Part shown: positions 1-64,000 of the stretch, piece by piece
Numbering within the stretch: the stretch's first letter is position 1
Layout of the letters: every line of letters starts with the position of its first letter
Source of the DNA: Octopus vulgaris
Lineage: Eukaryota
Length of the DNA stretch: 64,000 nucleotides
Direction of reading: 5' to 3'
Assembly (NCBI GenBank): GCA_951406725.2
Contig: OX597819.1
Coordinates: forward strand, 25,668,001-25,732,000
The notes under the pieces: generated by a model
Told to the model about the DNA's origin: nothing
Database searches by the model: none
The model's input: only the letters and a program-made list of their open reading frames with translations
Translations under genes and position numbers: made by a program

Positions 1-429
1 GGTATCTGACTTGGAAGAGACAACTGTGTATCTGCTTCGATTTGTCTTGCATAGTATCTTTCTGATATAGTCACAGAGACGCTCTCGTAAGAATTCAGCA
101 TATTTTCTGTGCTTTTAGAACTAGCAGTGCTCATCCTTCACCAACTCTCAATACTGATGATTTTTTCCAGAAAGCAGAGAGATAAAGAGAGGGGATAGAG
201 AAGAACCGATTTGAGTGTTGGACTAGTAGTTTATTTAACGAAAGGGAATTTTGAGCCGCATTCTATTCGCAAAGCTATCTACCCGACGCTTTAATGATTC
301 CGCCAACTAATTGCCTATCTTAGCATAGTGTAGTCGATTGTAGTTGTCATATTGAAGTAACAGATGCTTTTGTGTATAGAAGAAGTGTTAGGAATAATGT
401 CTGGCCAGAATACTTTTGGAAATATTTTA

Positions 430-649
430 TCTTTTACCTTTTATCTCTTAACTGTTTCAGTCATTAGACTGCGGTCATGCTGGGGCACTACCTTGAATTT
501 TTAGTTCAAGGAATCGACCTCACTACTTTTCTTTTAAGCTTAGTACTTATTCTATTATCTATTTTGCTGAATCGTTAAGTTACAGGGACGTAAACACACC
601 CTCACCGGATGTCAAATGATGAGGGGGAGAAACACACACGCACACGCAT

Positions 650-684
<35 letters not shown>

Positions 685-837
685 CTACGGGTTTCTTTCA
701 GTTTCTGTCTACCAATTCCACTCACAAATCTTTGGTCTGTCAAAGGCGATAGTAGAAGACTCTTGCGTAAGTTGCCGAGCAGTGGAACTGAACCCAGAAC
801 CATGTGGCTGGGAAGCAGACTTCTTGCCACACGGCCA
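430..837 (-). mobile_element. tRNA-headed SINE, family A (internal (TA)n/(TG)n tract)
   Basis: Reverse complement matches the copies at 16760 and 56200: A/B-box head, ...TTGGGCAAGTGTCTTCT... body and ...GCAGTCAAATGACTGAAACAAGTAAAAGA tail. Confidence 0.9.
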
Positions 838-984
838 TTCCTTCACCTTATACTTAATTATTCTGTAGATATCCTATATAACCTCTCACAGTTGTCGGCA
901 CTGAACAGGCAAAGAAAAATATTTGAGTAACGTTATTGCATGATGAATAGATGAAATCATTTTCGAACAAATAAAGCAACAAGT

Positions 985-1297
985 GTGGAGATGCAATGGC
1001 CCAGTGGTTAGGGCAGCGGACTCGCGGTCGGAAGATCGCGATTTCGATTCCCAGACCGGGCGTTGTGTGTATTTATTGAGCGAAAATACCTAAACGCTCC
1101 ACGAGCCTCTGGAAGGGAGTGGTGGCAACCCCTGTGGTACTCTTTCACCACAGTTTTCTCTCACTCTCTCTTCCTGTTTCTTGAGTAACGCTGCGATGGA
1201 CTGGCGCCCCATCCAACTGTGGGGAACACATACACCACAGAAACCGGGAAACCGGGCCCATCAGTTTGGCTAGGCTTGAAAAGGGCGAAAAAAAAAG
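985..1297 (+). mobile_element. tRNA-headed SINE: family B head joined to family D tail
   Basis: A box TGGCCCAGTGG and B box-like TTTCGATTCC. Head and body match 4093/11270; the 3' part from GAGTAACGCTGCGATGGACTGG matches the 1811 element; ends in an A-tail. Confidence 0.85.
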
Positions 1298-1810
1298 CAT
1301 CCAGTTGTAAATTTGGTGAACCATTAACAATGTGAAAATATTTACTACTGTCTCACATTTGTATATTTTAATTCAAGACCCTTGAAAAGATTACATACTG
1401 TTCAAGCAATGATTTAAATCTGATTAAATGCTGATTAACTATGATGCCATTTAAAATAGACACTGCTTTTGTAGCCAGTGTCAGTTACTAGGCTTCTAGA
1501 CTAAAATATTTCTAGTTGACAGCTGTAATATTCCCCTGTAATCTCCTCTGTGAACATTCTGCCACTTATGTTTTGAAATGTATTGACTAACCAATCAAGT
1601 GGAATAGAATGTCGCATTTTGTAATTTTTTTCGTAAAATAATTTGAAACCATTTTCAAAATATGTATTTGTAGCAAGATGTAAAAGACAAATAACTTCAA
1701 AATGATGAGAATGTCGCATATTCCTGATGCTATTTTTTAAACTGACTGAAGTTAAATATAATTTTCTCTCGATACAGTACCGTATAAAGTATCTGCTATA
1801 TTCCGGTAGT

Positions 1811-2071
1811 GTGGAGGCGCGTGGCTTAGTGGTTAGGGTGTCAGCATCATGATCGTAAGATTGTGGTTTCGATTCCTGGACCGGGCGACGCGTTGTATTC
1901 TTGAGCAAAACACTTCATTTCACTTTGTTCCAGTTCACTCAGCTGGCAGAAATGAGTAACGCTGCGATGGACTGGCGTTCCGTCCAGCTGGGGAACACAT
2001 ACGCCATTGAAACCGGGAAACCGGCTCCATGAGCCTCTTGCTAGGCTTTAAAAGGGCGCATTTATTTTTAT
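1811..2071 (+). mobile_element. tRNA-headed SINE, family D, with 14-bp TSD
   Basis: A box TGGCTTAGTGG, B box GGTTTCGATTCC. TSD TATATTCCGGTAGT at 1797-1810 and 2072-2085. Confidence 0.92.
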
Positions 2072-2104
2072 TATATTCCGGTAGTACTATATTCAGCCAG
2101 TGTT

Positions 2105-2735
2105 AATATTGGTTTCAAATCTGACACGAGGTCATAAATTTTAGGGGAGGAGTAAGTCGATTATATCGACCCCAACGCTCAATTTTTCTGTATTGAGCTG
2201 AAAGGTTGAAAGGTGGAGTCGACCAGGGCGGAATTTGAGCTCAAAACATCAAGACGGACGAAATAGCTATTTCTATTTCTTTACTACCCACAAGGGGCTA
2301 AACTCAGAGAGGACAAACAAGGACAGACAAACGGATTAAGTCGATTATATCGACCCCAGTGCGTAACTAGTACTTATTTAATCGACCCCGAAAGGATGAA
2401 AGGCAAAGTCGACCTCGACGAAATTTGAACTCAGAGCGTAGCGGCAGACGAAATACCACTAAGCCTTTTGCCCGGCGTGCTAACGATTGTGGAAAGACAC
2501 CATCTTTAGTAGTGTTAACACTGGTTTTAAATTTTGCCAGATGGCCAGCAGGTTCGGAGGTGGGGCTAGATCGATTAAATCCTCCCCACTGCTCAAATGG
2601 AACTTATTTTATCAGCACCTAAAATATCAAACGTTATGTTGACCTCAGGGGAATTTGAACTTAGAACGTGAAGACGGACTAAATGTCGCTAAGCATTTTT
2701 CCGTCATGCTAACGATTCTAACTGCTCGCCGCTCT
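2105..2735 (-). mobile_element. Cluster of nested family C SINEs (Nin/Deu-like core)
   Basis: Three copies of GACCCCGAAAGGATGAAAGGCAAAGTCGACCTCGGCGGAATTTGAACTC-like sequence; the best preserved is at ~2267-2489. Confidence 0.85.
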
Positions 2736-4091
2736 CACATGTATGAATATTAACGGTGATATTATAATGGCGATAATTTGCGTCGCGGACCTAAGAATAT
2801 TCTGATTTGAAATCTTGCCGGGGTATCCTTGTCTTTATTCTTTAAGGGGTCTTTACAATAAATACAAGCTGAGTACCACGGTAGATTTAGTATACCATTC
2901 CGATTCCTTGCATTTGAGGTATTGTGTTTATATGTACATCCACGTTTGCGGTATACCTAAAAAAAGTTACTGCTTCCATTACATGTTACGATTCAAACAA
3001 CCTTAACAACTGAAATAAATCAAAAGCGTAATCCAAATCGTTAACTTAAGGAAATAATTTTATGAAAATATTTAATTGTATATATCTAACTATAAATAAG
3101 AACAAATATAAACGTGTATTTTTCATTGATGTCTGTAAATGAATTTTAAGACACAAGCGTTATTATAAGTGCGGTTAGTGAGAATCGATAAAAACGCAAG
3201 CAAAATACTTTGCGGTGTTCGTATTTGCACAGTTCAAGTTCACATCACGTGGTGGACCACTTTGGTGTACATTTCTGCAGAGTTTGAAAAAAATAAGTAC
3301 CAGTATAGTAACTAAATATAGCCACCTATGTAACTGTGAAACTGTGCTTATGTGAGAATTCAAAATCACGGCCCAACGAGAACAGCAGAAGCAAAAAGAA
3401 AAGAAGAAACAGAACAAACACACAAAAACAAAAAACAAGGCATGACTAAATAGAATGACAAATATAATGTTGATGCTCAACTTGACACTTTGCAGTAACT
3501 TGACATTTTATATTCGCGTCTTTCAACAAGATCATGACTCATGTGTGTTGTACGGATAGCTTGGTATAAGGATCTCCTTTGCTGGAAATTCTATCTGCAG
3601 CGCTTATCGCTCGTGTCCTCTGATCAGAAGTCCTCATGCATATTAATAATTCTAGCTTACATAATAATAATATGCAGTAAAATAATTATAAAAAAGGAAG
3701 TTCTGGATCCTTTGAGGAAAAAAAAAACAAGCAGAAAATATCAACAATTTGTAATACAGTGGATATATTTTAAATTAATGACTCCTCATTTTGCATCTAC
3801 GTAAGGAATACGGTGGTTTATTTCAGAAACTCAAAAGATGATTGGATAATGAGTGCGTCATCTTTCTATTGGTAGCCAGCTCCAGTTTCGTTTTCTTCTG
3901 ATAAATATAGAGTTGTATTCAAGCTGGCTTTTCTCAAACGCATTTTTGAAATAGAATTTATATTTGCAGCACTTTTAAATGATTTCTGTCATAAGAAAAA
4001 TAGTCTGCGGTTAAGATACGTCCAAATGAGACAGCTGTATTCATGTGGTCTACTTAGTTGTTGCTATTATTGTAGTTTAACTATGACCTCG

Positions 4092-4476
4092 TAGGAGCAC
4101 TCCGTCGGTTACGACGATGAGGGTCCCAGCTGTTACGATCAACGGAACAGCTTGCTCGTGGAATTAACGTGCAAGTGGCTGAGCATTCCACAGACACTTG
4201 TACCCTTAACGTAGTTCTCGAGGAGATTCAGCGTGACACAGAGTGTGACAAGGCTGGCCCTTTGAAATACAGGTACAACAGAAACAGGAAGAAAGAGTGA
4301 GAGAAAGTTGTGGTGAAAGAGTACAGCAGGGTTCACCACCACCCCCTGCAGGAGCCTTGTGAAGCTTTTAGGTGTTTTCGCTCAATAAACACTCACAATG
4401 CCCGGTCTGGGAATCGAAACCGCGATCCTACGACCGTGAGTCCGCTGCCCTAACCACTGGGCCATTGCGCCTCCAC
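4092..4476 (-). mobile_element. tRNA-headed SINE, family B
   Basis: Close match to 11270-11648; AACTATGA repeated at 4079-4086 and 4477-4484 (probable TSD). Confidence 0.9.
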
Positions 4477-5419
4477 AACTATGATCTAATGGTCCTGCGC
4501 GAGAATCTCTTCCAGATGTTATCATCCACTCGTTTTTGCTACTGGGCATAGTTTATCTACAACAACGTGAATCCATTTATGAGAAAGAAGTGAATTCTGA
4601 GGAGATTTGGCTATTTCTGGTATTTTTACTGACTACCATTACCACTTGTCATGAGGCTGACGTCATCCCTGTGAATGACTGTTGCTTTTGACTCAAATAG
4701 AAGACACAAGACTTTGTTTATATTCCTACTAGGCTTACACTTGATCATCGACATGTTTTCTTCAAAGCAACGTTATTTACAAAGCAATTGAAAGATGCTG
4801 TAGGGTTTCAAATCATTTTCTGTGGCCTGGCCATCATACACAATTAAATGCGGCTAAAATCATACGGTAAACAACTTCCACAAAGCCTGAGATTGCATGC
4901 ACGATAGGAACCAAGAAACATATTTCAGAGTGGAATACAGGATTCAAAAAAAATCATGCAATATGCCATGCCAGCCAAACAAGAAATTACTTCATATATT
5001 TAATTTTAAATTCGTGTTACCAATTAAGATATATAAATAATAAAGCAATGTAGAGGAGCTTCCGGTAGTTACGATTCCCTATGGCTGTTATTACTTCAAT
5101 TTTATGCGATGCTTGTTAGTATTAATTGAGCGCAGGACAAAACGTCCAGTCGAGCTTCGTTATGTCACCTTATATTTTGACCTCAAGACATTTTTGCTCG
5201 CCTCTTACTATATATATAAAATCCGAAAGGCACAAAAAACTACTAGGCCGATAAAGTTCGGACCCAACTGGTGAAAAGCAGGAAAAAAAGTTGACAAGAG
5301 CGAGAAAAAAAACGTCAAAACGTCAATAGCTTATGCTCCATAGTGACCCAAGGTCTGAAGAATAAACATATATACATACATACATACATACATACATACA
5401 TACATACATACATACATGC

Positions 5420-5462
<43 letters not shown>

Positions 5463-5689
5463 TATATATATATAATTATTAGCGACAGAAACAGTATTAA
5501 TACCTAGGCAATCCTTATATCTGACTTTGGAATTGAGAAACCTTGAGAACTCCTCTCATATAGTCGCATGGTGCTTAAAAAGAAACTTATCAACAATATC
5601 GCGTTTTCTTGTATATATCCTTTTATGCATCATGCCTCCATATGAAAAGACCTCTCAATGTGTATAACGAGGCATTCGATGGTCTATCA

Positions 5690-5852
5690 AAGCAAATATT
5701 AGCAATAGAACTAGTATTGGTACAAAAAGCAATCTTTTTTTTTATCCAACTTAACGTAGGTATGTTGATGTTCTAGCAAAATACCTACGTTAAGTTGGAT
5801 AAAAGATTGCATTTTTGTACCAATACTAATTCTGCTGCTACTGATTTGCTTT
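5690..5852. repeat. Inverted repeat with ~80-bp arms (probable PLE remnant)
   Basis: ...AGTATTGGTACAAAAAGCAATCTTTT..ATCCAACTTAACGTAGGTAT is mirrored by ATACCTACGTTAAGTTGGATAAAAGATTGCATTTTTGTACCAATACT. Confidence 0.8.
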
Positions 5853-8544
5853 CATAAACGTTTAATATATTTGTAACATCAGTGCCTGAATAGTGACTGT
5901 AATTCTATTTATCGTTGACAGTGAGGTTTGGCTAGTATACGGCGAGCGGACAGCTGTCAATGAAGAGACGAAGTGCGTCGAAATCCTGTGATCTATCAAT
6001 CCAAGCGCTCAGAGCAGACGATTCTCGTCTGTCAACAATATAAATATATGTACTTTTCTGCACCATTCGTCCATCTGTGATGTCTTCTCAAAGCAAGTAC
6101 CACACTAGTCAGCGTTCGAACAAAACATCGACATTCAGTTGGATATATTTTAATAATTCAGTCATTAGACTGCAGTCATGGTGGGGCACAGCCTTGAACA
6201 AACGTAAGTCGAGTGAATCGACCCTGGTATATACCGGTTAGTTTGAAAGTTGCTACATCATTGGAAGATTAGAGAGTGATAGATTTAATTCCGGCACTAT
6301 TTGAACCTAAACTTTTAAAAATCGTGACTAATCATTGCAAAATATTTTAATTCACACTCAAACTATTCTGTAAATCAACCACCATTTGTGTAGTGAAGTA
6401 TTAATAGATTTCTTCATATAGCTGATATGATGAAGGTCACGATAAAAAAAATCGGATAACAGAAGTGGCTAAGGAAAATTAATTTAGATAAGAATAAGAG
6501 AATCTGACAATTTCGATTGTATTCATAAATGAAACACATTACACGTTCCACTTAAATTTTCTACTCTGAGAATCTCATCTGGCAATGTGTTCAATAAATT
6601 TGGAACGTCGCATCTAATGACACATGAATAACAGACAAACTTAAGTGTTTATTACACGAACAGAGTTTCTAATGATGTATCTTTTTGATACTAGTATGAT
6701 TTTAAGGAAAGAGATTTAGTGGACGCTAGTTGAGATATTAAATGGTTATAAAGATATTGAATGTCAACTGCTATTATAGATTTAATCACAAAAGAAAACG
6801 ACATTTTAATATAACTATGTGTTTCAGTACATACTATACATTTTATCAAACAACGCTTCTTTATTTTGTATTATAATTTGGAATTTCAATTACTAGCTAC
6901 GAAACACAAAACTCCATATCACCATTGTTTCCAAAGCTACATGGGATATATCAATGTTTTATTTTAAACTGCATTTAAAAAGTTTAAATTTCTTATAGAA
7001 CTTAGTAAACCATTGAGCCACAACTAAATACTGCATATTCATACTATCAGTGAAGAAATAGTCAAATTACTGTTCTCATCTTTTTACAGGTTATTGGCTA
7101 TAATCTACTGGTATGTAGCTCCAAGTCAGCCTTCACCCCGCAGACCTGTGCTCAATGAACCAAGACTACCTTGTTATTGAATATATTTCCCGTTGTATTA
7201 TCCAATTTATCACATTTTTATCACATTTTTAAAGCTGTAAATTGTAATTTGGTAGATATTTCGCCGCAATTTCTAGCCTGTGTAGGGAGTCTCTCGTCGG
7301 TTCGTGGATAGAATTTGTTGTTATCGAGAGAGAAAATGGTCGACCTTTGCCCATTTGGTTTGATAGCTATTCACTATGATTCTGTTGCTCGCACAATTTT
7401 ATCATATAGTCGTAAGGAAAGGTAGAGCTATCTCGTAAAAAAACTACTTTCAGTGTTTACAAAATGAAATAATTATGAGATTAGATATTAAATTTCTTGC
7501 CTTTTATAACAGACGAATATTGCCTGAAACAATTTTGTCTATGGGTAGCAAATCAATAATTTACTTGTGTTTATTCAAGTTACAAAATAAAAGACGCCAT
7601 AAATGTTTTAAAAATTCAGTCGGCTGAATTCTCCACCAGTGCGGCCGGATTACGTGCAACTGATATCCAATGCACCTCCCACTACATGCTTTTACCTCGA
7701 AACGTCTGTTGACTAGCTGACAATGATGTAAGGCATAAAACATGAGGAATATGAAATAATAGATTTTAAAGTTTTCTTTTGGGCCATACAATAAACCACA
7801 TTCTTCAGTTTTTTCTCTCTCTCCCCTCTCGCTCTCTGTCTCTCTCTCTCTCTCTATCTATCTGTCTATCTATCTATCTACCTATCTCTCTTTCTATCTA
7901 TGTGTATGTGCTTGTGTGTGTGTGTGTGTGTGTGTTTGTGGGATTGTGTGTGCGTGTTTATTTAAATTAATTTGGCACTAAATAGTAGTAAATAAGTGTA
8001 TTATTTGTATTTACTTAAATTTGGGGTAAATAGGAAAACGCGGCCAAAGTTTTAACTTTCATATTTATAGAAGAAAAATACAAATTATAAATCATTCTGC
8101 AGAAAATCATGTTGATCAATTTTGAAAAAAGAATTTCTAATAATGAAATATTTGTGCGAAGCAAAATGTCTTCTGTTACATTGGATAGTCAACTATGGAC
8201 AAAGGTTTAATCTCACTCAATATTTAGATGATGGTCTTCAAGAATGGAAAATTATAGGAAAAGTATTTTTGATCTCACTGCGACGCACAATATGTTTCAT
8301 TAGCGTTTATTGTTAAAAAAGAGATACTATTTCACAAATTACATAGATTGCGCACAGGTTGTATTTTTGTTGTAGAAGAAACAGATACTCTTTGACCGTC
8401 ACTGAATAGAATAAAGAACTATACAAGAAAATGGAGAAACGGAATAGATTTCATCTTTGTCCAACATCTATAAAAATATTTAGCAACATACATGCAACGC
8501 CATACAATTTATATACCATGACAACTTATAAATTCACAAAAGGG

Positions 8545-9110
8545 AAATGATAGAGTTAGTTGATTATATCGATCGCAGTGTTCAACTGGTACTTATTTTA
8601 TCGACCCCGAAGGATGAAAGGCTAAGTCAACAACGCCGGAATTTGTACTCAGAACATAGGCCTGAAGAAATGCCGCTAATCATTTTTACCTGCTTGTTAA
8701 CGATTTTCTCAGTTTTCCGCCTTATTATTGCTTCAAAGTTTTACAGAAATCTACCAGATTTGAGGGGAAATAATAGGTGAATACCATCGACCCTACTACT
8801 TGACTGACACTGTATTTTACCGAGTCCGAATGGATAAAAGGCTAAGTTTGACATAGGCAGTATTTGAACTCAGAACATAAATCAGGAAGAAATGCCAATA
8901 TTGTCCAAGGTGTTGACAATTCTGCCAGCTCGTTGCCTTTATAATGGTTTTTAATTATGTTAAAAACCAGCAATTGATGGGAAGGAGTCAGTCGATTACA
9001 CGGACCTCAATGCTTCGCTGGAACTTTATTCCATCGACCCGAAAGTAAGAAAGACACAGTTGACCTAAGTGGTATTTCAACTTAGGACGCAAAGTGTTCG
9101 AAAAGCACTT
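8545..9110 (-). mobile_element. Three degenerate family C SINE copies
   Basis: Repeated diverged ATCGACCCCGAAGGATGAAAGG..ATTTGAACTCAGAAC motifs. Confidence 0.75.
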
Positions 9111-9331
9111 AAAATGTTAAATGGTTGAAATCGTACGCGGACAGATGACTTCACTTACCTTTTTTTCTGTGAATCCATAAATAAATGACAGTTATACATT
9201 TGTTCGTCTCTGTCGGTCTTCATTGCCTCTATTCCCTGAAATATATTTTTCATAATATGATCCCTGTCATTATTAACCAATGAGCCGTCGTGTTTTGAAC
9301 TCAGTAACATATTATCTGAGGAAAGCTTCTT

Positions 9332-9581
9332 CATCATCATCATTGTTCGACCGTGGTCGAGACAATGGAATTTACCATGCTACGCCAGACATCACCGTCC
9401 ATCATGGCATTACGGAGGTCCTGTTGCTGGATGCCTGTATCCCTGGAGATTACATCAGGGTAGGAGAGTGTGCGCCCTCTGGTATTGCGAGTAGATGGCT
9501 TCCAGAGGAGAAGAGTAGAAATTACTTTTTTTTCAGCTCTACAACAATGTCCAGCAAACTGGACTCTCCTACCTTTCTTGT
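9332..9581 (-). mobile_element. 5'-truncated RTE/RTEX-like LINE 3' end
   Basis: Minus strand translates to KGRRVQFAGHCCRAEKKVISTLLLWKPSTRNTRGRTLSYPDVISRDTG...DVWRSMV...*; (GAT)n tail; TSD GAAAGCTTCTT at 9321-9331 and 9582-9592. Confidence 0.85.
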
Positions 9582-10428
9582 GAAAGCTTCTTACTATTCC
9601 TAGTAGGCAAGCGTCTTTGTAGGGACCTTGTTATTAATTCAGGTATTTTATAAAACCGATTAAATGAGCCACATATTTCCAACCATTTTTGTGCTATTGT
9701 CCCAAAGCGAAAACACATCAATATTAGCGAGTTCAGCTGTAACGAATCCTCAGAACGAACAAATGGTTCACATCTCAATGTTATCAGTTTTGTTTATATA
9801 TAAGTTCAATCGGCTATGTCACAAAATATGCTTAAGAAACATTTAAAAGCATAACACTTTTACTCTCTACTTAAAAGATTATATTATTGAAAACAACAAA
9901 TTAGGGATGATAAAAATGACTGTCAGGAAAAAAGAAATTTTCGTATTTTGTTTAAATATTAGATATTATAATTGAAATTTCGACATACATAACGATACAA
10001 TGGATACATGATTTTGAAATGGAAAATGAGACAGCAGCATCTTTCCTTGCAAAAATTAAATCGACGACGGAAACGATGATGATTTGGACATAATGTTTTG
10101 CTATACAGCAATAACTAACATTAAGCCGATTTGTACGAATTAAATCTAATTATATATTGCGTTAAAGAGAAATCAAATGATCATAAAGAATATACATAAA
10201 TTAAGTAGCAGGCATAGACAATCAAACTATATGGGGGAATAAAAGCAATGAAAATTGCAGGATTTATTTAATGAAATGGTATGTTAATTTGCTGAAATCG
10301 TTATAATCAAATAATTGGAGAATATTTTGTAAACTATATTTATATAGTTAATAGGATAAAAATCAGTCACATGCAATATTTTCATCATATTTCGGTAGAT
10401 ATGCGGACGCATACGCACACAAATATGC

Positions 10429-10484
<56 letters not shown>

Positions 10485-11266
10485 GTACGTACATACATAC
10501 ATATATATATACACACACAGACCCTCATATTTATGCGTGAGTACATGCATATGTACCTATATACGAAGATACATAATTGTGGTTACTTGCAGACAAATAA
10601 CATACACGTATCCAGCCGAGAAAGGAGTAATCTATAATGACTAATTATAATCAGAGAGATATTTGGAAACAATAGACAATATAACAATTATAACCTACAA
10701 CTATGAAATGCCACATATACACAGAGTTGGAACGACCCGTCCTAAGTTTATGGATGTTTGGAATTTCATTGTTTTTCCTACAAATATCTAGGTTTAGGAA
10801 AATCAATGTTGAAAACTCTCTTGAGTTACGCTAAACAAATCCAGAATCCAAAAGCTGGTTATTTGTTGTTTAGGAATAGTACTTAAACCTTCCTCAAAAT
10901 GACACTCGACAGTCCTAAAAAATAAGGTTACATTCGATAAAATAGTTATAGGTATGTATAAAAAAGAAACGAGCTGGTCAAGTCTGAAACGTCTTTGGAA
11001 ATAAGTCTATTCGATTAGGTTTTACTTATGGTTAAACAAAATTGCAAAAATATTCATTAGTAATAACATCGTTAAGGTTTTAATTTCAGAAAGGTAAAAC
11101 TAGAGAAATGTTTTCAAAATATATCAATGCAGTTTCTGTTTTCCTGGAGAAAATTAATTAAATGCAACAAGTAAAAGTATTCATCTCTGGTCTACGGTAT
11201 TCTTTGTGATTTATATGACTTCGTAAGAAAAGGAAAGACAGTGCCATGATTGTTTATTGGGCAAAT

Positions 11267-11648
11267 TGGAAGCACTCCGTCGATTACGACGATGAGGGTT
11301 CCGGTTGATCCGAATCGACGGAACAGCCTGCTCGTGAAATTAACGTGTAAGTGGCTGAGCACTCCACAGACACGTGTACCCTCAACGTAGTTCTCGGAGA
11401 TATTCAGCGTGACACAGAGAGTGACAAGGCCGGCCCTTTGAAATACAGGTACAACAGAAACAGGAAGTAAGAGTGAGAGAAAGTTGTGGTGAAAGAGTAC
11501 AGCAGGGATCACCACCATCCCTGCTGGAGCCTCGTGGAGCTTTAGGTGTTTTCGCTCAATAAACACTCACAACGCCCGGTATGGGAATCGAAACCGCGAT
11601 CTTATGACCGCGAGTCCGCTGCCCTAACCACTGGGCCATTGCGCCTCC
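11267..11648 (-). mobile_element. tRNA-headed SINE, family B, with 11-bp TSD
   Basis: TSD ATTGGGCAAAT at 11256-11266 and 11649-11659; homologous to 4092-4476. Confidence 0.92.
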
Positions 11649-12261
11649 ATTGGGCAAATAAACCTGGTGCGAATGAAAGAGTTACCTTGCATGAAACTGT
11701 GTAGACTCCGTTAAGGACATTCTAAGGCAAACTGATGTTGATAGTAGACAGATTCAGTATACTACTAATAAACAGGACCACTTCCTCCAACTCACGCAGT
11801 TTTGAGTACCAAATTTCTCTCAAAGATTTTTGATCAATTCTAGATTAGTATAGGAAAAAATTGTTCGAGATGTTGTGCCGTGGAATCGGGCCCAAGATTA
11901 CGTTCAGAGGAATAAAAATTCTAGACAACAATTATGCATGTAATGTTACCATGCATACCGTTCAGATATAACCACCTAAATACCTGAATGTTCAGGTGTC
12001 ACATAGTAAGTACTGGATCTCACAATTAACATATTTGCCCGTCTGTAGCACTTCAACGCGGGAGAATTTATCTGTTCTATAACAGAAACAACGGCAAAAT
12101 CACCCAAATTGATTTTTCTGTCCATCAAGTAAACTTTACGAGAAACGTTTTATAGAAATATTTAAAGCTTCAGAAATTGTTTTTACTTGAAATGTATTAT
12201 AATTAAATGGAAAAATTGAATCAAAAGAAGATAATTAGATGTGATATATAATGCCACAGTA

Positions 12262-12550
12262 GTATAGATACATACATATATACATACATACATACATATA
12301 TACATACATACATACATACATACATACATGCATACATACATACATACATATATATATGCATATATGTATATATGAAACATATATATATATATATATGAAA
12401 CATATATACATATAAAAAAATATATATATATATATATGTATGTGAATATTGAAACACACACACACATATATGTACCTGCGCATGTGTATGTATGTATGTA
12501 TGTATGTATGTATGTATGTATGTATGTATGTATGTGTGTATGTACGTATG

Positions 12551-12591
<41 letters not shown>

Positions 12592-12612
12592 GTACGTACA
12601 TACATAAATACA
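12262..12612. repeat. Compound (TACA)n/(TA)n/(TATG)n microsatellite
   Basis: Seen directly. Confidence 0.95.
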
Positions 12613-13073
12613 TACTCACAAACACATTTATGTATGAAACTAGTTGGATTCAACTCCGTTTCTCTCGGCGGAAACGTTTATTAATGGAATGACTCATAAA
12701 TGCATAAAATTTAATTTCTGAACTTTGATAATATACAAGTTGTGAATAAATATGTAATGAAGTCATCAACAGTTGTCATTGGTTTCTTCGGCTGCAAGAC
12801 CACTGATCATTAAATGATAATTATGACTAACAGTGTTCGTGGAGATTCTAAGGTTACCTAGGGAACCATAATATTGGTGGAGTAAAAAAAAAAAAAAAGC
12901 TAACAAGAAAACGTGATATACATAAATTATTTTTGAAATTGTAATTGGCGTGACGTATTTGAATCTGGAAATGTTTGAAACATCAACTAAGGAGTTCTAA
13001 TGGTGCAAGCGTTGGAGTGAACATTACGTCTTGTTATGCATTCATCAAATGAATGCACTTTAGGAAGAGTTAC

Positions 13074-13208
13074 TGTTGTGTGGACGTCCCCAGACGACGA
13101 AGTAGGCTAGCCCAATACGTAGATATTGAGGGAGAAGTCTAGACGTCAGAGTTGAGTAGCGGAATAGAGTCATAGTAGAGTTGAGGCATCGGAACGTGCG
13201 ACATAACA
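13074..13208. mobile_element. Possible short solo LTR
   Basis: TGTTGTGT...ACATAACA termini flanked by GTTAC/GTTAT. Confidence 0.4.
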
Positions 13209-13317
13209 GTTATATATAGCTGTCTATGATTAAAACTGCTAAAAATGTGTTGAAACAATAACGTATATATTTATGGCTACGTTTTGATTTGCAAGTCTTC
13301 TGAATCGTGTTTTGAAA

Positions 13318-13668
13318 TAGATATTGTTATTTTTCGGAATGGTCTTTTTTTTTGCCACGTAAACACACGCATCATATACTCGTCCATCACTTCAGCTTTG
13401 ATATTATTATTATTATTATTTTAATATCTTTGTTGGAAATATTTTGCCAATCCCAGTGACCTCTTCAGCGACTCTCCACCCCACGTGTCTCCTCCTGTCC
13501 TGTTTAGTCCATTCTGTCCTTCTATAGTCAAAAGATGTGTCACAAAAGATTTCAGACAAAGGACACAAAAATAAGAACAATAATAAAGAGTATAACGGGC
13601 ATTTGTTTATATGGCGTGGCAAAAAAGAAAAAAAAGAAAAATGACCATCCCGAACTATAGCTATATTT
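13318..13668. mobile_element. Degenerate PLE-like remnant with inverted ends
   Basis: TTCGGAATGGTCTTTTTTTTTGCCACG is mirrored by CGTGGCAAAAAA..ATGACCATCCCGAA; a decayed CTGAAGA core lies on the minus strand near 13462-13468. Confidence 0.5.
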
Positions 13669-14046
13669 GTATATTAAAATTTTAAGAATTTTCGACTAGA
13701 CAATAAAAGGTAAAACACAGACTGTGTATACAATATTCTGCTTCGTTTCAACTTAGTTTGTAATGCTTTATTTAACAAATCTTAATATGCCGCACTACAT
13801 TCTTATTTGCATATTACTGAAGGTACATTAGGCTAATCATCAAACAAGTGTCCCAGTGAGCAAATAATTGTAGGTGATGTGTCAGACACACGCATGCATG
13901 CATACAAACACATACAGACACACAAACACATGTACATTCTTGATCATGATATATATGGTTGGGAAGTAACGTCTTACCGGTCACCTACGACTGTGTCTAT
14001 ACACACACACACACATATATATGTATACATATATGTGTGTATATAT

Positions 14047-14098
<52 letters not shown>

Positions 14099-14656
14099 TC
14101 GTTGTAGTTCGTTTGAAGCATTTTTCCCGAATTCTTCATTCATCCTTTCTCTTGATGCTTTTACTACTTTTAATGTGATAATTTTAGTTTAAATTGGTAT
14201 CAAATAATTACATCAAACATATTCATAGTGCTGAATATATACATAACTTAATTGTAATTTTTCCCAGGAGTATCATAATCTTTAGTCACTTTTTATCACT
14301 TTTCAATCTCACGTTCTGTTTTACGATTTTGGGATGGCATAATGACTCGAGAATAGCATTTTTGTGCAATTGCTGGGCTTTTCTGAAATTATCTTCAATG
14401 ATAATTACTTTTCTTACTGCATAAAAATTTGTACAGAATGCGTTCAATCCTGGTTTATTTGTCTTCAACACCTTAATTTTTGATTAGACTGGTTCAGCTG
14501 AGTTGAATTACATATGCTATAACAATTACCTGCCTCTTAATTGTTTTATCAAGAACTTTCTATCCTATGTCTCTCTGCACCCTCTTCCTACTCACAAACA
14601 TATGCATGCACAAACAATACACACACACGCACTTATATACATATATATGTATTTAC

Positions 14657-14696
<40 letters not shown>

Positions 14697-14699
14697 TTC

Positions 14700-15420
14700 C
14701 TTCTGCCTGTTGTTTCTCTCATTCAGCCTCTCTCCCTCTCTTTCTCTCTCTCTCTCTCTATTCTTTCTTTTCTTTTCTTCTGTCTATCGGCGCTTTTACA
14801 CTTACTTCGTTCATTCCAATCTTCGTTCTTTCGTTTCCCCTCTCTCATATTTCCTGGCCTTCTCTTCTTGCTCACTTCTCCTCCTCTTTCATTTCAGTCT
14901 GTCCCTTTCATTTTTTTCTCACCCCTTCTTAATTCTTCTATCCTTCTGCCTCTTCCTCTCTCTCTCTTCACTCTCCCCACGTGACTGGTGTTCGGCCAAA
15001 CCTGACCTTTATTTCTTGGTTCGACTACCATCAGTGCAACATCTATATTCCTCCCTGTGCCTGTCCAAATCTTATGCCCCTGCTATGAGGCTTTACTTCC
15101 ATACACGCCACCTTAAATTATTTCGTCCTTAGTCGAAAAACACCTGTTGTTATTTCCTGCTATTTGCATTTGTATTTGTGTAACATTTCTCCTTTTTTCC
15201 GTCCTTGCTTTCGTATACATTCGCTGCTTTCTTCCAAGGAATAAAATGCTCTTAGCTTAGTTTTTCCTTGGGACTGGCCAGATTGGAGCAATCTCGAGAA
15301 TAACAAGCCGAAATTGCAACGATAATATGGAACTCGAGTGAGGATAGAAAACTCCAAATGACCTATGCTTGTTTTCTTTGTATCGTCTGTCTAGATGATT
15401 TGTTGTCCCTTTTTTGTATT
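14700..15420. mobile_element. Dispersed repeat between (TA)n tracts (probable PLE-derived), related to 62570-63215
   Basis: Shares AGGCTTT..CTT..ATACACGCCA, AGTCGAAA..CCTGTTGTTATTTC and GCTCTTAGCTTAG blocks with 62820-63015. Confidence 0.6.
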
Positions 15421-15440
15421 ATATATACATATGTATATAT

Positions 15441-16403
15441 ATTACATTTTATAAAGGGCTTAGTAAAATAAATTACTTTGCCACATACTGAACTCATTAG
15501 AAATAGCAGCCAAAAAAAATTTTTTTAGCCATTTCTAATACTTAAAGAAAATTTCTCTCAGATAGTGTTTGCTCAAAATAACCCACGAAGGTATGGGGGT
15601 AAAAACATTAAAAAATCACAAGTGCAAAGATTATTTGAGAACGTACGTTTCTAGATCAACCAAATACAATTCGACATTTCTTTCGTCAGCTCAAAATTTC
15701 TTAATTCGGATTTGTAAACACTGAAAGTAGGAGCATACCCTTTTGGCGACTTTTCACCTCCGAAGATCCGTTCAAACTAACAGTGCCAACAAATTCAAAA
15801 TATGCAAGCGAAGAATTTCTGCCCTCCCCCTTCCACCCACGTGGGCTAAACTAGCAAACACCATGTTTTATCGGTGAAACCCGAAGCATTAAACAGAGAG
15901 AAATGAATTATAATTTCAACAATTGAGGGTAAAATTAATTAATTATTAATCAATTTCACCAAGTATTCAGTATGTAAAGGGACCATTTAAGGCGAATTCA
16001 AAATATTACATTTTATAAAGGGCTTAGTAAAATAAATTACTTTGCCACATACTGAACTCATTAGAAATAGCAGCCCAAAAAAATTTTTTTAGCCATTTCT
16101 AATACTTAAAGAAAATTTCTCTCAGATAGTGTTTGCTCAAAAATACCTTCGTGGGTTATTTTGAGCAAACACTATCTGAGAGAAATTTTCTTTAAGTATT
16201 AGAAATGGGTAAACAAATTTTTTTTGGCTGCTATTTCTAATGAGTTCAGTATGTGGCAAAGTAATTTATTTTACTAAGCCCTTTATAAAATGTAATATTT
16301 TGAATTCGCCTTAAATGGTCCCTTTACATAGTGAATACTTGGTGAAATTGATTAATAATTAATTAATTTTACCCTCAATTGTTGAAATTATAATTCATTT
16401 CTC
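15441..16403 (-). mobile_element. Young non-coding Penelope-like/retrozyme-like insertion (direct plus inverted repeats)
   Basis: 15441-15578 is repeated at 16005-16143 (period 564 bp); 15898-16143 is inverted at ~16159-16403; flanked by (TA)n; contains a hammerhead. Confidence 0.85.
15634..15695 (-). ncRNA. Type I hammerhead ribozyme motif
   Basis: TTTGAG-CTGACGA-(stem II)-GAAA-CGTACG-TT-CTCAAA: intact core, 6-bp stem I, palindromic stem III. Confidence 0.8.
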
Positions 16404-16442
<39 letters not shown>

Positions 16443-16687
16443 TGGATATATATGTATGCCCATAGTGGAATCAATCTAAATACACCAACTTAGAGCACCG
16501 TGCCCCCGGTAAGAGTTGCTGCATTTGTAATACTTTTCTTCAGCTTCTGTAATTCTCTATGTTATTTATATTCTGTGTAAGTCGGATCATTTTGTATGTA
16601 AACACATATACATTTTTTAGTATTTCACAATTTAATATACTTTATATATTGATCTTCCTAACTTGCTTATCCCTACATTTACTGATG

Positions 16688-16719
<32 letters not shown>

Positions 16720-16759
16720 TGTATGTATGTATGTATGTATGTATGTATGTACGTATATA

Positions 16760-16943
16760 TAGGCGCAGGTGTGGCTGTTTGGTAAGTAGTTTGCTTACCA
16801 ACCACATGGTCCTGGATTCAGTGCCACTGCGTGGCACCTTCGGCAAGTGTCTTCTACTACAGCCTCGAGCCGACCAAAGCCTTGTGAGTGGATTTGGTAG
16901 ACGGAAACTGGAAGAATCCCGTCGTATATGTATATATATATAG

Positions 16944-16975
<32 letters not shown>

Positions 16976-17203
16976 ATGTGTGTGTATGTGTGTGTATGTG
17001 TGTGTGTGTGTGTTTGTTTGTGTGTTGACAATCAATACCAGTGTGTTTATGTCCCCGTAACTTAGTGATTCGGCAAAAAGATCGATAGAATAAGTACTAG
17101 GCTTGCAAAGAATAAGCTTCTCTGGAGTTGATTTGCTCGACTAAAGGCGGAGCTCCAGCATGGCCGCAGTCAAATGACTGAAACAAGTAAAAAGAAAAAA
17201 GAA
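16760..17203 (+). mobile_element. SINE family A
   Basis: Full head-body-microsatellite-tail structure. Confidence 0.92.
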
Positions 17204-17210
17204 TATAAAT

Positions 17211-17446
17211 AGAGTGGTTGTATACAGTCAACATAACGTGACAGTCCCGTAAGGGAATTACACCACCGCAGTTTAGCCCTAGGAAGCATCAAGCTTCCTG
17301 TCGGCTTTGACACATTTCCTGTGTCCTTATATTTGCGAAGGGAGGGGGCGGAAGCACCCCCACGAGCTAGGATTCACATCTCAGGACATGCATATTTCTG
17401 GGTCTTAACCCGTCATCAGCCCAGGATAGTGAGATCTACTGATTGA
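17211..17446 (-). mobile_element. PLE-like pseudo-LTR remnant (host of ORF1-only element 1; continues at 19079-19125 and 19219-19498)
   Basis: AGAGTGGTTGTATAC.GTCAACAT.ACGTGA recurs at 19219-19241 plus 19490-19497; TATATTTGCGAAGG (17328) is inverted at 19112; carries a hammerhead motif. Confidence 0.6.
17374..17432 (-). ncRNA. Type I hammerhead ribozyme motif (imperfect stems)
   Basis: TCACTATCCTGGG-CTGATGA-C-GGGT-TAAG-ACCC-A-GAAA-TATGCATG-TC-CTGAGATGTGA. Confidence 0.6.
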
Positions 17447-19078
17447 AATCTTTATTATAGGCACAACGGCCCGAATGAAGAGGCGACATAACAATACAAC
17501 ACACGACATGGGGTACATATAACAAAAATACAGAAAGGATGATATGAAATGAAATATTAATAATGAATTAAATGAAATGGCTTACGAGCCCCCCAAAGCT
17601 CGCAGTTTCATTTACAATTACAATTGTACTATCTGGGGTGTTCGTCAGTAATGTAAGCGAGTAATTCATCCTGTTCTATAACGCCGGGCAAACTGTCTTA
17701 TCGAACGTAGTGCGCTATGCACACAGCTATATTTGAAAACAAATTTATTAATATATTTACCGTCTCTTTATCCACAATTGCAGCCTTTATTTGGTTATCC
17801 TATATCCTCGGGTTCAATTTCACTCTCGTTAGATTTTTTCATTATCGCTAATTTTTTCTCAATTTTTTATCCTTTTTGTACAACATTACAGCTTTGAGAT
17901 TTTTTCCTTTCGGTCTTCCTCCTTCCTTGCATCTTTTCTAACATTCTTCCACTCTTGTTGACCATTTATTCGTTTCCTCCCACGTTGGACCTTCACTCAC
18001 TTTCGTTGCTGGATCTCTCCCTTCGTGCGTTCGATTCTCTGTCTCGTCGGCAGACTTCTGTTTAGGTCTTTTTCTTTTTTGGTCTTTGCGTGGTGATTCC
18101 AGCCGTGTTTGCTTTCTATCCTCTTTTTCTTCTGTTCTTTCCTTTTCTTTCTCCTTCACCAAACCGTCACCACTTTCCACATTATCTGTTGTCACGATTT
18201 CCTCTTCCGCGTGCAATTCCACATTCTCCTTTTCTAACTCCTCTGTCAAAGTCTCCATTCCTTCCTCCAGTGTTATCGTCTTCTCTTGTATTTCTCTTTG
18301 AGGACACACATCCTTCATGTGCCCTCTGCTCCTACATTTATAACACGCAGTAGGTCTCCACTGCACCACGACTCTCAGTCGTGTCTCATCGGGGAACACC
18401 AACTCCTCCGGGATGTTATACAAATCTGGCATGGTTATGTGGACCGAAACTTGCACCGCATAACCCCACCAGTTTATTTCTTTCGACATTTCCACCTTAA
18501 GAATGTCCACGCTCTCTTTACGGTCGTAGATTATTGCAGCTACTATTGTTTCGGTATCAAGTTCCGGTGAGATTTTGCTTATTCGTATCCTCACTGCTCT
18601 TTTTCTACAATAACTAGGAAGTAAAACTCATTTTCCGATTTTAACACTGTCGTTGCGTTTCTCTTCGCTTCATCTTCATTTTCAAAACGAATGTCTACCC
18701 TAGCGTATTTTCTACCTCTATTGTAGTAGGTAGTTCTTCCCTTAATTTCCTGTAGACATTTCTCAATCTCTTCCACCTCTGCTACTTCTTTTCTCTTTGA
18801 GACCACATTCCAAGTTCTGTATGTTATGACCTTTTTCTCTGCTTCTTTCACTTCGTCTTCAGGTGGTGTAACCCTCAGGCAGTCACCTTCCTTCTTGAAG
18901 CTGTCGTAGTATTTCCTCAAATTTTCCTTCTCGAGCCTGCTGCTCCCGCATAAGTTTGGGCTTGCATACCCAACAAAAAATCCAACAATTCAACACGACG
19001 CAACAGTTCCAACAACAGAAATCAACAAAATCCAACTCACAACCGCAATACAAAATAACCGACACGAACACTTCCAAG
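17447..19078 (-). mobile_element. ORF1-only non-autonomous non-LTR retroelement 1 (L1/Tx1-like ORF1)
   Basis: Flanking repeat TAGTGAGATCTACTGATTGA (17427-17446) / TAGCGAGATCTGCTTATTGA (19079-19098), 17 of 20 identical; AATAAA at the 3' end; single decayed ORF; no RT. Confidence 0.75.
17629..18967 (-). pseudogene. Frameshifted ORF1/gag-like protein with CCHC zinc knuckle
   Basis: MQAQTYAGAA...CLRVTPP...YARVDIRFENEDEAK...LLPSYCRKRAVRIRI...RPTACYKCRSRGHMKDVCP, then a charged linker, ending ...GVIEQDELLAYITDEHPR*. Confidence 0.8.
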
Positions 19079-19241
19079 TAGCGAGATCTGCTTATTGAGA
19101 TGCCTGTCTAGCCTTCGCAAATATATATATTTACAGTGAAATCTATTCACTGGTTACCGTAATTAGAAATATTAAATTTCGAAATGTCTCAAAGAGACAT
19201 GAGCAATGGTGGAGCGATAGAGTGGTTGTATACTGTCAACA

Positions 19242-19471
19242 GGCGGCGACCTGGCAGAAACGTTAGCACGCCGGGCGAAATGCTTAGCGGTATTTCGTCT
19301 GCGTTACGTTGTGAGTTCAAATTCCGCCGAGGTCGACTTTGCCTTTCATCCTTTCGGGGTCGATAAATTAAGTACCAGTTAGGCACTGGGGTCGATGTAA
19401 TCGACTTAATACCTATGTCCGTCCTTGTTTGTCCCCTCTTTGTTTAGCCCCTTGTGGGTAATAAAGAAATA
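19242..19471 (+). mobile_element. SINE family C, full length, 18-bp TSD
   Basis: TSD GGTTGTATACTGTCAACA immediately either side (19224-19241, 19472-19489). Confidence 0.92.
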
Positions 19472-19786
19472 GGTTGTATACTGTCAACATGACGTGAATC
19501 AATTTCCACTGTACCTTTATGCTGCAATCTTTAATTTCGGTATCATTTCACATGCAACATCTTAGTTATGGTTCACATAAAACCTTTTAAAAACTTCCAG
19601 TTTGGAGGAATTAATATCTACAGAATATCTTATATCACACCTCGTCCTTATACTTAATGGAAGATCACTCGAACTTTTCACACCATGAAATCCTCGAACC
19701 AAGTTAATTCTTGTCCTTTCATTTTCCTTTCCACTTCGAGTTTTTGCATGGATTCTTTTTGGGATGCTAAACAGAATATATATATA

Positions 19787-19907
19787 TTGGCCTGCACGCT
19801 TAGCCGGCGGGGTGGCGTTATTGGAAGGCTAAAACAATGCGAACCCATTGTGACCAGCGATGTGTAGCAACATCTGATGGTCTGGTCGGTCACGTGATCA
19901 CATGATA
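19787..19907 (+). repeat. ~120-bp dispersed element in (TA)n (second copy at 59998-60120, opposite strand)
   Basis: TTGGCCTGC.CGCTTAGCC...TTGTGACCAGCGATGTG...GGTCTGGTCGGTCACGTGATCAC is present in both copies. Confidence 0.8.
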
Positions 19908-19926
19908 TCAATATATATAAATACAT

Positions 19927-19962
<36 letters not shown>

Positions 19963-19972
19963 TTATATATAT

Positions 19973-20173
19973 GTAGGTCCCGGGTTGATTCGGGGTTAAC
20001 CACAGTAAATAAGGTACTCAATACATAGCAGAGTAAAATTAATTTATTATATAGAAGGAGCTTCTACAGGACTAGAACTGTTTCATTCAAGCGAAATCAT
20101 CAGTGAGCTTCCTGATGATTTCTCTTGAATGAAACAGTTCTAGTCCTGTAGAAGCTCCTTCTATATAATAAAT
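19973..20173. mobile_element. PLE pseudo-LTR remnant forming a ~62-bp-arm inverted repeat
   Basis: 20042-20103 is inverted at 20112-20173; flanked by (TA)n. Confidence 0.8.
20105..20157 (+). ncRNA. Type I hammerhead ribozyme motif
   Basis: GAGCTTC-CTGATGA-TTTCTCTTGAAT-GAAA-CAG(TTCTAGTC)CTG-TA-GAAGCTC: perfect 7-bp stem I. Confidence 0.8.
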
Positions 20174-20212
20174 ATATTTATATATATATATATAGATTAA
20201 TATGTGTAGTAA

Positions 20213-20216
20213 TGAC

Positions 20217-20282
<66 letters not shown>

Positions 20283-20504
20283 CCAAGAATGGAATTTTTT
20301 AATATTATAATGCATTACTAAGTGCGTTTCCACGAATCGTTTTTGTGACACTAATCATCATTCGTTGTATGATTATAATATAATTTGTTCATGTGTTCAT
20401 TTATTGAGACAGTATTTAAAATATTTAAAAGATTCACAGATTTCATCCTTGGATCATCATCATCGTCCTCATCATCATCATCATCATCCTCATCATCATC
20501 ATCC

Positions 20505-20575
<71 letters not shown>

Positions 20576-20624
20576 GTTATTATTATTATTATCATTATTA
20601 TTATTATTATTACTGTTGTTGTTG

Positions 20625-20673
<49 letters not shown>
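20213..20673. repeat. (AAT)n and compound (CAT)n/(TAT)n microsatellites
   Basis: Seen directly; they explain the poly-N/D/H/S ORFs. Confidence 0.95.
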
Positions 20674-20674
<1 letters not shown>

Positions 20675-20826
20675 ATCGTTACCATATTTATCGTACATGA
20701 TGCCAGCACTGCACAGTACGATGCCATAAAACATCTGTTGCACGTTGGAATCAAGAAGCCGTAGCAGACATAACATAGGAACTTTTATGTACGTACTCAA
20801 AGATGTTTCCCATTAACGAACTTAAA

Positions 20827-20900
<74 letters not shown>

Positions 20901-21034
20901 AATCCTATTAGTCAATTCTCATACATTTAATATTTTTCTTGCGAACACCTCAAACATGCAAATGCAGACAATTAAAGGTCTAGATACCGAGCAGTAAGAG
21001 GATTATGTGCACATTTGGAGATAATTGTTTCATT

Positions 21035-21180
21035 GTACACAGCGCCTCCTCGCGGATATCAGGCTCTATCAACTAGATCTAACTCATTGTTCCTCTATCC
21101 ACTCTGAAAATCTCCTGTTTGCCAAATCCAGAGAATTTTGTTTCAACCATGCTTCAGATATATTCTGTGATAGTATTTGA
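21035..21180 (-). mobile_element. Possible decayed LINE AP-endonuclease fragment
   Basis: Minus-strand motifs ISEAWL, IFRVDR and RGGAV in shifted frames. Confidence 0.4.
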
Positions 21181-21822
21181 TTCATCATGAACTTTGACAA
21201 GCGAAAATAACCAGTGCTTCACTCCATTATATGGAAAACATTCTGAAACCCTTTACCATTGGAGAGCAAGTCTGCTTCAAATCAATATTATCATTTTCTT
21301 CAAAGAAATGCTTAGGCAGAGTCGATAGCATATGAAGGAAATGACTTAACAAGATTTGTTGCCTTACAAATCATTATATCCGTTTTATTAATTTTAAAGT
21401 TGTGTCTAAGATGTCGTCGGTTTCCTCCCGCAGTTTGTCAGTCATTTGTCATATAGTTAATATATAGGTTGCGTGTACAATAGACGCTACTTCCGATTCC
21501 ATTATAATAGTTAAGATACGCTTTGTGTAAGACAAGATATTTTTTTTTATTTAAGGCATTAAATATGTAGACTGTACATAATGATATCACAGAAATCTAC
21601 TTAAGTATGAAAGCTATTGCCAAAAGATTTATCTCGTGGTACTGATTATTTTACAATACGGAGTTCACTTGAAATGTCTAAGTATTCAGCTAGAAAAATA
21701 TCACCGATTTTATTTATGAAGTAGTAGTAGCGACTTAGAAAAACGCAACAGTATTTATATGTCAAAAATGCTTATATGCATGATTGTATACGAAAGTGAG
21801 CTCATATTAGATGCAATAATAA

Positions 21823-22036
21823 GATGGCGAGTTGGCAGAATCGTTACCACATCAGGAAAATACTTAGCAGCATTTCGTCCGTCCTTATATTCTGGGTTCA
21901 AATGCCGCCAGGGTCGACTTTACTTTTCATGCGTTCGAAGTCAATAATATAAGTACCAGTTGAGCACTGGGGTCGATTTATTGACTAAGAGTCTCCCTGG
22001 AAGTTGCTGGCCTTGAGCCAAAGTTTAAAATCAATA
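21823..22036 (+). mobile_element. SINE family C (older, alternative tail)
   Basis: GGCGAGTTGGCAGAATCGTTA...GGTTCAAATGCCGCC...AAGTACCAGTTGAGCACTGGGGTCGAT. Confidence 0.85.
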
Positions 22037-23944
22037 TCAGATGCAATATTGGAAAGAAAGTAATCTAAGACAATTTACTTCTTTGTGTGACTTGCGTACA
22101 TGCGTTAGCTTTCAAGAAGTTCCATGTCTGCCTGTCACTCGCACCATCTTAGCATAGTATTGGACCGAGGTTTCTGCAATCAGGAGGTAAAGACATTGAA
22201 GTGAGCTAGTTGTTGGATTGTGTTTTTGAGATTTGAAGAGGTCTTCATTCGTCTAAGTAAACCGATGCTTGTCACTTTATCTGCATAATACGCCCTCTGT
22301 AAGTGTTCTTCTAAGAAACGACATTTCCGGAGTGTTGATAAAATCTTTACTTGTTTATTGGCCATCCAGATTACACAACTATACGTAGAGAAAAACTACG
22401 TATTTCTGGGTGATGAAAAGTCAACTCGAGATTTCAGAAGTTTTTGAGAGAATATGGAGTTACACCTTAGTGATTACTAATCCATTTCTCTCTCAGGATT
22501 GTTCCGGCCTAGAGTCGTAGTACCTATTGAATTATTCCCGGGTCAGAAAATAAAAGAAAATCCTACACCATACGTCCATAATTGTGTGGCTATACAGTTT
22601 TTGGACAAAGGCTGGCTCTTGATAATTTGATATTGAAGTCCACATGTTTGTAGACATGTACTGATGCCAATTGAACCAAACACAAGTTGCTCCTGTGCCT
22701 CGTGAGCAAGCTCAAGAAAGCAGGAGTTTTGTATTGCAATCTGTAAATAAGCTGACATGAGGTAATGAGAAACCACGATTATATCTTTCTCCGAAAAGTT
22801 ACCAGTCTGCAAACTTTATGTAATGCCCCCGACGTAAATTGAAACACGAAGAACATGTTTATTTCCGTGTTGAATGAAATTAGAATATTTAATATTTTGG
22901 GTTTTTATAACTTTAAGAGAAAAGTACATTTAATATCACGAAGTCAGTGTTATTAAATAACACAATAAAACTACTTCAAGAAACATGAATTCAGGTCATT
23001 AATAAAATGATTCAAAAAATTTTCTTTAATTTTTGAAAAACTATTGCTTTATTCATAGGACGACAATTAACGCCATATTTGAAATTTCTATTTTGATAAA
23101 GGAATGCAGCCGGAAGTGTTTTTGGAAAACTTTTGTAAATAACAAAATGTAGTCAAAGTTAGAATCACTACTTCCAACAGTTTAATATTCTTGATGGATT
23201 TAATTTCCGTTTCTTCTTTTAAGACACTACATGAAGTTGTAAATTATTCGTCAATAGTGTCCAGTTTGGTATTGTGTCTTAGCAATGAAGCTCACGTACT
23301 TCTTTAGCACATGGAGTGCTTTCAAAATAAATTAATTCATTTGTCACATTTTGATATTTCTCATTCTTTGTTTTTCTGTCAACTGCATTTGGTAAATATG
23401 TAAAAGGTTCAAACTTATGCGTTTCCGTTATACCATATTGTCTACACCAAATATGATTTTCCTTCTACTCAAAGAGAAACTTTATTGGTATCCAGGGAGA
23501 AAGTATTAGTTTTATAGCTTGAACTAATGTTATGTAAATGGAAATTACAAATTAAAAGTTTTAAGTGTATATACAAACTTTGAATACGCAAAACCTTAAG
23601 TGTCTAAATAGGCTTATGTTTAAGTGTTTCTATTTATCAGTCATAATGATAAGCAGAAAATATCTTAATGTGCTGGGTGTGACATAGATATTTACTCATT
23701 ATTCACACATAATTGAAACAATCGCAAAACCAGTTGCAGATTTTATGCGACGTATAATGCTTCCTCATATTCTTGGTTTTATTGTTGATCCTTAATTAAA
23801 TATGGCTGCTATGTGAAACAGTTTCAGAATTGATAATGACTGATATAAAGAATCGAGAGGTGATAAAACAGCAGAGAAAAGATTAAGGGCTACGGTGAAC
23901 GCAAATGGTAACCTAAACCTAATGGTAACCTAAACTATCATTCT

Positions 23945-24345
23945 TCTATTCTTTTACTTGTTTCAGTCATTTGACTGTGGCCATGTTGGAGCACTGTTTG
24001 TAATCGAAAAAATTGACCCCAAGGACTTATTGTTTGTAAACATAGTACTTGTTCTATCGGTCTCTTTCGGAACTGCTAAGTTACATAGACGTAAACACAC
24101 CAGCATCAGTTGTCAAGCGACGGTGAAGGGAGAAACACACACACACAAACATGCATACACAAACACACACACACATCCATACACACACACACGACGAGTT
24201 TCTTTCAGTTTCTGTCAACAAAATTCACTCACAAGACCTTGGTCGGCCCGTGGCTATGGTAGAAGACACTCGCCCGAGTCTCCATGTAGTGAAACTCAAC
24301 CTAGAACGATGTGGCTGGGAAGCAAGCTTCTTACCACACAGCCTG
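23945..24345 (-). mobile_element. SINE family A
   Basis: Homology to other family A copies. Confidence 0.88.
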
Positions 24346-24961
24346 TAAAATTTCATTAACCAAAACCTAAAAATTTCTATTTCATGATACAACAAACCAT
24401 GGAATAAATATATAAGCCGTAACCGGTACACTTAATTACACAAACCTCTGATTTATGGGGAAGTTACATCCACTTTATGAAATCTTAACATTTGCCGCCA
24501 TAGAACATCACTTACTCCTGCGGGTCATCCTCTTTCACCTCTATGACTTTTAGATACTGGCTTATATAAAACTTGGCTTTAAACAGAGCATAATACTAAA
24601 TCAAATGTTATAATTCTAATTAGGCCAAAACGTGCTTATTGTTATCCCCATAGGTACCGATGATTAGACCCACTCCCCACAGCACGTCTTCATGTATCTA
24701 TTAACTCTAGTGAGATTTTTATCTTACCACAATTGATTATGTTAAGATTTTAAAAACCTGCATTGCACCTGTGCACGTTGCTTGAACACAAGTTCTGACT
24801 AATCTCTGATTTATGGATGATGTATTTGTCCCATATGAATGGATGAAATAACCAGAAAACGATGAAGACAGTCATATTTAGGATCAAAATTAGTAAAATA
24901 TTTACTGTCCAAAGACAAATATGTATTTGTCACCTTAATATTAGGGAAACATTTAGGAAAT

Positions 24962-25596
24962 GTTCTTTTCTACTCTAGGTACAAGGCCCGAAAATTTGGG
25001 GGAGAGTGCCAGTCGATTAGGTCGATCCTAGTACAGACAAACGGATTAAGTCGATTATATCGACCCCAATGCGTTACTGGTACTTTTTTAATCAACCCTG
25101 AATGGATGAAAGGCAAAGTTGACCTCGGCGGAATTTGAACTCAGAACGTAGAGGCAAACGAAATACCTATTTCTATTTCTTTATTACCCACATGGGGCTA
25201 AACATAGAGGAGACAAACAAGGACAGACAAACGGATTAAGTCGATTACATCGACCCCAGTGCTTAACTGGTACTTAATTTAACGACCCCGAAAGGATAAA
25301 ATGCAAAGTCTACCTCGGCGGAATTTGAACTCAGAACGTAGAGGCAAACGAAATACCTATTTCTATTTCTTTATTACCCAAAAGGGTCTAAACACAGAGA
25401 GGATAAACAAGGACAGACAAACGGATTAAGTCGATTATATCTACCCCAGTGCGTAACTGGTACTTAGTTTATCGCCCCCCAAAGGATGAAATGCAAAGTC
25501 GACCTCGACGGAATTTGAACTCAGAACGTAGCGGCAGACGAAATAGTGCTAAGCTTTTCGCCCGGCGTGCTAACGTATCTGCCAGCTCGCCGCCTT
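24962..25596 (-). mobile_element. Tandem family C SINE array (190-bp period)
   Basis: ACAGACAAACGGATTAAGTCGATT at 25033, 25223 and 25413; only one complete head, at ~25545-25596. Confidence 0.9.
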
Positions 25597-25643
25597 AATA
25601 TTTAGGAAATATTAAAATATTGATTTCCCAATCACCATCGCCA

Positions 25644-26003
25644 TCTTCTTCTTCTTCTTCTTCTTCTTCTTCTTCTTCTTCTTCTTCTTCTTCTTCTTCT
25701 TCTTCTTCTTCTTCTTCTTCTTCTTCTTCTTCTTCTTCTTCTTCTTCATCATCTTCTTCTTCTTCTTCTTCTTTTTCTTTCTCTTCTTCTTCTTCTTCTT
25801 CTTCTTCTCCTTCTTCTTCTTCTTCTTCTTCATCATCTTCTTCTTCTTCTTCTTCTTCTTCTTCTCTTCTTTTTCTTTCTCTTCTTCTTCTTCTTCTTCT
25901 TCTTCTTTTTCTTCTTCTTCTTCTTCTTCTTCTTCTTCTCTTCTTCTTCTTCTTCTTCTTCTTCTTCTTCTTCTTCTTCTTCTTCTTCTTCTTCTTCTTC
26001 TTC
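25644..26003. repeat. (TTC)n microsatellite, ~360 bp
   Basis: Seen directly. Confidence 0.97.
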
Positions 26004-26010
26004 AATAATA

Positions 26011-26432
26011 TACGTGGAGGTGCAATTGTATGGTAAAAAGCTTGCTTCCCAACCACATGGCTCCGGCTTTAGTCCCACTGCGTGGTGCCTCTGCCAAGTG
26101 TCTTCTATTATGGCCGCAGTACGGTCAAAGCGTTGTGACTGGATTTCGTATACGGAAACTAAAGGCCCCATCAAATATATATGCGTGTCAAATATATATG
26201 TGTGTGCGTATGTGTATGTGTGTGTGTGTCTTTGCGTCTGTGTTTGTCCCCACCACCGCCTTAGAACCGATATTGGTGTGTTTATATCCCCGTAACTTAG
26301 CGGTTAGGCAAAAGAAACTCATAGAGTTAGTAATAGGCTAAAAAAATATCTTCTGAGGTCGACTTGTTTGACTAAATTCCCCAGCATGAATGAAACAAGT
26401 TAAATTCCCCAGATGAATGAAACAAGTTAAAG
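26011..26432 (+). mobile_element. SINE family A (diverged; 27-28-bp tandem duplication at the 3' end)
   Basis: Homology; TAAATTCCCCAG(C)ATGAATGAAACAAGT occurs twice. Confidence 0.85.
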
Positions 26433-27097
26433 ATTATTTTTGTGAGTATGAGAGGATATTCCTAGCTATTCGAGTGAGAGAGAGACGGGGGAGGAAAGAG
26501 AGAAAGAAAAGAGATGAGAAAAAGAGAGAGGGAAAGAAAGTAAAAGAAAGAGGGAGACAAAGGAGGTGAGAGAGAACGAGAACGAGGAGAAAGAGATGGA
26601 GATGGAAAGAGAGAGGAGAGAGAAAGAGAGAAAGAGTGCTTTTCATTGGTAGTTCTCGAAAGATCGAAATGCAAGGCTGACCTCGGCAATATTTGAACAC
26701 AGCGTGTAGTGAGTGCAACACAAAACAAAACAAAACAAAAAAAAAATAAAAAAATAAAAACAACGGAAGACCTGCCTGACTTTGTTATTGTCATTAATGT
26801 TTATGGCCAGGTCAGTCGTGAGTGAACCCATGAAGAATGATATTTCAGCAAGCGAGCCATAGTTACCGATAAATTTTCTTCCATCATTGCGTAGTGGGAA
26901 TTACATTCTTCTATCTGTGGAAGTTTACCTTGTCGATCTTAGTGAGATTTTTGCTCTTATTTCTAGCAATTAGCCGACCACATTACAATCTCCGAAATTT
27001 CCTTTCTGGTTGTCTGGCTTGATGACTTATATAATCGACCACATACATATTCCACAGAACAGTTAACGTGGTGTAAATTAAAGTAATCTAATATAAT

Positions 27098-27517
27098 CTT
27101 TTCAAACTCCACCCATCTAACACGTACAAACAATAAATCTGAGCACCTTTTCAAACTCCACCCATCTAACACCCGTTGACATATTTACAAAGTCAGAAAA
27201 CAGCATAGCTCCCATGCGTTCAGGAAACTTTTTTTCACGCTGAGAGTTGCTGAAGCATTGAACAAACTGCCGGCATCAGTTGTTAGTTGTCGGAGCACTG
27301 CATCCTTCAAATCTTCCATGCTTTCTGAGATTCGCCGACACTACACCTGATTTTCTCCCCTCCATACACACACAAGCATGTATCTGACTCATACATTGTT
27401 CGCTTTCCAGACATTTTTACATTACTGCATGTACTTTATATGCACTTTCTGACAAGTTGTGGTGCACCTGAGCACTGTATACAATAATTTCATTATTATT
27501 ATTATTATTATTATTAT
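27098..27517 (+). mobile_element. CR1-like LINE 3' end
   Basis: Decayed SEHLFKLHPSNTR.HIYKVRKQ..FFTLRVAEA.NKLPASVV...SFK ORF2 C-terminus, 3' UTR and (ATT)n tail. Confidence 0.85.
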
Positions 27518-27754
27518 AACAAAATGCACTGATAAGCAGAGAGAAGAGATAAGGGAATTTATGAAATATAGTATTAATTTTAAACAATTTTCTGATTTAA
27601 AATTCTACGATGATCTACTTTGCGCATCACCAATACTTGGCTATTTAGATAAACTGCGCGAAACATTATAACGCAGACGATTTAGCAGAATACATGCCAC
27701 ATTCCCAGCAGTGTTAAAATTACACTCGGCTAGTCAGTGGAAATCAATGTTAAT

Positions 27755-27755
<1 letters not shown>

Positions 27756-27831
<76 letters not shown>

Positions 27832-27862
27832 TACATAGATAGATACATACATAGTTAGATAA

Positions 27863-27895
<33 letters not shown>

Positions 27896-27907
27896 TATAT
27901 ATATATA

Positions 27908-27963
<56 letters not shown>

Positions 27964-27975
27964 ATATATGTATGT

Positions 27976-28023
<48 letters not shown>

Positions 28024-28033
28024 GTATATATAT
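27756..28033. repeat. Compound (TA)n/(GA)n/(CA)n microsatellite
   Basis: Seen directly. Confidence 0.95.
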
Positions 28034-28527
28034 AAACCTTCTGATAATAATTCTCATTCTATGTCTTCCGAGATTAACATGACAGAAGAACTGAAGCACA
28101 CATTTCCTGAACAGCGCAACAATGATTACACGTTAGAGACAGGCTTTCGAAAAGACACCATTGTGTCTCGTACTTGTAAAAGTAACTCTGGTCATTCATA
28201 CGGCCATGCATAAGCATGATGATGAGTTTTATATTCCAGTGAGACGTGAAAATTTCGTGTTCATGTAATGTATCTCATACAATTCATATGTAATATAATA
28301 TAATACACTATAATATATCATATCACATAATACATGTGTGTGTGTGAATGTATATATACATTGTATATATATATATATATGTCTGTATGTGTGCGCCTGT
28401 ATATGCCTGTGAGCGTGTATTTATGTTAGTGTATCCGGTAGTGGTGTGTTCAAAATATTTCACTGATTTATTACGGGCGAAGTCACGTTCAATAATAATA
28501 TTGATGATAATAATAATAATAATAATG

Positions 28528-28591
<64 letters not shown>

Positions 28592-28593
<2 letters not shown>

Positions 28594-28925
28594 GTAATAG
28601 TTCTCATATCGACAATGCTCTTCTCAATACGTGTGATGTACCAGTTAAGACAATCTTTTGTAACATCCCTGCAAGAAGTGCAAAAGATTGTCGTAACTGG
28701 TACATCACACGTATTGAGAAGAGCATTGTCGATGTGAGAACTATTACTACCCATGTATTTTAATTTACCCATGTATTTTAATTTAACTTTATTTCTATCA
28801 AAAAAAAAAAATGAACGAACTAGTGAGTTTAGTTTAATGGCCTACGAATGTATACTATGAGTTTCTTTGCCCTAAGAGTCGGGAAGACACTCGGCAAGAA
28901 ATGGAAGCAAATTTGCAATAATAAT
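28592..28925 (+). mobile_element. R4/Dong-like (RLE-type) LINE 3' end with inverted 5' segment, within (TAA)n
   Basis: SLQEVQKIVVTGTSHVLRRALSM* C-terminus; 28592-28661 is the reverse complement of 28680-28750; (AAT)n on both sides. Confidence 0.75.
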
Positions 28926-28936
28926 TTCAAATTTGA

Positions 28937-29004
<68 letters not shown>

Positions 29005-29153
29005 TAATAATAATAATAATGACACTATTAATGTTCTGAGTGCTTTGCCCTTTGAATACTCAATAACTTTATGAATTTCAAATCACTGTATTTTAAGTAA
29101 ACACACGAACTCACAACACACACACATACACACACATACATACACACACTTAC

Positions 29154-29199
<46 letters not shown>

Positions 29200-29785
29200 G
29201 TAAGATCACAAAGGACAGTTCAAACTTTTTGGGGAATCCAAAAAGAGAGAAAAGGTGATTTCAAATAAGGATTCAATATATTCATGAAAGACAGACAAAA
29301 CAATTATAATTTTAATCACCACAATTTAAATTTTCTCTGAAATTTTTTGCATTGTTTTTCGAAACGTACGTATACACTGAATCCAGTTTTATAATAAATC
29401 TATATCTGTTTCAACATCTTCTGTCCATTTTTTCATACTTGTTTATGGAATACTCTTATATCTATAACGAATCTTCTCAAATATGTATATATATATATGT
29501 ATGTATGCATGTATGTATGCATGTATGTATGTATGTATGTATGTATGTATGTATGTATGTATGTATGTATGTATGTACGTATGTATGTATGTATGTTTGT
29601 ATGTACGTATATTTATGCGTACACAAATATCAATACTAACAATATAATAGCGAAATAATTTTTATATAATTAATGGATTCTGATATTTTGGGATATTAAC
29701 CTCATTATGGATGCGTGAAACTGAGATGAAAGATTATATATTTATGCATATATTCAGTAGAAACATATATGTTAGGTGTGTAATT

Positions 29786-29969
29786 CAGGAGAGGCAGTGT
29801 GGTAAGCAGCCAGCTTACCAACGACATGGTTCTGGATTCAATTCCATTGCGTGGCACCTTGGGAAAGTGTCTTTTACTTTCTAGTATAGTCTCGGGCCGA
29901 CCAAAGTATTGTGAGTGGATTTGGTAGACGGAAACTGAAAGAAGCCCGTCAGATATATATATATATGTA

Positions 29970-30021
<52 letters not shown>

Positions 30022-30289
30022 CATATATATATACATACATATATGTGTGTGTATTATACATGTACATGTGAGCTTTTGTGTGTCTGTGTTTATACCCCCA
30101 GCATCGTTGGACAACCGGTGTCGGTGTGTTTACGTCCCCGTACACTAGTGGTTCGGCTTAAGGTCTCGATAGAATAAGTACAAAGCTTATAAAGAATAAG
30201 ACCTAAGGTCGATTTGTTAGACTAAAGGTGGTGCTCTAGCATGGCCGCAGTCAAATGACTGAGACAGATAAAAGATTAAAAGAATAAAA

Positions 30290-30292
<3 letters not shown>
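29786..30292 (+). mobile_element. SINE family A
   Basis: Homology to other family A copies. Confidence 0.9.
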
Positions 30293-30343
<51 letters not shown>

Positions 30344-30378
30344 TCTTTTATTCTCTTAGTCTTTTATCTGTCTCAGTC

Positions 30379-30472
<94 letters not shown>

Positions 30473-30474
<2 letters not shown>

Positions 30475-30789
30475 GTATATATTTTACGGAGATGTACTTG
30501 CATAGCAAGTGATTTGATCTGAGATCGTGTGTTGAAAGGAAAACAATTGCAGCGTGGAAGGTGTTTGCAAGCCATTTAAGAAACACACAAAAGTTGTTCG
30601 ATTCACTTCAACATTCAAGTTTAATTTGTCAAAATATTTTCGTCGCTTTAAGACCGCAACCTGTTCACTGACAAAAATCCATGCTGCATCTCAAAAAATA
30701 TTTTGACAAATTAAACTTGTTGAAGTGAATCGAACGGCTTTTGTGTGTTTCTTAAATGGCTTACAAACACCTTCCACGCTGCAATTGTA
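30473..30789. mobile_element. PLE pseudo-LTR remnant with ~95-bp inverted arms in (TA)n
   Basis: 30543-30640 is inverted at ~30695-30788. Confidence 0.8.
30625..30675 (-). ncRNA. Type I hammerhead variant (G3-C8)
   Basis: TTTGTCA-GTGAACA-G-GTTGC(GGTCTTAAA)GCGAC-GAAA-ATAT-TT-TGACAAA. Confidence 0.65.
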
Positions 30790-30803
30790 TATGTATATAT
30801 ATT

Positions 30804-30853
<50 letters not shown>

Positions 30854-31216
30854 TATGGTCAATTCAAAATAAACTAACAATTCAAATAAACGGATAAATA
30901 ATGAAAAAGACGAAGAAAACCAACGAACGTGAGGACGTAAACAAGAAGTATATTAGCTTGGCGCTCGAAGTTTCGGGCATTGCTCACAGTCGGAACGGAG
31001 AAAAGTCCAAAGTAGGAGAAGAAATCTCCAACGGGCCACATGTATGTATGTATGTATGTATGCATGCATGCATGTATGTATGTATGTATGTACGTACGTA
31101 CGTATGTATGTATGTATATATGTGTATGTATGTGTATGTATGTACGTGTTGTTGAGAGATAAATATTGTATAAGTATTTTTATGTAAAAGTATATTAATT
31201 AAAATGGAATATAAAG

Positions 31217-31287
<71 letters not shown>

Positions 31288-31293
<6 letters not shown>

Positions 31294-31600
31294 GGTTTCG
31301 TCAGTGAATAGAACGTAACTCAAATCTAACGTCGTGTACTTTTGGACCCATTGAAGCGTCAACCTCATGTGTGGAGGCAGTTTCATGGGTTCTCGTACGG
31401 AGCCATGATCTCGAGGATGCGATTTCTGGTGGTTTTCGGTATATGAGGAAGTAGACAGACGGTGAAGGTGGTTTTGCCTGTTTGTCCAGGTTTTCAACGT
31501 AACTTGCAGTCCATATTCCTTCAATTCTCCAAGACAGTTGTCACTGTGTTGGAGGTCCCACAATCAAATCCTTTCTTCCTTGGCGCTCATGTAGTTAAAT
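31288..31600 (-). mobile_element. Tc1-like transposase fragment
   Basis: ...HMRLTLQWVQKY...VLFTDETR, carrying the first catalytic D motif; truncated by (CTAT)n. Confidence 0.75.
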
Positions 31601-31954
31601 AATACATTATATCAATAGATGTTGTAAGATTATAATGGTTTGTTATAATATTATACCGCTGTTAAATATATACTCAATATATACTTAATATGTATTATTA
31701 CCCTTCATTTTCTGAAAAAATTATGTCGAGATCGGCTATTTTCATTTAAAAGTTATCAGCGTGGTTCGCTCAAAATTTGAAGAATCTGAAATTAAAGAAA
31801 GAAGGTTACACAGAATAATGAAAACATAATAATCGTGTTGTCATGATGTGCAAACCAAAAGTTTTATCAAAATCGATTCACAGGAGACTGAGAAATCCTA
31901 AATTTTACTCCTGGTTCTGGGTGAAAATTTAAGTGAGCTGAGGTAAATATCGAA

Positions 31955-32340
31955 AGTGTAAACTTAACACTCTGATTTCAAATACAGCCAAGTTCATCTT
32001 TGCCTATCATCCTAAAGGGGTTGATAAAACAAGCACCTGTTGAACACTAGATTCGATGTAATTGAGGTGCACACACACATACAAAATCCTAGGTCTTGTG
32101 CCTATTGTAGAAAGTGGGATTGTTTCATACTTCGTCAGAAGGAGGGCAATTTCGTGGCAGGGTTTTAGTCGAAAACACCGACCCCAGTCTTTAACTGGCA
32201 TTTATTTTGTCGACTCCGAAATAATGAAAGGCAAAGTCAACATTGACAGAATTTGAATTCAGAAGGCAAAGACGGTCGAATTGCCGCAAAGCAGTTTGTC
32301 CAGCTGACTAAAGATTCTGTCAGATCGCTAACGATTCTCT
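31955..32340. mobile_element. Two degenerate family C SINEs, tail to tail
   Basis: TTTGCCTATCATCCTAAAGGGGTTGATAAA (+) and ATGAAAGGCAAAGTCAAC..AATTTGAATTCAGAA (-). Confidence 0.7.
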
Positions 32341-32546
32341 CTTAAATAGTAGAAAAAATATTGCTATGCTATCACAATTGCAGACTGCAAATTTTAAAAA
32401 AATATATTATTCGTAGTAAAAACATCTTCTTTTCATAATGGAGTGTATAGCATATTGGTGGATTTGGATACAATAACTCAATGAACCATGTACAGTAGCT
32501 GCTGCACACAAGAATGAATTCTAAATGAAGTTTTAATAATAATAAT

Positions 32547-32621
<75 letters not shown>

Positions 32622-32728
32622 CTCATGCATACATACATAGACAGGCTTACATAAATGGTTATTTAATAGATTTGTGTAGTCGATAGTATAAGCATGTACT
32701 GAAGAAGAACAGAGATAATGTTAAATAA

Positions 32729-32807
<79 letters not shown>

Positions 32808-33303
32808 CATATAAATATGTGTGTATATATATAATATATATAGACATATATACATATATATATATGTATATAAATAAACATATATACATACAAACCCACA
32901 CACACACTCGCACACACATACACAGACACACATATATATATACATATATACACACGCGCAATCGCGCGCGCACACATATAAGACGATGTAGTAATTTTGC
33001 GGCGAGCTTATTGTCCATAAAAGTAAAAATGCAATATAACTGAAATACATTTAATACATTAAATATTTATTCGGTTGAATTAACAAGACCTCTCCACTTA
33101 TATTAATGGGAAGTAAGTAGGACATTTATCCACATTTCTATTCGAAACTTTCAACTTTTTATTCGTTTTATTTTAGCATTTTTGAATATATTATCACCAA
33201 ATAATAACGTATAGAAAGTGAAATTTACCGTATATACAAGTATATTTAAGAGTTCGTGCTGTTATATATGCGTATGTGTATGAAAGCCTGTAAGTGTGTA
33301 TAA

Positions 33304-33398
<95 letters not shown>

Positions 33399-34199
33399 TA
33401 CGCACACATACATGCTTATATATACAAATATTCAAGAAAAGTATTTTTAGTAATTTCAAAGTCACTCTTAAAATGTTCCTTGTCAAAATGTATCCTATTC
33501 TTTCCTGGAACTCAAACCTAGCACTCTATGAATCATTATGCATACACACAAGCTTTTATATACATGAATACATACAAAGGAAAGCTATGAACGTATTTTT
33601 GCTTTTCCAACAAATATCAAGAGTTTAAATATCAAATAAGATTACGTATATTTTTGATCAAGAAACCGATATTAACAAAATAATGAGATATGAAAAACAT
33701 ATTAAGGATATCTGAATAAGGTATCAAGCTATATGAGTTTTGTTGCTGCTACAAGTTTTAATCATTTATCACATTGGGAGACGAACTGACAGATATAGAT
33801 AAACATTTAAACATATAGATGGCGAAGTTGAAATATTCATAGATAGGAACATAAATATACTATTGACTTTATTTAATTATATTAGCTAACCCATAACATA
33901 TACTTGTATAATTTTTATTGAACTTTTATGAGCACTGTAGTCAGAAAGTGATATTGTTCAGAGGGTATGTGCTTCAATGAGTATACAAAACACTATTGAG
34001 AAGATGCATCTTGAACAATTTATATTAATTCTACTTCCCCACTGAGGAAAATGTAACAAGCCCTGGTTATTTCCCATTTATTCTTTTTAAAAATATGCAA
34101 CAAAACTACGACGAAACCACAGAAAAACATTTACAGATCTTATTGCATGCGGCAAACATCCTAGAAAGTTTAAAAAATGGTAATGTAAGATCCACGTAG

Positions 34200-34680
34200 T
34201 TAAAAAGAAACTGATCACGTCCCTACAAGAAAACAGCTTGATCATTGACGTGCATCACAACTCTCATACACGAAGGAGCTGCCACACATCGCTAAAACCA
34301 AATCATCTAGATGTCGATGTAATATATCTCGACTTTGTAAAGGCCTTCGCTAAAGCTGAATACATAAGGATTAGATACGAACTGCGGGGACGTTGGTATA
34401 GTTGGAAATCTAGCGAAGATGTGCTTATCCTTTTAAAAGCAAAGAATCAAGGAGCTGTGACCACCAGTGTTCTCTCCGACGTCAGATGACTTCAGCTACT
34501 CTCATTGACTTTGCTGAAGAGATAAAAATATCAGAGGCACTCATATATCCTGATGATAATACAATTCTGCAGAATGACCTGAATGCAATATTCAAGGATG
34601 TTCAAGGTATCAGCATGTTCAAAACCGAAAATTTGCAAGTAATCTATGATCAGTTCTCGAGTAGATTGTAATCACAATAT
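34200..34680 (+). mobile_element. Decayed CR1-like reverse transcriptase fragment
   Basis: VDVIYLDFVKAF and FAEEIKI...ILQNDLNAI, resembling YLDFxKAFD and FADDTKI...LQxDL. Confidence 0.75.
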
Positions 34681-36183
34681 ATGTATTTATGTACTAGTAT
34701 TAGTTTCATGTGCTGAGAGGATGTCAAACAGTGCTTTTTAACACGTCTGGTGTCCTAGCATAATCATCAGATACTTGCTCCCATGTGTTTACTAAATAAT
34801 ATATATACATACTTACATGCGTATATATATAAGCGTATATGGATACAGGACGTCACCAACAGTAAACAACGAGAGAAACAAAAAACAGAAAACAGGACAG
34901 GTAACATGTGAGTTGTCGGCTGTGTAGCTACTTCTCATTTCGAGCAATGACCGACAATATGAGTCTTCGAAGACAGTACCAAAATATAATTTGGGATCTA
35001 TGGAGGGTCAAAGTTGGGTACACAAATAGAACGCTAGAGGCTTGCAAGGAAACCGAACGAAAACAAGCATGGAGGATCGTTAGAGCAGAACGAGGTTAAA
35101 ATAGCGAACGCTGGAAAAATATTTTCTTTGACAAGAGAAAAGATACAGAGAGATAGGATAAGTCCAGTCATAAGGACAGTCCTGAAAGAAAAGGTGATCT
35201 CGTGAACTAAAGAAAGATGGACGAAGGTTATATATATATATATATATATATATTAAATATAAACATGAAATCTATATGAGAATTTATCAAGTAGTTAGCG
35301 TGCAAAAAGAGTTAAGGGATAAATTTATACAAAATATATAATTACTCTCTTTAAATACATTTATTATATTAAGGGCATTTGTACACGTAATGCCTCAGGC
35401 TATAAGGGACTGTGAAAATCAAAACTACATTAATAAATATATGGTGTACCAACAGCGATGGAATGCAACTGGTAACACGCACACGCTCACACACACACAC
35501 AACCGGAATACACACACAATGTGTATTCTCGACATCTAGGCTCCAAGTTTCATGTCATAACATAATTGCATTCGTGTTTTGTTTGTCGTTTCTTTATTTA
35601 TATCGTAATCTCAACGCATATCTTGCGAGACACTTTACAGATAGAAACTACATAGTTGGCCGTCATATGCATTGTACATGTAATTGAAATTGCTCTGCCG
35701 CATACCTTATCACATTGATTTGACATGAGATTTACGCATTAAGGATATACATATCTGAGAAATGGTCAATCTTTAGCGCATTAAAACTGAAGTGGGTAAC
35801 TCACTTAAGAGAACAACTAAATCCTCGTTACGAAACCGATCAAGAACCATAACAATATGTGTGCGCATGCTTGTGTGTGCATGTGTGTGTGATTGTGTGT
35901 GAATATCTACATGCATGTTTGCAAGTAAGCATACATATATCCATCGTAAATATGAGTGCTTGTGTGTGTGTCAGTGAGTGCATGTGTGAGTGTATGTGAG
36001 TGTATGCGTTTGTGTGTGAGTGTGTGTGTGTGTTTGTGCGTACAGTGTCGTTTTTTCTTCTGATTACCACTCCTTGTTTAATCCACATAGGTATATCTTT
36101 TCTCTACCAAGAAACAAAAATCACATGTATGCATACACGCACGTCTGTCTGTCTATCTATCTATCTATATATCTATCTATCTA

Positions 36184-36255
<72 letters not shown>

Positions 36256-36599
36256 TATATATACATATATACATATATATATATATCTGTATATATGATT
36301 GCATATGAATTAAATACCCCCCACACACGCACCTAATACCTTTAGCTCATTAAAGAGACATTCGGTTCAGTTAACAAGACATCTGCAATTCCATTAACGG
36401 AAATATTTATAGTTGAATTTTCATTCGCTCTTATTACCCATAATTCTTTTTGATCACCAGGAGTATAATAATTTTTATCTTTCATACTTTTTATTTTCTT
36501 TCATCAAATTACGCACTGAAGTAAATATTGTTCGAATGTTTGACGTAATCGTTGTAAAAATACGTAGACCTAAAAGTCTGTTATATATATAAATAATAT

Positions 36600-36819
36600 T
36601 TTAGTAGTATCAATCAGTGGATTGAGGTGATGGTGGGACATTGATTAGAAGGTTTTTAGACGAAAGAATAGATCTCAGTAATTATCTTTTTGAAAGCCTG
36701 GTTCTTATTCTATCGGTCTCTTTTCCCGAACCAGTAGGTGTGGAGTGCAAAAAGCAAAAAGACACATTTATAGTTACAAATCTATCTACTTATCTATCTA
36801 TCCATCCTTCCATTCATCC

Positions 36820-36856
<37 letters not shown>

Positions 36857-36857
36857 C

Positions 36858-36931
<74 letters not shown>

Positions 36932-37165
36932 CTTTTTCCTTGCCTCTCTTTCTTTATACACAAACACACTCAGACACACATATGTATCTATATATATATA
37001 TCTGACGGGCTTCTTCCAGGTTCCGTTGATCAAATCCTCTCACAAGACGTTGGTCAACCCGGGTATACAGGACAAGATATTTGCACAAGAAGCTACGCAA
37101 GCAGACTGAACCATTAAATGTAATTGAACAGTAGCAATTTTCTTACCAAAGGCCCCTGCTGCACT
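36600..37165 (-). mobile_element. Old SINE family A with expanded (TCTA)n
   Basis: Diverged body and head homology. Confidence 0.7.
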
Positions 37166-37285
37166 TATATATATATATATACATATTTAGAGTTTTTAAC
37201 TCTTATCTCTAACAACTGCTTCGGCACGGTCAGTCACATTAAGTAACAATAAAATTTTTCCCTCACGATATTATATTGCGCCTAT

Positions 37286-37461
<176 letters not shown>

Positions 37462-37709
37462 ATATGCATGTATGTGTAGGTGTGTGTGTATGTAGTGTGC
37501 GTATGTAAGTATGCATGGGTATATCTATGCATTTATGCGTGTGAAGGTGATTATTTCACGGAACTGTAAAGAATCTGCCATACAGTAATCACTTCGTCTA
37601 CGCACTCTGAGTTTCAATCGCTCACAGATCGATTTTGACTTTTATTCTTTCATTCTTTTATTCTTTTGGAATCGGTAAACAAGTACCATATTGTACTAGA
37701 ATATGTTCT

Positions 37710-37749
<40 letters not shown>

Positions 37750-37966
37750 CCTCATTAGCTTTCACTCTCCTTCTCCCACTCTCTCTCTCTCTCACTCATT
37801 CTTTCCCTCACACTTTATCTCTTTGTCTTTCTTTCGGAGAAATAATCCGCTGTAGTCACATCCAGAATGTGATGTTCCATCAAATTTGAAAATGGCCATT
37901 ACACATTATTTATAGCAAAAGAGTATCTTACTACTCTATCAAGCGGTTGAGGTACCTAAGTAAAAC

Positions 37967-38021
<55 letters not shown>

Positions 38022-38302
38022 CATACAAATAAACGAATAAAAATACATACATGTATACTACGTTAGTCTTTCTCAAACAATGTGATAAATTGTGCATATG
38101 TTGCTTTTAGAGTTAAATGTGGTTTATAGCAGTGCAAAAGAGTATTATCAAATAAATTATGAGACATCAGAAACAGAAACAAAAATACCAGTATATGATA
38201 ACAGACGGTATGGATTTTGCATTTGGTTTTAATGCTATGTTTACTTATGAAGTGAATGATATAGACAAGGCAGTTAGGTAGACAGATAGATTGTAAGGTG
38301 GA

Positions 38303-38964
<662 letters not shown>

Positions 38965-41267
38965 ATATTTAGTTAAAACAATCCAACAAATATCTCTCAA
39001 CTGCGTCTTGTTGCTCGATAAATTGCTACAGTTCAATGGTTTCGTGAGCAATTTTTTTTATTTATATATTTAACATCAGGTTGTTTTACTTGTGTGTTTG
39101 TTACCACACCGTTATCAATAGCCAGAGACTGTCAGTATATATATATTTTCAAACATCGAACTCTTTCCGGATATTCAGGCTGGGATTCATTACCTTTTTT
39201 TCAGTAAGATTTTCAATGCTGTATGTGTTGCACATCTTGGTTTCTTTTGGGACACAATATTGAGTGATATGGATTTATAGAAACGCGCCGAAATCCTATT
39301 ATGAAGTTTTCTTATGTAGAGCTTTGTCTGTTATCAATGTCAGTTTCCAAACATACCGACCAAGCAGTTTCTTAGAGGGTTCGTTTCTTTTATGTCTGTA
39401 GGGGTATGAGAGTGTTGTTGCTTTGTTGCTGTTGCTTGGCAGGTAGATTATAAGAATAAGACCTCGCCTTATGAGAGCTAAGCCGAGAGATTAGAAAGAA
39501 AGTATTTGAATGAATGTATCGTACAGAACATCAAAACATTATGATATTTGTATTCATATATTAAAGCTGTGATTTTCAAGCTGATAATCATCAGGCTCCA
39601 CTCACCAAAATTTTGCTCAACCTCTCGTTTAATTATAAGACAAAACAACGTCTGTATGCGTATAATTCTGTTTTTCTCACTATGAAATTTTACACCATTA
39701 ACAGTTAAAAACTTTCTCAATTTCATTAAACACTGCTGTTTGTCAGTGATCTTTTTCAATACTTGCAGCCCTCCACACGTCAATAGATCCAGGCCACTAC
39801 TGGAAGAAACGGGTGTCAATGCTATTATATACTCACTGTTCTGTCCTGTAAATTCTTCTGGAGAAAGCTAGTATTTGAATAGTACAGGTGTAATTGATAT
39901 TTTTCTGCTAATCAACCACACAGTTAACCACTAGTATAAGCCTTTGATATCAATCTAAAAAATATCAAATATCTTAAAGCTTTTATTTGAGAAATCTATG
40001 ATATACAATGACTACTTAATTCGCCACCTGGTAGATATACATGGAAGGGAATTTATTTGACATCTGAGAAAATATTATTAGTATGGTAATTATGACTTAT
40101 TTGACGTCTGATAATGTGTTATTAGAATGATAATTGGAACATGTCAGTCCATTTCATCGTAAGTCCTAGTTAAATTAAACAACATTGATTAAATTTGTCT
40201 ACCGTAACTTGCTTTGTTGATTATAGATTCAACACTCCGCAATCAATATTTTTTAGATTTCTATTTGTAAAATTAAGTGTTAACGTGTGAAGCGGTCGTC
40301 TTGTGAGTGTCTTAATACTAGTATAACACTGTTTACTTACATAATCACATTATGTCATATTGATAAACTTTGTTTTTATTGATATTATTTCTGCTACTGT
40401 TAGCTGTTAAAAAGATTACCTATAATCAAATGCGTTCCATATGCCGCCATTACGTTTTGCGTTTATTACATTATTAAGAGTGACTTTATAGAAATGAATA
40501 GGAATCGATGTGAGGGATATTTGGTTGCTATTTCTTAAAGGTAAACAGCCATGTAGAAGCTCTAATGTTACCACATAGTCAACGAAAAGTTATAATGTGA
40601 TTATTGATGTTCACATCAATATATGTAAGATAAGAATGGACACGACTTCATTCACTGATCGAATGAGTGAAATTTTGTAATCTTGGCTTTCTAAACTCAT
40701 CAATTGCTTTACAGCATTCCGTCTTTCAAATGTAGAAATAGTGATTTGTTACTGAAGTCCACAAATACGTTGTGCAGGGGCGAGTCGAGAATATTCTATT
40801 GCTCTTTCCATTTTGTGTCAGGTTTTTACAATACATTCTCTCTCTCGCTTTCTTTCAATACTTTCCTATCAATACCTATAGTTCACACGTGATTTCACAA
40901 CCCCCACTCACTGGTTTCTCTCCTCTTCCCGGCAAATAACCGCCACCTCCCTAAGGTTTTGTTTTGGATGCTTGTGAGTGTCTGAAATTTCTGTAACCAG
41001 GAGTTCTTTCGTTTTTAGGATCAGAAGATTAGTCCAAAGTCCAAACTTGAAATCCTGGTTTTCTGTCGGGCTTGGTTTTCTTTGTACGATCAGGCGATTT
41101 CCTCTCATTTACGAGCTCCATCTGACCAGGATTGGAACTCAGACTTTCCATCTAGTAGAAACATTTATGAAACCCCATACCAACCAGCTTAGTTGGTGAC
41201 TTTTTAAAAAAGGCTGAGAGAATTAGTGGTGTAATATTGCCCCGGTCATTTGCGCCCATTTTGCGTT

Positions 41268-41660
41268 AAGTAGCTGTGTGGTAAGTAGCTTGCTAACCAA
41301 CCACATGGTTCCGGGTTCAGTCCCATTGCGTGGCATCTTGGGCAATTGTCTTCTGCTATAGCCCCTTGCCGACCAATGCCTTGTGAGTTGATTTCGTAGA
41401 CGGAAACTGAAAGAAGCCTGTCCTATATATGTATATATATATGTGTGTGTGTGTGTTTGTCCCCCTAGCATTGCTTGACCACCGATGCTGGTGTGTTTAC
41501 GTACCCCGTCACCTAGCGGTTCGGCAAACGAGACCGATAGAATAAGTACTGGGCTTACAAAGAATAAGTCCCGGGGTCGATTTGCTCGACTAAAGGCGGT
41601 GCTCCAGCATGTCCGCAGTCAAATGACTGAAACAAGTAAAAGAGTAAAAGAGTAAAAGAG
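41268..41660 (+). mobile_element. SINE family A (young, 5' end clipped)
   Basis: Close to 56200-56618; (GTAAAAGA)n tail. Confidence 0.92.
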
Positions 41661-41838
41661 TATCCTACGCCGTGTCCCAACGGAACATCAACATTAATGT
41701 GGTGTGGGAGTGTGACTACAGAGTGCACCCTTCCTGAGTAGCTTAGCATTGCAATTGTTTTACAGCAATGAATGATTGATAAATGTTTAATCGTTGATCT
41801 CAGGCATGAAAGAGTGAGGAGATGAGAGTGGTTTTAAC

Positions 41839-41884
<46 letters not shown>

Positions 41885-41892
41885 ATCTAAAC

Positions 41893-42121
41893 CTTTCTTT
41901 TACTTGTTTCAGTCATTTGACTGCGGTCATGATAGAGCACTGACTTTAGTCGAACAAATCGGCCCCCAGGATTTATTCTCTGGAAGCCTAGTACTTATTC
42001 ACGCAGTCTATTTTGCAGAACCGCTAAGATACGGGGACGTAAACACACCAACATCAGTTGTAAAGCGATGGTGGGGGAACAAACACAGACACACGGAAAC
42101 ACACATACACACTCATACACA

Positions 42122-42162
<41 letters not shown>

Positions 42163-42312
42163 GACGGGCTTCTTTCAATTTCTGTCTACCAAATCCACTC
42201 ACAAGGTTTTGGTTGGTTCGAGGCTATAGTAGGAGACACTTGCCCAAGAAGCCACGCCGTGGGACTGAACCCGAAGCCATGTGGTTAGGAAGCAAGCTCC
42301 TTACTACACAGT
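41893..42312 (-). mobile_element. SINE family A
   Basis: Homology; inverted relative to the 41268 copy. Confidence 0.9.
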
Positions 42313-42353
42313 TAATCCTCTATATGTATATATGTAGCTATGTATGTGTGTAT

Positions 42354-42390
<37 letters not shown>

Positions 42391-42394
<4 letters not shown>

Positions 42395-42660
42395 AAATAT
42401 TAGGGAATAAATCCAAACTTACAGGGAAAAATCAGATTTAAGATTGAATCCAATTTTATAGTAAAATATTATATTATATTAAATTAGAGATAAAACCACT
42501 ATTAGCCATGAAACGATCGTAGTGTTATATTAATTATATTTTTTAATAATTTTGATATATATTTAAATAATATAAATTAATTAATCTTATGTATTGGCTT
42601 AAGTTTTTCATTGTATGATTTGCCTAATAGTGGTTTTATCTCTAATTTAATATAATATAT
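42391..42660. mobile_element. PLE remnant with inverted ends and a hammerhead 3' half
   Basis: ATATTATATTAAATTAGAGATAAAACCACTATTAG is inverted at 42624-42658; TAGCCATGAAACGATCGTAGT resembles the 52330 motif. Confidence 0.65.
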
Positions 42661-42700
42661 ATATAGATAGATAGATATAAATATACACATACACACACAC

Positions 42701-42733
<33 letters not shown>

Positions 42734-44914
42734 TATATATATACACACACACAAAGGAAAGCTTTAGGAACATTTCATGATAGAGCTACAATATTTTATA
42801 CTAAGATTTTTTTAAAATCAATAATTAATATTATAGTTGTAAAAAATCATTTAAAATGAGGACATTAACACACACCTACTGGGAAGAACTTCTTGTGTAA
42901 GCGCTTTCCACTGTTTCCAGTTGTTCAAGCCCATATCATATATCACACACACACACGCACAAACACGCACATGTATATATGTATGTATTTGTGTGTGTGT
43001 ATGTGTGTGTGTGTGTAATTCACTTTTTCTTTAAGGTAGGAACAACATACAAATTATAGCATTCTGTGAGTGATAAATATCATTTAATGTACACTATTAA
43101 AATACAAGCAACTAATATTTTTTTGCCATAGAGAATTATATAACGTACTTTATGTTTGGAAGCAATATTCAAATTTTGGTCCATGGTTTGTTTTATTCGA
43201 AAATAGGACGCTGGTACATGAAAAATCACAAATAAAAATGAAGAATGTTGATACAAAAATTGAAATGAGAAGAGAAAAGGTGAATATAAACAGAAAAGGA
43301 AAGTAACGAAAAAGAAGAAAGTTAGAATTAAACCGTCTTCGACCAGCAGTTGTACAAAGTCTGTAATATGGTTGCTCAATCCGGAGGGGCGGTGTCCAGC
43401 AGTTTGATAAAAGAAATTTGTCCATATGCTATATGTTACTTTAGTAAAGGTGAAAAATCTTAGCACACTGTTACTCAGATTTGTGATTATCCCGAATATA
43501 TGGTCAACAATCACATGAAACTCTGAGCAACAGTTCGTGAAGGTCTTTTTAAAGCTTTAATAAAAAAATTTATTACTCTGCTGTTGATATTCGAGTACAG
43601 TTTTTTACCACCTACCTTGGACCTATGCGCTTCCTTGTGTGTATATGTGTTTGTGTGCGTGCATATATATTATACGTGAATATATATATATATGTGTACG
43701 TGTGTGTGCGTGAGTGTGCGTGTATGTGTGTGCGCGTGTGTGTGCATGTGTGTGCGAGTGTGTGTACATGTGTGTGCGTGTGTGTGTGTGTGCCTATAAT
43801 CACACACATAGAAAGAAAGAGAGAATAATATAAATATATATGAGACACACATACATACATATACATATCGAACACGCAGCAATTCTAACAAACATAAAAA
43901 ATATGAAAATTGTAAAAATTATTCCTCTCAGTAAATTAATATTTTCATACTCAGACATGTCCATGACACAGAAATATGTCAATGTTTGTGATATTGATTT
44001 AAAGGTAGATAAAAGATTCGAGTAAACTTTACATAAATCAGTGCAGGTAAAGTTTGTCATTGCATTAAAGCATAACATCACATAATTTAAGTTGAGTGAC
44101 ATTCACAGAAATCATTTTGTAAGAAGGATTTGTAAAATCCAGTTTGACAGGTCTGCTTAACTCATTCTAAGTGGGTTTAGGAAAATGAAAATAGTTCATA
44201 ATCTTTGTTTTACTTCTTGACAATTTTTAATCATCGTCTCTTTCCGGATTCAAAAATACCTATCTCTGAATATCTACCCTTTCTTTACTATTCCATCATC
44301 CATTTCCGCTGTTTTGTTTCCCTCATTCTCCAGCCATTCTCTGCCTTTTTATAACCCGTAAGAACTTGATGCTTGACGTTTCCAATAAATGCGATAGATT
44401 CATTGAAAGAAAAAAAAATTAAGCATACCGCTATATTTACAGATGAAGTATACGGAGTCCATGCAGTGTTGCTAGTATCTCAAAGACCAAACTAAAGAGG
44501 AGTCGAGCTATTATATACTATTGACTTAGTGCCCAAGCATTTAACACAAAACAGAATAAATAATAAAAAAAAATGACAGGAGATGCAGATGAGGGCAGCT
44601 GCATCGAACGCTCTCATGCACCAAATTGCAATTGCTAAAAAGTGCTCGTGAAGTAAAATCATATAGCAACACCAAATGGTGGTGCTCCAGCATGGCCACA
44701 GCTTGTGAGCTGAAATTAGATAAATGAAAAAATAAAAATATCACATACATAAAAAAGGAAGGATTCATTGAACAAGGTATTTAAACACACACACGCACAC
44801 ACACATAATTGAAAAACAAGAGGACAGTGGAAATTTATTCACATCCAAAACTTTTTTATTAAAAAGATTTCTATATAGGCGCAGGAGTGGCTGTGTGGTA
44901 AGTAGCTTGCTTAC

Positions 44915-46930
44915 CCAGAATGCAACACTAGTTGGTCTGGACTGTTACAGTGAGCAGATGTGAGTTTCGGCTCCGCGAATAGAAAAAAAGAACAAAAAGA
45001 AAAATTGTCAATTATAGCTCGCTATAGCGAGCAAAATACTGGGTTCTCATCATCGCAACGGTGAATTGAGAATTTTTTTGAAAGTTCTTGTGAATTCTAG
45101 TGGACGTATCTTGCCAGAAAAATAAGAATAAGCCATTTGGATTACCTTTTTGGAGTATTATACAAAGGATTCCCTGTCTGTGCTATTTGTAAGGTTTTTC
45201 TTTTGCTTTTCCCTTCTTCTATTTTTTCTTTCTTTCTAAATTTTGGTTCATTCTTTTTATTACTTTAATTTCAGTTTCCTCCCCTCCTCTTTTATTTATT
45301 TTTTTTTTATTCGGTTTAATTTTTTGGCAGACTGTCTTTTTAACTACTTTTGAACTGTTTTTTGACATGGCAGAGAAGGAACTTAAAAAGAAAAAACTCT
45401 GTCTTAGAGTGGGAAATTAACCCGCCTAAGCAGTGGTTAGAAGATATGGAGGAGAAGACGATGGTACTTAGAACGTATTCTAAAGTTCTTATTTCCATCA
45501 CCGTCTTCCAAAAACAAGTCATAAAAAATGAACTTAAAGAACATTTGTCCTCTGTAAAATATATATCCGTGGTGTCAAACATGCAACCGTATGGTTGCTG
45601 TTTGACAACGGGGAAAAGGCTCGCCAGTTTGCGAGTCAGCCTTTAAAAGGCAAGGAAATTTTGCTTCTCCCGTCATATTGTGGAAGAAAATTAATACGAG
45701 CCTGGGTATGTGGGCTTCCCCGGGCACCGAAGCGGATTGGATTGAAGATACCATCCGACGGGGACTGGGGGATGGTGGGCCCAGGCTCTTAAATGTAAGA
45801 GTATTGCCGGCGGTCGATTGGGAAGGGTCAAAATCGCTTTTGACCCTGTGGACCCCATCGGCCATAACAGATCTGGTTTTTCCAGATTTCTTGAAAATGG
45901 CTGGCTGCAGGTATCCGGTGATACTTGAGGGACGTCCCCCAAAGTGTCACACGTGCCTGCAGCCAGGCCACAGTAAAATAACTGCCCCGAGGACCATGGT
46001 AAGGTCCTGGAACAGTCACTAAATGCCACCTCCCCTACTCGGTCAAAGGGAGAGTTGGATGTGGTCTAGAGAGGCTTCAGCCTCCTCAACTCAAAAAGGA
46101 TTAAAAAGGAAGAAGGCGGGCAACAACAGGCTTCGGAAGGCGGGGGAGAGTCTCCGGACAAAGCGGAAGAGCTCCACTCTCCCGAAGCCAGGAAAAAAAA
46201 AAGAAGGAAGAAGAACGGGTCATCTCAGCGGGGAGATGATGTGCCGACTGCATGTCCCGAAGTTGTTCCACCCACGGTGGAGGAAACCACCCCACCCTTA
46301 CAGATGATCAATTAATTATCTTTTTCGACAAGGGCGGGGAGGTGGAAAAATAGTAGAAGAACATAAAGAAACAGTAGATATGCCCTTCACACGGGATCCC
46401 GAATGGCCTCCGCAGATAGCTGTGGAGGTCATAAGGTTTCCCTTGTGGGAAAGGCTTAAAGGATTTGGGGAGGAGTGTCGCATATGGCCGTGTGGCCGTT
46501 ACACGACTTACATGTCCTACATGAGTGAGGCATGGGAAATGGCGGGATACAGGAACTCAAGCGGCATTGAAGATAATGATGAATATATCGATGGATATAT
46601 CGAAGAGTAGGAGGTGAAAGACCCTCGTTACTGGGTTTGAAACCTCATCTTATTGGATTATTTTGTAGTGGTTTATAACCTCAATTTTGTGCTTTAAGAA
46701 AGAAAAAAGAAAACATGTTAAGTAAGAGGTTTTAGTGCCTCCTCCTTGTAAGAGGTTTGAAACCTCATATTGATTTAAAAAAAAAAGAAAATATGTTTTC
46801 GAGAAAAATCCAATCGGCGGGTGTTGGGTTTCGTCTCTCATTTATTCACTATATTTCATTTTCATTCATTAATGTGTTTGTCCAGCCCGCAAAGCTCTTT
46901 GTACTGTCTATATGACAAATTTATGAAATA
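44915..46930 (+). mobile_element. ORF1-only non-autonomous non-LTR retroelement 2
   Basis: Perfect 15-bp TSD AAGTAGCTTGCTTAC (44900-44914, 46931-46945); AATAAA at the 3' junction; one decayed ORF; no RT. Confidence 0.88.
45367..46639 (+). pseudogene. Frameshifted ORF1/gag-like protein with CCHC-type knuckle
   Basis: MAEKELKKKKLCLRV..PPKQWLEDMEEKTMVLRTYS...FDNGEKARQFASQPLKGKEILLLPSYCGRKLIRAWV...LEGRPPKCHTCLQPGHSK...GIEDNDEYIDGYIEE*EVKDPRY. Confidence 0.8.
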
Positions 46931-47707
46931 AAGTAGCTTGCTTACTAACCACATGGTTCCGGGTCCAATCCCACTGCATGGCACCTTGAGCAAATGTCTT
47001 CTATTATAGCCTCGTGAGTGGATTTGGTAGACGGAAACTGAAAGAAGCCGTCGTGTGTGTGCGCGCGTGTGTGTATGTGTGTATATGTTTGTGTGTCTGT
47101 GTTTGTCCACCCAACATCACTTGACAACCGATGCTGGTGTGTTTACGTCCCCGTAACTTAGCAGTTCGGCAAAATAGACCGATAGAATAAGTACTAGGCT
47201 TACAAAGAAGAAGGCTTGGGATCGAATTGCTCGACTAAAGGCGGTGATCCAGCATGGCCTCGGTCAACTGACTGAAAGAAGTAAGAAAGTAGAAGAGTAT
47301 ATATATATAACAATGAGCAACATATTTTTCTGCCGCGGCACATGTTTCTGCACATTGCTCTGTAAGCAATTATGCATTCTGGTCACTGCAGTTTCATTAA
47401 GGGTCCCTCGCGATATTTTCAAAATGAAAAACAAGCTTCCTGCGTTGGTATTCAGTAGAGGATGATAGCGTTTCTTTTTAAACCGAATTTAATTTTGGTC
47501 TTACAATCACCTCTACTAGTATTACAGTTGAATCGTGGTCTTAGAATGTTTATTTATATTAAAATTAATTGTAGCAGTGTTGTTCACGTTTTACTGTATG
47601 GAGTATATTATTTATTCAGAGGTATTTCACTTAATTTGGGTGTATATCCTTAATTAATATTATTGTTATTATTATTATAATTATATTTATTAGTATTATA
47701 TGCTAGA

Positions 47708-47754
47708 TGGATAGATCGATAGACAGCTAGAGAGAGAAAGAGAGAGAGATAGAC

Positions 47755-47849
<95 letters not shown>

Positions 47850-47881
47850 CAGATAGAGAGATAGATAAATAGACAGACAGA
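47708..47881. repeat. (GATA)n microsatellite
   Basis: Seen directly. Confidence 0.95.
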
Positions 47882-47894
47882 CTGTTAGGTAGCT

Positions 47895-48492
47895 TTGAAC
47901 CAGAGATAAAGTAACAATCCATGAAGTAGAAACAACCCTCCTCACCTGCTTCGATATAGGCCAAGGTGCTTTCATCTGCAGGGACGATATTGGTCTCAGT
48001 ATTTGCGGATGCAAAAGGCATTGTATTTATTGACTATCTTCAAAAGAAACTCACCGTCAATACAGAGTACCATACCAACTTACGAAAGGCTATCGTGATC
48101 AAAGCCCAGGAAAACTGACGAATGGAGTCTTGTTTCATCAGCACAAAAGTCCTTCGTTTCAATTGCTGTTGTGTATTACTGTGGCTTTGAACGGGTTGAA
48201 CACGTCCCTTTTCTGATTTCGCCCCATCTGACTATCATCTATTCCCCAGCATGAAAAATTGCACTTGGCCTTGGCTGAAAAGCAGTGTCGCAGAGATGAT
48301 AGCATCATATCTACTGATGATAACTTTTTTGACCAACTCGATTAAATCCTCTTCACCAATGAAATCCAAGGACTGCAACAGCGATGGAAGACGTGAGTGG
48401 TCAGTAGGAAGACAATGTTGAAAAATAAACCTTATTTAGTCACATTCCATGAGAGTATCTGGTCGGCCTTTGGACTTTTCAGCCGACCTTAG
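47895..48492 (+). mobile_element. Decayed mariner 3' half
   Basis: KVLSSAGTILVSVFADAKGIVFIDYLQK and DFAPSDYHLFP motifs; TIR-like end. Confidence 0.85.
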
Positions 48493-49754
48493 TATTTGCT
48501 TATAATTCTCTAAAATATCAATTTCCGTGTTAGTTTATAAATCGGAAATATGATCCTAACATGTAAGGAGAAAACATTAAAATATTGCATTAAATGTTTT
48601 AGCTTTAGAAAAATTTATGATGATGGAACCAATGACATTATGGTTTGATTAAATATTTATTCACGGATTTACGCCTACATCATCTCCTGATGAAGTTAAT
48701 ATTCTTTGAAGCTTAGTACTGGACCGATATTATGGTTATATTTAATCCAGATGTACTGATATAAGAATCATCGGTGACTATAAACGACTGGGGATATGCC
48801 AGGCGTTAACCTTACTCAGATTTATAGGTTCGATCATACTCATCGTAGACATGCTGACTTTGATATATAAAAGGGAAGAATCCAACTAACTATATTTTGG
48901 ACGAGAAAGAGAAGTCGTGTATAGAGAATCAGAGAACTCTCGTGCTGGAGATGAATAACGTTTGGCACTAAATACAGTTTGGTGCATCTAGCGTGGACAC
49001 TACCAAACTAGCGAATTAGTCATCTACAGCACTATTTTAAATGTATGAATTGCAAGAAACAGTTAGGTTTCTTTCTTTAATATTTTACATAGATCAACTT
49101 ACTGAAGTTAATGTGTGAAAGACAAAATAGGAATTTTGAAAGAAGTATCTATAAGACCAGTTTTTAAACATCAAATTGCTATGGGGTTCCACCACAATGA
49201 AATAGTAATCAAAGGTCTCCATAGATATGGCTTAGAATCACGAGTGTACAGGGTAATTAATTACATGTGCTAGAAAGAGGACAGAGAGAGAGAGAGAAGA
49301 AAGAGAGGGGAAGAGAAAGAGAGACAGAGACAAAGAGATTGAGAGTGTAGAGATGGGTCTAACATATTTTCCATTTTAATTATGTAGGCGTTTCTTTTAA
49401 TGTCATCCGTAATGAAGCAAGCCTTCAATCAAAATCACACCATCCATGACCTCTTGTCCTTCTCATAGGATATAACATATTAAGACGGTGAATTGAAAGA
49501 TGAAATAAAGCATTATATCATATACTATGTGGTATATGTTGCGATTCTCTGATTTCGGTAGGTGAAATCCTCCTGAATTCAACTTTGCCTTTCATTCTAT
49601 GGTGTAGATAAAAAAAATGTTTCTATTCAAGACGGTGTATGGTTCCGTTAGAGAATGCTTTGCGGTATCTGTTCCAGCTTTTAGCATTTTAGTAGCGACG
49701 GCTGCGACAAACACTAGTCTCAAACTGTAATTATTGGCGGCTTTTCATTTTTAT

Positions 49755-49976
49755 TTTCTTCTATTCCTTTACTTGTTTCAGTAATTTGGCTGCGGCCATA
49801 CTGGAGCACCGCCTTAAAGGGATTTAGTTCAAAAAAATTGATCCTAGAACTTATTCTTTGTAAGCCTTACTGTTATTCTATCGGTCCCTTTAGCCGAACC
49901 ACTAAGTTACGGGAACATAAACACACCAACATCGGTTGTCAAGCGGTGATAGGAGTATAAACACAGACGCACACAC

Positions 49977-50064
<88 letters not shown>

Positions 50065-50758
50065 TTATTGTTGTTGTTATTGGCATCTTTTTTCTCGGGA
50101 GACAATGGAGTTGCGCATAAAATAATATAGTCCGGCTTTTACATTTCATGTCCTAATACACCTCCTGCTGTGGCTGTGTAGTCCTATCCTTGGACAAACA
50201 CTCCCTCTGTCAGGTGCGGCAAATGTAGCGAAGACTTTGCCTGGCTGGTTGTAATGTCATAGTTTCTTGTTGACGTCTTTTCTTGTCTTTCTATTTTTCC
50301 TCTCTCTCTCTCTCTCCCTCTGTCACTCCTTTGTGTTCCCTCTTTTACGGTACGTCGCCAATTTCCGCGGTTGATGGCAACTGTTTCCGATATAGTAAAT
50401 AAATAAAAAATCGGAGAACAAACAAGAAAAAACAACAACGCGAGCAAGGACGTGGTAGATGCAAAGTATTAGCAGTTGCTCAGGGAAGGAAAGATAGGTA
50501 GTTTTACGTTTCGAGCAAAGCTCTTCTTCAAAAACAGGAGACAGAGGAAAGTCCAAGAGAAAAGGAAGACGGGGAAAAAAAATCGCCAACGATTCACATG
50601 TTACATACGACGGGATCTGTTCAGTTTCCGTCTACCAAATCCACTCACAAGGCTTTGGTCGGTCCGAGGCTATAGTAGAAGGCACTTGTCCAAGGTGTGG
50701 GACCGAACCCGGAACCATGTGGTCGGAAAGCAAGCTCCTTATCACACAGCCGCACCTG
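49755..50758 (-). mobile_element. SINE family A split at its internal (TA)n (parts 49755-49980 and 50605-50758)
   Basis: Tail and body lie left and the head lies right, with ~540 bp of other sequence between. Confidence 0.75.
50501..50535 (-). ncRNA. Minimal type I hammerhead motif (U3, extra A after A9)
   Basis: GTTT-TTGAAGA-A-GAGC(TTT)GCTC-GAAA-CG-TA-AAAC. Confidence 0.7.
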
Positions 50759-50914
50759 AGCCTTTGGATTACAGTTGCAGTGTCGAAAGGAGAAACTTTG
50801 TCTGCATGGGAAACTGACAGTCCTCTTCAAAAACATCGTGCCCAGGCCCTAACCTGCATAATTATGTCCAGCTGCATAGGCAACTTTGTATGAGGAAGGC
50901 CCTAAAGCATACTG

Positions 50915-51335
50915 ATTTCAAATTTTGGCACAAGGCCAGCAATATCGGCAGAGGCAGTAAGTCGATTACATCAACCTCTGAGTTCAACTGGTACTTATTT
51001 TATCGACCTCAAAAGTATGAGAGGCAAAGTTGACCCGACGGTCGAGATGGCAGAAACGTTAGCACGCCGGGCGAAATGCCTAGCCGTATTTCGTCTGCCG
51101 CTACGTTCTGAGTTCAAATTCCGCCGAGGTCAACTTTGCCTTTCATCCTTTCGAGGTCGATAAATTAAGTACCAGTTACGCGCTGGGGTCGATGTAATCG
51201 ACTTAATCCCTTTGTCTGTCCTTGTTTGTCCCCTTTATGTTTAGCCCCTTGTGGGTAGTAAAGAAATAGGTATTTGAAATCAAAAGTTAAAGAAGGACGT
51301 AATGCCGCTAAACATTTTGCCTTAAAACCTTAACG
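50915..51335. mobile_element. Young family C SINE (+, ~51037-51270) inserted into an older family C SINE (-)
   Basis: The old copy breaks at ..AAAGTTGACC and resumes at ..TATTTGAAATCAAAAG. Confidence 0.85.
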
Positions 51336-52092
51336 AAATTACATAAAGCATAAATAGGAGAACTCCAAGATTCAAAAGGATCTCAAGGAAAATAGTTTGT
51401 TGTATGCACTAATTCAAGGTTCTGAGATCGAACTGTACAAAAATCAACTTTGATTTTTTGGTATTTTACATATCAGCTTATATATCATATATAAATTACA
51501 AGTCCATTACTGCGGGTGATTCTTCTATTTCTTATTGCTTTTGTTTGTTTTCTTGTTTATTTGTTTATTTTTTTGTTTGGTGACTTTTTCTTCTAGCTGC
51601 CCTTCTTTCTTTATTCATTTCTTTTTGGAAGAAATCTAAGGTGGAGAGGTAAGGGATCCATCAGTTTGAAAATACCCTCACCCCGAATGACGTGTTGCAA
51701 CGGGATGCTCACGAGACCGTTAGGTGTTACCATCCACATTATACAAGATGTTCCTTCGCTCTGAAAATGGCTACATGTAATTTGAAGGAGATTTTACTGA
51801 TATTAACAGCCACATACTGTTATCTAATTTATGCATTCATTTGTGAGGCTATGTTATGAACATTTGATAGACAACTATTTTCTTATGGATTTTGATCCTT
51901 CAAGTAAATGAATGTAATTTGAAATATTACTCTGATCTATATATACATATATATAAGTTTTCAAAGTGACATATATCGCTTCTGCCTCCGCTATAGCAAT
52001 CAGGGAAAAATTGTTGTAATTTCGTTATTTATTTTAAGTGATAACATTCGTACGTCTATATACATACAGGCATGGATGTCATATCAATATCA

Positions 52093-52172
52093 GGCACAGG
52101 GGTGGCTACGTGGTAAATAGCTTACTTACCAACCACATGGTTCCGAGTTCATTCCCACTGCCTGGCACCTTA
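52093..52172 (+). mobile_element. SINE family A head only
   Basis: A/B boxes followed by (TA)n. Confidence 0.8.
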
Positions 52173-52327
52173 TATATATATATATGTACATAATTTTGAG
52201 AAAAACCTCTATTAAACAATTCAATAATGAAAGATGTTATTCACACCTTATAGAAAAATATATTATAAAAAACTTATTCTAAAAATCAATACAGCACAAA
52301 AACAATAAATAGTAAATAGTAGTAAAA

Positions 52328-52576
<249 letters not shown>

Positions 52577-53547
52577 TAATAATAATAATAATCAATGTAC
52601 TTATCTTAACTTATACTAATCATCAAATAAATGGAAAATAATATGTGTATTAACTATAAATAATCGAAAAACATTTAACAATATTTCTTAAAATAAAAAG
52701 ATAACTTATCGAAGGAATTCTATTAACTAAAAATTTAAACATAATACGTAGAACTTAGCGTTTATAAGAAATATATCTCGTGAAAATATTGCACAAATAG
52801 AATTTATAGAATAGATAGAACTATGTATTTAAGCTACTAAAATTACAAATGTATTTTAGCTGTGAGAATAAGAAAAAATTTAACTTTAATATAACATTTA
52901 CTGGAAAATTGTAAAGTCTAAATAATTTAAAAATCTAAAATACGTAAAATAATATAATAAACATAAATTAAGCTAAATTTCTATAATTTAATCTATTTTC
53001 ATTAATTAATCCATTTATTTTAGAGACGTCTATGTTTCATCATATTCTAATTATGTAATATACACTATATAATTTCGTGCTAATTTATATACATTTTACT
53101 ACTACAAATTATAACTACAACAATGAGTAACATAAAGCAGGGTTTTTATATACATACACACAAGGTAGCTAAACTTATTATATAAGTTAACTAAACTTAT
53201 TATATAAGTAATTTAACTTATGTCTACATTTAATTTTTCTTTCGTCTAGTATATTGAACAATTTTTTATCTTAGTTAACAATATCTCCTTAAATTCGTTA
53301 CTACATAATAAACAAAAATTAATACCTATTTGATATAATTTAAATTGTAGTTAATATTGTTAGATTTTAGTTCCGATATATATTTACTAAGGCCAGTAGA
53401 ATTAATTCAATTTCTATTCTTAAAAGAATCCATGTGTTGAGCTACCCGTAATTTAATTTGATTAGAAGTCGACCCTAAATTAATCTATAAACAAAATCCC
53501 GATGCGAATGTTGTCGCACATAATTTTGATGCTGATACCGCAGGAAA

Positions 53548-54059
53548 TCTATATATATAAAACTGTAGTTGTGTGAGTGTCTCTCTCCTACGATTTAGAT
53601 TCCTAACTACTCCCACATTTTGCGGTGCAGTTTAACCAAATTCGGGTATCTTATAGTCGTGATTCATATCGAGCCCATCTGGGTATTAGCGCGCGTCTAC
53701 GATGAGTCTACGATTTAAAAAATAATTTAACATCATTTTTTTCCATTTTAACGCATATTTTTTCGTGTGTCGATGGCAGCGGAGTTGGCGTCCATGGTCA
53801 CACCTGCACCTGTGTTGCTTCTCCCCCTTCTTCCCTCCCTCGTGAAGCTGTGGGGAAGGGAGTATAAGGAAATCAACGTCGTAACGCGTTGTCAAGGAGA
53901 CCAGCGTTCTTTTAGAACAACGACTTCATGGCTTGAAGACACCAAAACAGAAATGGCTAAGAAAGCCCGAATTGGCATCTATAAGGGTAGTAACTCTCTA
54001 AAAATGCTTATATAGTTATTTCCCTTATAACCCCGAGCAACGCCGGGCGATACTGCTAG
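53548..54059 (+). mobile_element. Non-autonomous Helitron
   Basis: A|TCTATATATATAAAA 5' end; subterminal CCCGAGCAACGCCGGG hairpin; CTAG|T 3' end; no TSD. Confidence 0.9.
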
Positions 54060-55727
54060 TACAACATAAAATGCTATAAATTGATTAACAACGAGATACT
54101 AACCATTATGCTGCTTATTCACTCTCCTACTATTAATACCAATACTTATGCAAAGTATGAAGATACCACCATAATCAGAAAAACTTCATGCAGCAATTTC
54201 TTCCTTAAATACTTCCTCCGTACTTTGCCTTTATTTGTAAGCAATTCACCCCATATTTTTCTAAAACTGCATCTCTTTAAAATCGTTTTCTTGCACACAT
54301 TTTACGATTATGAGAAATTTTCAAAAGTTTATATTGAACAACTATCAATCTTTTGCAAGGTCATTTAAAATGAGGGGAAATTTATGTTTACTGATCCCCT
54401 TTGACAACCTAAATAATTGTTTATATACAATCAAAATTAATATGTATACAATTTTCCTTGAAATGAAAATACGTCTCTGTAAGCCATTAACTTCAATGTT
54501 GTTCCTTAGCAGATATTAAGAAGTGCATTTGCGACCTGTATCATAGCGGTTGCCTGTTCATGACTTCGTTGGAGGTAAAATAAAGCAAATTAATTATGCA
54601 TTTCGTTGGTAAACTTTTAGAAACAAAAAAATATTTTCAATTCAAACTTTTTATGGAAAAATATATATTAAAGTATCCTATTGGTTTATGAACAGCTCTT
54701 GCGTGTAACAGAACTATAAATAATTGGTTTTTGTAGATATTTAAATGTAGTAAGAATCGGAATGAGGACGACTGGAGGTGGTTGTGTGGAGTCCAGTGAT
54801 TTAGCACGGATTTAGCTCATATTGAACAGTAACCGATTCGATTGGTTTCCCATCTCACAGCTACTAGAGAAACCTGAACAGGAAATGAATTCCAAATGGG
54901 GAGAAAATACTGAGTGTAGTGATTATAAATGATCTGGAGTTGTGGTGAGAATATTTTTGCAGGTAGATGTTAGGTGAAGCTGCAATAAAACCAGCTTGCA
55001 CCGAGGTGTTTAGGCCTCAAAAGTATTTGTAGAAAAGTCCAAGTGAGCAGAATGAACCTGGGTTTTTGCCAATTTCATACTGATCATTATCATGAACTTA
55101 CAGAAAGTTTTGATTGTAGGTTAGGAATTTATCAGAGCTAACGAAATTTATTATTTGGAAAAGGATTATTTTGGACATGATTACGGGAATATAATTTGTG
55201 TGTTTGGCATTATATATTTTGATATCTGACACATCTGATGGTTCGTGAAAGGTCAATACGTTATGTCTGGCTTAATGCTGCAGTGTCATTGTCATTTCGC
55301 ATTAGACCAGCCCTTATCAAACAAACCTTTGGCAAAATGAACCAACTACCTCTTGCTGTTTGACACATGCAGCAGAAAGTTTACACATCCATTCTATTTC
55401 TTTATACTTTAGAGAAACTTGGTCGCAGTTTCCAGCACATAGGCTAGGCAATGGTTCTTCTGTTGGATCGAATGCAAGGATTTCGCTTATATATTTGATG
55501 AAATATTAACTTGGATTTCCCCATTGTTATGAGCTTGTTACACGAACACTGGTGTTAATTCTTGACATAGAAATCTGACGTTGGAGTGGATTTAGTAAGG
55601 AACAAAGGGCTGCATTATCGATATACAAATGTATATCTGTTGCAAGAAATACGACGAATACGGGTATTGATTTATTCACCCCACTACAATATATATATAC
55701 ACACACTTATATATGTATATAAATATA

Positions 55728-55876
55728 TACAGGACTGGCTGTGTGGTAAGAAGCTTGCTTCGCAACCACATGGTTTCGGGTTCAGTTCCACTGCATGGCA
55801 ACTTGGGCTAGTGTCATCCACTATAGCATTGGGCCGACTAAAGCCTTGTGAGTGAATTTGTGAGACGGCAGCATAG

Positions 55877-55970
<94 letters not shown>

Positions 55971-56188
55971 TTATGTATTTGTGTGTCTGTTTTTGTCCCT
56001 CCATTATCGCTTGATAACCAACGTTGTTGGGTTTACCTCCCCGTGTCTTAGCGGTTCAGCAATAGTGACCGATAGAATAACATATTACAACGAATATGTT
56101 TTGGCGTCGATTTGTTCGACTAAATGCGGTGCTTCAACACGGCCGGAGTCAATTGACAGAAGCAGGTAAAAGAATAAAAGTATAAAAG
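55728..56188 (+). mobile_element. SINE family A (older)
   Basis: Homology. Confidence 0.88.
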
Positions 56189-56199
56189 AATATATATAT

Positions 56200-56618
56200 A
56201 GGCGCAGGAGTAGCTGTGTGGTAAGTAGCTTGCTTACCAACCACATGGTTCCGGGTTCAGTTCCACTGCGTGGCATCTTGGGCAAGTGTCTTCTGCTATA
56301 GCCCCGGGCCGACCAATGCCTTGTGAGTGGATTTGGTAGACGTAAACTGAAAGAAGCCTGTCGTATATATGTATGTATATTTATATATGTATGTGTGTGT
56401 GTGTGTTTGTGTGTCTGTGTTTGTCCCCCACCAAAATCGCTTGACAACCGATGCTGGTGTGTTTACGTCCCCGTCACTTAGCGGTTGGGCAAAATAGACC
56501 GATAGAATAAGTACTAGGCTTACAAAGAATAAGTCCCGGGGTCGATTTGCTCTACTAAAGGCGGTGCTCCAGCATGGCCGCAGTCAAATGACTGAAACAA
56601 GTAAAAGAGTAAAAGAGT
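56200..56618 (+). mobile_element. SINE family A (young, full length)
   Basis: GGCGCAGGAGTAGCTGTGTGGTAAG...GGTTCAGTTCC...GTAAAAGAGTAAAAGAG. Confidence 0.93.
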
Positions 56619-56623
56619 ATATA

Positions 56624-57599
56624 CGAGAGGAAGTCAAAAATTATCCGCAGCTTCACCATATCATATCTTTATTATTGTCACACTGCCTTCTGCGCACGCG
56701 TGCTTATAGTTAAGTCTATGGTGGACACGTGATCGAAGTTTGAGCCTGATCGCAGTATTTTTCTTTCTGGCTTTACAGTGCAATCATGGCCGCACCATTA
56801 GCAATGTGTGCCACAGAAGAACAAAGAGGACTGATCCAATTCCTCTGGTCGGAATGTAAGTTCGGTTCCCATAATGGGGGGGGGGGGGGGCAAGTCGGCT
56901 TACTGTAGAGCACAAGCGCAAATGTCTTGCGGTCTGCTAACGTTCACTCGATCGCTACAACAATGAGGGCGAGGAGGTTTTGAGCAGAATTGTCACAGGA
57001 GATGAAACTTGGGTCCATCATTACGAGGCTGAATCCAAAAGACAGAGTATGGAATGGAAACATTCTTGCTAGGCAGCGACGAAGAAATTCAAGAATCAGT
57101 CTCCCACTGGAAAAGGTGATGCTAACCCATCCAATTGGGGGACTCAAAAGGGCCTATACTGGAAGACAACCTGGAAACGGGGTGTACGATCAACAGTGCA
57201 AGACAGTGCTTTTCTGGTCAACAAACTGAAGTCACCAATTCGCACCAACGCCGAAGGGTATTGTCGAAGAAAGGTTTGATGTTGCACAAAAACGCACGCC
57301 CCATACGGCCGCCCAGACCACTGAAACCATTTAGCAATTGTGCTAAAAGGCTGCGCTGAATGTCAGCACTTTCCGACCAGAGAAATCGGATCACTGCTCT
57401 TTGTTCTTCTTTGGTGCATATTACTAGTAGAGCGGCCGTGCTTACACTGTCAAGCCAGAGAGAAAAGCGGCGCGATCAGGCTCGAACTTTGACCACCTGA
57501 CCACAATAGTACCAGCTATAAGCACGCATGCGCAGAAGGCAGTGTGTTGATAATGATTATATGTTATGTCGAAAGCGGATAATTTTTGACTTCCCTTGG
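56624..57599 (+). mobile_element. Non-autonomous mariner derivative with ~230-bp inverted arms, copy 1
   Basis: TA|CGAGAGGAAGTCAAAAATTATCCGC...GCGGATAATTTTTGACTTCCCTTGG|TA; internal IVTGDETWVHHY remnant. Confidence 0.9.
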
Positions 57600-57613
57600 T
57601 ATACATACATACC

Positions 57614-57645
<32 letters not shown>

Positions 57646-57852
57646 CAAATTGAGATAGGGGTTGTAAATGCAACCCTCCATGGGATAACATATATCCAAT
57701 ATACTGAGTGAAGTACCCAACAATGTTAATACATAAATGTTAAGAATTGCGATGCAATTTATTCATTTACTGTATAATATGGGCAAAGGTAAAATGTTTT
57801 ACCACAATTTCATAATACAAAATAAGAAAATGGAGAAATACATCCAAATCAA

Positions 57853-57907
<55 letters not shown>

Positions 57908-58158
57908 ATTAATTAATAAGTCTTGGCTGAAGAGCTACAAATGGATTATTGTAAGTAATATTACATTTAATTCATTAATAGCGAAACAATTGTCCCAAAA
58001 TAATCTGTATTTTTGTTATTTTTTATTTGCCCTGTCCGTGTGAGCTAACAGTCGTACCGGCTTTCAGGGGAAACATGTATTTTTCGTGGTTGAAACCTTT
58101 TGGATTAACTGGTGCTAGAGTGATCAATATAGTGACCACTGTCTTATATTTATTTAGT
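57646..58158 (+). mobile_element. PLE pseudo-LTR remnants in (TA)n
   Basis: Unique blocks bounded by (TA)n; the second carries a hammerhead. Confidence 0.6.
57923..57998 (+). ncRNA. Type I hammerhead ribozyme motif, canonical core
   Basis: TTGG-CTGAAGA-GCTA...TAGC-GAAA-CAATTG-TC-CCAA; GUC cleavage triplet. Confidence 0.82.
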
Positions 58159-58183
58159 ATATATATATATATATATATATATA

Positions 58184-58965
58184 CGAGGGGCGTTCAATAA
58201 GTAATGCCTCTGACCCACTTGCAGTTGTTTGATCTAGTTGAAATTTTTGACTGTGCAATTATTTATATCTCTATAGATTAAGTGGCAAATTACGGCTCTG
58301 AACTAGTTGTGGTTTCTGATTTACAGGTGTTTGAACTGAGTCAAGTGTGAAATGGAGCCTGTTGAGTGTCTAGCAGTGATGCGGTTTTTTGTATTTGAAA
58401 GGTCGCACACCACGGGAGACTTTTGATGAAATAAAAGTAATTCATGTTGATGATGCCCCATCATATGACCTTGTAAAACGCTGGCATCGTGAATTCAAAC
58501 ATGGTCGGAACTTTGTGGAAACAGCTCCCAGATCTGGTCGCCCCCTTCTGCCATTGATGAGGCATCTGTCCGTCAAGTTGAGGCTGCCATTTTGGAAGAT
58601 CGACGCATAACTATTCGCCAAATAGCCCATGAGGTCAAGATTAGTACCGGATCTGTGGAAACTATCATTCATGACCATTTGCATATGCAAAAGGTGTCTG
58701 CCAGATGGATTCCCAGGCTGCTCACACCTTTCCAGAAGCAAGAACGCGTCGATTACGCGAGGATGAATTTGAAGATGTGCCAAGAAGATGAGTCAAAATT
58801 TTTCAAAAGACTGATTACACAGGATGAAACCTAGGTCCATCACTATGATCCAGAGACCAAAACCCAGGCAATGCAGTGGAAGCACCGTGACTCACCTCCT
58901 CCAAAGACGGCATGGGTGTAGCCCTCCGCTGGCAAGGTCATGCTCACATTCTTCTGGGACCAGGA
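58184..58965 (+). mobile_element. Mariner element 5' half (transposase pseudogene, ATG at 58352)
   Basis: TA|CGAGGGGCGTTCAATAAGT TIR; ...PRSGRP...WIPRLL...ITQDET*VHHYDPETK...GKVMLTFFWDQD with frameshifts. Confidence 0.92.
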
Positions 58966-59931
58966 CGAGAGGAAGTCAAAAATTATCCGCAGCTTCACCA
59001 TATCATATCTTTATTATTGTCACACTGCCTTCTGCGCACGCGTGCTTATAGTTAAGTCTATGGTGGACACGTGATCGAAGTTTGAGCCTGATCGCAGCAT
59101 TTTTCTTTCTGGCTTTACAGTGCAATCATGGCCGCACCATTAGCAATGTGTACCACAGAAGAACAAAGAGGACTGATCCAATTCCTCTGGTCGGAATGTA
59201 AGTTCGGCTCCCATAAGTGGGGGGGCCAAGTCGGCTTACTGTAGAGCACAAGCGCAAATGTCTTGCGGTTTGCTAACGTTCACTCGATCGCTACAACAAT
59301 GAGGGCGAGGAGGTTTTGAGCAGAATTGTCACAGGAGATGAAACTTGGGTCCATCATTACGAGGCTGAATCCAAAAGACAGAGTATGGAATGGAAACATT
59401 CTTGCTAGGCAGCGACGAAGAAATTCAAGACTCAGTCTTCCACTGGAAAAGGTGATGCTAACCCATTTTGGGGGACTCAAAAGGGCCTATACTGGAAGAC
59501 AACCTGGAAACGGGGTGTACGATCAACAGTGCAAGACAGTGCTTTTCTGGTCAACAAACTGAAGCTACCAATTCGCACCAACGGCGAAGAGTATTGTCAA
59601 AGAAAGGTTTGATGTTGCACAAAAATGCACGCCCATACGGCCGCCCAGACCACTGAAACCATTTAGCAATTGTGCTAAAAGGCTGCGCTGAATGTCAGCA
59701 CTTTCCGACCAGAGAAATCGGATCACTGCTCTTTGTTCTTCTTTGGCGCACTTTACTAGTAGAGCGGCCATGCTTACACTGTCAAGCCAGAGAGAAAAGC
59801 GGCGTGATCAGGCTCGAACTTTGACCACCTGACCCCAATAGTACCAGCTAAAAGCACGCATGCGCAGAAGGCAGTGTGTTGATAATGATTATATGTTATG
59901 TCGAAAGCGGATAATTTTTGACTTCCCTTGG
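58966..59931 (+). mobile_element. Non-autonomous mariner derivative, copy 2
   Basis: Near-identical to 56624-57599. Confidence 0.9.
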
Positions 59932-59941
59932 TATACATACA

Positions 59942-59997
<56 letters not shown>

Positions 59998-60004
<7 letters not shown>

Positions 60005-60120
60005 ATCACGTGACCGACCAGACCATCTGATGTTATTACACATCGCTGGTCACAATGCGTTCGCATTGTTTTTTTTAACCTTCGAATGGCGCCACCCTGC
60101 TGGCTAAGCGAGCAGGCCAA
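59998..60120 (-). repeat. ~120-bp dispersed element in (TA)n, copy 2
   Basis: Reverse complement of 19787-19907. Confidence 0.8.
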
Positions 60121-60130
60121 TATATATATA

Positions 60131-60194
<64 letters not shown>

Positions 60195-60581
60195 GAAAGG
60201 CAGAAATAACAAACGTCTCTGATTATATAACCTCTTGATTCAGAAAATAAATACAACGATATTGTAAACTAATTGTTGTTTCGAGGAAATTATTTTTCAA
60301 AAGAAGTACGAAATATAAATGAAAGAAAACAATCTCGAACACAGTCTCGTGTTCAACAAAACCTGTTTGAAATATGATCTATTTAAACATACATACACAT
60401 CTGCAATTCAGACAGCGTATGCGAACACGATTCACACACGCGCTTGCGCATGCACACTCACACACACGCGTGTGTGTAGGTGTGTGTTTATGCGCGAGTA
60501 TATGTATACGCATATTTTGTGTTTATAAATACATAATGTTTTGCGTGTGTATACACACACACACATATATATATATATATA

Positions 60582-60743
60582 CAGGCGTAGACGTGGCTGT
60601 GTGGTAGGAATCTTGCTTCCCTGCCACATGGTTCCAGGTTTAATTTCTCTGCGTGCACCCTTGGGCAAGTGTCTTCTTCTATAGCCTCCGGCCGACCGAA
60701 TTTTTGTGAGTGGATTTGGTAGACAGAAACTGAAAGAAGTCAG

Positions 60744-60813
<70 letters not shown>

Positions 60814-60960
60814 CTGTGTCTGTGCTTATCCCCCACCCACCATCGCTTGACAACCGATGTTGGTGTGATTACGTCACCGTAACTTAGCGGTTCGGCTAAC
60901 GACACCGATAGTATAAATACTACGCTTCCAAAGATTAAGTCTTTGTTTTGATTTATTCGT
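60582..60960 (+). mobile_element. SINE family A (3' truncated)
   Basis: Homology. Confidence 0.87.
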
Positions 60961-61199
60961 GCTCTACCATTTCCAATTATTTTGTCTCTTCCCTTAAGAA
61001 AGAAGCTGGATTTTGAACAAAAACACAAATCTTCATCCCTAGAATGTACATAGTAGAAACAATCTTACTCTGTGAACTTCAGATAACTTGTAAAAATGTT
61101 TACTGTTCTGCTGTCAGATTGTAATGTGCGTGTTATACGGTTAAATCGTATTATTTATGAGAGCAAAATCCCATCTTTGGCATGCAATGCATATATGTA

Positions 61200-61766
61200 T
61201 TGGGTTGTCCGGAACGTTCGTGCCGATTTATAGTTGCTTACCTTTCGACTTATTTTAGAACATGGTTGAGTCCATAAAATAGGATTTCACTATACTTCCA
61301 TCTAGAGCACAGCTTAAGCTATCTTTTCATGGAAGAAGATTTATGATCCTATAACCAGTGTTAATTTTGTAACCCTTTAAAATAGAATATAAGAAAGTTC
61401 ATTTTCAGGAATTGATGCTTTGGGAACCAGATAAAAATTGCTGCAGATCGGCTGGGATGTGTTACCCCACCCGCCATATTCACCAGATATTGCTCCTTCG
61501 GATTTCCAATCATTCAGGTCTCTGTAGAATAGTCTTAAAAGTAAAAAAAATCAATTTCTTGGATGATGAAAAAAGATACCTTGATGAATTCTTTGCCATG
61601 AAACTACCTCAATTCTTGGAAGAGGGTAGTTTTAAGTTAATGGAAAGATGGTGACGCATCGTGCAACAAAATGGTTCATATATGGTTGATTAAAAATGTA
61701 ATGGCAAATATTTATTGACCTTTTTCTTTCCTTTAAAAATCGGTACGAACTTTCCGGACAACCCAA
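61200..61766 (+). mobile_element. Internally deleted mariner (MITE-like)
   Basis: TIRs TTGGGTTGTCCGGAACGTTCGTGCCGATTT / AAATCGGTACGAACTTTCCGGACAACCCAA; WDVLPHPPYSPDIAPSDF remnant. Confidence 0.92.
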
Positions 61767-62404
61767 TTTATATATAATTAATTAAAGGACACACCAAGTA
61801 TATCTATCTGTTGGAAATAACAGACAAACGTCTTATTTAAATCGCCAAAATACACACATCATCACAACAGAAATCCATTGTCCGAAGGTAAACGGATTAA
61901 GACAATCTCTCAGCATGCATTCAAGTATTTGGACTCACGTGGACCAGTTTCTGGACTGGCATAGTAATAGCCTCACACTCCTCAGCACGATGACATAATA
62001 TGATTCATAAGTTATAAGATTTACATTTCGCTCCAGGTTAGCTGCTGGCGGCATTATGGAGTGTTGCTAGTAGTTCCCAAGCATTGGCGAAGTGAGAATT
62101 CTTGTGGTGACGAATTGGTGGATTAAAGCATAAAAAATACAAAGAATCTAATGTAATTGGCTGGAGGGAAGGTTTGTGGAATTGGATTAACATGTCCTGA
62201 TGCGTGTGGAGACCTTTGATAGCTGGCTATGGCAGTCAAGCGTGAAAGAGTGGTCCTTAGACTTGATGGCTTCTTACACCGACACACATACAGACACACA
62301 GATATATATATATATATATATGTATATACGGACGAAGACAAGCACTCACACAAAATCGACGCATTCACGCACCCAAGCAAATAATACATGCACACACACA
62401 TATA

Positions 62405-62539
62405 GAGTAATGCCTCGATATACGAGTTAATTCATTCCCGGAGAGCGCTCGTAAAGCGAAAACTCGTAAACAAAATAAACTCCTAAAATGTAAACCTGGG
62501 ATCCCATAATGTGGGTCCTCGTAAAGTGAGGTATTACTG
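62405..62539. mobile_element. pogo/Tigger-like MITE
   Basis: GAGTAATGCCTCGATATACGAG ... CTCGTAAAGTGAGGTATTACTG inverted termini. Confidence 0.7.
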
Positions 62540-62571
62540 TGTGTATACATATATATATATATATATATATA

Positions 62572-63212
62572 TCCCCCCTCTCATTTTCCTTCTTTTTTAC
62601 CGCTCCCCCTTCCTCATATTCCTTGGCCCTCTCTTTAACTCTCACTATTTCCACACGGTTATCCCCCCTTTACCTTTCTCTTAATCTCGGATTTTTTCTA
62701 ATCCTTCAGGCCCGCTGCCTCCTACCCATTTCTCCTCCTGCCCGGGCAGCCATGCTCTTTCGTTTTTGGACTGACTGCCGACCGACAACACCTCGTGTCC
62801 GTCTCCCATTTTCCTGCCTTTAGGCTTTCACTTTATACACGCCAGCTCAATTTGATTCTTTCTCAGTCGAAAGACGCCTGTTGTTATTTCTTGTTTGTAT
62901 TCGTAATTGTGTACCATGCTCTGCGCTTTTTGTTTATTTATTTTTCTTTTTGTCTTTGTTGCCGTACATATTCGCTAGCTTTCTTACAAACGAGTCTAGT
63001 GCTCTTAGCTTAGAGTTTTTGGCAGGTAACCAGATCGATCCATCTCAAGCGTAACTACCCGAAATGGTCGTGACTTTTGGGACTTGAGTGATGAAAGGAA
63101 GCCAAGAAGATTCATCTTTTTTACCTGTCCTTCTAATTGTTGTTTCTCTTGTCCACCTTTGTATCATCTATCTGTCCGAACGTTTTAATACCCTCTATTG
63201 CGTTTTTATTCC

Positions 63213-63215
<3 letters not shown>
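62572..63215. mobile_element. Dispersed repeat between (TA)n tracts, related to 14700-15420
   Basis: Shared sequence blocks (see 14700). Confidence 0.6.
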
Positions 63216-63259
<44 letters not shown>

Positions 63260-63632
63260 CATTTATACATGCATACATACATACATATATATATATAAAA
63301 CATATGCATATATTCATACATATATGTACATACTTACATCTATATGTATATATATACATGCATATATATATATATATGAGTACATAACACCACAAATAAA
63401 CGTAGAACACAACAAGAAACGAAAATATAAAATCAAACAAGGAAACGGACTTTTTTTAACAACGAAAAAACAGTAGAAAAAACAGTACAAATAAAGAATA
63501 ACAGAACAAGGAAACCAACAATAAGGGACTTTTTAGGCCTAGACGGTGGAAAATTTAGTTAGAACGCATGTGAAAAATCGGCTTGCGAAAGACAGAAAAG
63601 TCGATGTATGCTTGTTGAAAGCACGAGCTATA

Positions 63633-63666
<34 letters not shown>

Positions 63667-63894
63667 CATATATATATGTCGTTGCTATTATGTTAAACTG
63701 TCGTATGTCCAAATTTGTCAAAGAGTAGTAAAACGGTGGTGTTGCTATTGATTGGTGAAAGTAACTTTTCGTTTTCCTGAAGCGCAATGTTCTGGACTTA
63801 CGACGCCTTTGCATAATAGCAACTATATGCGAGGCCAGATGAATAATTATCCGGACTGGTGTCATGTAATGAAGCTAATGCACACAGAATAAAG

Positions 63895-64000
63895 CCGCTT
63901 CGTGAAATAATGTGCCTTGCTCAAGAATACAACACACAAATGGGTCTGGGAATCGAACTCGCTAGCTCATGATTGTGAGCTCGACGCTCTAATCCCTACA
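63895..64000 (-). mobile_element. Family D-like SINE head (runs off the window)
   Basis: Reverse complement ...GAGTTCGATTCCCAGACC..GTTGTATTCTTGAGCAAGGCAC matches 1865-1915. Confidence 0.75.

Follow-up and report, generated by a model that had tools for sequence, protein, structure and literature searches.

An ORF1-only element that appears to lie within a retrozyme-like hammerhead repeat of Octopus vulgaris

A 64-kb stretch of Octopus vulgaris DNA (hereafter the window) carries on its minus strand an ORF1-only element of non-LTR type at 17447..19078, which measures 1,632 bp between two copies of a 20-bp direct repeat. The 5' copy of the repeat lies at 19079..19098 and may reach 19101, and the 3' copy, at 17427..17446, takes in the distal portion of the 5' strand of stem I of a hammerhead motif. 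The initial annotation had described a minus-strand element of about 1.63 kb with a 3'-terminal AATAAA and a 20-bp flanking duplication, and these measurements were reproduced. The 3' junction of the element follows the AATAAA (17456-17451) after 4 nt. The two copies of the repeat (19098-19079 and 17446-17427, both minus strand) are identical at 17/20 positions, or at 19/23 when the alignment is extended upstream. Seventeen matches were reached in none of 2000 shuffles, the best of which gave 16; that the 20-mer acts like a target-site duplication is supported. No A-tail was found in the sequence after the AATAAA at the 3' end of the 1,632-bp element.

The coding content of the element is one broken ORF1-like gene of ~446 codons (17629..18967, minus strand), the frame of which was mapped from its relatives and the start codon of which was placed according to the N-termini of those relatives. 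The gene is damaged by at least two frameshifts and by six in-frame stops. RT, endonuclease and GIY-YIG families were matched by none of the 59 short frames around this element and a second ORF1-only element of the window (described below), and the earlier designation as ORF1-only therefore stands. As in HAL1-like elements, ORF1 is present alone and is bounded by a target duplication. An exhaustive search using a 129-residue query gave 167 protein relatives with E values of at most 0.001, the closest family member being 60% identical, and word-index searches with the ORF1-like protein gave none. Of 20 relatives for which the taxon was looked up, 15 are from Octopus and one is from Argonauta, and four had no taxon. 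A crude check of 20 relatives of at least 500 aa found no RT motif (there was one SDH tripeptide), a weak result in that an ORF2 would be a separate frame. Octopods have many members of this family (112 of the 150 clusters listed, at 50% identity), and these are annotated as uncharacterised host genes; in one gene model (relative P0047) the ORF1-like protein is fused to an RGS domain.

The protein layout consists of two predicted alpha/beta (RRM-like) domains, a single CCHC knuckle, a charged linker and a C-terminal part common to the relatives. The domain preceding the knuckle is covered in 112 of the 150 best-listed of the 167 relatives, a count obtained with a profile built partly from those same relatives. 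The knuckle scored just under the Pfam cut-off (E 0.0016-0.0035), and zf-CCHC was found in 20 of the 44 alignment members of the family, none of which had Transposase_22, the type II ORF1 domain. The domain directly before the CCHC was modeled confidently as ferredoxin/RRM-like (pLDDT 90.7), and the model of relative P0005 has a second alpha/beta domain in front of the ferredoxin-like one. RRM chains headed the Foldseek list (best E 0.005). A wide fold search did not tell RRM apart from ACT or S6 folds, its best match being an ACT-type chain (Z 8.2, rmsd 2.6 over 79), and the fold-search matches listed included no L1 ORF1 chain. A PDB sequence search gave knuckle matches only. The atlas neighbors, to be taken only as leads, were unnamed arthropod clusters (0.91-0.92) and a ZCCHC3-type protein (0.89). 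Type I ORF1 is given as RRM plus CCHC in a passage of PMC5203782, and a CCHC knuckle following a predicted RRM-like domain fits this type. HAL1, as described in part of PMC5753468, likewise encodes only ORF1 and is a non-autonomous LINE-like element. In contrast to the octopod insert, with its RRM-like and CCHC domains and no A-tail, HAL1 derives from mammalian L1 and has a type II ORF1. Membership in HAL1 is ruled out by the absence of Transposase_22 and by the non-mammalian RRM-like/CCHC protein.

The second element, a distant homolog that is also ORF1-only and broken, lies on the plus strand at 44915..46930 between duplicates identical at 15/15 positions (44900-44914 and 46931-46945). Homology was detected by profile matches at E 7e-10 and 5e-8, with ~30-45% identity over short stretches. 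This element ends at an AATAAA (46927-46932) flush with its duplication and interrupts, within its head, the commonest SINE of the window, which covers ~8% of the sequence; nine of the ten matched SINE heads are unbroken at that point. By eye the SINE head looks tRNA-derived, and the family could be a tRNA/SINE-targeting one. Our descriptor scan of the window found no hammerhead near the homolog. Elements of this kind make target duplications and end at their own signal without a ribozyme. ORF2 is missing from both full-length copies in the window (2/2), which represent distant families.

The motif adjoining the 3' end of the 1,632-bp element is a type I hammerhead on the same strand as the element (17371..17436, minus), as had been proposed. 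Its core elements occur in the order CUGANGA, GAAA, UH, with CUGAUGA running from 17419 (core 17419-17413), GAAA at 17398-17395 and GUC at 17387-17385. Stem I closes both ends, to about 17371, by 4/5 proximal and seven distal pairs, and the 3' copy of the 20-bp duplication covers the distal portion of its 5' strand, which agrees with the overlap noted earlier. Stem II has 4-5 bp with G-C at the base, an unpaired C before the stem and an unpaired A after it. Helix III has only 2 bp (A-U and U-G) and a 6-nt palindromic loop, the self-duplex of which is at -9.5 kcal/mol. The defects are as follows: stem I has a G-G mismatch, the unpaired A precedes GAAA and helix III includes the U-G pair. At -5.3 kcal/mol, the active-like fold compares with a minimum of -15.8 kcal/mol, values that are only a rough guide in that the core is unpaired in the energy model. 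A descriptor composed after the motif had been seen matched one place in the 64-kb window versus 0.03 per shuffled window (100 shuffles). Rfam gave no hammerhead among the matches listed (150 of 166) nor in two further scans. The ribozyme pattern gave no matches in metagenomes, and a single match in a viral contig (n=1) lacked stem II and was taken as chance. The predicted cut site is 62 nt beyond the 3' end of the element, and thus the position expected from the initial annotation, about 60 nt past the end, was borne out.

The sequences flanking the element (118 bp on the left and 238 bp on the right) are mutually complementary in nested order. Pairing is predicted between the left part of the putative host unit (19099..19216, 118 bp) and the right part (17242..17446), which comprises the hammerhead and a structured tail; both parts are given in minus-strand sense. 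The whole locus is bracketed by an outer 33-bp direct repeat that is 31/33 identical; neither this repeat nor the pairing of the flanks was in the initial annotation. The right copy (17209..17241, minus) may be a terminal redundancy or PLE-type tail, or else an outer target duplication. The left copy (19217..19497, minus) is in two pieces, 19497-19473 and 19224-19217, split by a younger multi-copy SINE-like repeat (19241..19472, minus) having a 16/16 duplication of its own (19488-19473 and 19240-19225). Removal of the insert in silico gave an empty site of 356 nt and 44% GC that folds at -120 kcal/mol (z -6.3), with none of 100 shuffles as low, and in which 32 left-right pairs have a probability greater than 0.5. 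The energy gain on joining the flanks was -23.5, a value matched by none of 200 shuffled left flanks and also reached by two of 120 gapped pairs of flanks drawn at random within the window. The reconstructed unit is noncoding, its one weak Pfam match being off-target and on the opposite strand only. It makes up 0.6% of the window and occurs once, no second copy of either the host unit or the hammerhead being found in the 64 kb. Of 24 public sequencing runs listed, 20 contain some of the stretch but none as much as half (best share 0.36), and no RNA run was listed among them; these shares were not taken as evidence.

Several other repeats were seen. Three head-to-tail copies of the shorter SINE-like repeat that split the outer repeat lie ~190 bp apart at 25030-25595. 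An imperfect inverted repeat with a TA-CAGTG start surrounds the left flank (19513-19131, minus). It prompted us to consider a mariner-type MITE over 19513-19131, which had no further support and was rejected. A 19/22 look-alike of the left end of this inverted repeat is present at 44821-44842 (plus strand), ~70 bp upstream of the 44915-46930 element. Positions 15898-16403 form a 506-bp near-perfect palindrome (arms of 250 nt, 98%) with a third copy of 156 bp at 15439-15594 (99%), and this is either a young foldback element or an assembly artefact. Two 1-kb direct copies (56623-57645 and 58965-59977, 96%), each having inverted ends, flank a Tc1/mariner-like transposase fragment at 58493-58831.

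A solo monomer of retrozyme-like type, bearing a redundant end, is the most likely identity of the host, which is a reconstruction in that no genuine empty copy was encountered. Passages of PMC7229834 describe animal non-LTR retrozymes as non-coding, self-paired units of 150-450 bp with a type I hammerhead and less than 50% GC, those of mussels being ~350-390 bp, and the predicted host unit is alike in hammerhead type, size, GC content and self-pairing. In contrast to those repeats, the host unit is a single monomer, has a 33-bp redundant end and is split by a coding element. Part of bioRxiv 10.64898/2026.07.22.740005 describes solo retrozyme monomers and proposes that retrozymes arose from PLE pseudo-LTRs. 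The literature searched, a scope outside of which supplementary lists fall, gave no octopus retrozyme family. The hammerhead of the host resembles those of PLE pseudo-LTRs in that its helix III is short and palindromic and A9 is followed by an additional base, as described in parts of PMC8557442 and PMC4209133. The 33-bp repeat falls, by length only, within the range of the 30-40 bp tail that PLE insertions often carry according to a passage of PMC8557442; two short motifs of the host unit were absent from the supplement of that paper. Unlike a coding PLE, the host unit has no adjoining RT or GIY-YIG frame. Because no PLE ORF remnant was found beside it (0/59 frames match either family), the host resembles a retrozyme monomer, solo and non-coding, more than the pseudo-LTR of a coding PLE. 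The earlier placement of the insert in a Penelope-type ribozyme repeat is supported.

These data make it very probable that the locus has a nested anatomy, in which 20-bp duplicates enclose the ORF1-only insert and a predicted 356-bp hammerhead repeat surrounds them all. That the landing was incidental or weakly biased, the ribozyme repeat not being a dedicated target, is the reading of this anatomy that we favor, at what we judge to be an even chance. Under the favored reading, a Penelope-dependent retrozyme monomer would have integrated first, with its 33-bp redundant end. An ORF1-only RNA ended at its own AATAAA would then have entered the 5' arm of stem I through target-primed reverse transcription, carried out in trans by the enzymes of an L1/Tx1-type partner. 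A staggered cut would have duplicated 20-23 bp and re-created the 5' arm, and because of this the hammerhead downstream would be whole as a by-product of geometry, the ribozyme being a bystander. The SINE would later have landed in the left 33-bp repeat and the whole locus decayed. The repeats, the hammerhead motif, the broken gene and its octopod relatives are observed directly, and the folds of both the protein and the empty unit are predictions; this order of events, the mechanism and the partner we infer. HAL1 elements rely on L1 by a trans mechanism. The dependence of these ORF1-only elements on L1 is described in part of PMC5753468. The favored reading is supported by the inner and outer repeats, the predicted fold of the empty site, the size and GC content of the host unit, which fit those of mussel retrozymes, the homolog with its perfect duplication and different host, and the octopod relatives and domain layout of the protein. 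Against it stand the missing A-tail, the failure to find a partner enzyme in the 59 frames around both elements and the fold matches of the modeled protein, which appear not specific for RRM. Moreover, the host unit is single and only 0.6% of the window, and thus an unbiased hit is unlikely a priori, and the insertion site is 7 nt upstream of the ribozyme core, a further point against an incidental landing.

The last two points are those expected of a sequence-specific element family, for which a Tx1-type endonuclease acting in trans would cut retrozyme or pseudo-LTR DNA at the 5' arm of stem I. We consider this possible but doubtful. Passages of PMC4494074 report Tx1 families that target Tx1D, Mariner-N4, LTR elements and U2 genes, and the homolog at 44915-46930 likewise lies in a repeat. 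The window elements resemble the Tx1 clade (Tx1L in Tx1D, Tx1-Mar and Keno, in the relevant parts of PMC4494074 and PMC5203782) in their type I-like ORF1 and insertion into repeats, there being two copies with 15-23 bp duplications. Unlike that clade, the window elements have neither RT nor endonuclease, and both their Tx1 membership and any target specificity are putative. In its full form the proposal would have an octopod ORF1-only family target retrozymes at a fixed base of stem I, rebuild the ribozyme and ride the Penelope-dependent circular RNA, and this too we regard as tentative and rather unlikely. The ribozyme would be kept whole by the duplication, and flanking ribozymes in tandem arrays would cut out and circularize the element. 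However, the case is made on one copy only: protein-pattern scans of sequence collections gave 70 and 60 candidate stretches, none of which was a relative, and scans of these collections found no further copies of the element family. The homolog, which belongs to a different family, is in an unrelated SINE that is itself so abundant in the window. A target motif common to both elements was considered and attributed to chance, the likeness of the two sites being nonsignificant (5.5% and 17% of 20,000 random 24-mers score equally).

The outer repeat invites a different order of events, in which the element inserted elsewhere and the 2-kb composite was excised by hammerheads and re-inserted as a cargo-loaded retrozyme by the Penelope machinery, which would make the 33-bp redundant end. 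This seems unlikely to us. The outer repeat, with 2/33 differences, does look younger than the inner duplication with 3/20, and at the divergence of ~0.11 per site estimated from the ORF stops, P is 0.03 for at most two differences in 33. However, the difference between the inner and outer repeats is nonsignificant (Fisher P 0.35, or 0.22 with 4/23), and the same calibration makes the perfect 15-bp duplication of the homolog equally unlikely (P 0.04), for which reason the calibration probably overstates age. Dating by ORF stops was judged unreliable and was set aside. Moreover, no second composite was seen.

The initial annotation also held that the host hammerhead could supply the 3' end of the element, read-through RNA being cut 62 nt past the element and the cut end retrotransposed. 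This we now think highly improbable, although the whole motif lies on the same strand at a short distance. The element joins the host 4 nt after its AATAAA, the 62 nt that a ribozyme-cut template would add are missing from the inserted copy, and the homolog ends alike with no ribozyme. Hammerheads with a 2-bp helix III and palindromic loop are reported in part of PMC4209133 to need a second copy, whereas the window has one motif, which has the G-G mismatch, the unpaired A and the U-G pair noted above and an active-like fold well above the minimum. Just as improbable is a native Penelope-type cassette composed of the ORF and the hammerhead, with the 20-mer as an internal pseudo-LTR remnant; an ORF upstream of a co-oriented hammerhead is indeed described for terminons and Chlamys-2 (which has a zinc-knuckle ORF) in parts of PMC6431247 and PMC8557442, but those carry an RT and a native ORF, whereas here the ORF is within a duplication-flanked insert, the homolog, flanked by a duplication of its own, lacks a ribozyme, the flanks by themselves are predicted to form a complete folded unit, and the locus has neither an RT ORF nor the telomeric repeats that follow the 3' hammerhead in Terminon/Athena cassettes.

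No non-LTR element that targets retrozymes was found in the literature searched, a scope outside of which fall the repeat databases Repbase and Dfam and two supplement sets. On the favored reading of an incidental or weakly biased landing, the locus would add to known kinds two octopod members not described before: a retrozyme-like monomer, and an element whose sole gene is a type I-like ORF1. If targeting were true, the ribozyme repeat would represent a safe-haven target of a new class for non-LTR elements, and the locus would provide a natural test of coding cargo in retrozymes; the ORF1-only element would then be a parasite of a parasite of a parasite.

Follow-up and report, generated by a model that had tools for sequence, protein, structure and literature searches.

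The window, a 64-kb stretch of Octopus vulgaris DNA, carries two decayed retroposon copies, A and B, each of which codes for an ORF1-type protein. We consider it probable that both are dead copies of distantly related ORF1-type retroposons without a reverse transcriptase (RT); an autonomous LINE likely lent its ORF2 protein to copy them in trans. Element A is laid out as follows:

17450..19078, minus strand: element A, an ORF1-only retroposon copy of 1,629 bp with a terminal AATAAAG and without poly(A)
19079..19101, minus strand: target-site duplication of A, 5' copy (20-23 bp with 3-4 mismatches)
18292..18935, minus strand: predicted RRM1-RRM2 and one CCHC knuckle (family HMM; model and fold search of the relative P0033)
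17914..18291, minus strand: charged low-complexity linker, whose counterpart in P0033 is predicted to be disordered
17653..17913, minus strand: C-terminal domain (CTD; CTD HMM 15.3 bits, E 6e-6)
17450..17628, minus strand: 3' UTR with a TTCAT-rich patch (shuffle test) and a predicted terminal stem-loop
17427..17449, minus strand: target-site duplication of A, 3' copy, immediately after AATAAAG

The corresponding parts of element B are:

44900..44914, plus strand: target-site duplication of B, 5' copy (exact 15 bp; empty-site joints and loose ends)
44915..46930, plus strand: element B, an ORF1-only retroposon copy of 2,016 bp that sits within a common SINE-like repeat
45367..45995, plus strand: predicted RRM1-RRM2 and CCHC knuckle with four frame breaks (family HMM)
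45996..46311, plus strand: charged linker
46312..46505, plus strand: probable CTD core, placed in register by glocal tests of the family profile, missed by hmmsearch and hhalign
46506..46640, plus strand: terminal extension that holds the GIEDND-side motif and is interrupted by a stop in frame at 46608, without support for homology to A
46641..46930, plus strand: 3' UTR with a TTCAT-rich patch
46931..46945, plus strand: target-site duplication of B, 3' copy (exact 15 bp), whose first three bases finish the terminal AATAAAG

Neither element has poly(A), and both finish in AATAAAG adjoining the duplication, which in B overlaps the final three bases of this motif. The imperfect duplication of A reached a score of 15, versus a best score of 13 in 40 shuffles. 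Its decayed ORF runs from about 18967 to 17629 on the minus strand, with one frame break near 18630 in the RRM/knuckle stretch and with frameshifts and one stop interrupting the CTD before the ORF ends at 17629. The stem-loop predicted at the 3' end has a z of -2.39, and 4 of 200 shuffles were as good. The decayed ORF of B spans 45367-46640 on the plus strand. The surrounding window is AT-rich animal DNA full of repeats.

Each duplication-bounded unit contains one ORF1-like ORF and no endonuclease or RT, as expected for ORF1-present non-autonomous LINEs. With 1,629 and 2,016 bp the units are too short for an ORF2, and the earlier note had rightly described them as RT-less. Pfam showed neither an RT nor an endonuclease domain in the frames of A or B or in the 145 other ORFs of at least 62 aa in the window, and both ORF1-like loci of the window (2/2) are without RT. 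The 130 family proteins introduced below likewise gave no such Pfam domain, which is weak evidence because ORF2 is a separate ORF. A word-index search among proteins of 1,508-4,305 aa did not find a fused ORF1-RT protein; the word-index protein searches gave no matches, and such blanks are weak since the same method overlooked a 64%-identical relative.

For element B we aligned public contigs from four runs to positions 44760-47060. Joints across 44915-46947 that represent the empty site in the SINE-like host repeat were detected in 4/4 runs. Coverage of B extended over 30/30 bins; the runs behind these contigs bear the labels of three organisms, and the listed pieces diverge by roughly 3-20% from the window copy. 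Together with the duplication, contigs and empty site establish B as retroposed and multi-copy; for A, the multi-copy reading comes down to the duplication and the many protein relatives. A base difference at 46632, at the end of the B ORF, was found in 43, 37 and 28 contigs of runs X1-X3, which is similar to the counts at sites within the ORF (25/34/24 contigs at 45440 and 59/72/47 at 45834). In addition, contig pieces covering 46525-46740, 46449-46660 and 46518-46848 bridge the ORF and the 3' UTR. B is hence a many-copy family in which other copies also go directly from the ORF into the same 3' UTR. Contig depth is not copy number here, and because no single contig covers the whole unit and 24 of 2,256 loose ends were listed, a minority of B copies may carry an ORF2. 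At least five of the seven frame breaks of B (45566, 45717, 46070, 46289 and 46345) match indels between it and other copies in a comparison that drew on 12 of 26 indel rows, with a sixth coincidence possible at 45391; the decay of B is therefore copy-specific.

The claim that the two proteins are distant homologues was borne out for their N-terminal parts, and all peptide motifs quoted for it are present in the window where the earlier note had placed them. In the N-terminal parts, 62 of 192 aligned columns are identical between A and B. The Smith-Waterman score of 212 compares with a maximum of 55 in 1000 shuffles, and blastp gave 26% identity over 324 columns (E 4e-24). We also built a family HMM from 61 database relatives, with neither A nor B included. 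This HMM matched the unjoined frames of B in order (E 3e-8, 1e-6 and 0.03), gave 234 bits for A and 99 bits for B on X-joined read-throughs, and found convincing matches in the six frames of the window in A and B only. Sequence comparison therefore confirms that the N-terminal parts are homologous. One detail is less secure: the CLRV motif, which had been used to pair the proteins, is present in B, but in a frame that is open to doubt. A base at 45391 is missing from other copies, so that CLRV could be off frame in B, and two read-throughs around this position score alike (103.0 vs 101.8 bits).

At the DNA level, blastn gave no match between A and B, and as had been noted, the exception is the TTCAT-rich 3' UTR. 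There, a patch of about 35 nt rich in TCATT/TTCAT, located 60-95 nt from the 3' end in both elements, can be weakly aligned; it is of low complexity, and 7 of 1000 shuffles scored as high. Apart from this patch the UTRs are unrelated. Rfam returned nothing at gathering score.

Both proteins belong to a large family. A phmmer search with the second RRM and the knuckle of A gave 158 proteins at E <= 0.001, of which 150 were listed. We set aside 20 of these, mostly multi-knuckle proteins with similarity in the knuckle only, and kept at least 130 family proteins, P0122 being retained as a true relative. The about 130 relatives show roughly 24-64% identity, in line with the large and deeply diverged family that had been proposed. 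Among 30 relatives looked up, 16 were named, and all 16 are octopod, from three Octopus species and Argonauta (Octopus bimaculoides 11, O. sinensis 2, O. vulgaris 2 and Argonauta hians 1). P0033, P0060, P0102 and P0010 are unbroken relatives of 404-623 aa; P0102 (603 aa) lies on a 2,209-bp contig, and a distant relative of 861 aa, P0151, on a contig of 6,159 bp. A tree with 27 rows does not resolve the position of B, whose branch is long (1.94). A locus scan detected A in none of 157 metagenome stretches (0/157) and P0122 in neither of two viral contigs (0/2). Two metagenome loci that came up for B were discarded as chance matches of 20 residues on contigs with 59-60% GC and without an HMM match.

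In the AlphaFold model of P0033, two alpha/beta domains are predicted with confidence and the linker with low confidence, and the tail stands apart. For the N-terminal part of the model, the best Foldseek matches were tandem-RRM proteins (E 4e-4 to 1e-3). Pfam zf-CCHC scored above the cut-off in several relatives and, with E 0.0035, below it in A. Neither RBD_ZCCHC3 nor RRM appeared among the Pfam matches listed for the family members scanned, and Transposase_22 gave no match among the 130 family proteins. Tx1-clade ORF1s are linked to ZCCHC3-type RNA-binding domains, and the Atlas feature matches to such domains reached 0.83-0.84, which is below 0.9. The N-terminal part is predicted to be a type I LINE ORF1p with two RRMs and one CCHC knuckle. 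The definition of type I ORF1p asks for one or more RRMs directly before the CCHC knuckle (PMC4120745).

C-terminal to the linker we found a further domain of about 85 residues. Fourteen relatives whose sequence closes with this conserved block after the linker were chosen by eye. Among the 18 relatives with at least 120 residues past the knuckle, the CTD is clear in 11, partial or weak in two (P0005 and P0122) and absent in five, and leave-one-out HMMs recovered 6/7 held-out members with 5.9-45 bits. In the six frames of the 64-kb window, A is the sole match of the CTD HMM, and its CTD is the top-scoring region of 3186 six-frame windows. AlphaFold predicts a beta-alpha-beta-beta-alpha arrangement with a terminal helix (pLDDT 83.5). 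The CTD gave no Pfam match, a best E of 0.18 against PDB sequences, nothing at E <= 0.001 in Foldseek searches of PDB and viral structures, and a best Z of 6.6 in VIA-align, where KH-, ACT- and ferredoxin-like rows were tied. For the tail of P0122, every Atlas match stayed under 0.9. A new fold or a function does not follow from these blank look-ups. Across the family the domain is genuine: A carries it clearly, B probably.

For B, the tests disagree. Its CTD was missed by hmmsearch, by hhalign (probability 0.4%) and in pairwise tests against 7/7 relatives, which is what one would expect if B ended in a region without kinship to the family CTD that aligned in register by chance. This we regard as unlikely, because the glocal CTD profile gives a z of 5.2 for B, with 46312-46505 in register to the end, versus 1.2 or less for three controls from the RRM region. 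Of 3000 shuffles, 0, 5 and 5 came up to the score of the B tail under three gap settings, and 0-6% of decoy windows scored as high (1-6% under two of the three settings). Furthermore, the match lies at the expected position, keeps the spacing from the first to the third strand and has an insertion after the helix similar to that of P0122. From these alignments, the tail domain of B is probably homologous to that of A. The earlier note was therefore right in suspecting an extra C-terminal domain, which exists in A at 17913-17653 and probably in B at about 46312-46505. The motif pairing on which it based this domain did not hold up. When the last 22 residues of A and the last 30 of B, which contain GVIEQD and GIEDND, were compared, 143 of 2000 shuffles scored as high, and for the comparison of tail with tail it was 1309 of 2000. 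A terminal-helix profile finds the A motif (22.0), but the motif quoted for B, at that register, is outside its top 4 and lies about 25 residues downstream of the CTD core. We consequently reject the GVIEQD/GIEDND register as scoring at chance level.

Since A and B carry a gene for an RNA-binding protein and no copying enzyme, they likely borrow an RT. Judging from LINE biology, the element would be transcribed from its own 5' UTR, and the ORF1p would coat its own RNA via the RRMs and the knuckle. The tail domain may most likely aid RNA binding or particle assembly. An autonomous LINE would provide endonuclease and RT in trans, and these borrowed enzymes would prime at the AATAAAG end and leave a duplication of 15-23 bp. 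Duplication length, ORF1 type and abundance in O. vulgaris make an L1/Tx1-group LINE the first choice for the partner, and we narrowly favour it as the most likely one. The Tx1 assignment rests on the architecture and on Atlas matches below 0.9 that pinpoint no particular partner LINE, so that the balance tips just slightly towards it. Typical L1 elements have a poly(A) tail, unlike A and B, and this lack of poly(A) together with the predicted 3' stem-loop in A leaves room for other partners. In O. vulgaris, 80 families of autonomous L1-Tx1 elements, 13 of them recently active, are reported in PMC13282606. Kojima suggests that ORF1 proteins of this kind form multimers with their counterparts from the autonomous partner (PMC5786205).

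How the two families arose can be read in several ways. We see an even chance that ORF2 was lost separately and fairly recently from autonomous LINEs with the same ORF1p and tail domain, so that the deep divergence would be that of the parents. Such repeated loss predicts two diverged ORF1-only families equally well. HAL1 is reported to have arisen repeatedly (PMC5753468), and the same is reported of dozens of telomeric lineages in Drosophila (PMC13534243); the 6,159-bp contig of P0151 has room for ORF1 and ORF2, and the UTRs of A and B share nothing beyond the low-complexity patch. Against this stand the RT-less state of 2/2 loci in the window, the likeness of A and B in their AATAAAG ends, their lack of poly(A) and the position of their TTCAT patches, the contig of P0102, which is as long as an entire ORF1-only unit (although breaks are common in such contigs), and, as a weak point, the failure to find a fused ORF1-RT protein. 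The similar 3' ends would fit one old RT-less lineage that, as the earlier note had proposed, diversified on its own across octopods, a possibility to which we give somewhat less than even weight. The many subgroups of the family and its presence in Argonauta as well as three Octopus species point in this direction, and monophyletic ORF1-only clades have a precedent in PMC13534243; yet the RT status is established for A and B only, and the placement of B in the tree is unsettled. In its strongest form, this history would make A and B ancient, monophyletic octopod RT-less protein-coding retroposons, diversified to 25-30% protein identity and with no autonomous relative sharing the same ORF1, in which the undescribed tail domain is an adaptor that captures the RT of another LINE. 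We think this rather doubtful.

Two further readings would deny the elements a life as self-propagating retroposon families. The AATAAA signal at the end of both units could suggest retrocopies of prematurely polyadenylated ORF1 transcripts from full-length LINEs. This is improbable, as each unit has a T-rich UTR of 180-290 nt without an endonuclease start, the same UTR recurs in many diverged copies of B, and poly(A) is missing. Missing poly(A) also speaks against processed pseudogenes of a domesticated ZCCHC3-type host gene family, an explanation we find very hard to believe in spite of the Atlas matches to ZCCHC3-type domains and although octopus proteomes list relatives as genes. Most of these relatives are singleton fragments that bear arbitrary names, the copies of B are very many and diverged, and no Pfam ZCCHC3 domain was among the matches listed.

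If the preferred reading of A and B as ORF1-only retroposons served in trans is correct, a large octopod group with less than 30% identity and a conserved extra domain would be a natural series for asking why an ORF1p is kept in cis and how a foreign RT is recruited. Should they be only repeated ORF2-loss derivatives, the value would lie in a new ORF1p subtype and better annotation. Pieces of the elements already stand as ordinary gene models in octopus proteomes, and because they offer no RT and only a weak zf-CCHC match, repeat pipelines that rely on RT would probably leave them among the unknowns. We found no cephalopod ORF1-only element and no such tail domain in the literature searched, which included the octopus and mollusc repeat papers PMC9115989, PMC8967140 and PMC11203168; the elements may stand under another label in Repbase, Dfam or the O. 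vulgaris library.

ORF1-only LINE derivatives are already known from mammals, flies and mosquitoes (HAL1, HeT-A and Ag-Sponge). Gag-only LTR elements of the TRIM/LARD type carry long terminal repeats, and their duplications measure 4-6 bp; A and B show no terminal repeats beyond their duplications of 15-23 bp, and we rejected an LTR or gag-only element. HAL1 carries a 3' poly(A) tail and an ORF1p of the coiled-coil/RRM/CTD Transposase_22 type, whereas A and B lack poly(A) and encode a predicted RRM-RRM-CCHC protein with a distal domain. HAL1 proper was rejected on the absence of Transposase_22 from the 130 proteins, the model with two alpha/beta domains plus knuckle and the missing poly(A). 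The octopod elements resemble HAL1 in being non-autonomous, in encoding ORF1p only and in being multi-copy, and HAL1 kept its coding capacity for long (PMC5753468, PMC3627910). With the type I ORF1p of Tx1-group and other APE-type LINEs they share RRMs directly upstream of a CCHC knuckle, an ORF1 architecture reported for Tx1-type L1s of non-mammalian animals (PMC5203782); they differ from these Tx1-type, ZCCHC3-linked proteins in having no ORF2 and a tail domain without a Pfam or clear PDB match. HeT-A, the other Drosophila telomeric ORF1-only elements and Ag-Sponge of Anopheles are ORF1-present non-autonomous LINEs as well (PMC5786205), and type I ORF1s with RRM and CCHC also occur in the Jockey lineage (PMC4120745). 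In contrast to these, the octopod elements are dispersed with duplications of 15-23 bp and do not form telomeric arrays, and their units have one knuckle, measure only 1.6-2.0 kb and possess an extra domain of predicted fold past a long linker.

The database protein P0122/P0151 is a distant relative of the ORF1-type protein carried by the two decayed ORF1-only retroposon copies, elements A and B. It measures 861 aa, has a longer tail region and lies on contigs of 3,483 and 6,159 bp. If the family has an autonomous or an out-group member, this protein is the strongest candidate. Pieces of the element are also found in the Octopus gene models P0051, P0029, P0091 and P0054, which are named as unrelated things; in P0051, an RGS-domain model, the CCHC zinc knuckle and the tail domain of the element are spliced in.

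When public contigs were aligned over element B, the three larger runs gave a summed depth at 46377-46607, which codes for the tail, several times as high as elsewhere in the ORF. Sequence conserved between subfamilies may account for this, and so may a different repeat.

Elsewhere in the window, two short frames, 34184-34486 (+) and 9343-9630 (-), resemble decayed LINE ORF2 fragments when judged by eye; both lie distant from A and B, and Pfam at E 0.001 gave no match for either. A near-perfect palindrome at 15898-16403 (250-bp arms, 98% complementary, 6-nt spacer) points to a foldback element or else to an artefact of the assembly. Two further features were recorded:

15439-15594: partial third arm of the palindrome
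58380-58831, (+) strand: Tc1/mariner transposase remnant (HTH_48 and HTH_Tnp_Tc3_2, both below cut-off)

Nested repeats lie around A (about 19500-19217 and 17240-17208). Here a direct repeat of about 33 bp, its left copy interrupted by a SINE-like insertion that carries a duplication of its own (about 18 bp), flanks a host stretch of about 330 bp. This stretch has short inverted ends, and no second copy exists elsewhere within the window. Immediately 3' of A's target-site duplication we observed a hammerhead-ribozyme-like core:

17419-17385, (-) strand: CTGATGA, 4-bp stem, GAAA, palindromic ATGCAT, GTC

The bare pattern has 5 matches within the window by pattern search, and an Rfam search returned no match. 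The CTGATGA/GAAA/GTC arrangement resembles the hammerhead ribozyme consensus. Because this core adjoins the duplication, A may have inserted into a Penelope-type or retrozyme-like repeat.

Follow-up and report, generated by a model that had tools for sequence, protein, structure and literature searches.

An apparently ORF1-only, multi-copy retroelement family of octopus found in the head of a tRNA-type SINE

How might a retroelement that carries an ORF1-type reading frame and no copying enzyme multiply, and does it choose where it lands? The question is raised by a 2016-bp insert at positions 44915-46930 of a 64,000-nt stretch of Octopus vulgaris DNA (the window), whose features are collected in Table 1 together with those of a second element found there. 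Our reading, which we regard as probable, is that the insert belongs to a multi-copy ORF1-only octopus family whose copies recur at one site in the SINE head. These copies would likely arise by target-primed reverse transcription with the ORF2 of an autonomous LINE that probably falls in the L1/Tx1 group.

Table 1. Features of the two ORF1-only elements and of the interrupted SINE, in window coordinates
Feature	Position	Strand	Basis or remark
Duplication of second element, 23 bp, imperfect	17427-17449 and 19079-19101		
Second ORF1-only element, 1629 bp, distant	17450..19078	-	same kind as the 44915-46930 element
Host tRNA-type SINE head, 5' part	44872..44899	+	alignment to SINE copies
A-box-like TGGCTGTGTGG	44888-44898	+	presumed box consensus
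Left TSD copy	44900..44914	+	within inverted repeat TGGTAAG-N7-CTTACCA of SINE head
5' UTR, 452 bp	44915..45366	+	T-runs from 45073 on
Broken ORF1, about 414 codons	45367..46610	+	ATG at 45367, stop at 46608-46610
Predicted RRM 1	45419..45684	+	mapped from O. sinensis relative P0001, residues about 14-102
Predicted RRM 2	45685..45935	+	mapped from P0001, residues about 103-185
CCHC zinc knuckle	45945..45985	+	last Cys beyond frame break
ORF1 C-terminal coding part	46356..46565	+	at least 80% identity to further subfamilies; no known family
3' UTR, 320 bp	46611..46930	+	short GTTTGAAACCTCAT repeats
TTCAT patch	46855-46869	+	3 TTCAT units in one 15-bp patch
AATAAA	46927-46932	+	two-base overlap with TSD
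Right TSD copy	46931..46945	+	exact repeat
Remainder of host SINE (B-box-like, body, tail)	46946..47303	+	SINE alignment
B-box-like	46962-46972	+	presumed box consensus

The coordinates bear out the first-pass annotation, which had described a 2016-bp insertion bounded by an exact 15-bp duplication, AAGTAGCTTGCTTAC. The exact repeat stands, but its last four bases agree equally with the longer 5' form of the element, so that the true TSD may measure anywhere from 11 to 15 bp; in other copies the 5' junction has about 10 extra bases. The 15-mer is native to the SINE (9 matches at no more than 2 mismatches, against 0.20 expected), and the inverted repeat TGGTAAG-N7-CTTACCA is matched 7 times against 0.02 expected. 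When the flanks are compared with intact SINE copies, the left one aligns to heads and the right one to bodies, and the intact copies are continuous across the site; 12 of the 14 rows in the site alignment are unsplit, the other two being both halves at the insert. The downstream remainder is 88-90% identical to the SINE copy at 56223. The family A SINE is thus split between its A and B boxes as had been claimed, the box labels following a consensus that we take to apply. ARAGORN found no tRNA gene; OR1 is a published octopus CORE-SINE. A BLASTN search of the insert against the window gave no second copy, and the 15-bp duplication is the sole exact terminal repeat of the insert, at which no LTR-like repeat was found, as had been proposed. 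A gag-only LTR retrotransposon was rejected, given the absence of LTRs and a duplication of 15 bp against the 4-6 bp expected. A Penelope-like element or retrozyme was also rejected, as there is no hammerhead core in 44915-46930 and no Rfam match at gathering score for either element.

Within the insert, the earlier description of a 5' UTR of about 450 bp, followed by a decayed frame of about 420 codons, agrees with what was measured, the frame being broken at six points and also carrying an in-frame stop. The CX2CX4H knuckle is present, but that pattern was incomplete, since the full motif reads CX2CX4HX4C with its last Cys across a frame break. Calling the 3' UTR TTCAT-rich was generous, because the motif occurs only three times, in a single patch. 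At the 3' joint AATAAA continues into the duplication and there is no poly(A), as first described; the terminal hairpin is weak (z -1.77, with 10 of 200 shuffles equally good). The claimed lack of a reverse transcriptase or endonuclease also held: filtering left 188 stop-free pieces of the window, and none of the 150 that were screened, among them all 89 filtered pieces near both ORF1-only elements, gave a Pfam match to either.

The frame can be assigned through its closest relative, an Octopus sinensis protein (P0001) of 71% identity, which was the sole match in word-indexed protein searches. Its structure model (pLDDT 80.5) contains two RRMs and a CCHC knuckle and gave 141 matches against the PDB at E<=0.001, the best of them to tandem-RRM proteins; each RRM taken singly matched at Z about 8-9 and rmsd 2-3. 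The combination of RRM and CCHC defines the type I ORF1p, which is found in Tx1 (PMC5203782). The modelled relative therefore supports the proposal that the element encodes an RNA-binding LINE ORF1, predicted to be of type I. A point on the other side is that no Pfam match to ZCCHC3-type RRM families was obtained, the resemblance being at the level of a language model (0.87-0.90) only. Among the Pfam matches listed there was no Transposase_22-type ORF1p family. Protein relatives comprise 47 representatives at E<=0.001, and of 20 checked for organism 11 had an octopod name and 9 none; zf-CCHC was recognised in 17 of 28 members at E<=5. A C-terminal likeness to six relatives was abandoned because their profile did not match the C-terminal frame of the window.

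ZCCHC3 and Tx1 may be linked. A literature search returned no paper treating the two jointly, and PMC9004415, in excerpt, does not bear on the matter. An alternative origin is nevertheless suggested by the annotation of relatives as host genes and by ZCCHC3-like clusters among the look-alikes, namely that the copies are processed pseudogenes of a domesticated, ZCCHC3-like RNA-binding gene of the host. We consider this highly improbable: poly(A) is absent, the copies are very many and diverged, there are dozens of paralogs at 22-36% identity, and P0001 is without the first knuckle Cys, unlike a conserved source gene.

Evidence for other copies comes from contigs of four public runs, including X1, X2, X3 and X14, the last of which is RNA by guess only. 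All 30 bins of the insert were covered in all four runs, the deepest bin in each being 46356-46425. In X1 and X2 single long contigs were exceeded about 500-fold by the median summed depth, a figure that is not a true copy number, and the 3' end was 3-5 times as deep as the 5' end. Contigs with 25-41 differences (X3 records 31 and 32; X1 record 7) span the ORF1 stop and enter the 3' UTR. The element thus exists in many copies, with ORF1 directly joined to the 3' UTR in diverged ones, and because these pass from the stop directly into the same 3' UTR, the lack of ORF2 can be read as a family trait. The two outcomes named at the outset as fatal, a single copy or copies that always continue into ORF2, did not appear.

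A further possibility is that such copies are dead-end products of an autonomous LINE polyadenylated after ORF1, so that the apparent 3' UTR is an inter-ORF spacer and no separate lineage exists. The AATAAA that closes the insert and the sharing of the C-terminal coding part with more abundant subfamilies would fit, yet we think it quite unlikely. Among the 24 loose ends listed of 1225, none behind the 3' end leads into coding DNA, and diverged copies stop at the same base. The second element, whose protein is about 25-30% identical, shows the same layout. Its 3' UTR is weakly similar to that of the first (5 of 300 shuffles equally good; 20 of 300 for the last 300 bases), while the 5' ends are unlike (102 of 300). 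A hammerhead core adjoins the second element only.

Where these copies land is the next consideration. Diverged 3' ends meet the SINE junction in 13 contigs of X1, 26 of X2 and 2 of X14, and X1 record 8 spans this junction with 32 differences in 207. The longer 5' end is joined to the SINE in four X2 contigs and in X14 record 9, and a 5'-truncated-type join (SINE 44909 to 45581) occurs in one contig each of X1 and X2, which may be one locus common to two species. Because diverged 3' ends, the longer 5' form and a 5'-truncated copy all meet the same SINE site, the joins favour targeted insertion. The repeated joins at one SINE site agree with the targeting first suggested; they were read from a listing that covered 24 loose ends out of 1225 and 15 joints out of 100.

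Two readings would dispense with a target. In the first, the abundant SINE simply catches some copies, aided by short pairing of AATAAAG with AAGTAG. SINEs make up 11.6% of the O. vulgaris genome (PMC13282606), the second family sits in a host sequence different from this SINE, and, as the loose ends and joints listed are a small part of the whole, there may be many copies whose flanks are random. A published rule accepts a target preference when more than 20% of flanks agree (PMC4494074, in excerpt). We nonetheless judge chance capture unlikely, since the listed joins, in three of four runs and in diverged subfamilies, bring different ends to the same few bases although the SINE is 430 bp long, and no pile of unrelated flanks lies behind 46930 among the rows listed.

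Pol III terminates at T-runs and is unable to bridge 2 kb between boxes. This matters for the second reading, that one early insertion created a composite of SINE and ORF1 which was later amplified whole, its flanks being inherited. Common 5' and 3' junctions would be expected of such a composite. Further, the 10 bases that this insert lacks lie between two TTAC copies and may have been lost in a later slippage deletion, and the second element has an inner duplication more decayed (83%) than its outer repeat (96% over 25 bp), a contrast based on small numbers. We rate this unlikely too, marginally more so than chance capture. The run at 45073-45079 would stop Pol III, transcription started by the promoter of the element itself would leave the upstream SINE half uncopied, and the upstream SINE flank varies among copies. 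The 5'-truncated copy in X1 and X2 meets the SINE within the duplication, and it was a test with truncated copies that rejected the same idea for SINEU-3 (PMC4494074, in excerpt).

If insertion is targeted, the life cycle may be envisaged as follows. The 5' UTR would drive Pol II transcription and ORF1p would coat its own RNA, the copying enzyme likely being borrowed from a full-length LINE. The partner endonuclease would nick CTT/ACC on the bottom strand, where the duplication has its left edge within TGGTAAG-N7-CTTACCA. Because AATAAA lies at the junction, the RNA could be cut 10-30 bases downstream and so end in target sequence, which would pair with the nicked DNA; such pairing would explain why poly(A) is lacking and why the 3' joint is so precise. 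If the top strand were then nicked at a distance of 11-15 bases, the duplication would result, and a stagger of 13 bp would place both nicks at CTT/ACC. The model for such priming is provided by R1Bm and SART1Bm, in which a match of the RNA 3' end to the target improves accurate priming (PMC7265360, in excerpt); these are autonomous, R1-clade and laboratory-tested, whereas the octopus parallel is drawn by analogy. We infer a partner from the Tx1/L1 group, and L1-Tx1 elements were recently active in O. vulgaris, with 80 families, 13 of them recent (PMC13282606). A weak search for fused ORF1-ORF2 proteins of 1403-4005 aa found none among 4999 candidates, and metagenome scans for a partner gave 201 and 422 pattern matches with no locus confirmed.

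The loss of ORF2 with retention of ORF1 had been presented as the reverse of the usual pattern, which overstates the surprise. HAL1 is a non-autonomous LINE derivative with ORF1p only and of several origins (PMC5753468, in excerpt), and mammalian L1 ORF1p consists of a coiled coil, one RRM and a C-terminal domain (PMC5203782). The octopus element likewise has ORF1p without ORF2, but differs in its two RRMs and knuckle, its apparent site preference and the absence of poly(A) at the joint. L1 elements characteristically end in a poly(A) tail. HAL1 in the strict sense was therefore rejected, as both the ORF1p type and the 3' end differ. HeT-A also keeps a gag-like ORF, lacks pol, uses a foreign RT and is targeted (PMC5537684, in excerpt), targeting being the favoured reading for the octopus element. 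HeT-A, however, extends the ends of chromosomes, for which it probably needs no nick, and has a long 3' UTR, oligo(A) and a host function, whereas the octopus insertions are internal and flanked by a duplication.

Members of the Tx1 clade (Tx1L in Tx1D, Tx1-Mar, Keno, Kibi, Koshi) occupy fixed sites in other repeats, and SINEU-3, a non-autonomous Tx1 passenger with the same target, encodes no protein (PMC4494074, in excerpt). Tx1 ORF1 resembles the octopus protein in its RRM and CCHC, although type I is not unique to Tx1. The targets named in the excerpt are DNA transposons, LTR elements, snRNA and 5S genes, satellites and microsatellites, with no SINE head among them (PMC4494074). The octopus locus combines a LINE ORF1-type protein, no ORF2 in more than one copy, multiple copies, a TSD and no LTRs, as in an ORF1-only LINE derivative. 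Our literature search found none described from octopus, and in the O. vulgaris repeat supplement there is no entry for HAL1, ORF1 or a non-autonomous element. The family would bring cephalopods, and with them another type of ORF1, into the range of such derivatives, and a SINE head would join the known targets of Tx1-like machinery. Given its hundreds of natural copies and a target that seems fixed, one could use it to ask what makes ORF1 worth retaining in cis, and whether the choice of target lies with ORF1, with the endonuclease or with RNA-DNA pairing.

A broader and decidedly tentative possibility, less probable than not, is that octopods harbor an old, diverse "half-Tx1" group that kept a working two-RRM ORF1 and dropped ORF2. 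Each family would have a small repeat of its own and be specialised on a hairpin within it, with targeting reinforced by target sequence at the RNA 3' end, and would act as a parasite of parasites that silences the SINE copies it hits. The hosts, if this is true, would be the tRNA-SINE head, with its promoter split, for the first family and a hammerhead-bearing repeat for the second. Many octopus gene models for an "uncharacterized CCHC protein" are likely copies of ORF1-only elements like the two described here, which RT-based repeat classifiers would overlook. In the copy described here, five of the ORF1 frame breaks lie in single-base runs and may be assembly errors.

The duplication and the split reported in the first-pass annotation for the 2016-bp insert hold exactly: a 15-mer, AAGTAGCTTGCTTAC, flanks the insert on both sides and is part of an abundant SINE, and among the 14 aligned site rows within the window, 12 are unsplit while the remaining two are the halves of the split copy. 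The noted absence of LTRs was likewise confirmed by a terminal repeat search of the insert, which returned none. As for a reverse transcriptase or endonuclease, no match turned up in the 150 filtered stop-free pieces searched out of 188 in the window, a set that takes in all 89 lying near the two ORF1-only elements. TTCAT occurs three times in the insert, all in a single patch. The target site lies inside the inverted repeat TGGTAAG-N7-CTTACCA, which has seven matches compared to 0.02 expected. SINE heads carry two variants of this site (at 16784, 41283, 52115, and 56223 versus 24332, 26035, 42302, 50740, and 55748); the inverted repeat is near-perfect in one and broken in the other, and the split copy belongs to the near-perfect variant.

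Features of the two ORF1-only elements and of other repeats in the window
Feature	Position	Strand	Length	Remark
Duplication around insert	44900-44914 and 46931-46945		15 bp	exact
Insert	44915-46930		2016 bp	
5' leader of insert			452 bp	
Broken reading frame of insert	45367-46610			
3' tail of insert			320 bp	AATAAA overlapping duplication
Second ORF1-only element	17450-19078	minus	1629 bp	one ORF1 with one frame break
Host repeat of second element	17205-17449 and 19079-19249		~300 bp	inverted repeats between halves
Type I hammerhead-like core in host repeat	17419-17385	minus		
Second-family SINE	19245-19497			inside upstream copy of host's direct repeat; own duplication ~18-21 bp
CTGATGA...GAAACAGTT motif, twice	20040-20140	opposite		near-identical; long inverted repeat
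Tandem array	25033-25591			190-bp unit from second SINE family, 2.7 copies
Mariner-type transposase fragment	47960-48115			PF01359, E 4.5e-07
Repeated 1023-bp element	56623-57645 and 58965-59977		1023 bp	
Tc1/mariner transposase piece	58493-58834			within 56623-59977

The insert is a member of a real, multi-copy family rather than a one-off. Part of it is present in 20 of 24 listed public sequencing runs (10 studies, four organism labels), and contigs of four of those runs, aligned to 44886-46960, cover the insert region in 30 of 30 bins in every run. Together with this coverage, diverged contigs (25-41 differences; X3 records 31 and 32, X1 record 7) that pass from the end of ORF1 to the 3' UTR without an intervening ORF2 bear out the proposed ORF1-only family. 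The median summed depth is about 500x single long contigs in runs X1 and X2, which means "many" and gives no copy number. Depth at the 3' end is 3-5 times that of the 5' end, and the depth maximum over the C-terminal coding part of ORF1 suggests further subfamilies conserving that part. Five of the six frame breaks coincide with single-base differences in all four runs and the in-frame stop codon is the minority letter among aligned contigs, thus at these points the frame is open in other copies; all five matched breaks sit in single-base runs, where decay and assembly error look alike.

Targeting of the SINE, raised earlier as a possibility, gained support from the joins listed, which comprise 24 out of 1225 loose ends and 15 out of 100 joints. 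Among the contigs listed, those that have a diverged 3' end and extend onto the junction number 13 in X1, 26 in X2, and 2 in X14; X1 record 8 spans the junction, with 32 differences over 207 bases. Among the matches listed, a longer 5' end is attached in four X2 contigs to a SINE head whose flank differs; the 10 extra bases of this longer end also appear, by offsets, in X14 record 9. One X1 and one X2 contig, again among the matches listed, run from 44909 in the SINE to 45581; this fits a 5'-truncated insertion, and both contigs may be one locus. An ORF1-only family without target preference is judged unlikely. Amplification of a SINE-plus-ORF1 composite as a unit (hitchhiking) is weakened by the 5'-truncated copy at the SINE site, the test reported for SINEU-3 (PMC4494074), as well as by T-runs in the insert that would stop Pol III, and is judged about equally unlikely.

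The insert is probably non-autonomous: an ORF1-only element mobilized in trans by an autonomous LINE (likely L1/Tx1) that has an endonuclease with a preference for the SINE site. The left edge of the duplication would imply a bottom-strand nick at CTT/ACC, and a duplication of 13 bp, possible given the longer 5' form, would place both nicks at CTT/ACC. RNA running a short way into the target could prime reverse transcription, fitting the missing poly(A); such priming is reported for R1Bm and SART1Bm (PMC7265360). For O. vulgaris, 80 L1-Tx1 families are reported, 13 of them recently active (PMC13282606). A protein search and metagenome scans for the autonomous partner found none. The proposed element would work like HAL1, a non-autonomous L1 derivative of several origins with ORF1p only (PMC5753468; PMC4161310), and HeT-A, which is targeted and lacks pol (PMC5537684). 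It is not a HAL1 in the strict sense. Tx1 families are described as using other repeats as targets and carrying passengers there (PMC4494074); the link of the insert to Tx1 is putative. No octopus ORF1-only or SINE-targeted element was found described in the open literature searched, including passages of PMC8967140, PMC9115989, PMC4824008, PMC9004415, and one preprint, and the family may already be in Repbase, Dfam, or a Zenodo library under a plain label.

The closest protein relative, P0001 from Octopus sinensis, is 71% identical to one frame piece of the insert and aligns across three frames. A full protein scan gave 47 representatives at E<=0.001; of 20 looked up, 11 bear the name of O. 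sinensis, O. bimaculoides, O. vulgaris, or Argonauta, while nine have no organism. An octopod origin of the window is thus very likely. The P0001 structure model (28 sequences, pLDDT 80.5) has two predicted RRM-like domains, the best Foldseek rows are tandem-RRM proteins, and each half matches RRMs (Z about 8-9, rmsd 2-3, 68-82 residues). A knuckle follows the RRMs, with a match in 17 of 28 members at E<=5; type I ORF1p, reported in Tx1 among others, combines RRM and CCHC (PMC5203782). Language-model look-alikes include ZCCHC3-type clusters (score 0.87-0.90), but Pfam showed no such match, which leaves any clade assignment tentative. An O. sinensis gene model, P0015, joins the first 45 residues of the ORF1 family to an integrase domain; it is likely a second copy that became fused during gene prediction. 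Four related ORF1 proteins (P0005, P0048-P0050) come from Logan contigs that are 1849-1930 bases long and thereby match a whole ORF1-only element in size.

A second, distant ORF1-only element is recognized by a minus-strand match to P0001 (18298-18872, E 3e-11) and by profile search (E 2e-39 and 4e-30), its protein being ~25-30% identical to P0001. It contains no ORF2, carries a TTCAT patch, ends with AATAAAG, and is flanked by a 23-bp imperfect duplication (83%). Because two distant families of this kind lie within 64 kb, the layout is suggested to be common in octopus. The host of the second element is a small repeat distinct from the SINE head, with direct repeats of 25-37 bp outside it; this host is a possible retrozyme or a possible derivative of Penelope, and Rfam returned no match to its hammerhead-like core. 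Elsewhere in the window, the two copies of the 1023-bp element share 96% identity and ~230-bp terminal inverted repeats, with the Tc1/mariner transposase piece between them.
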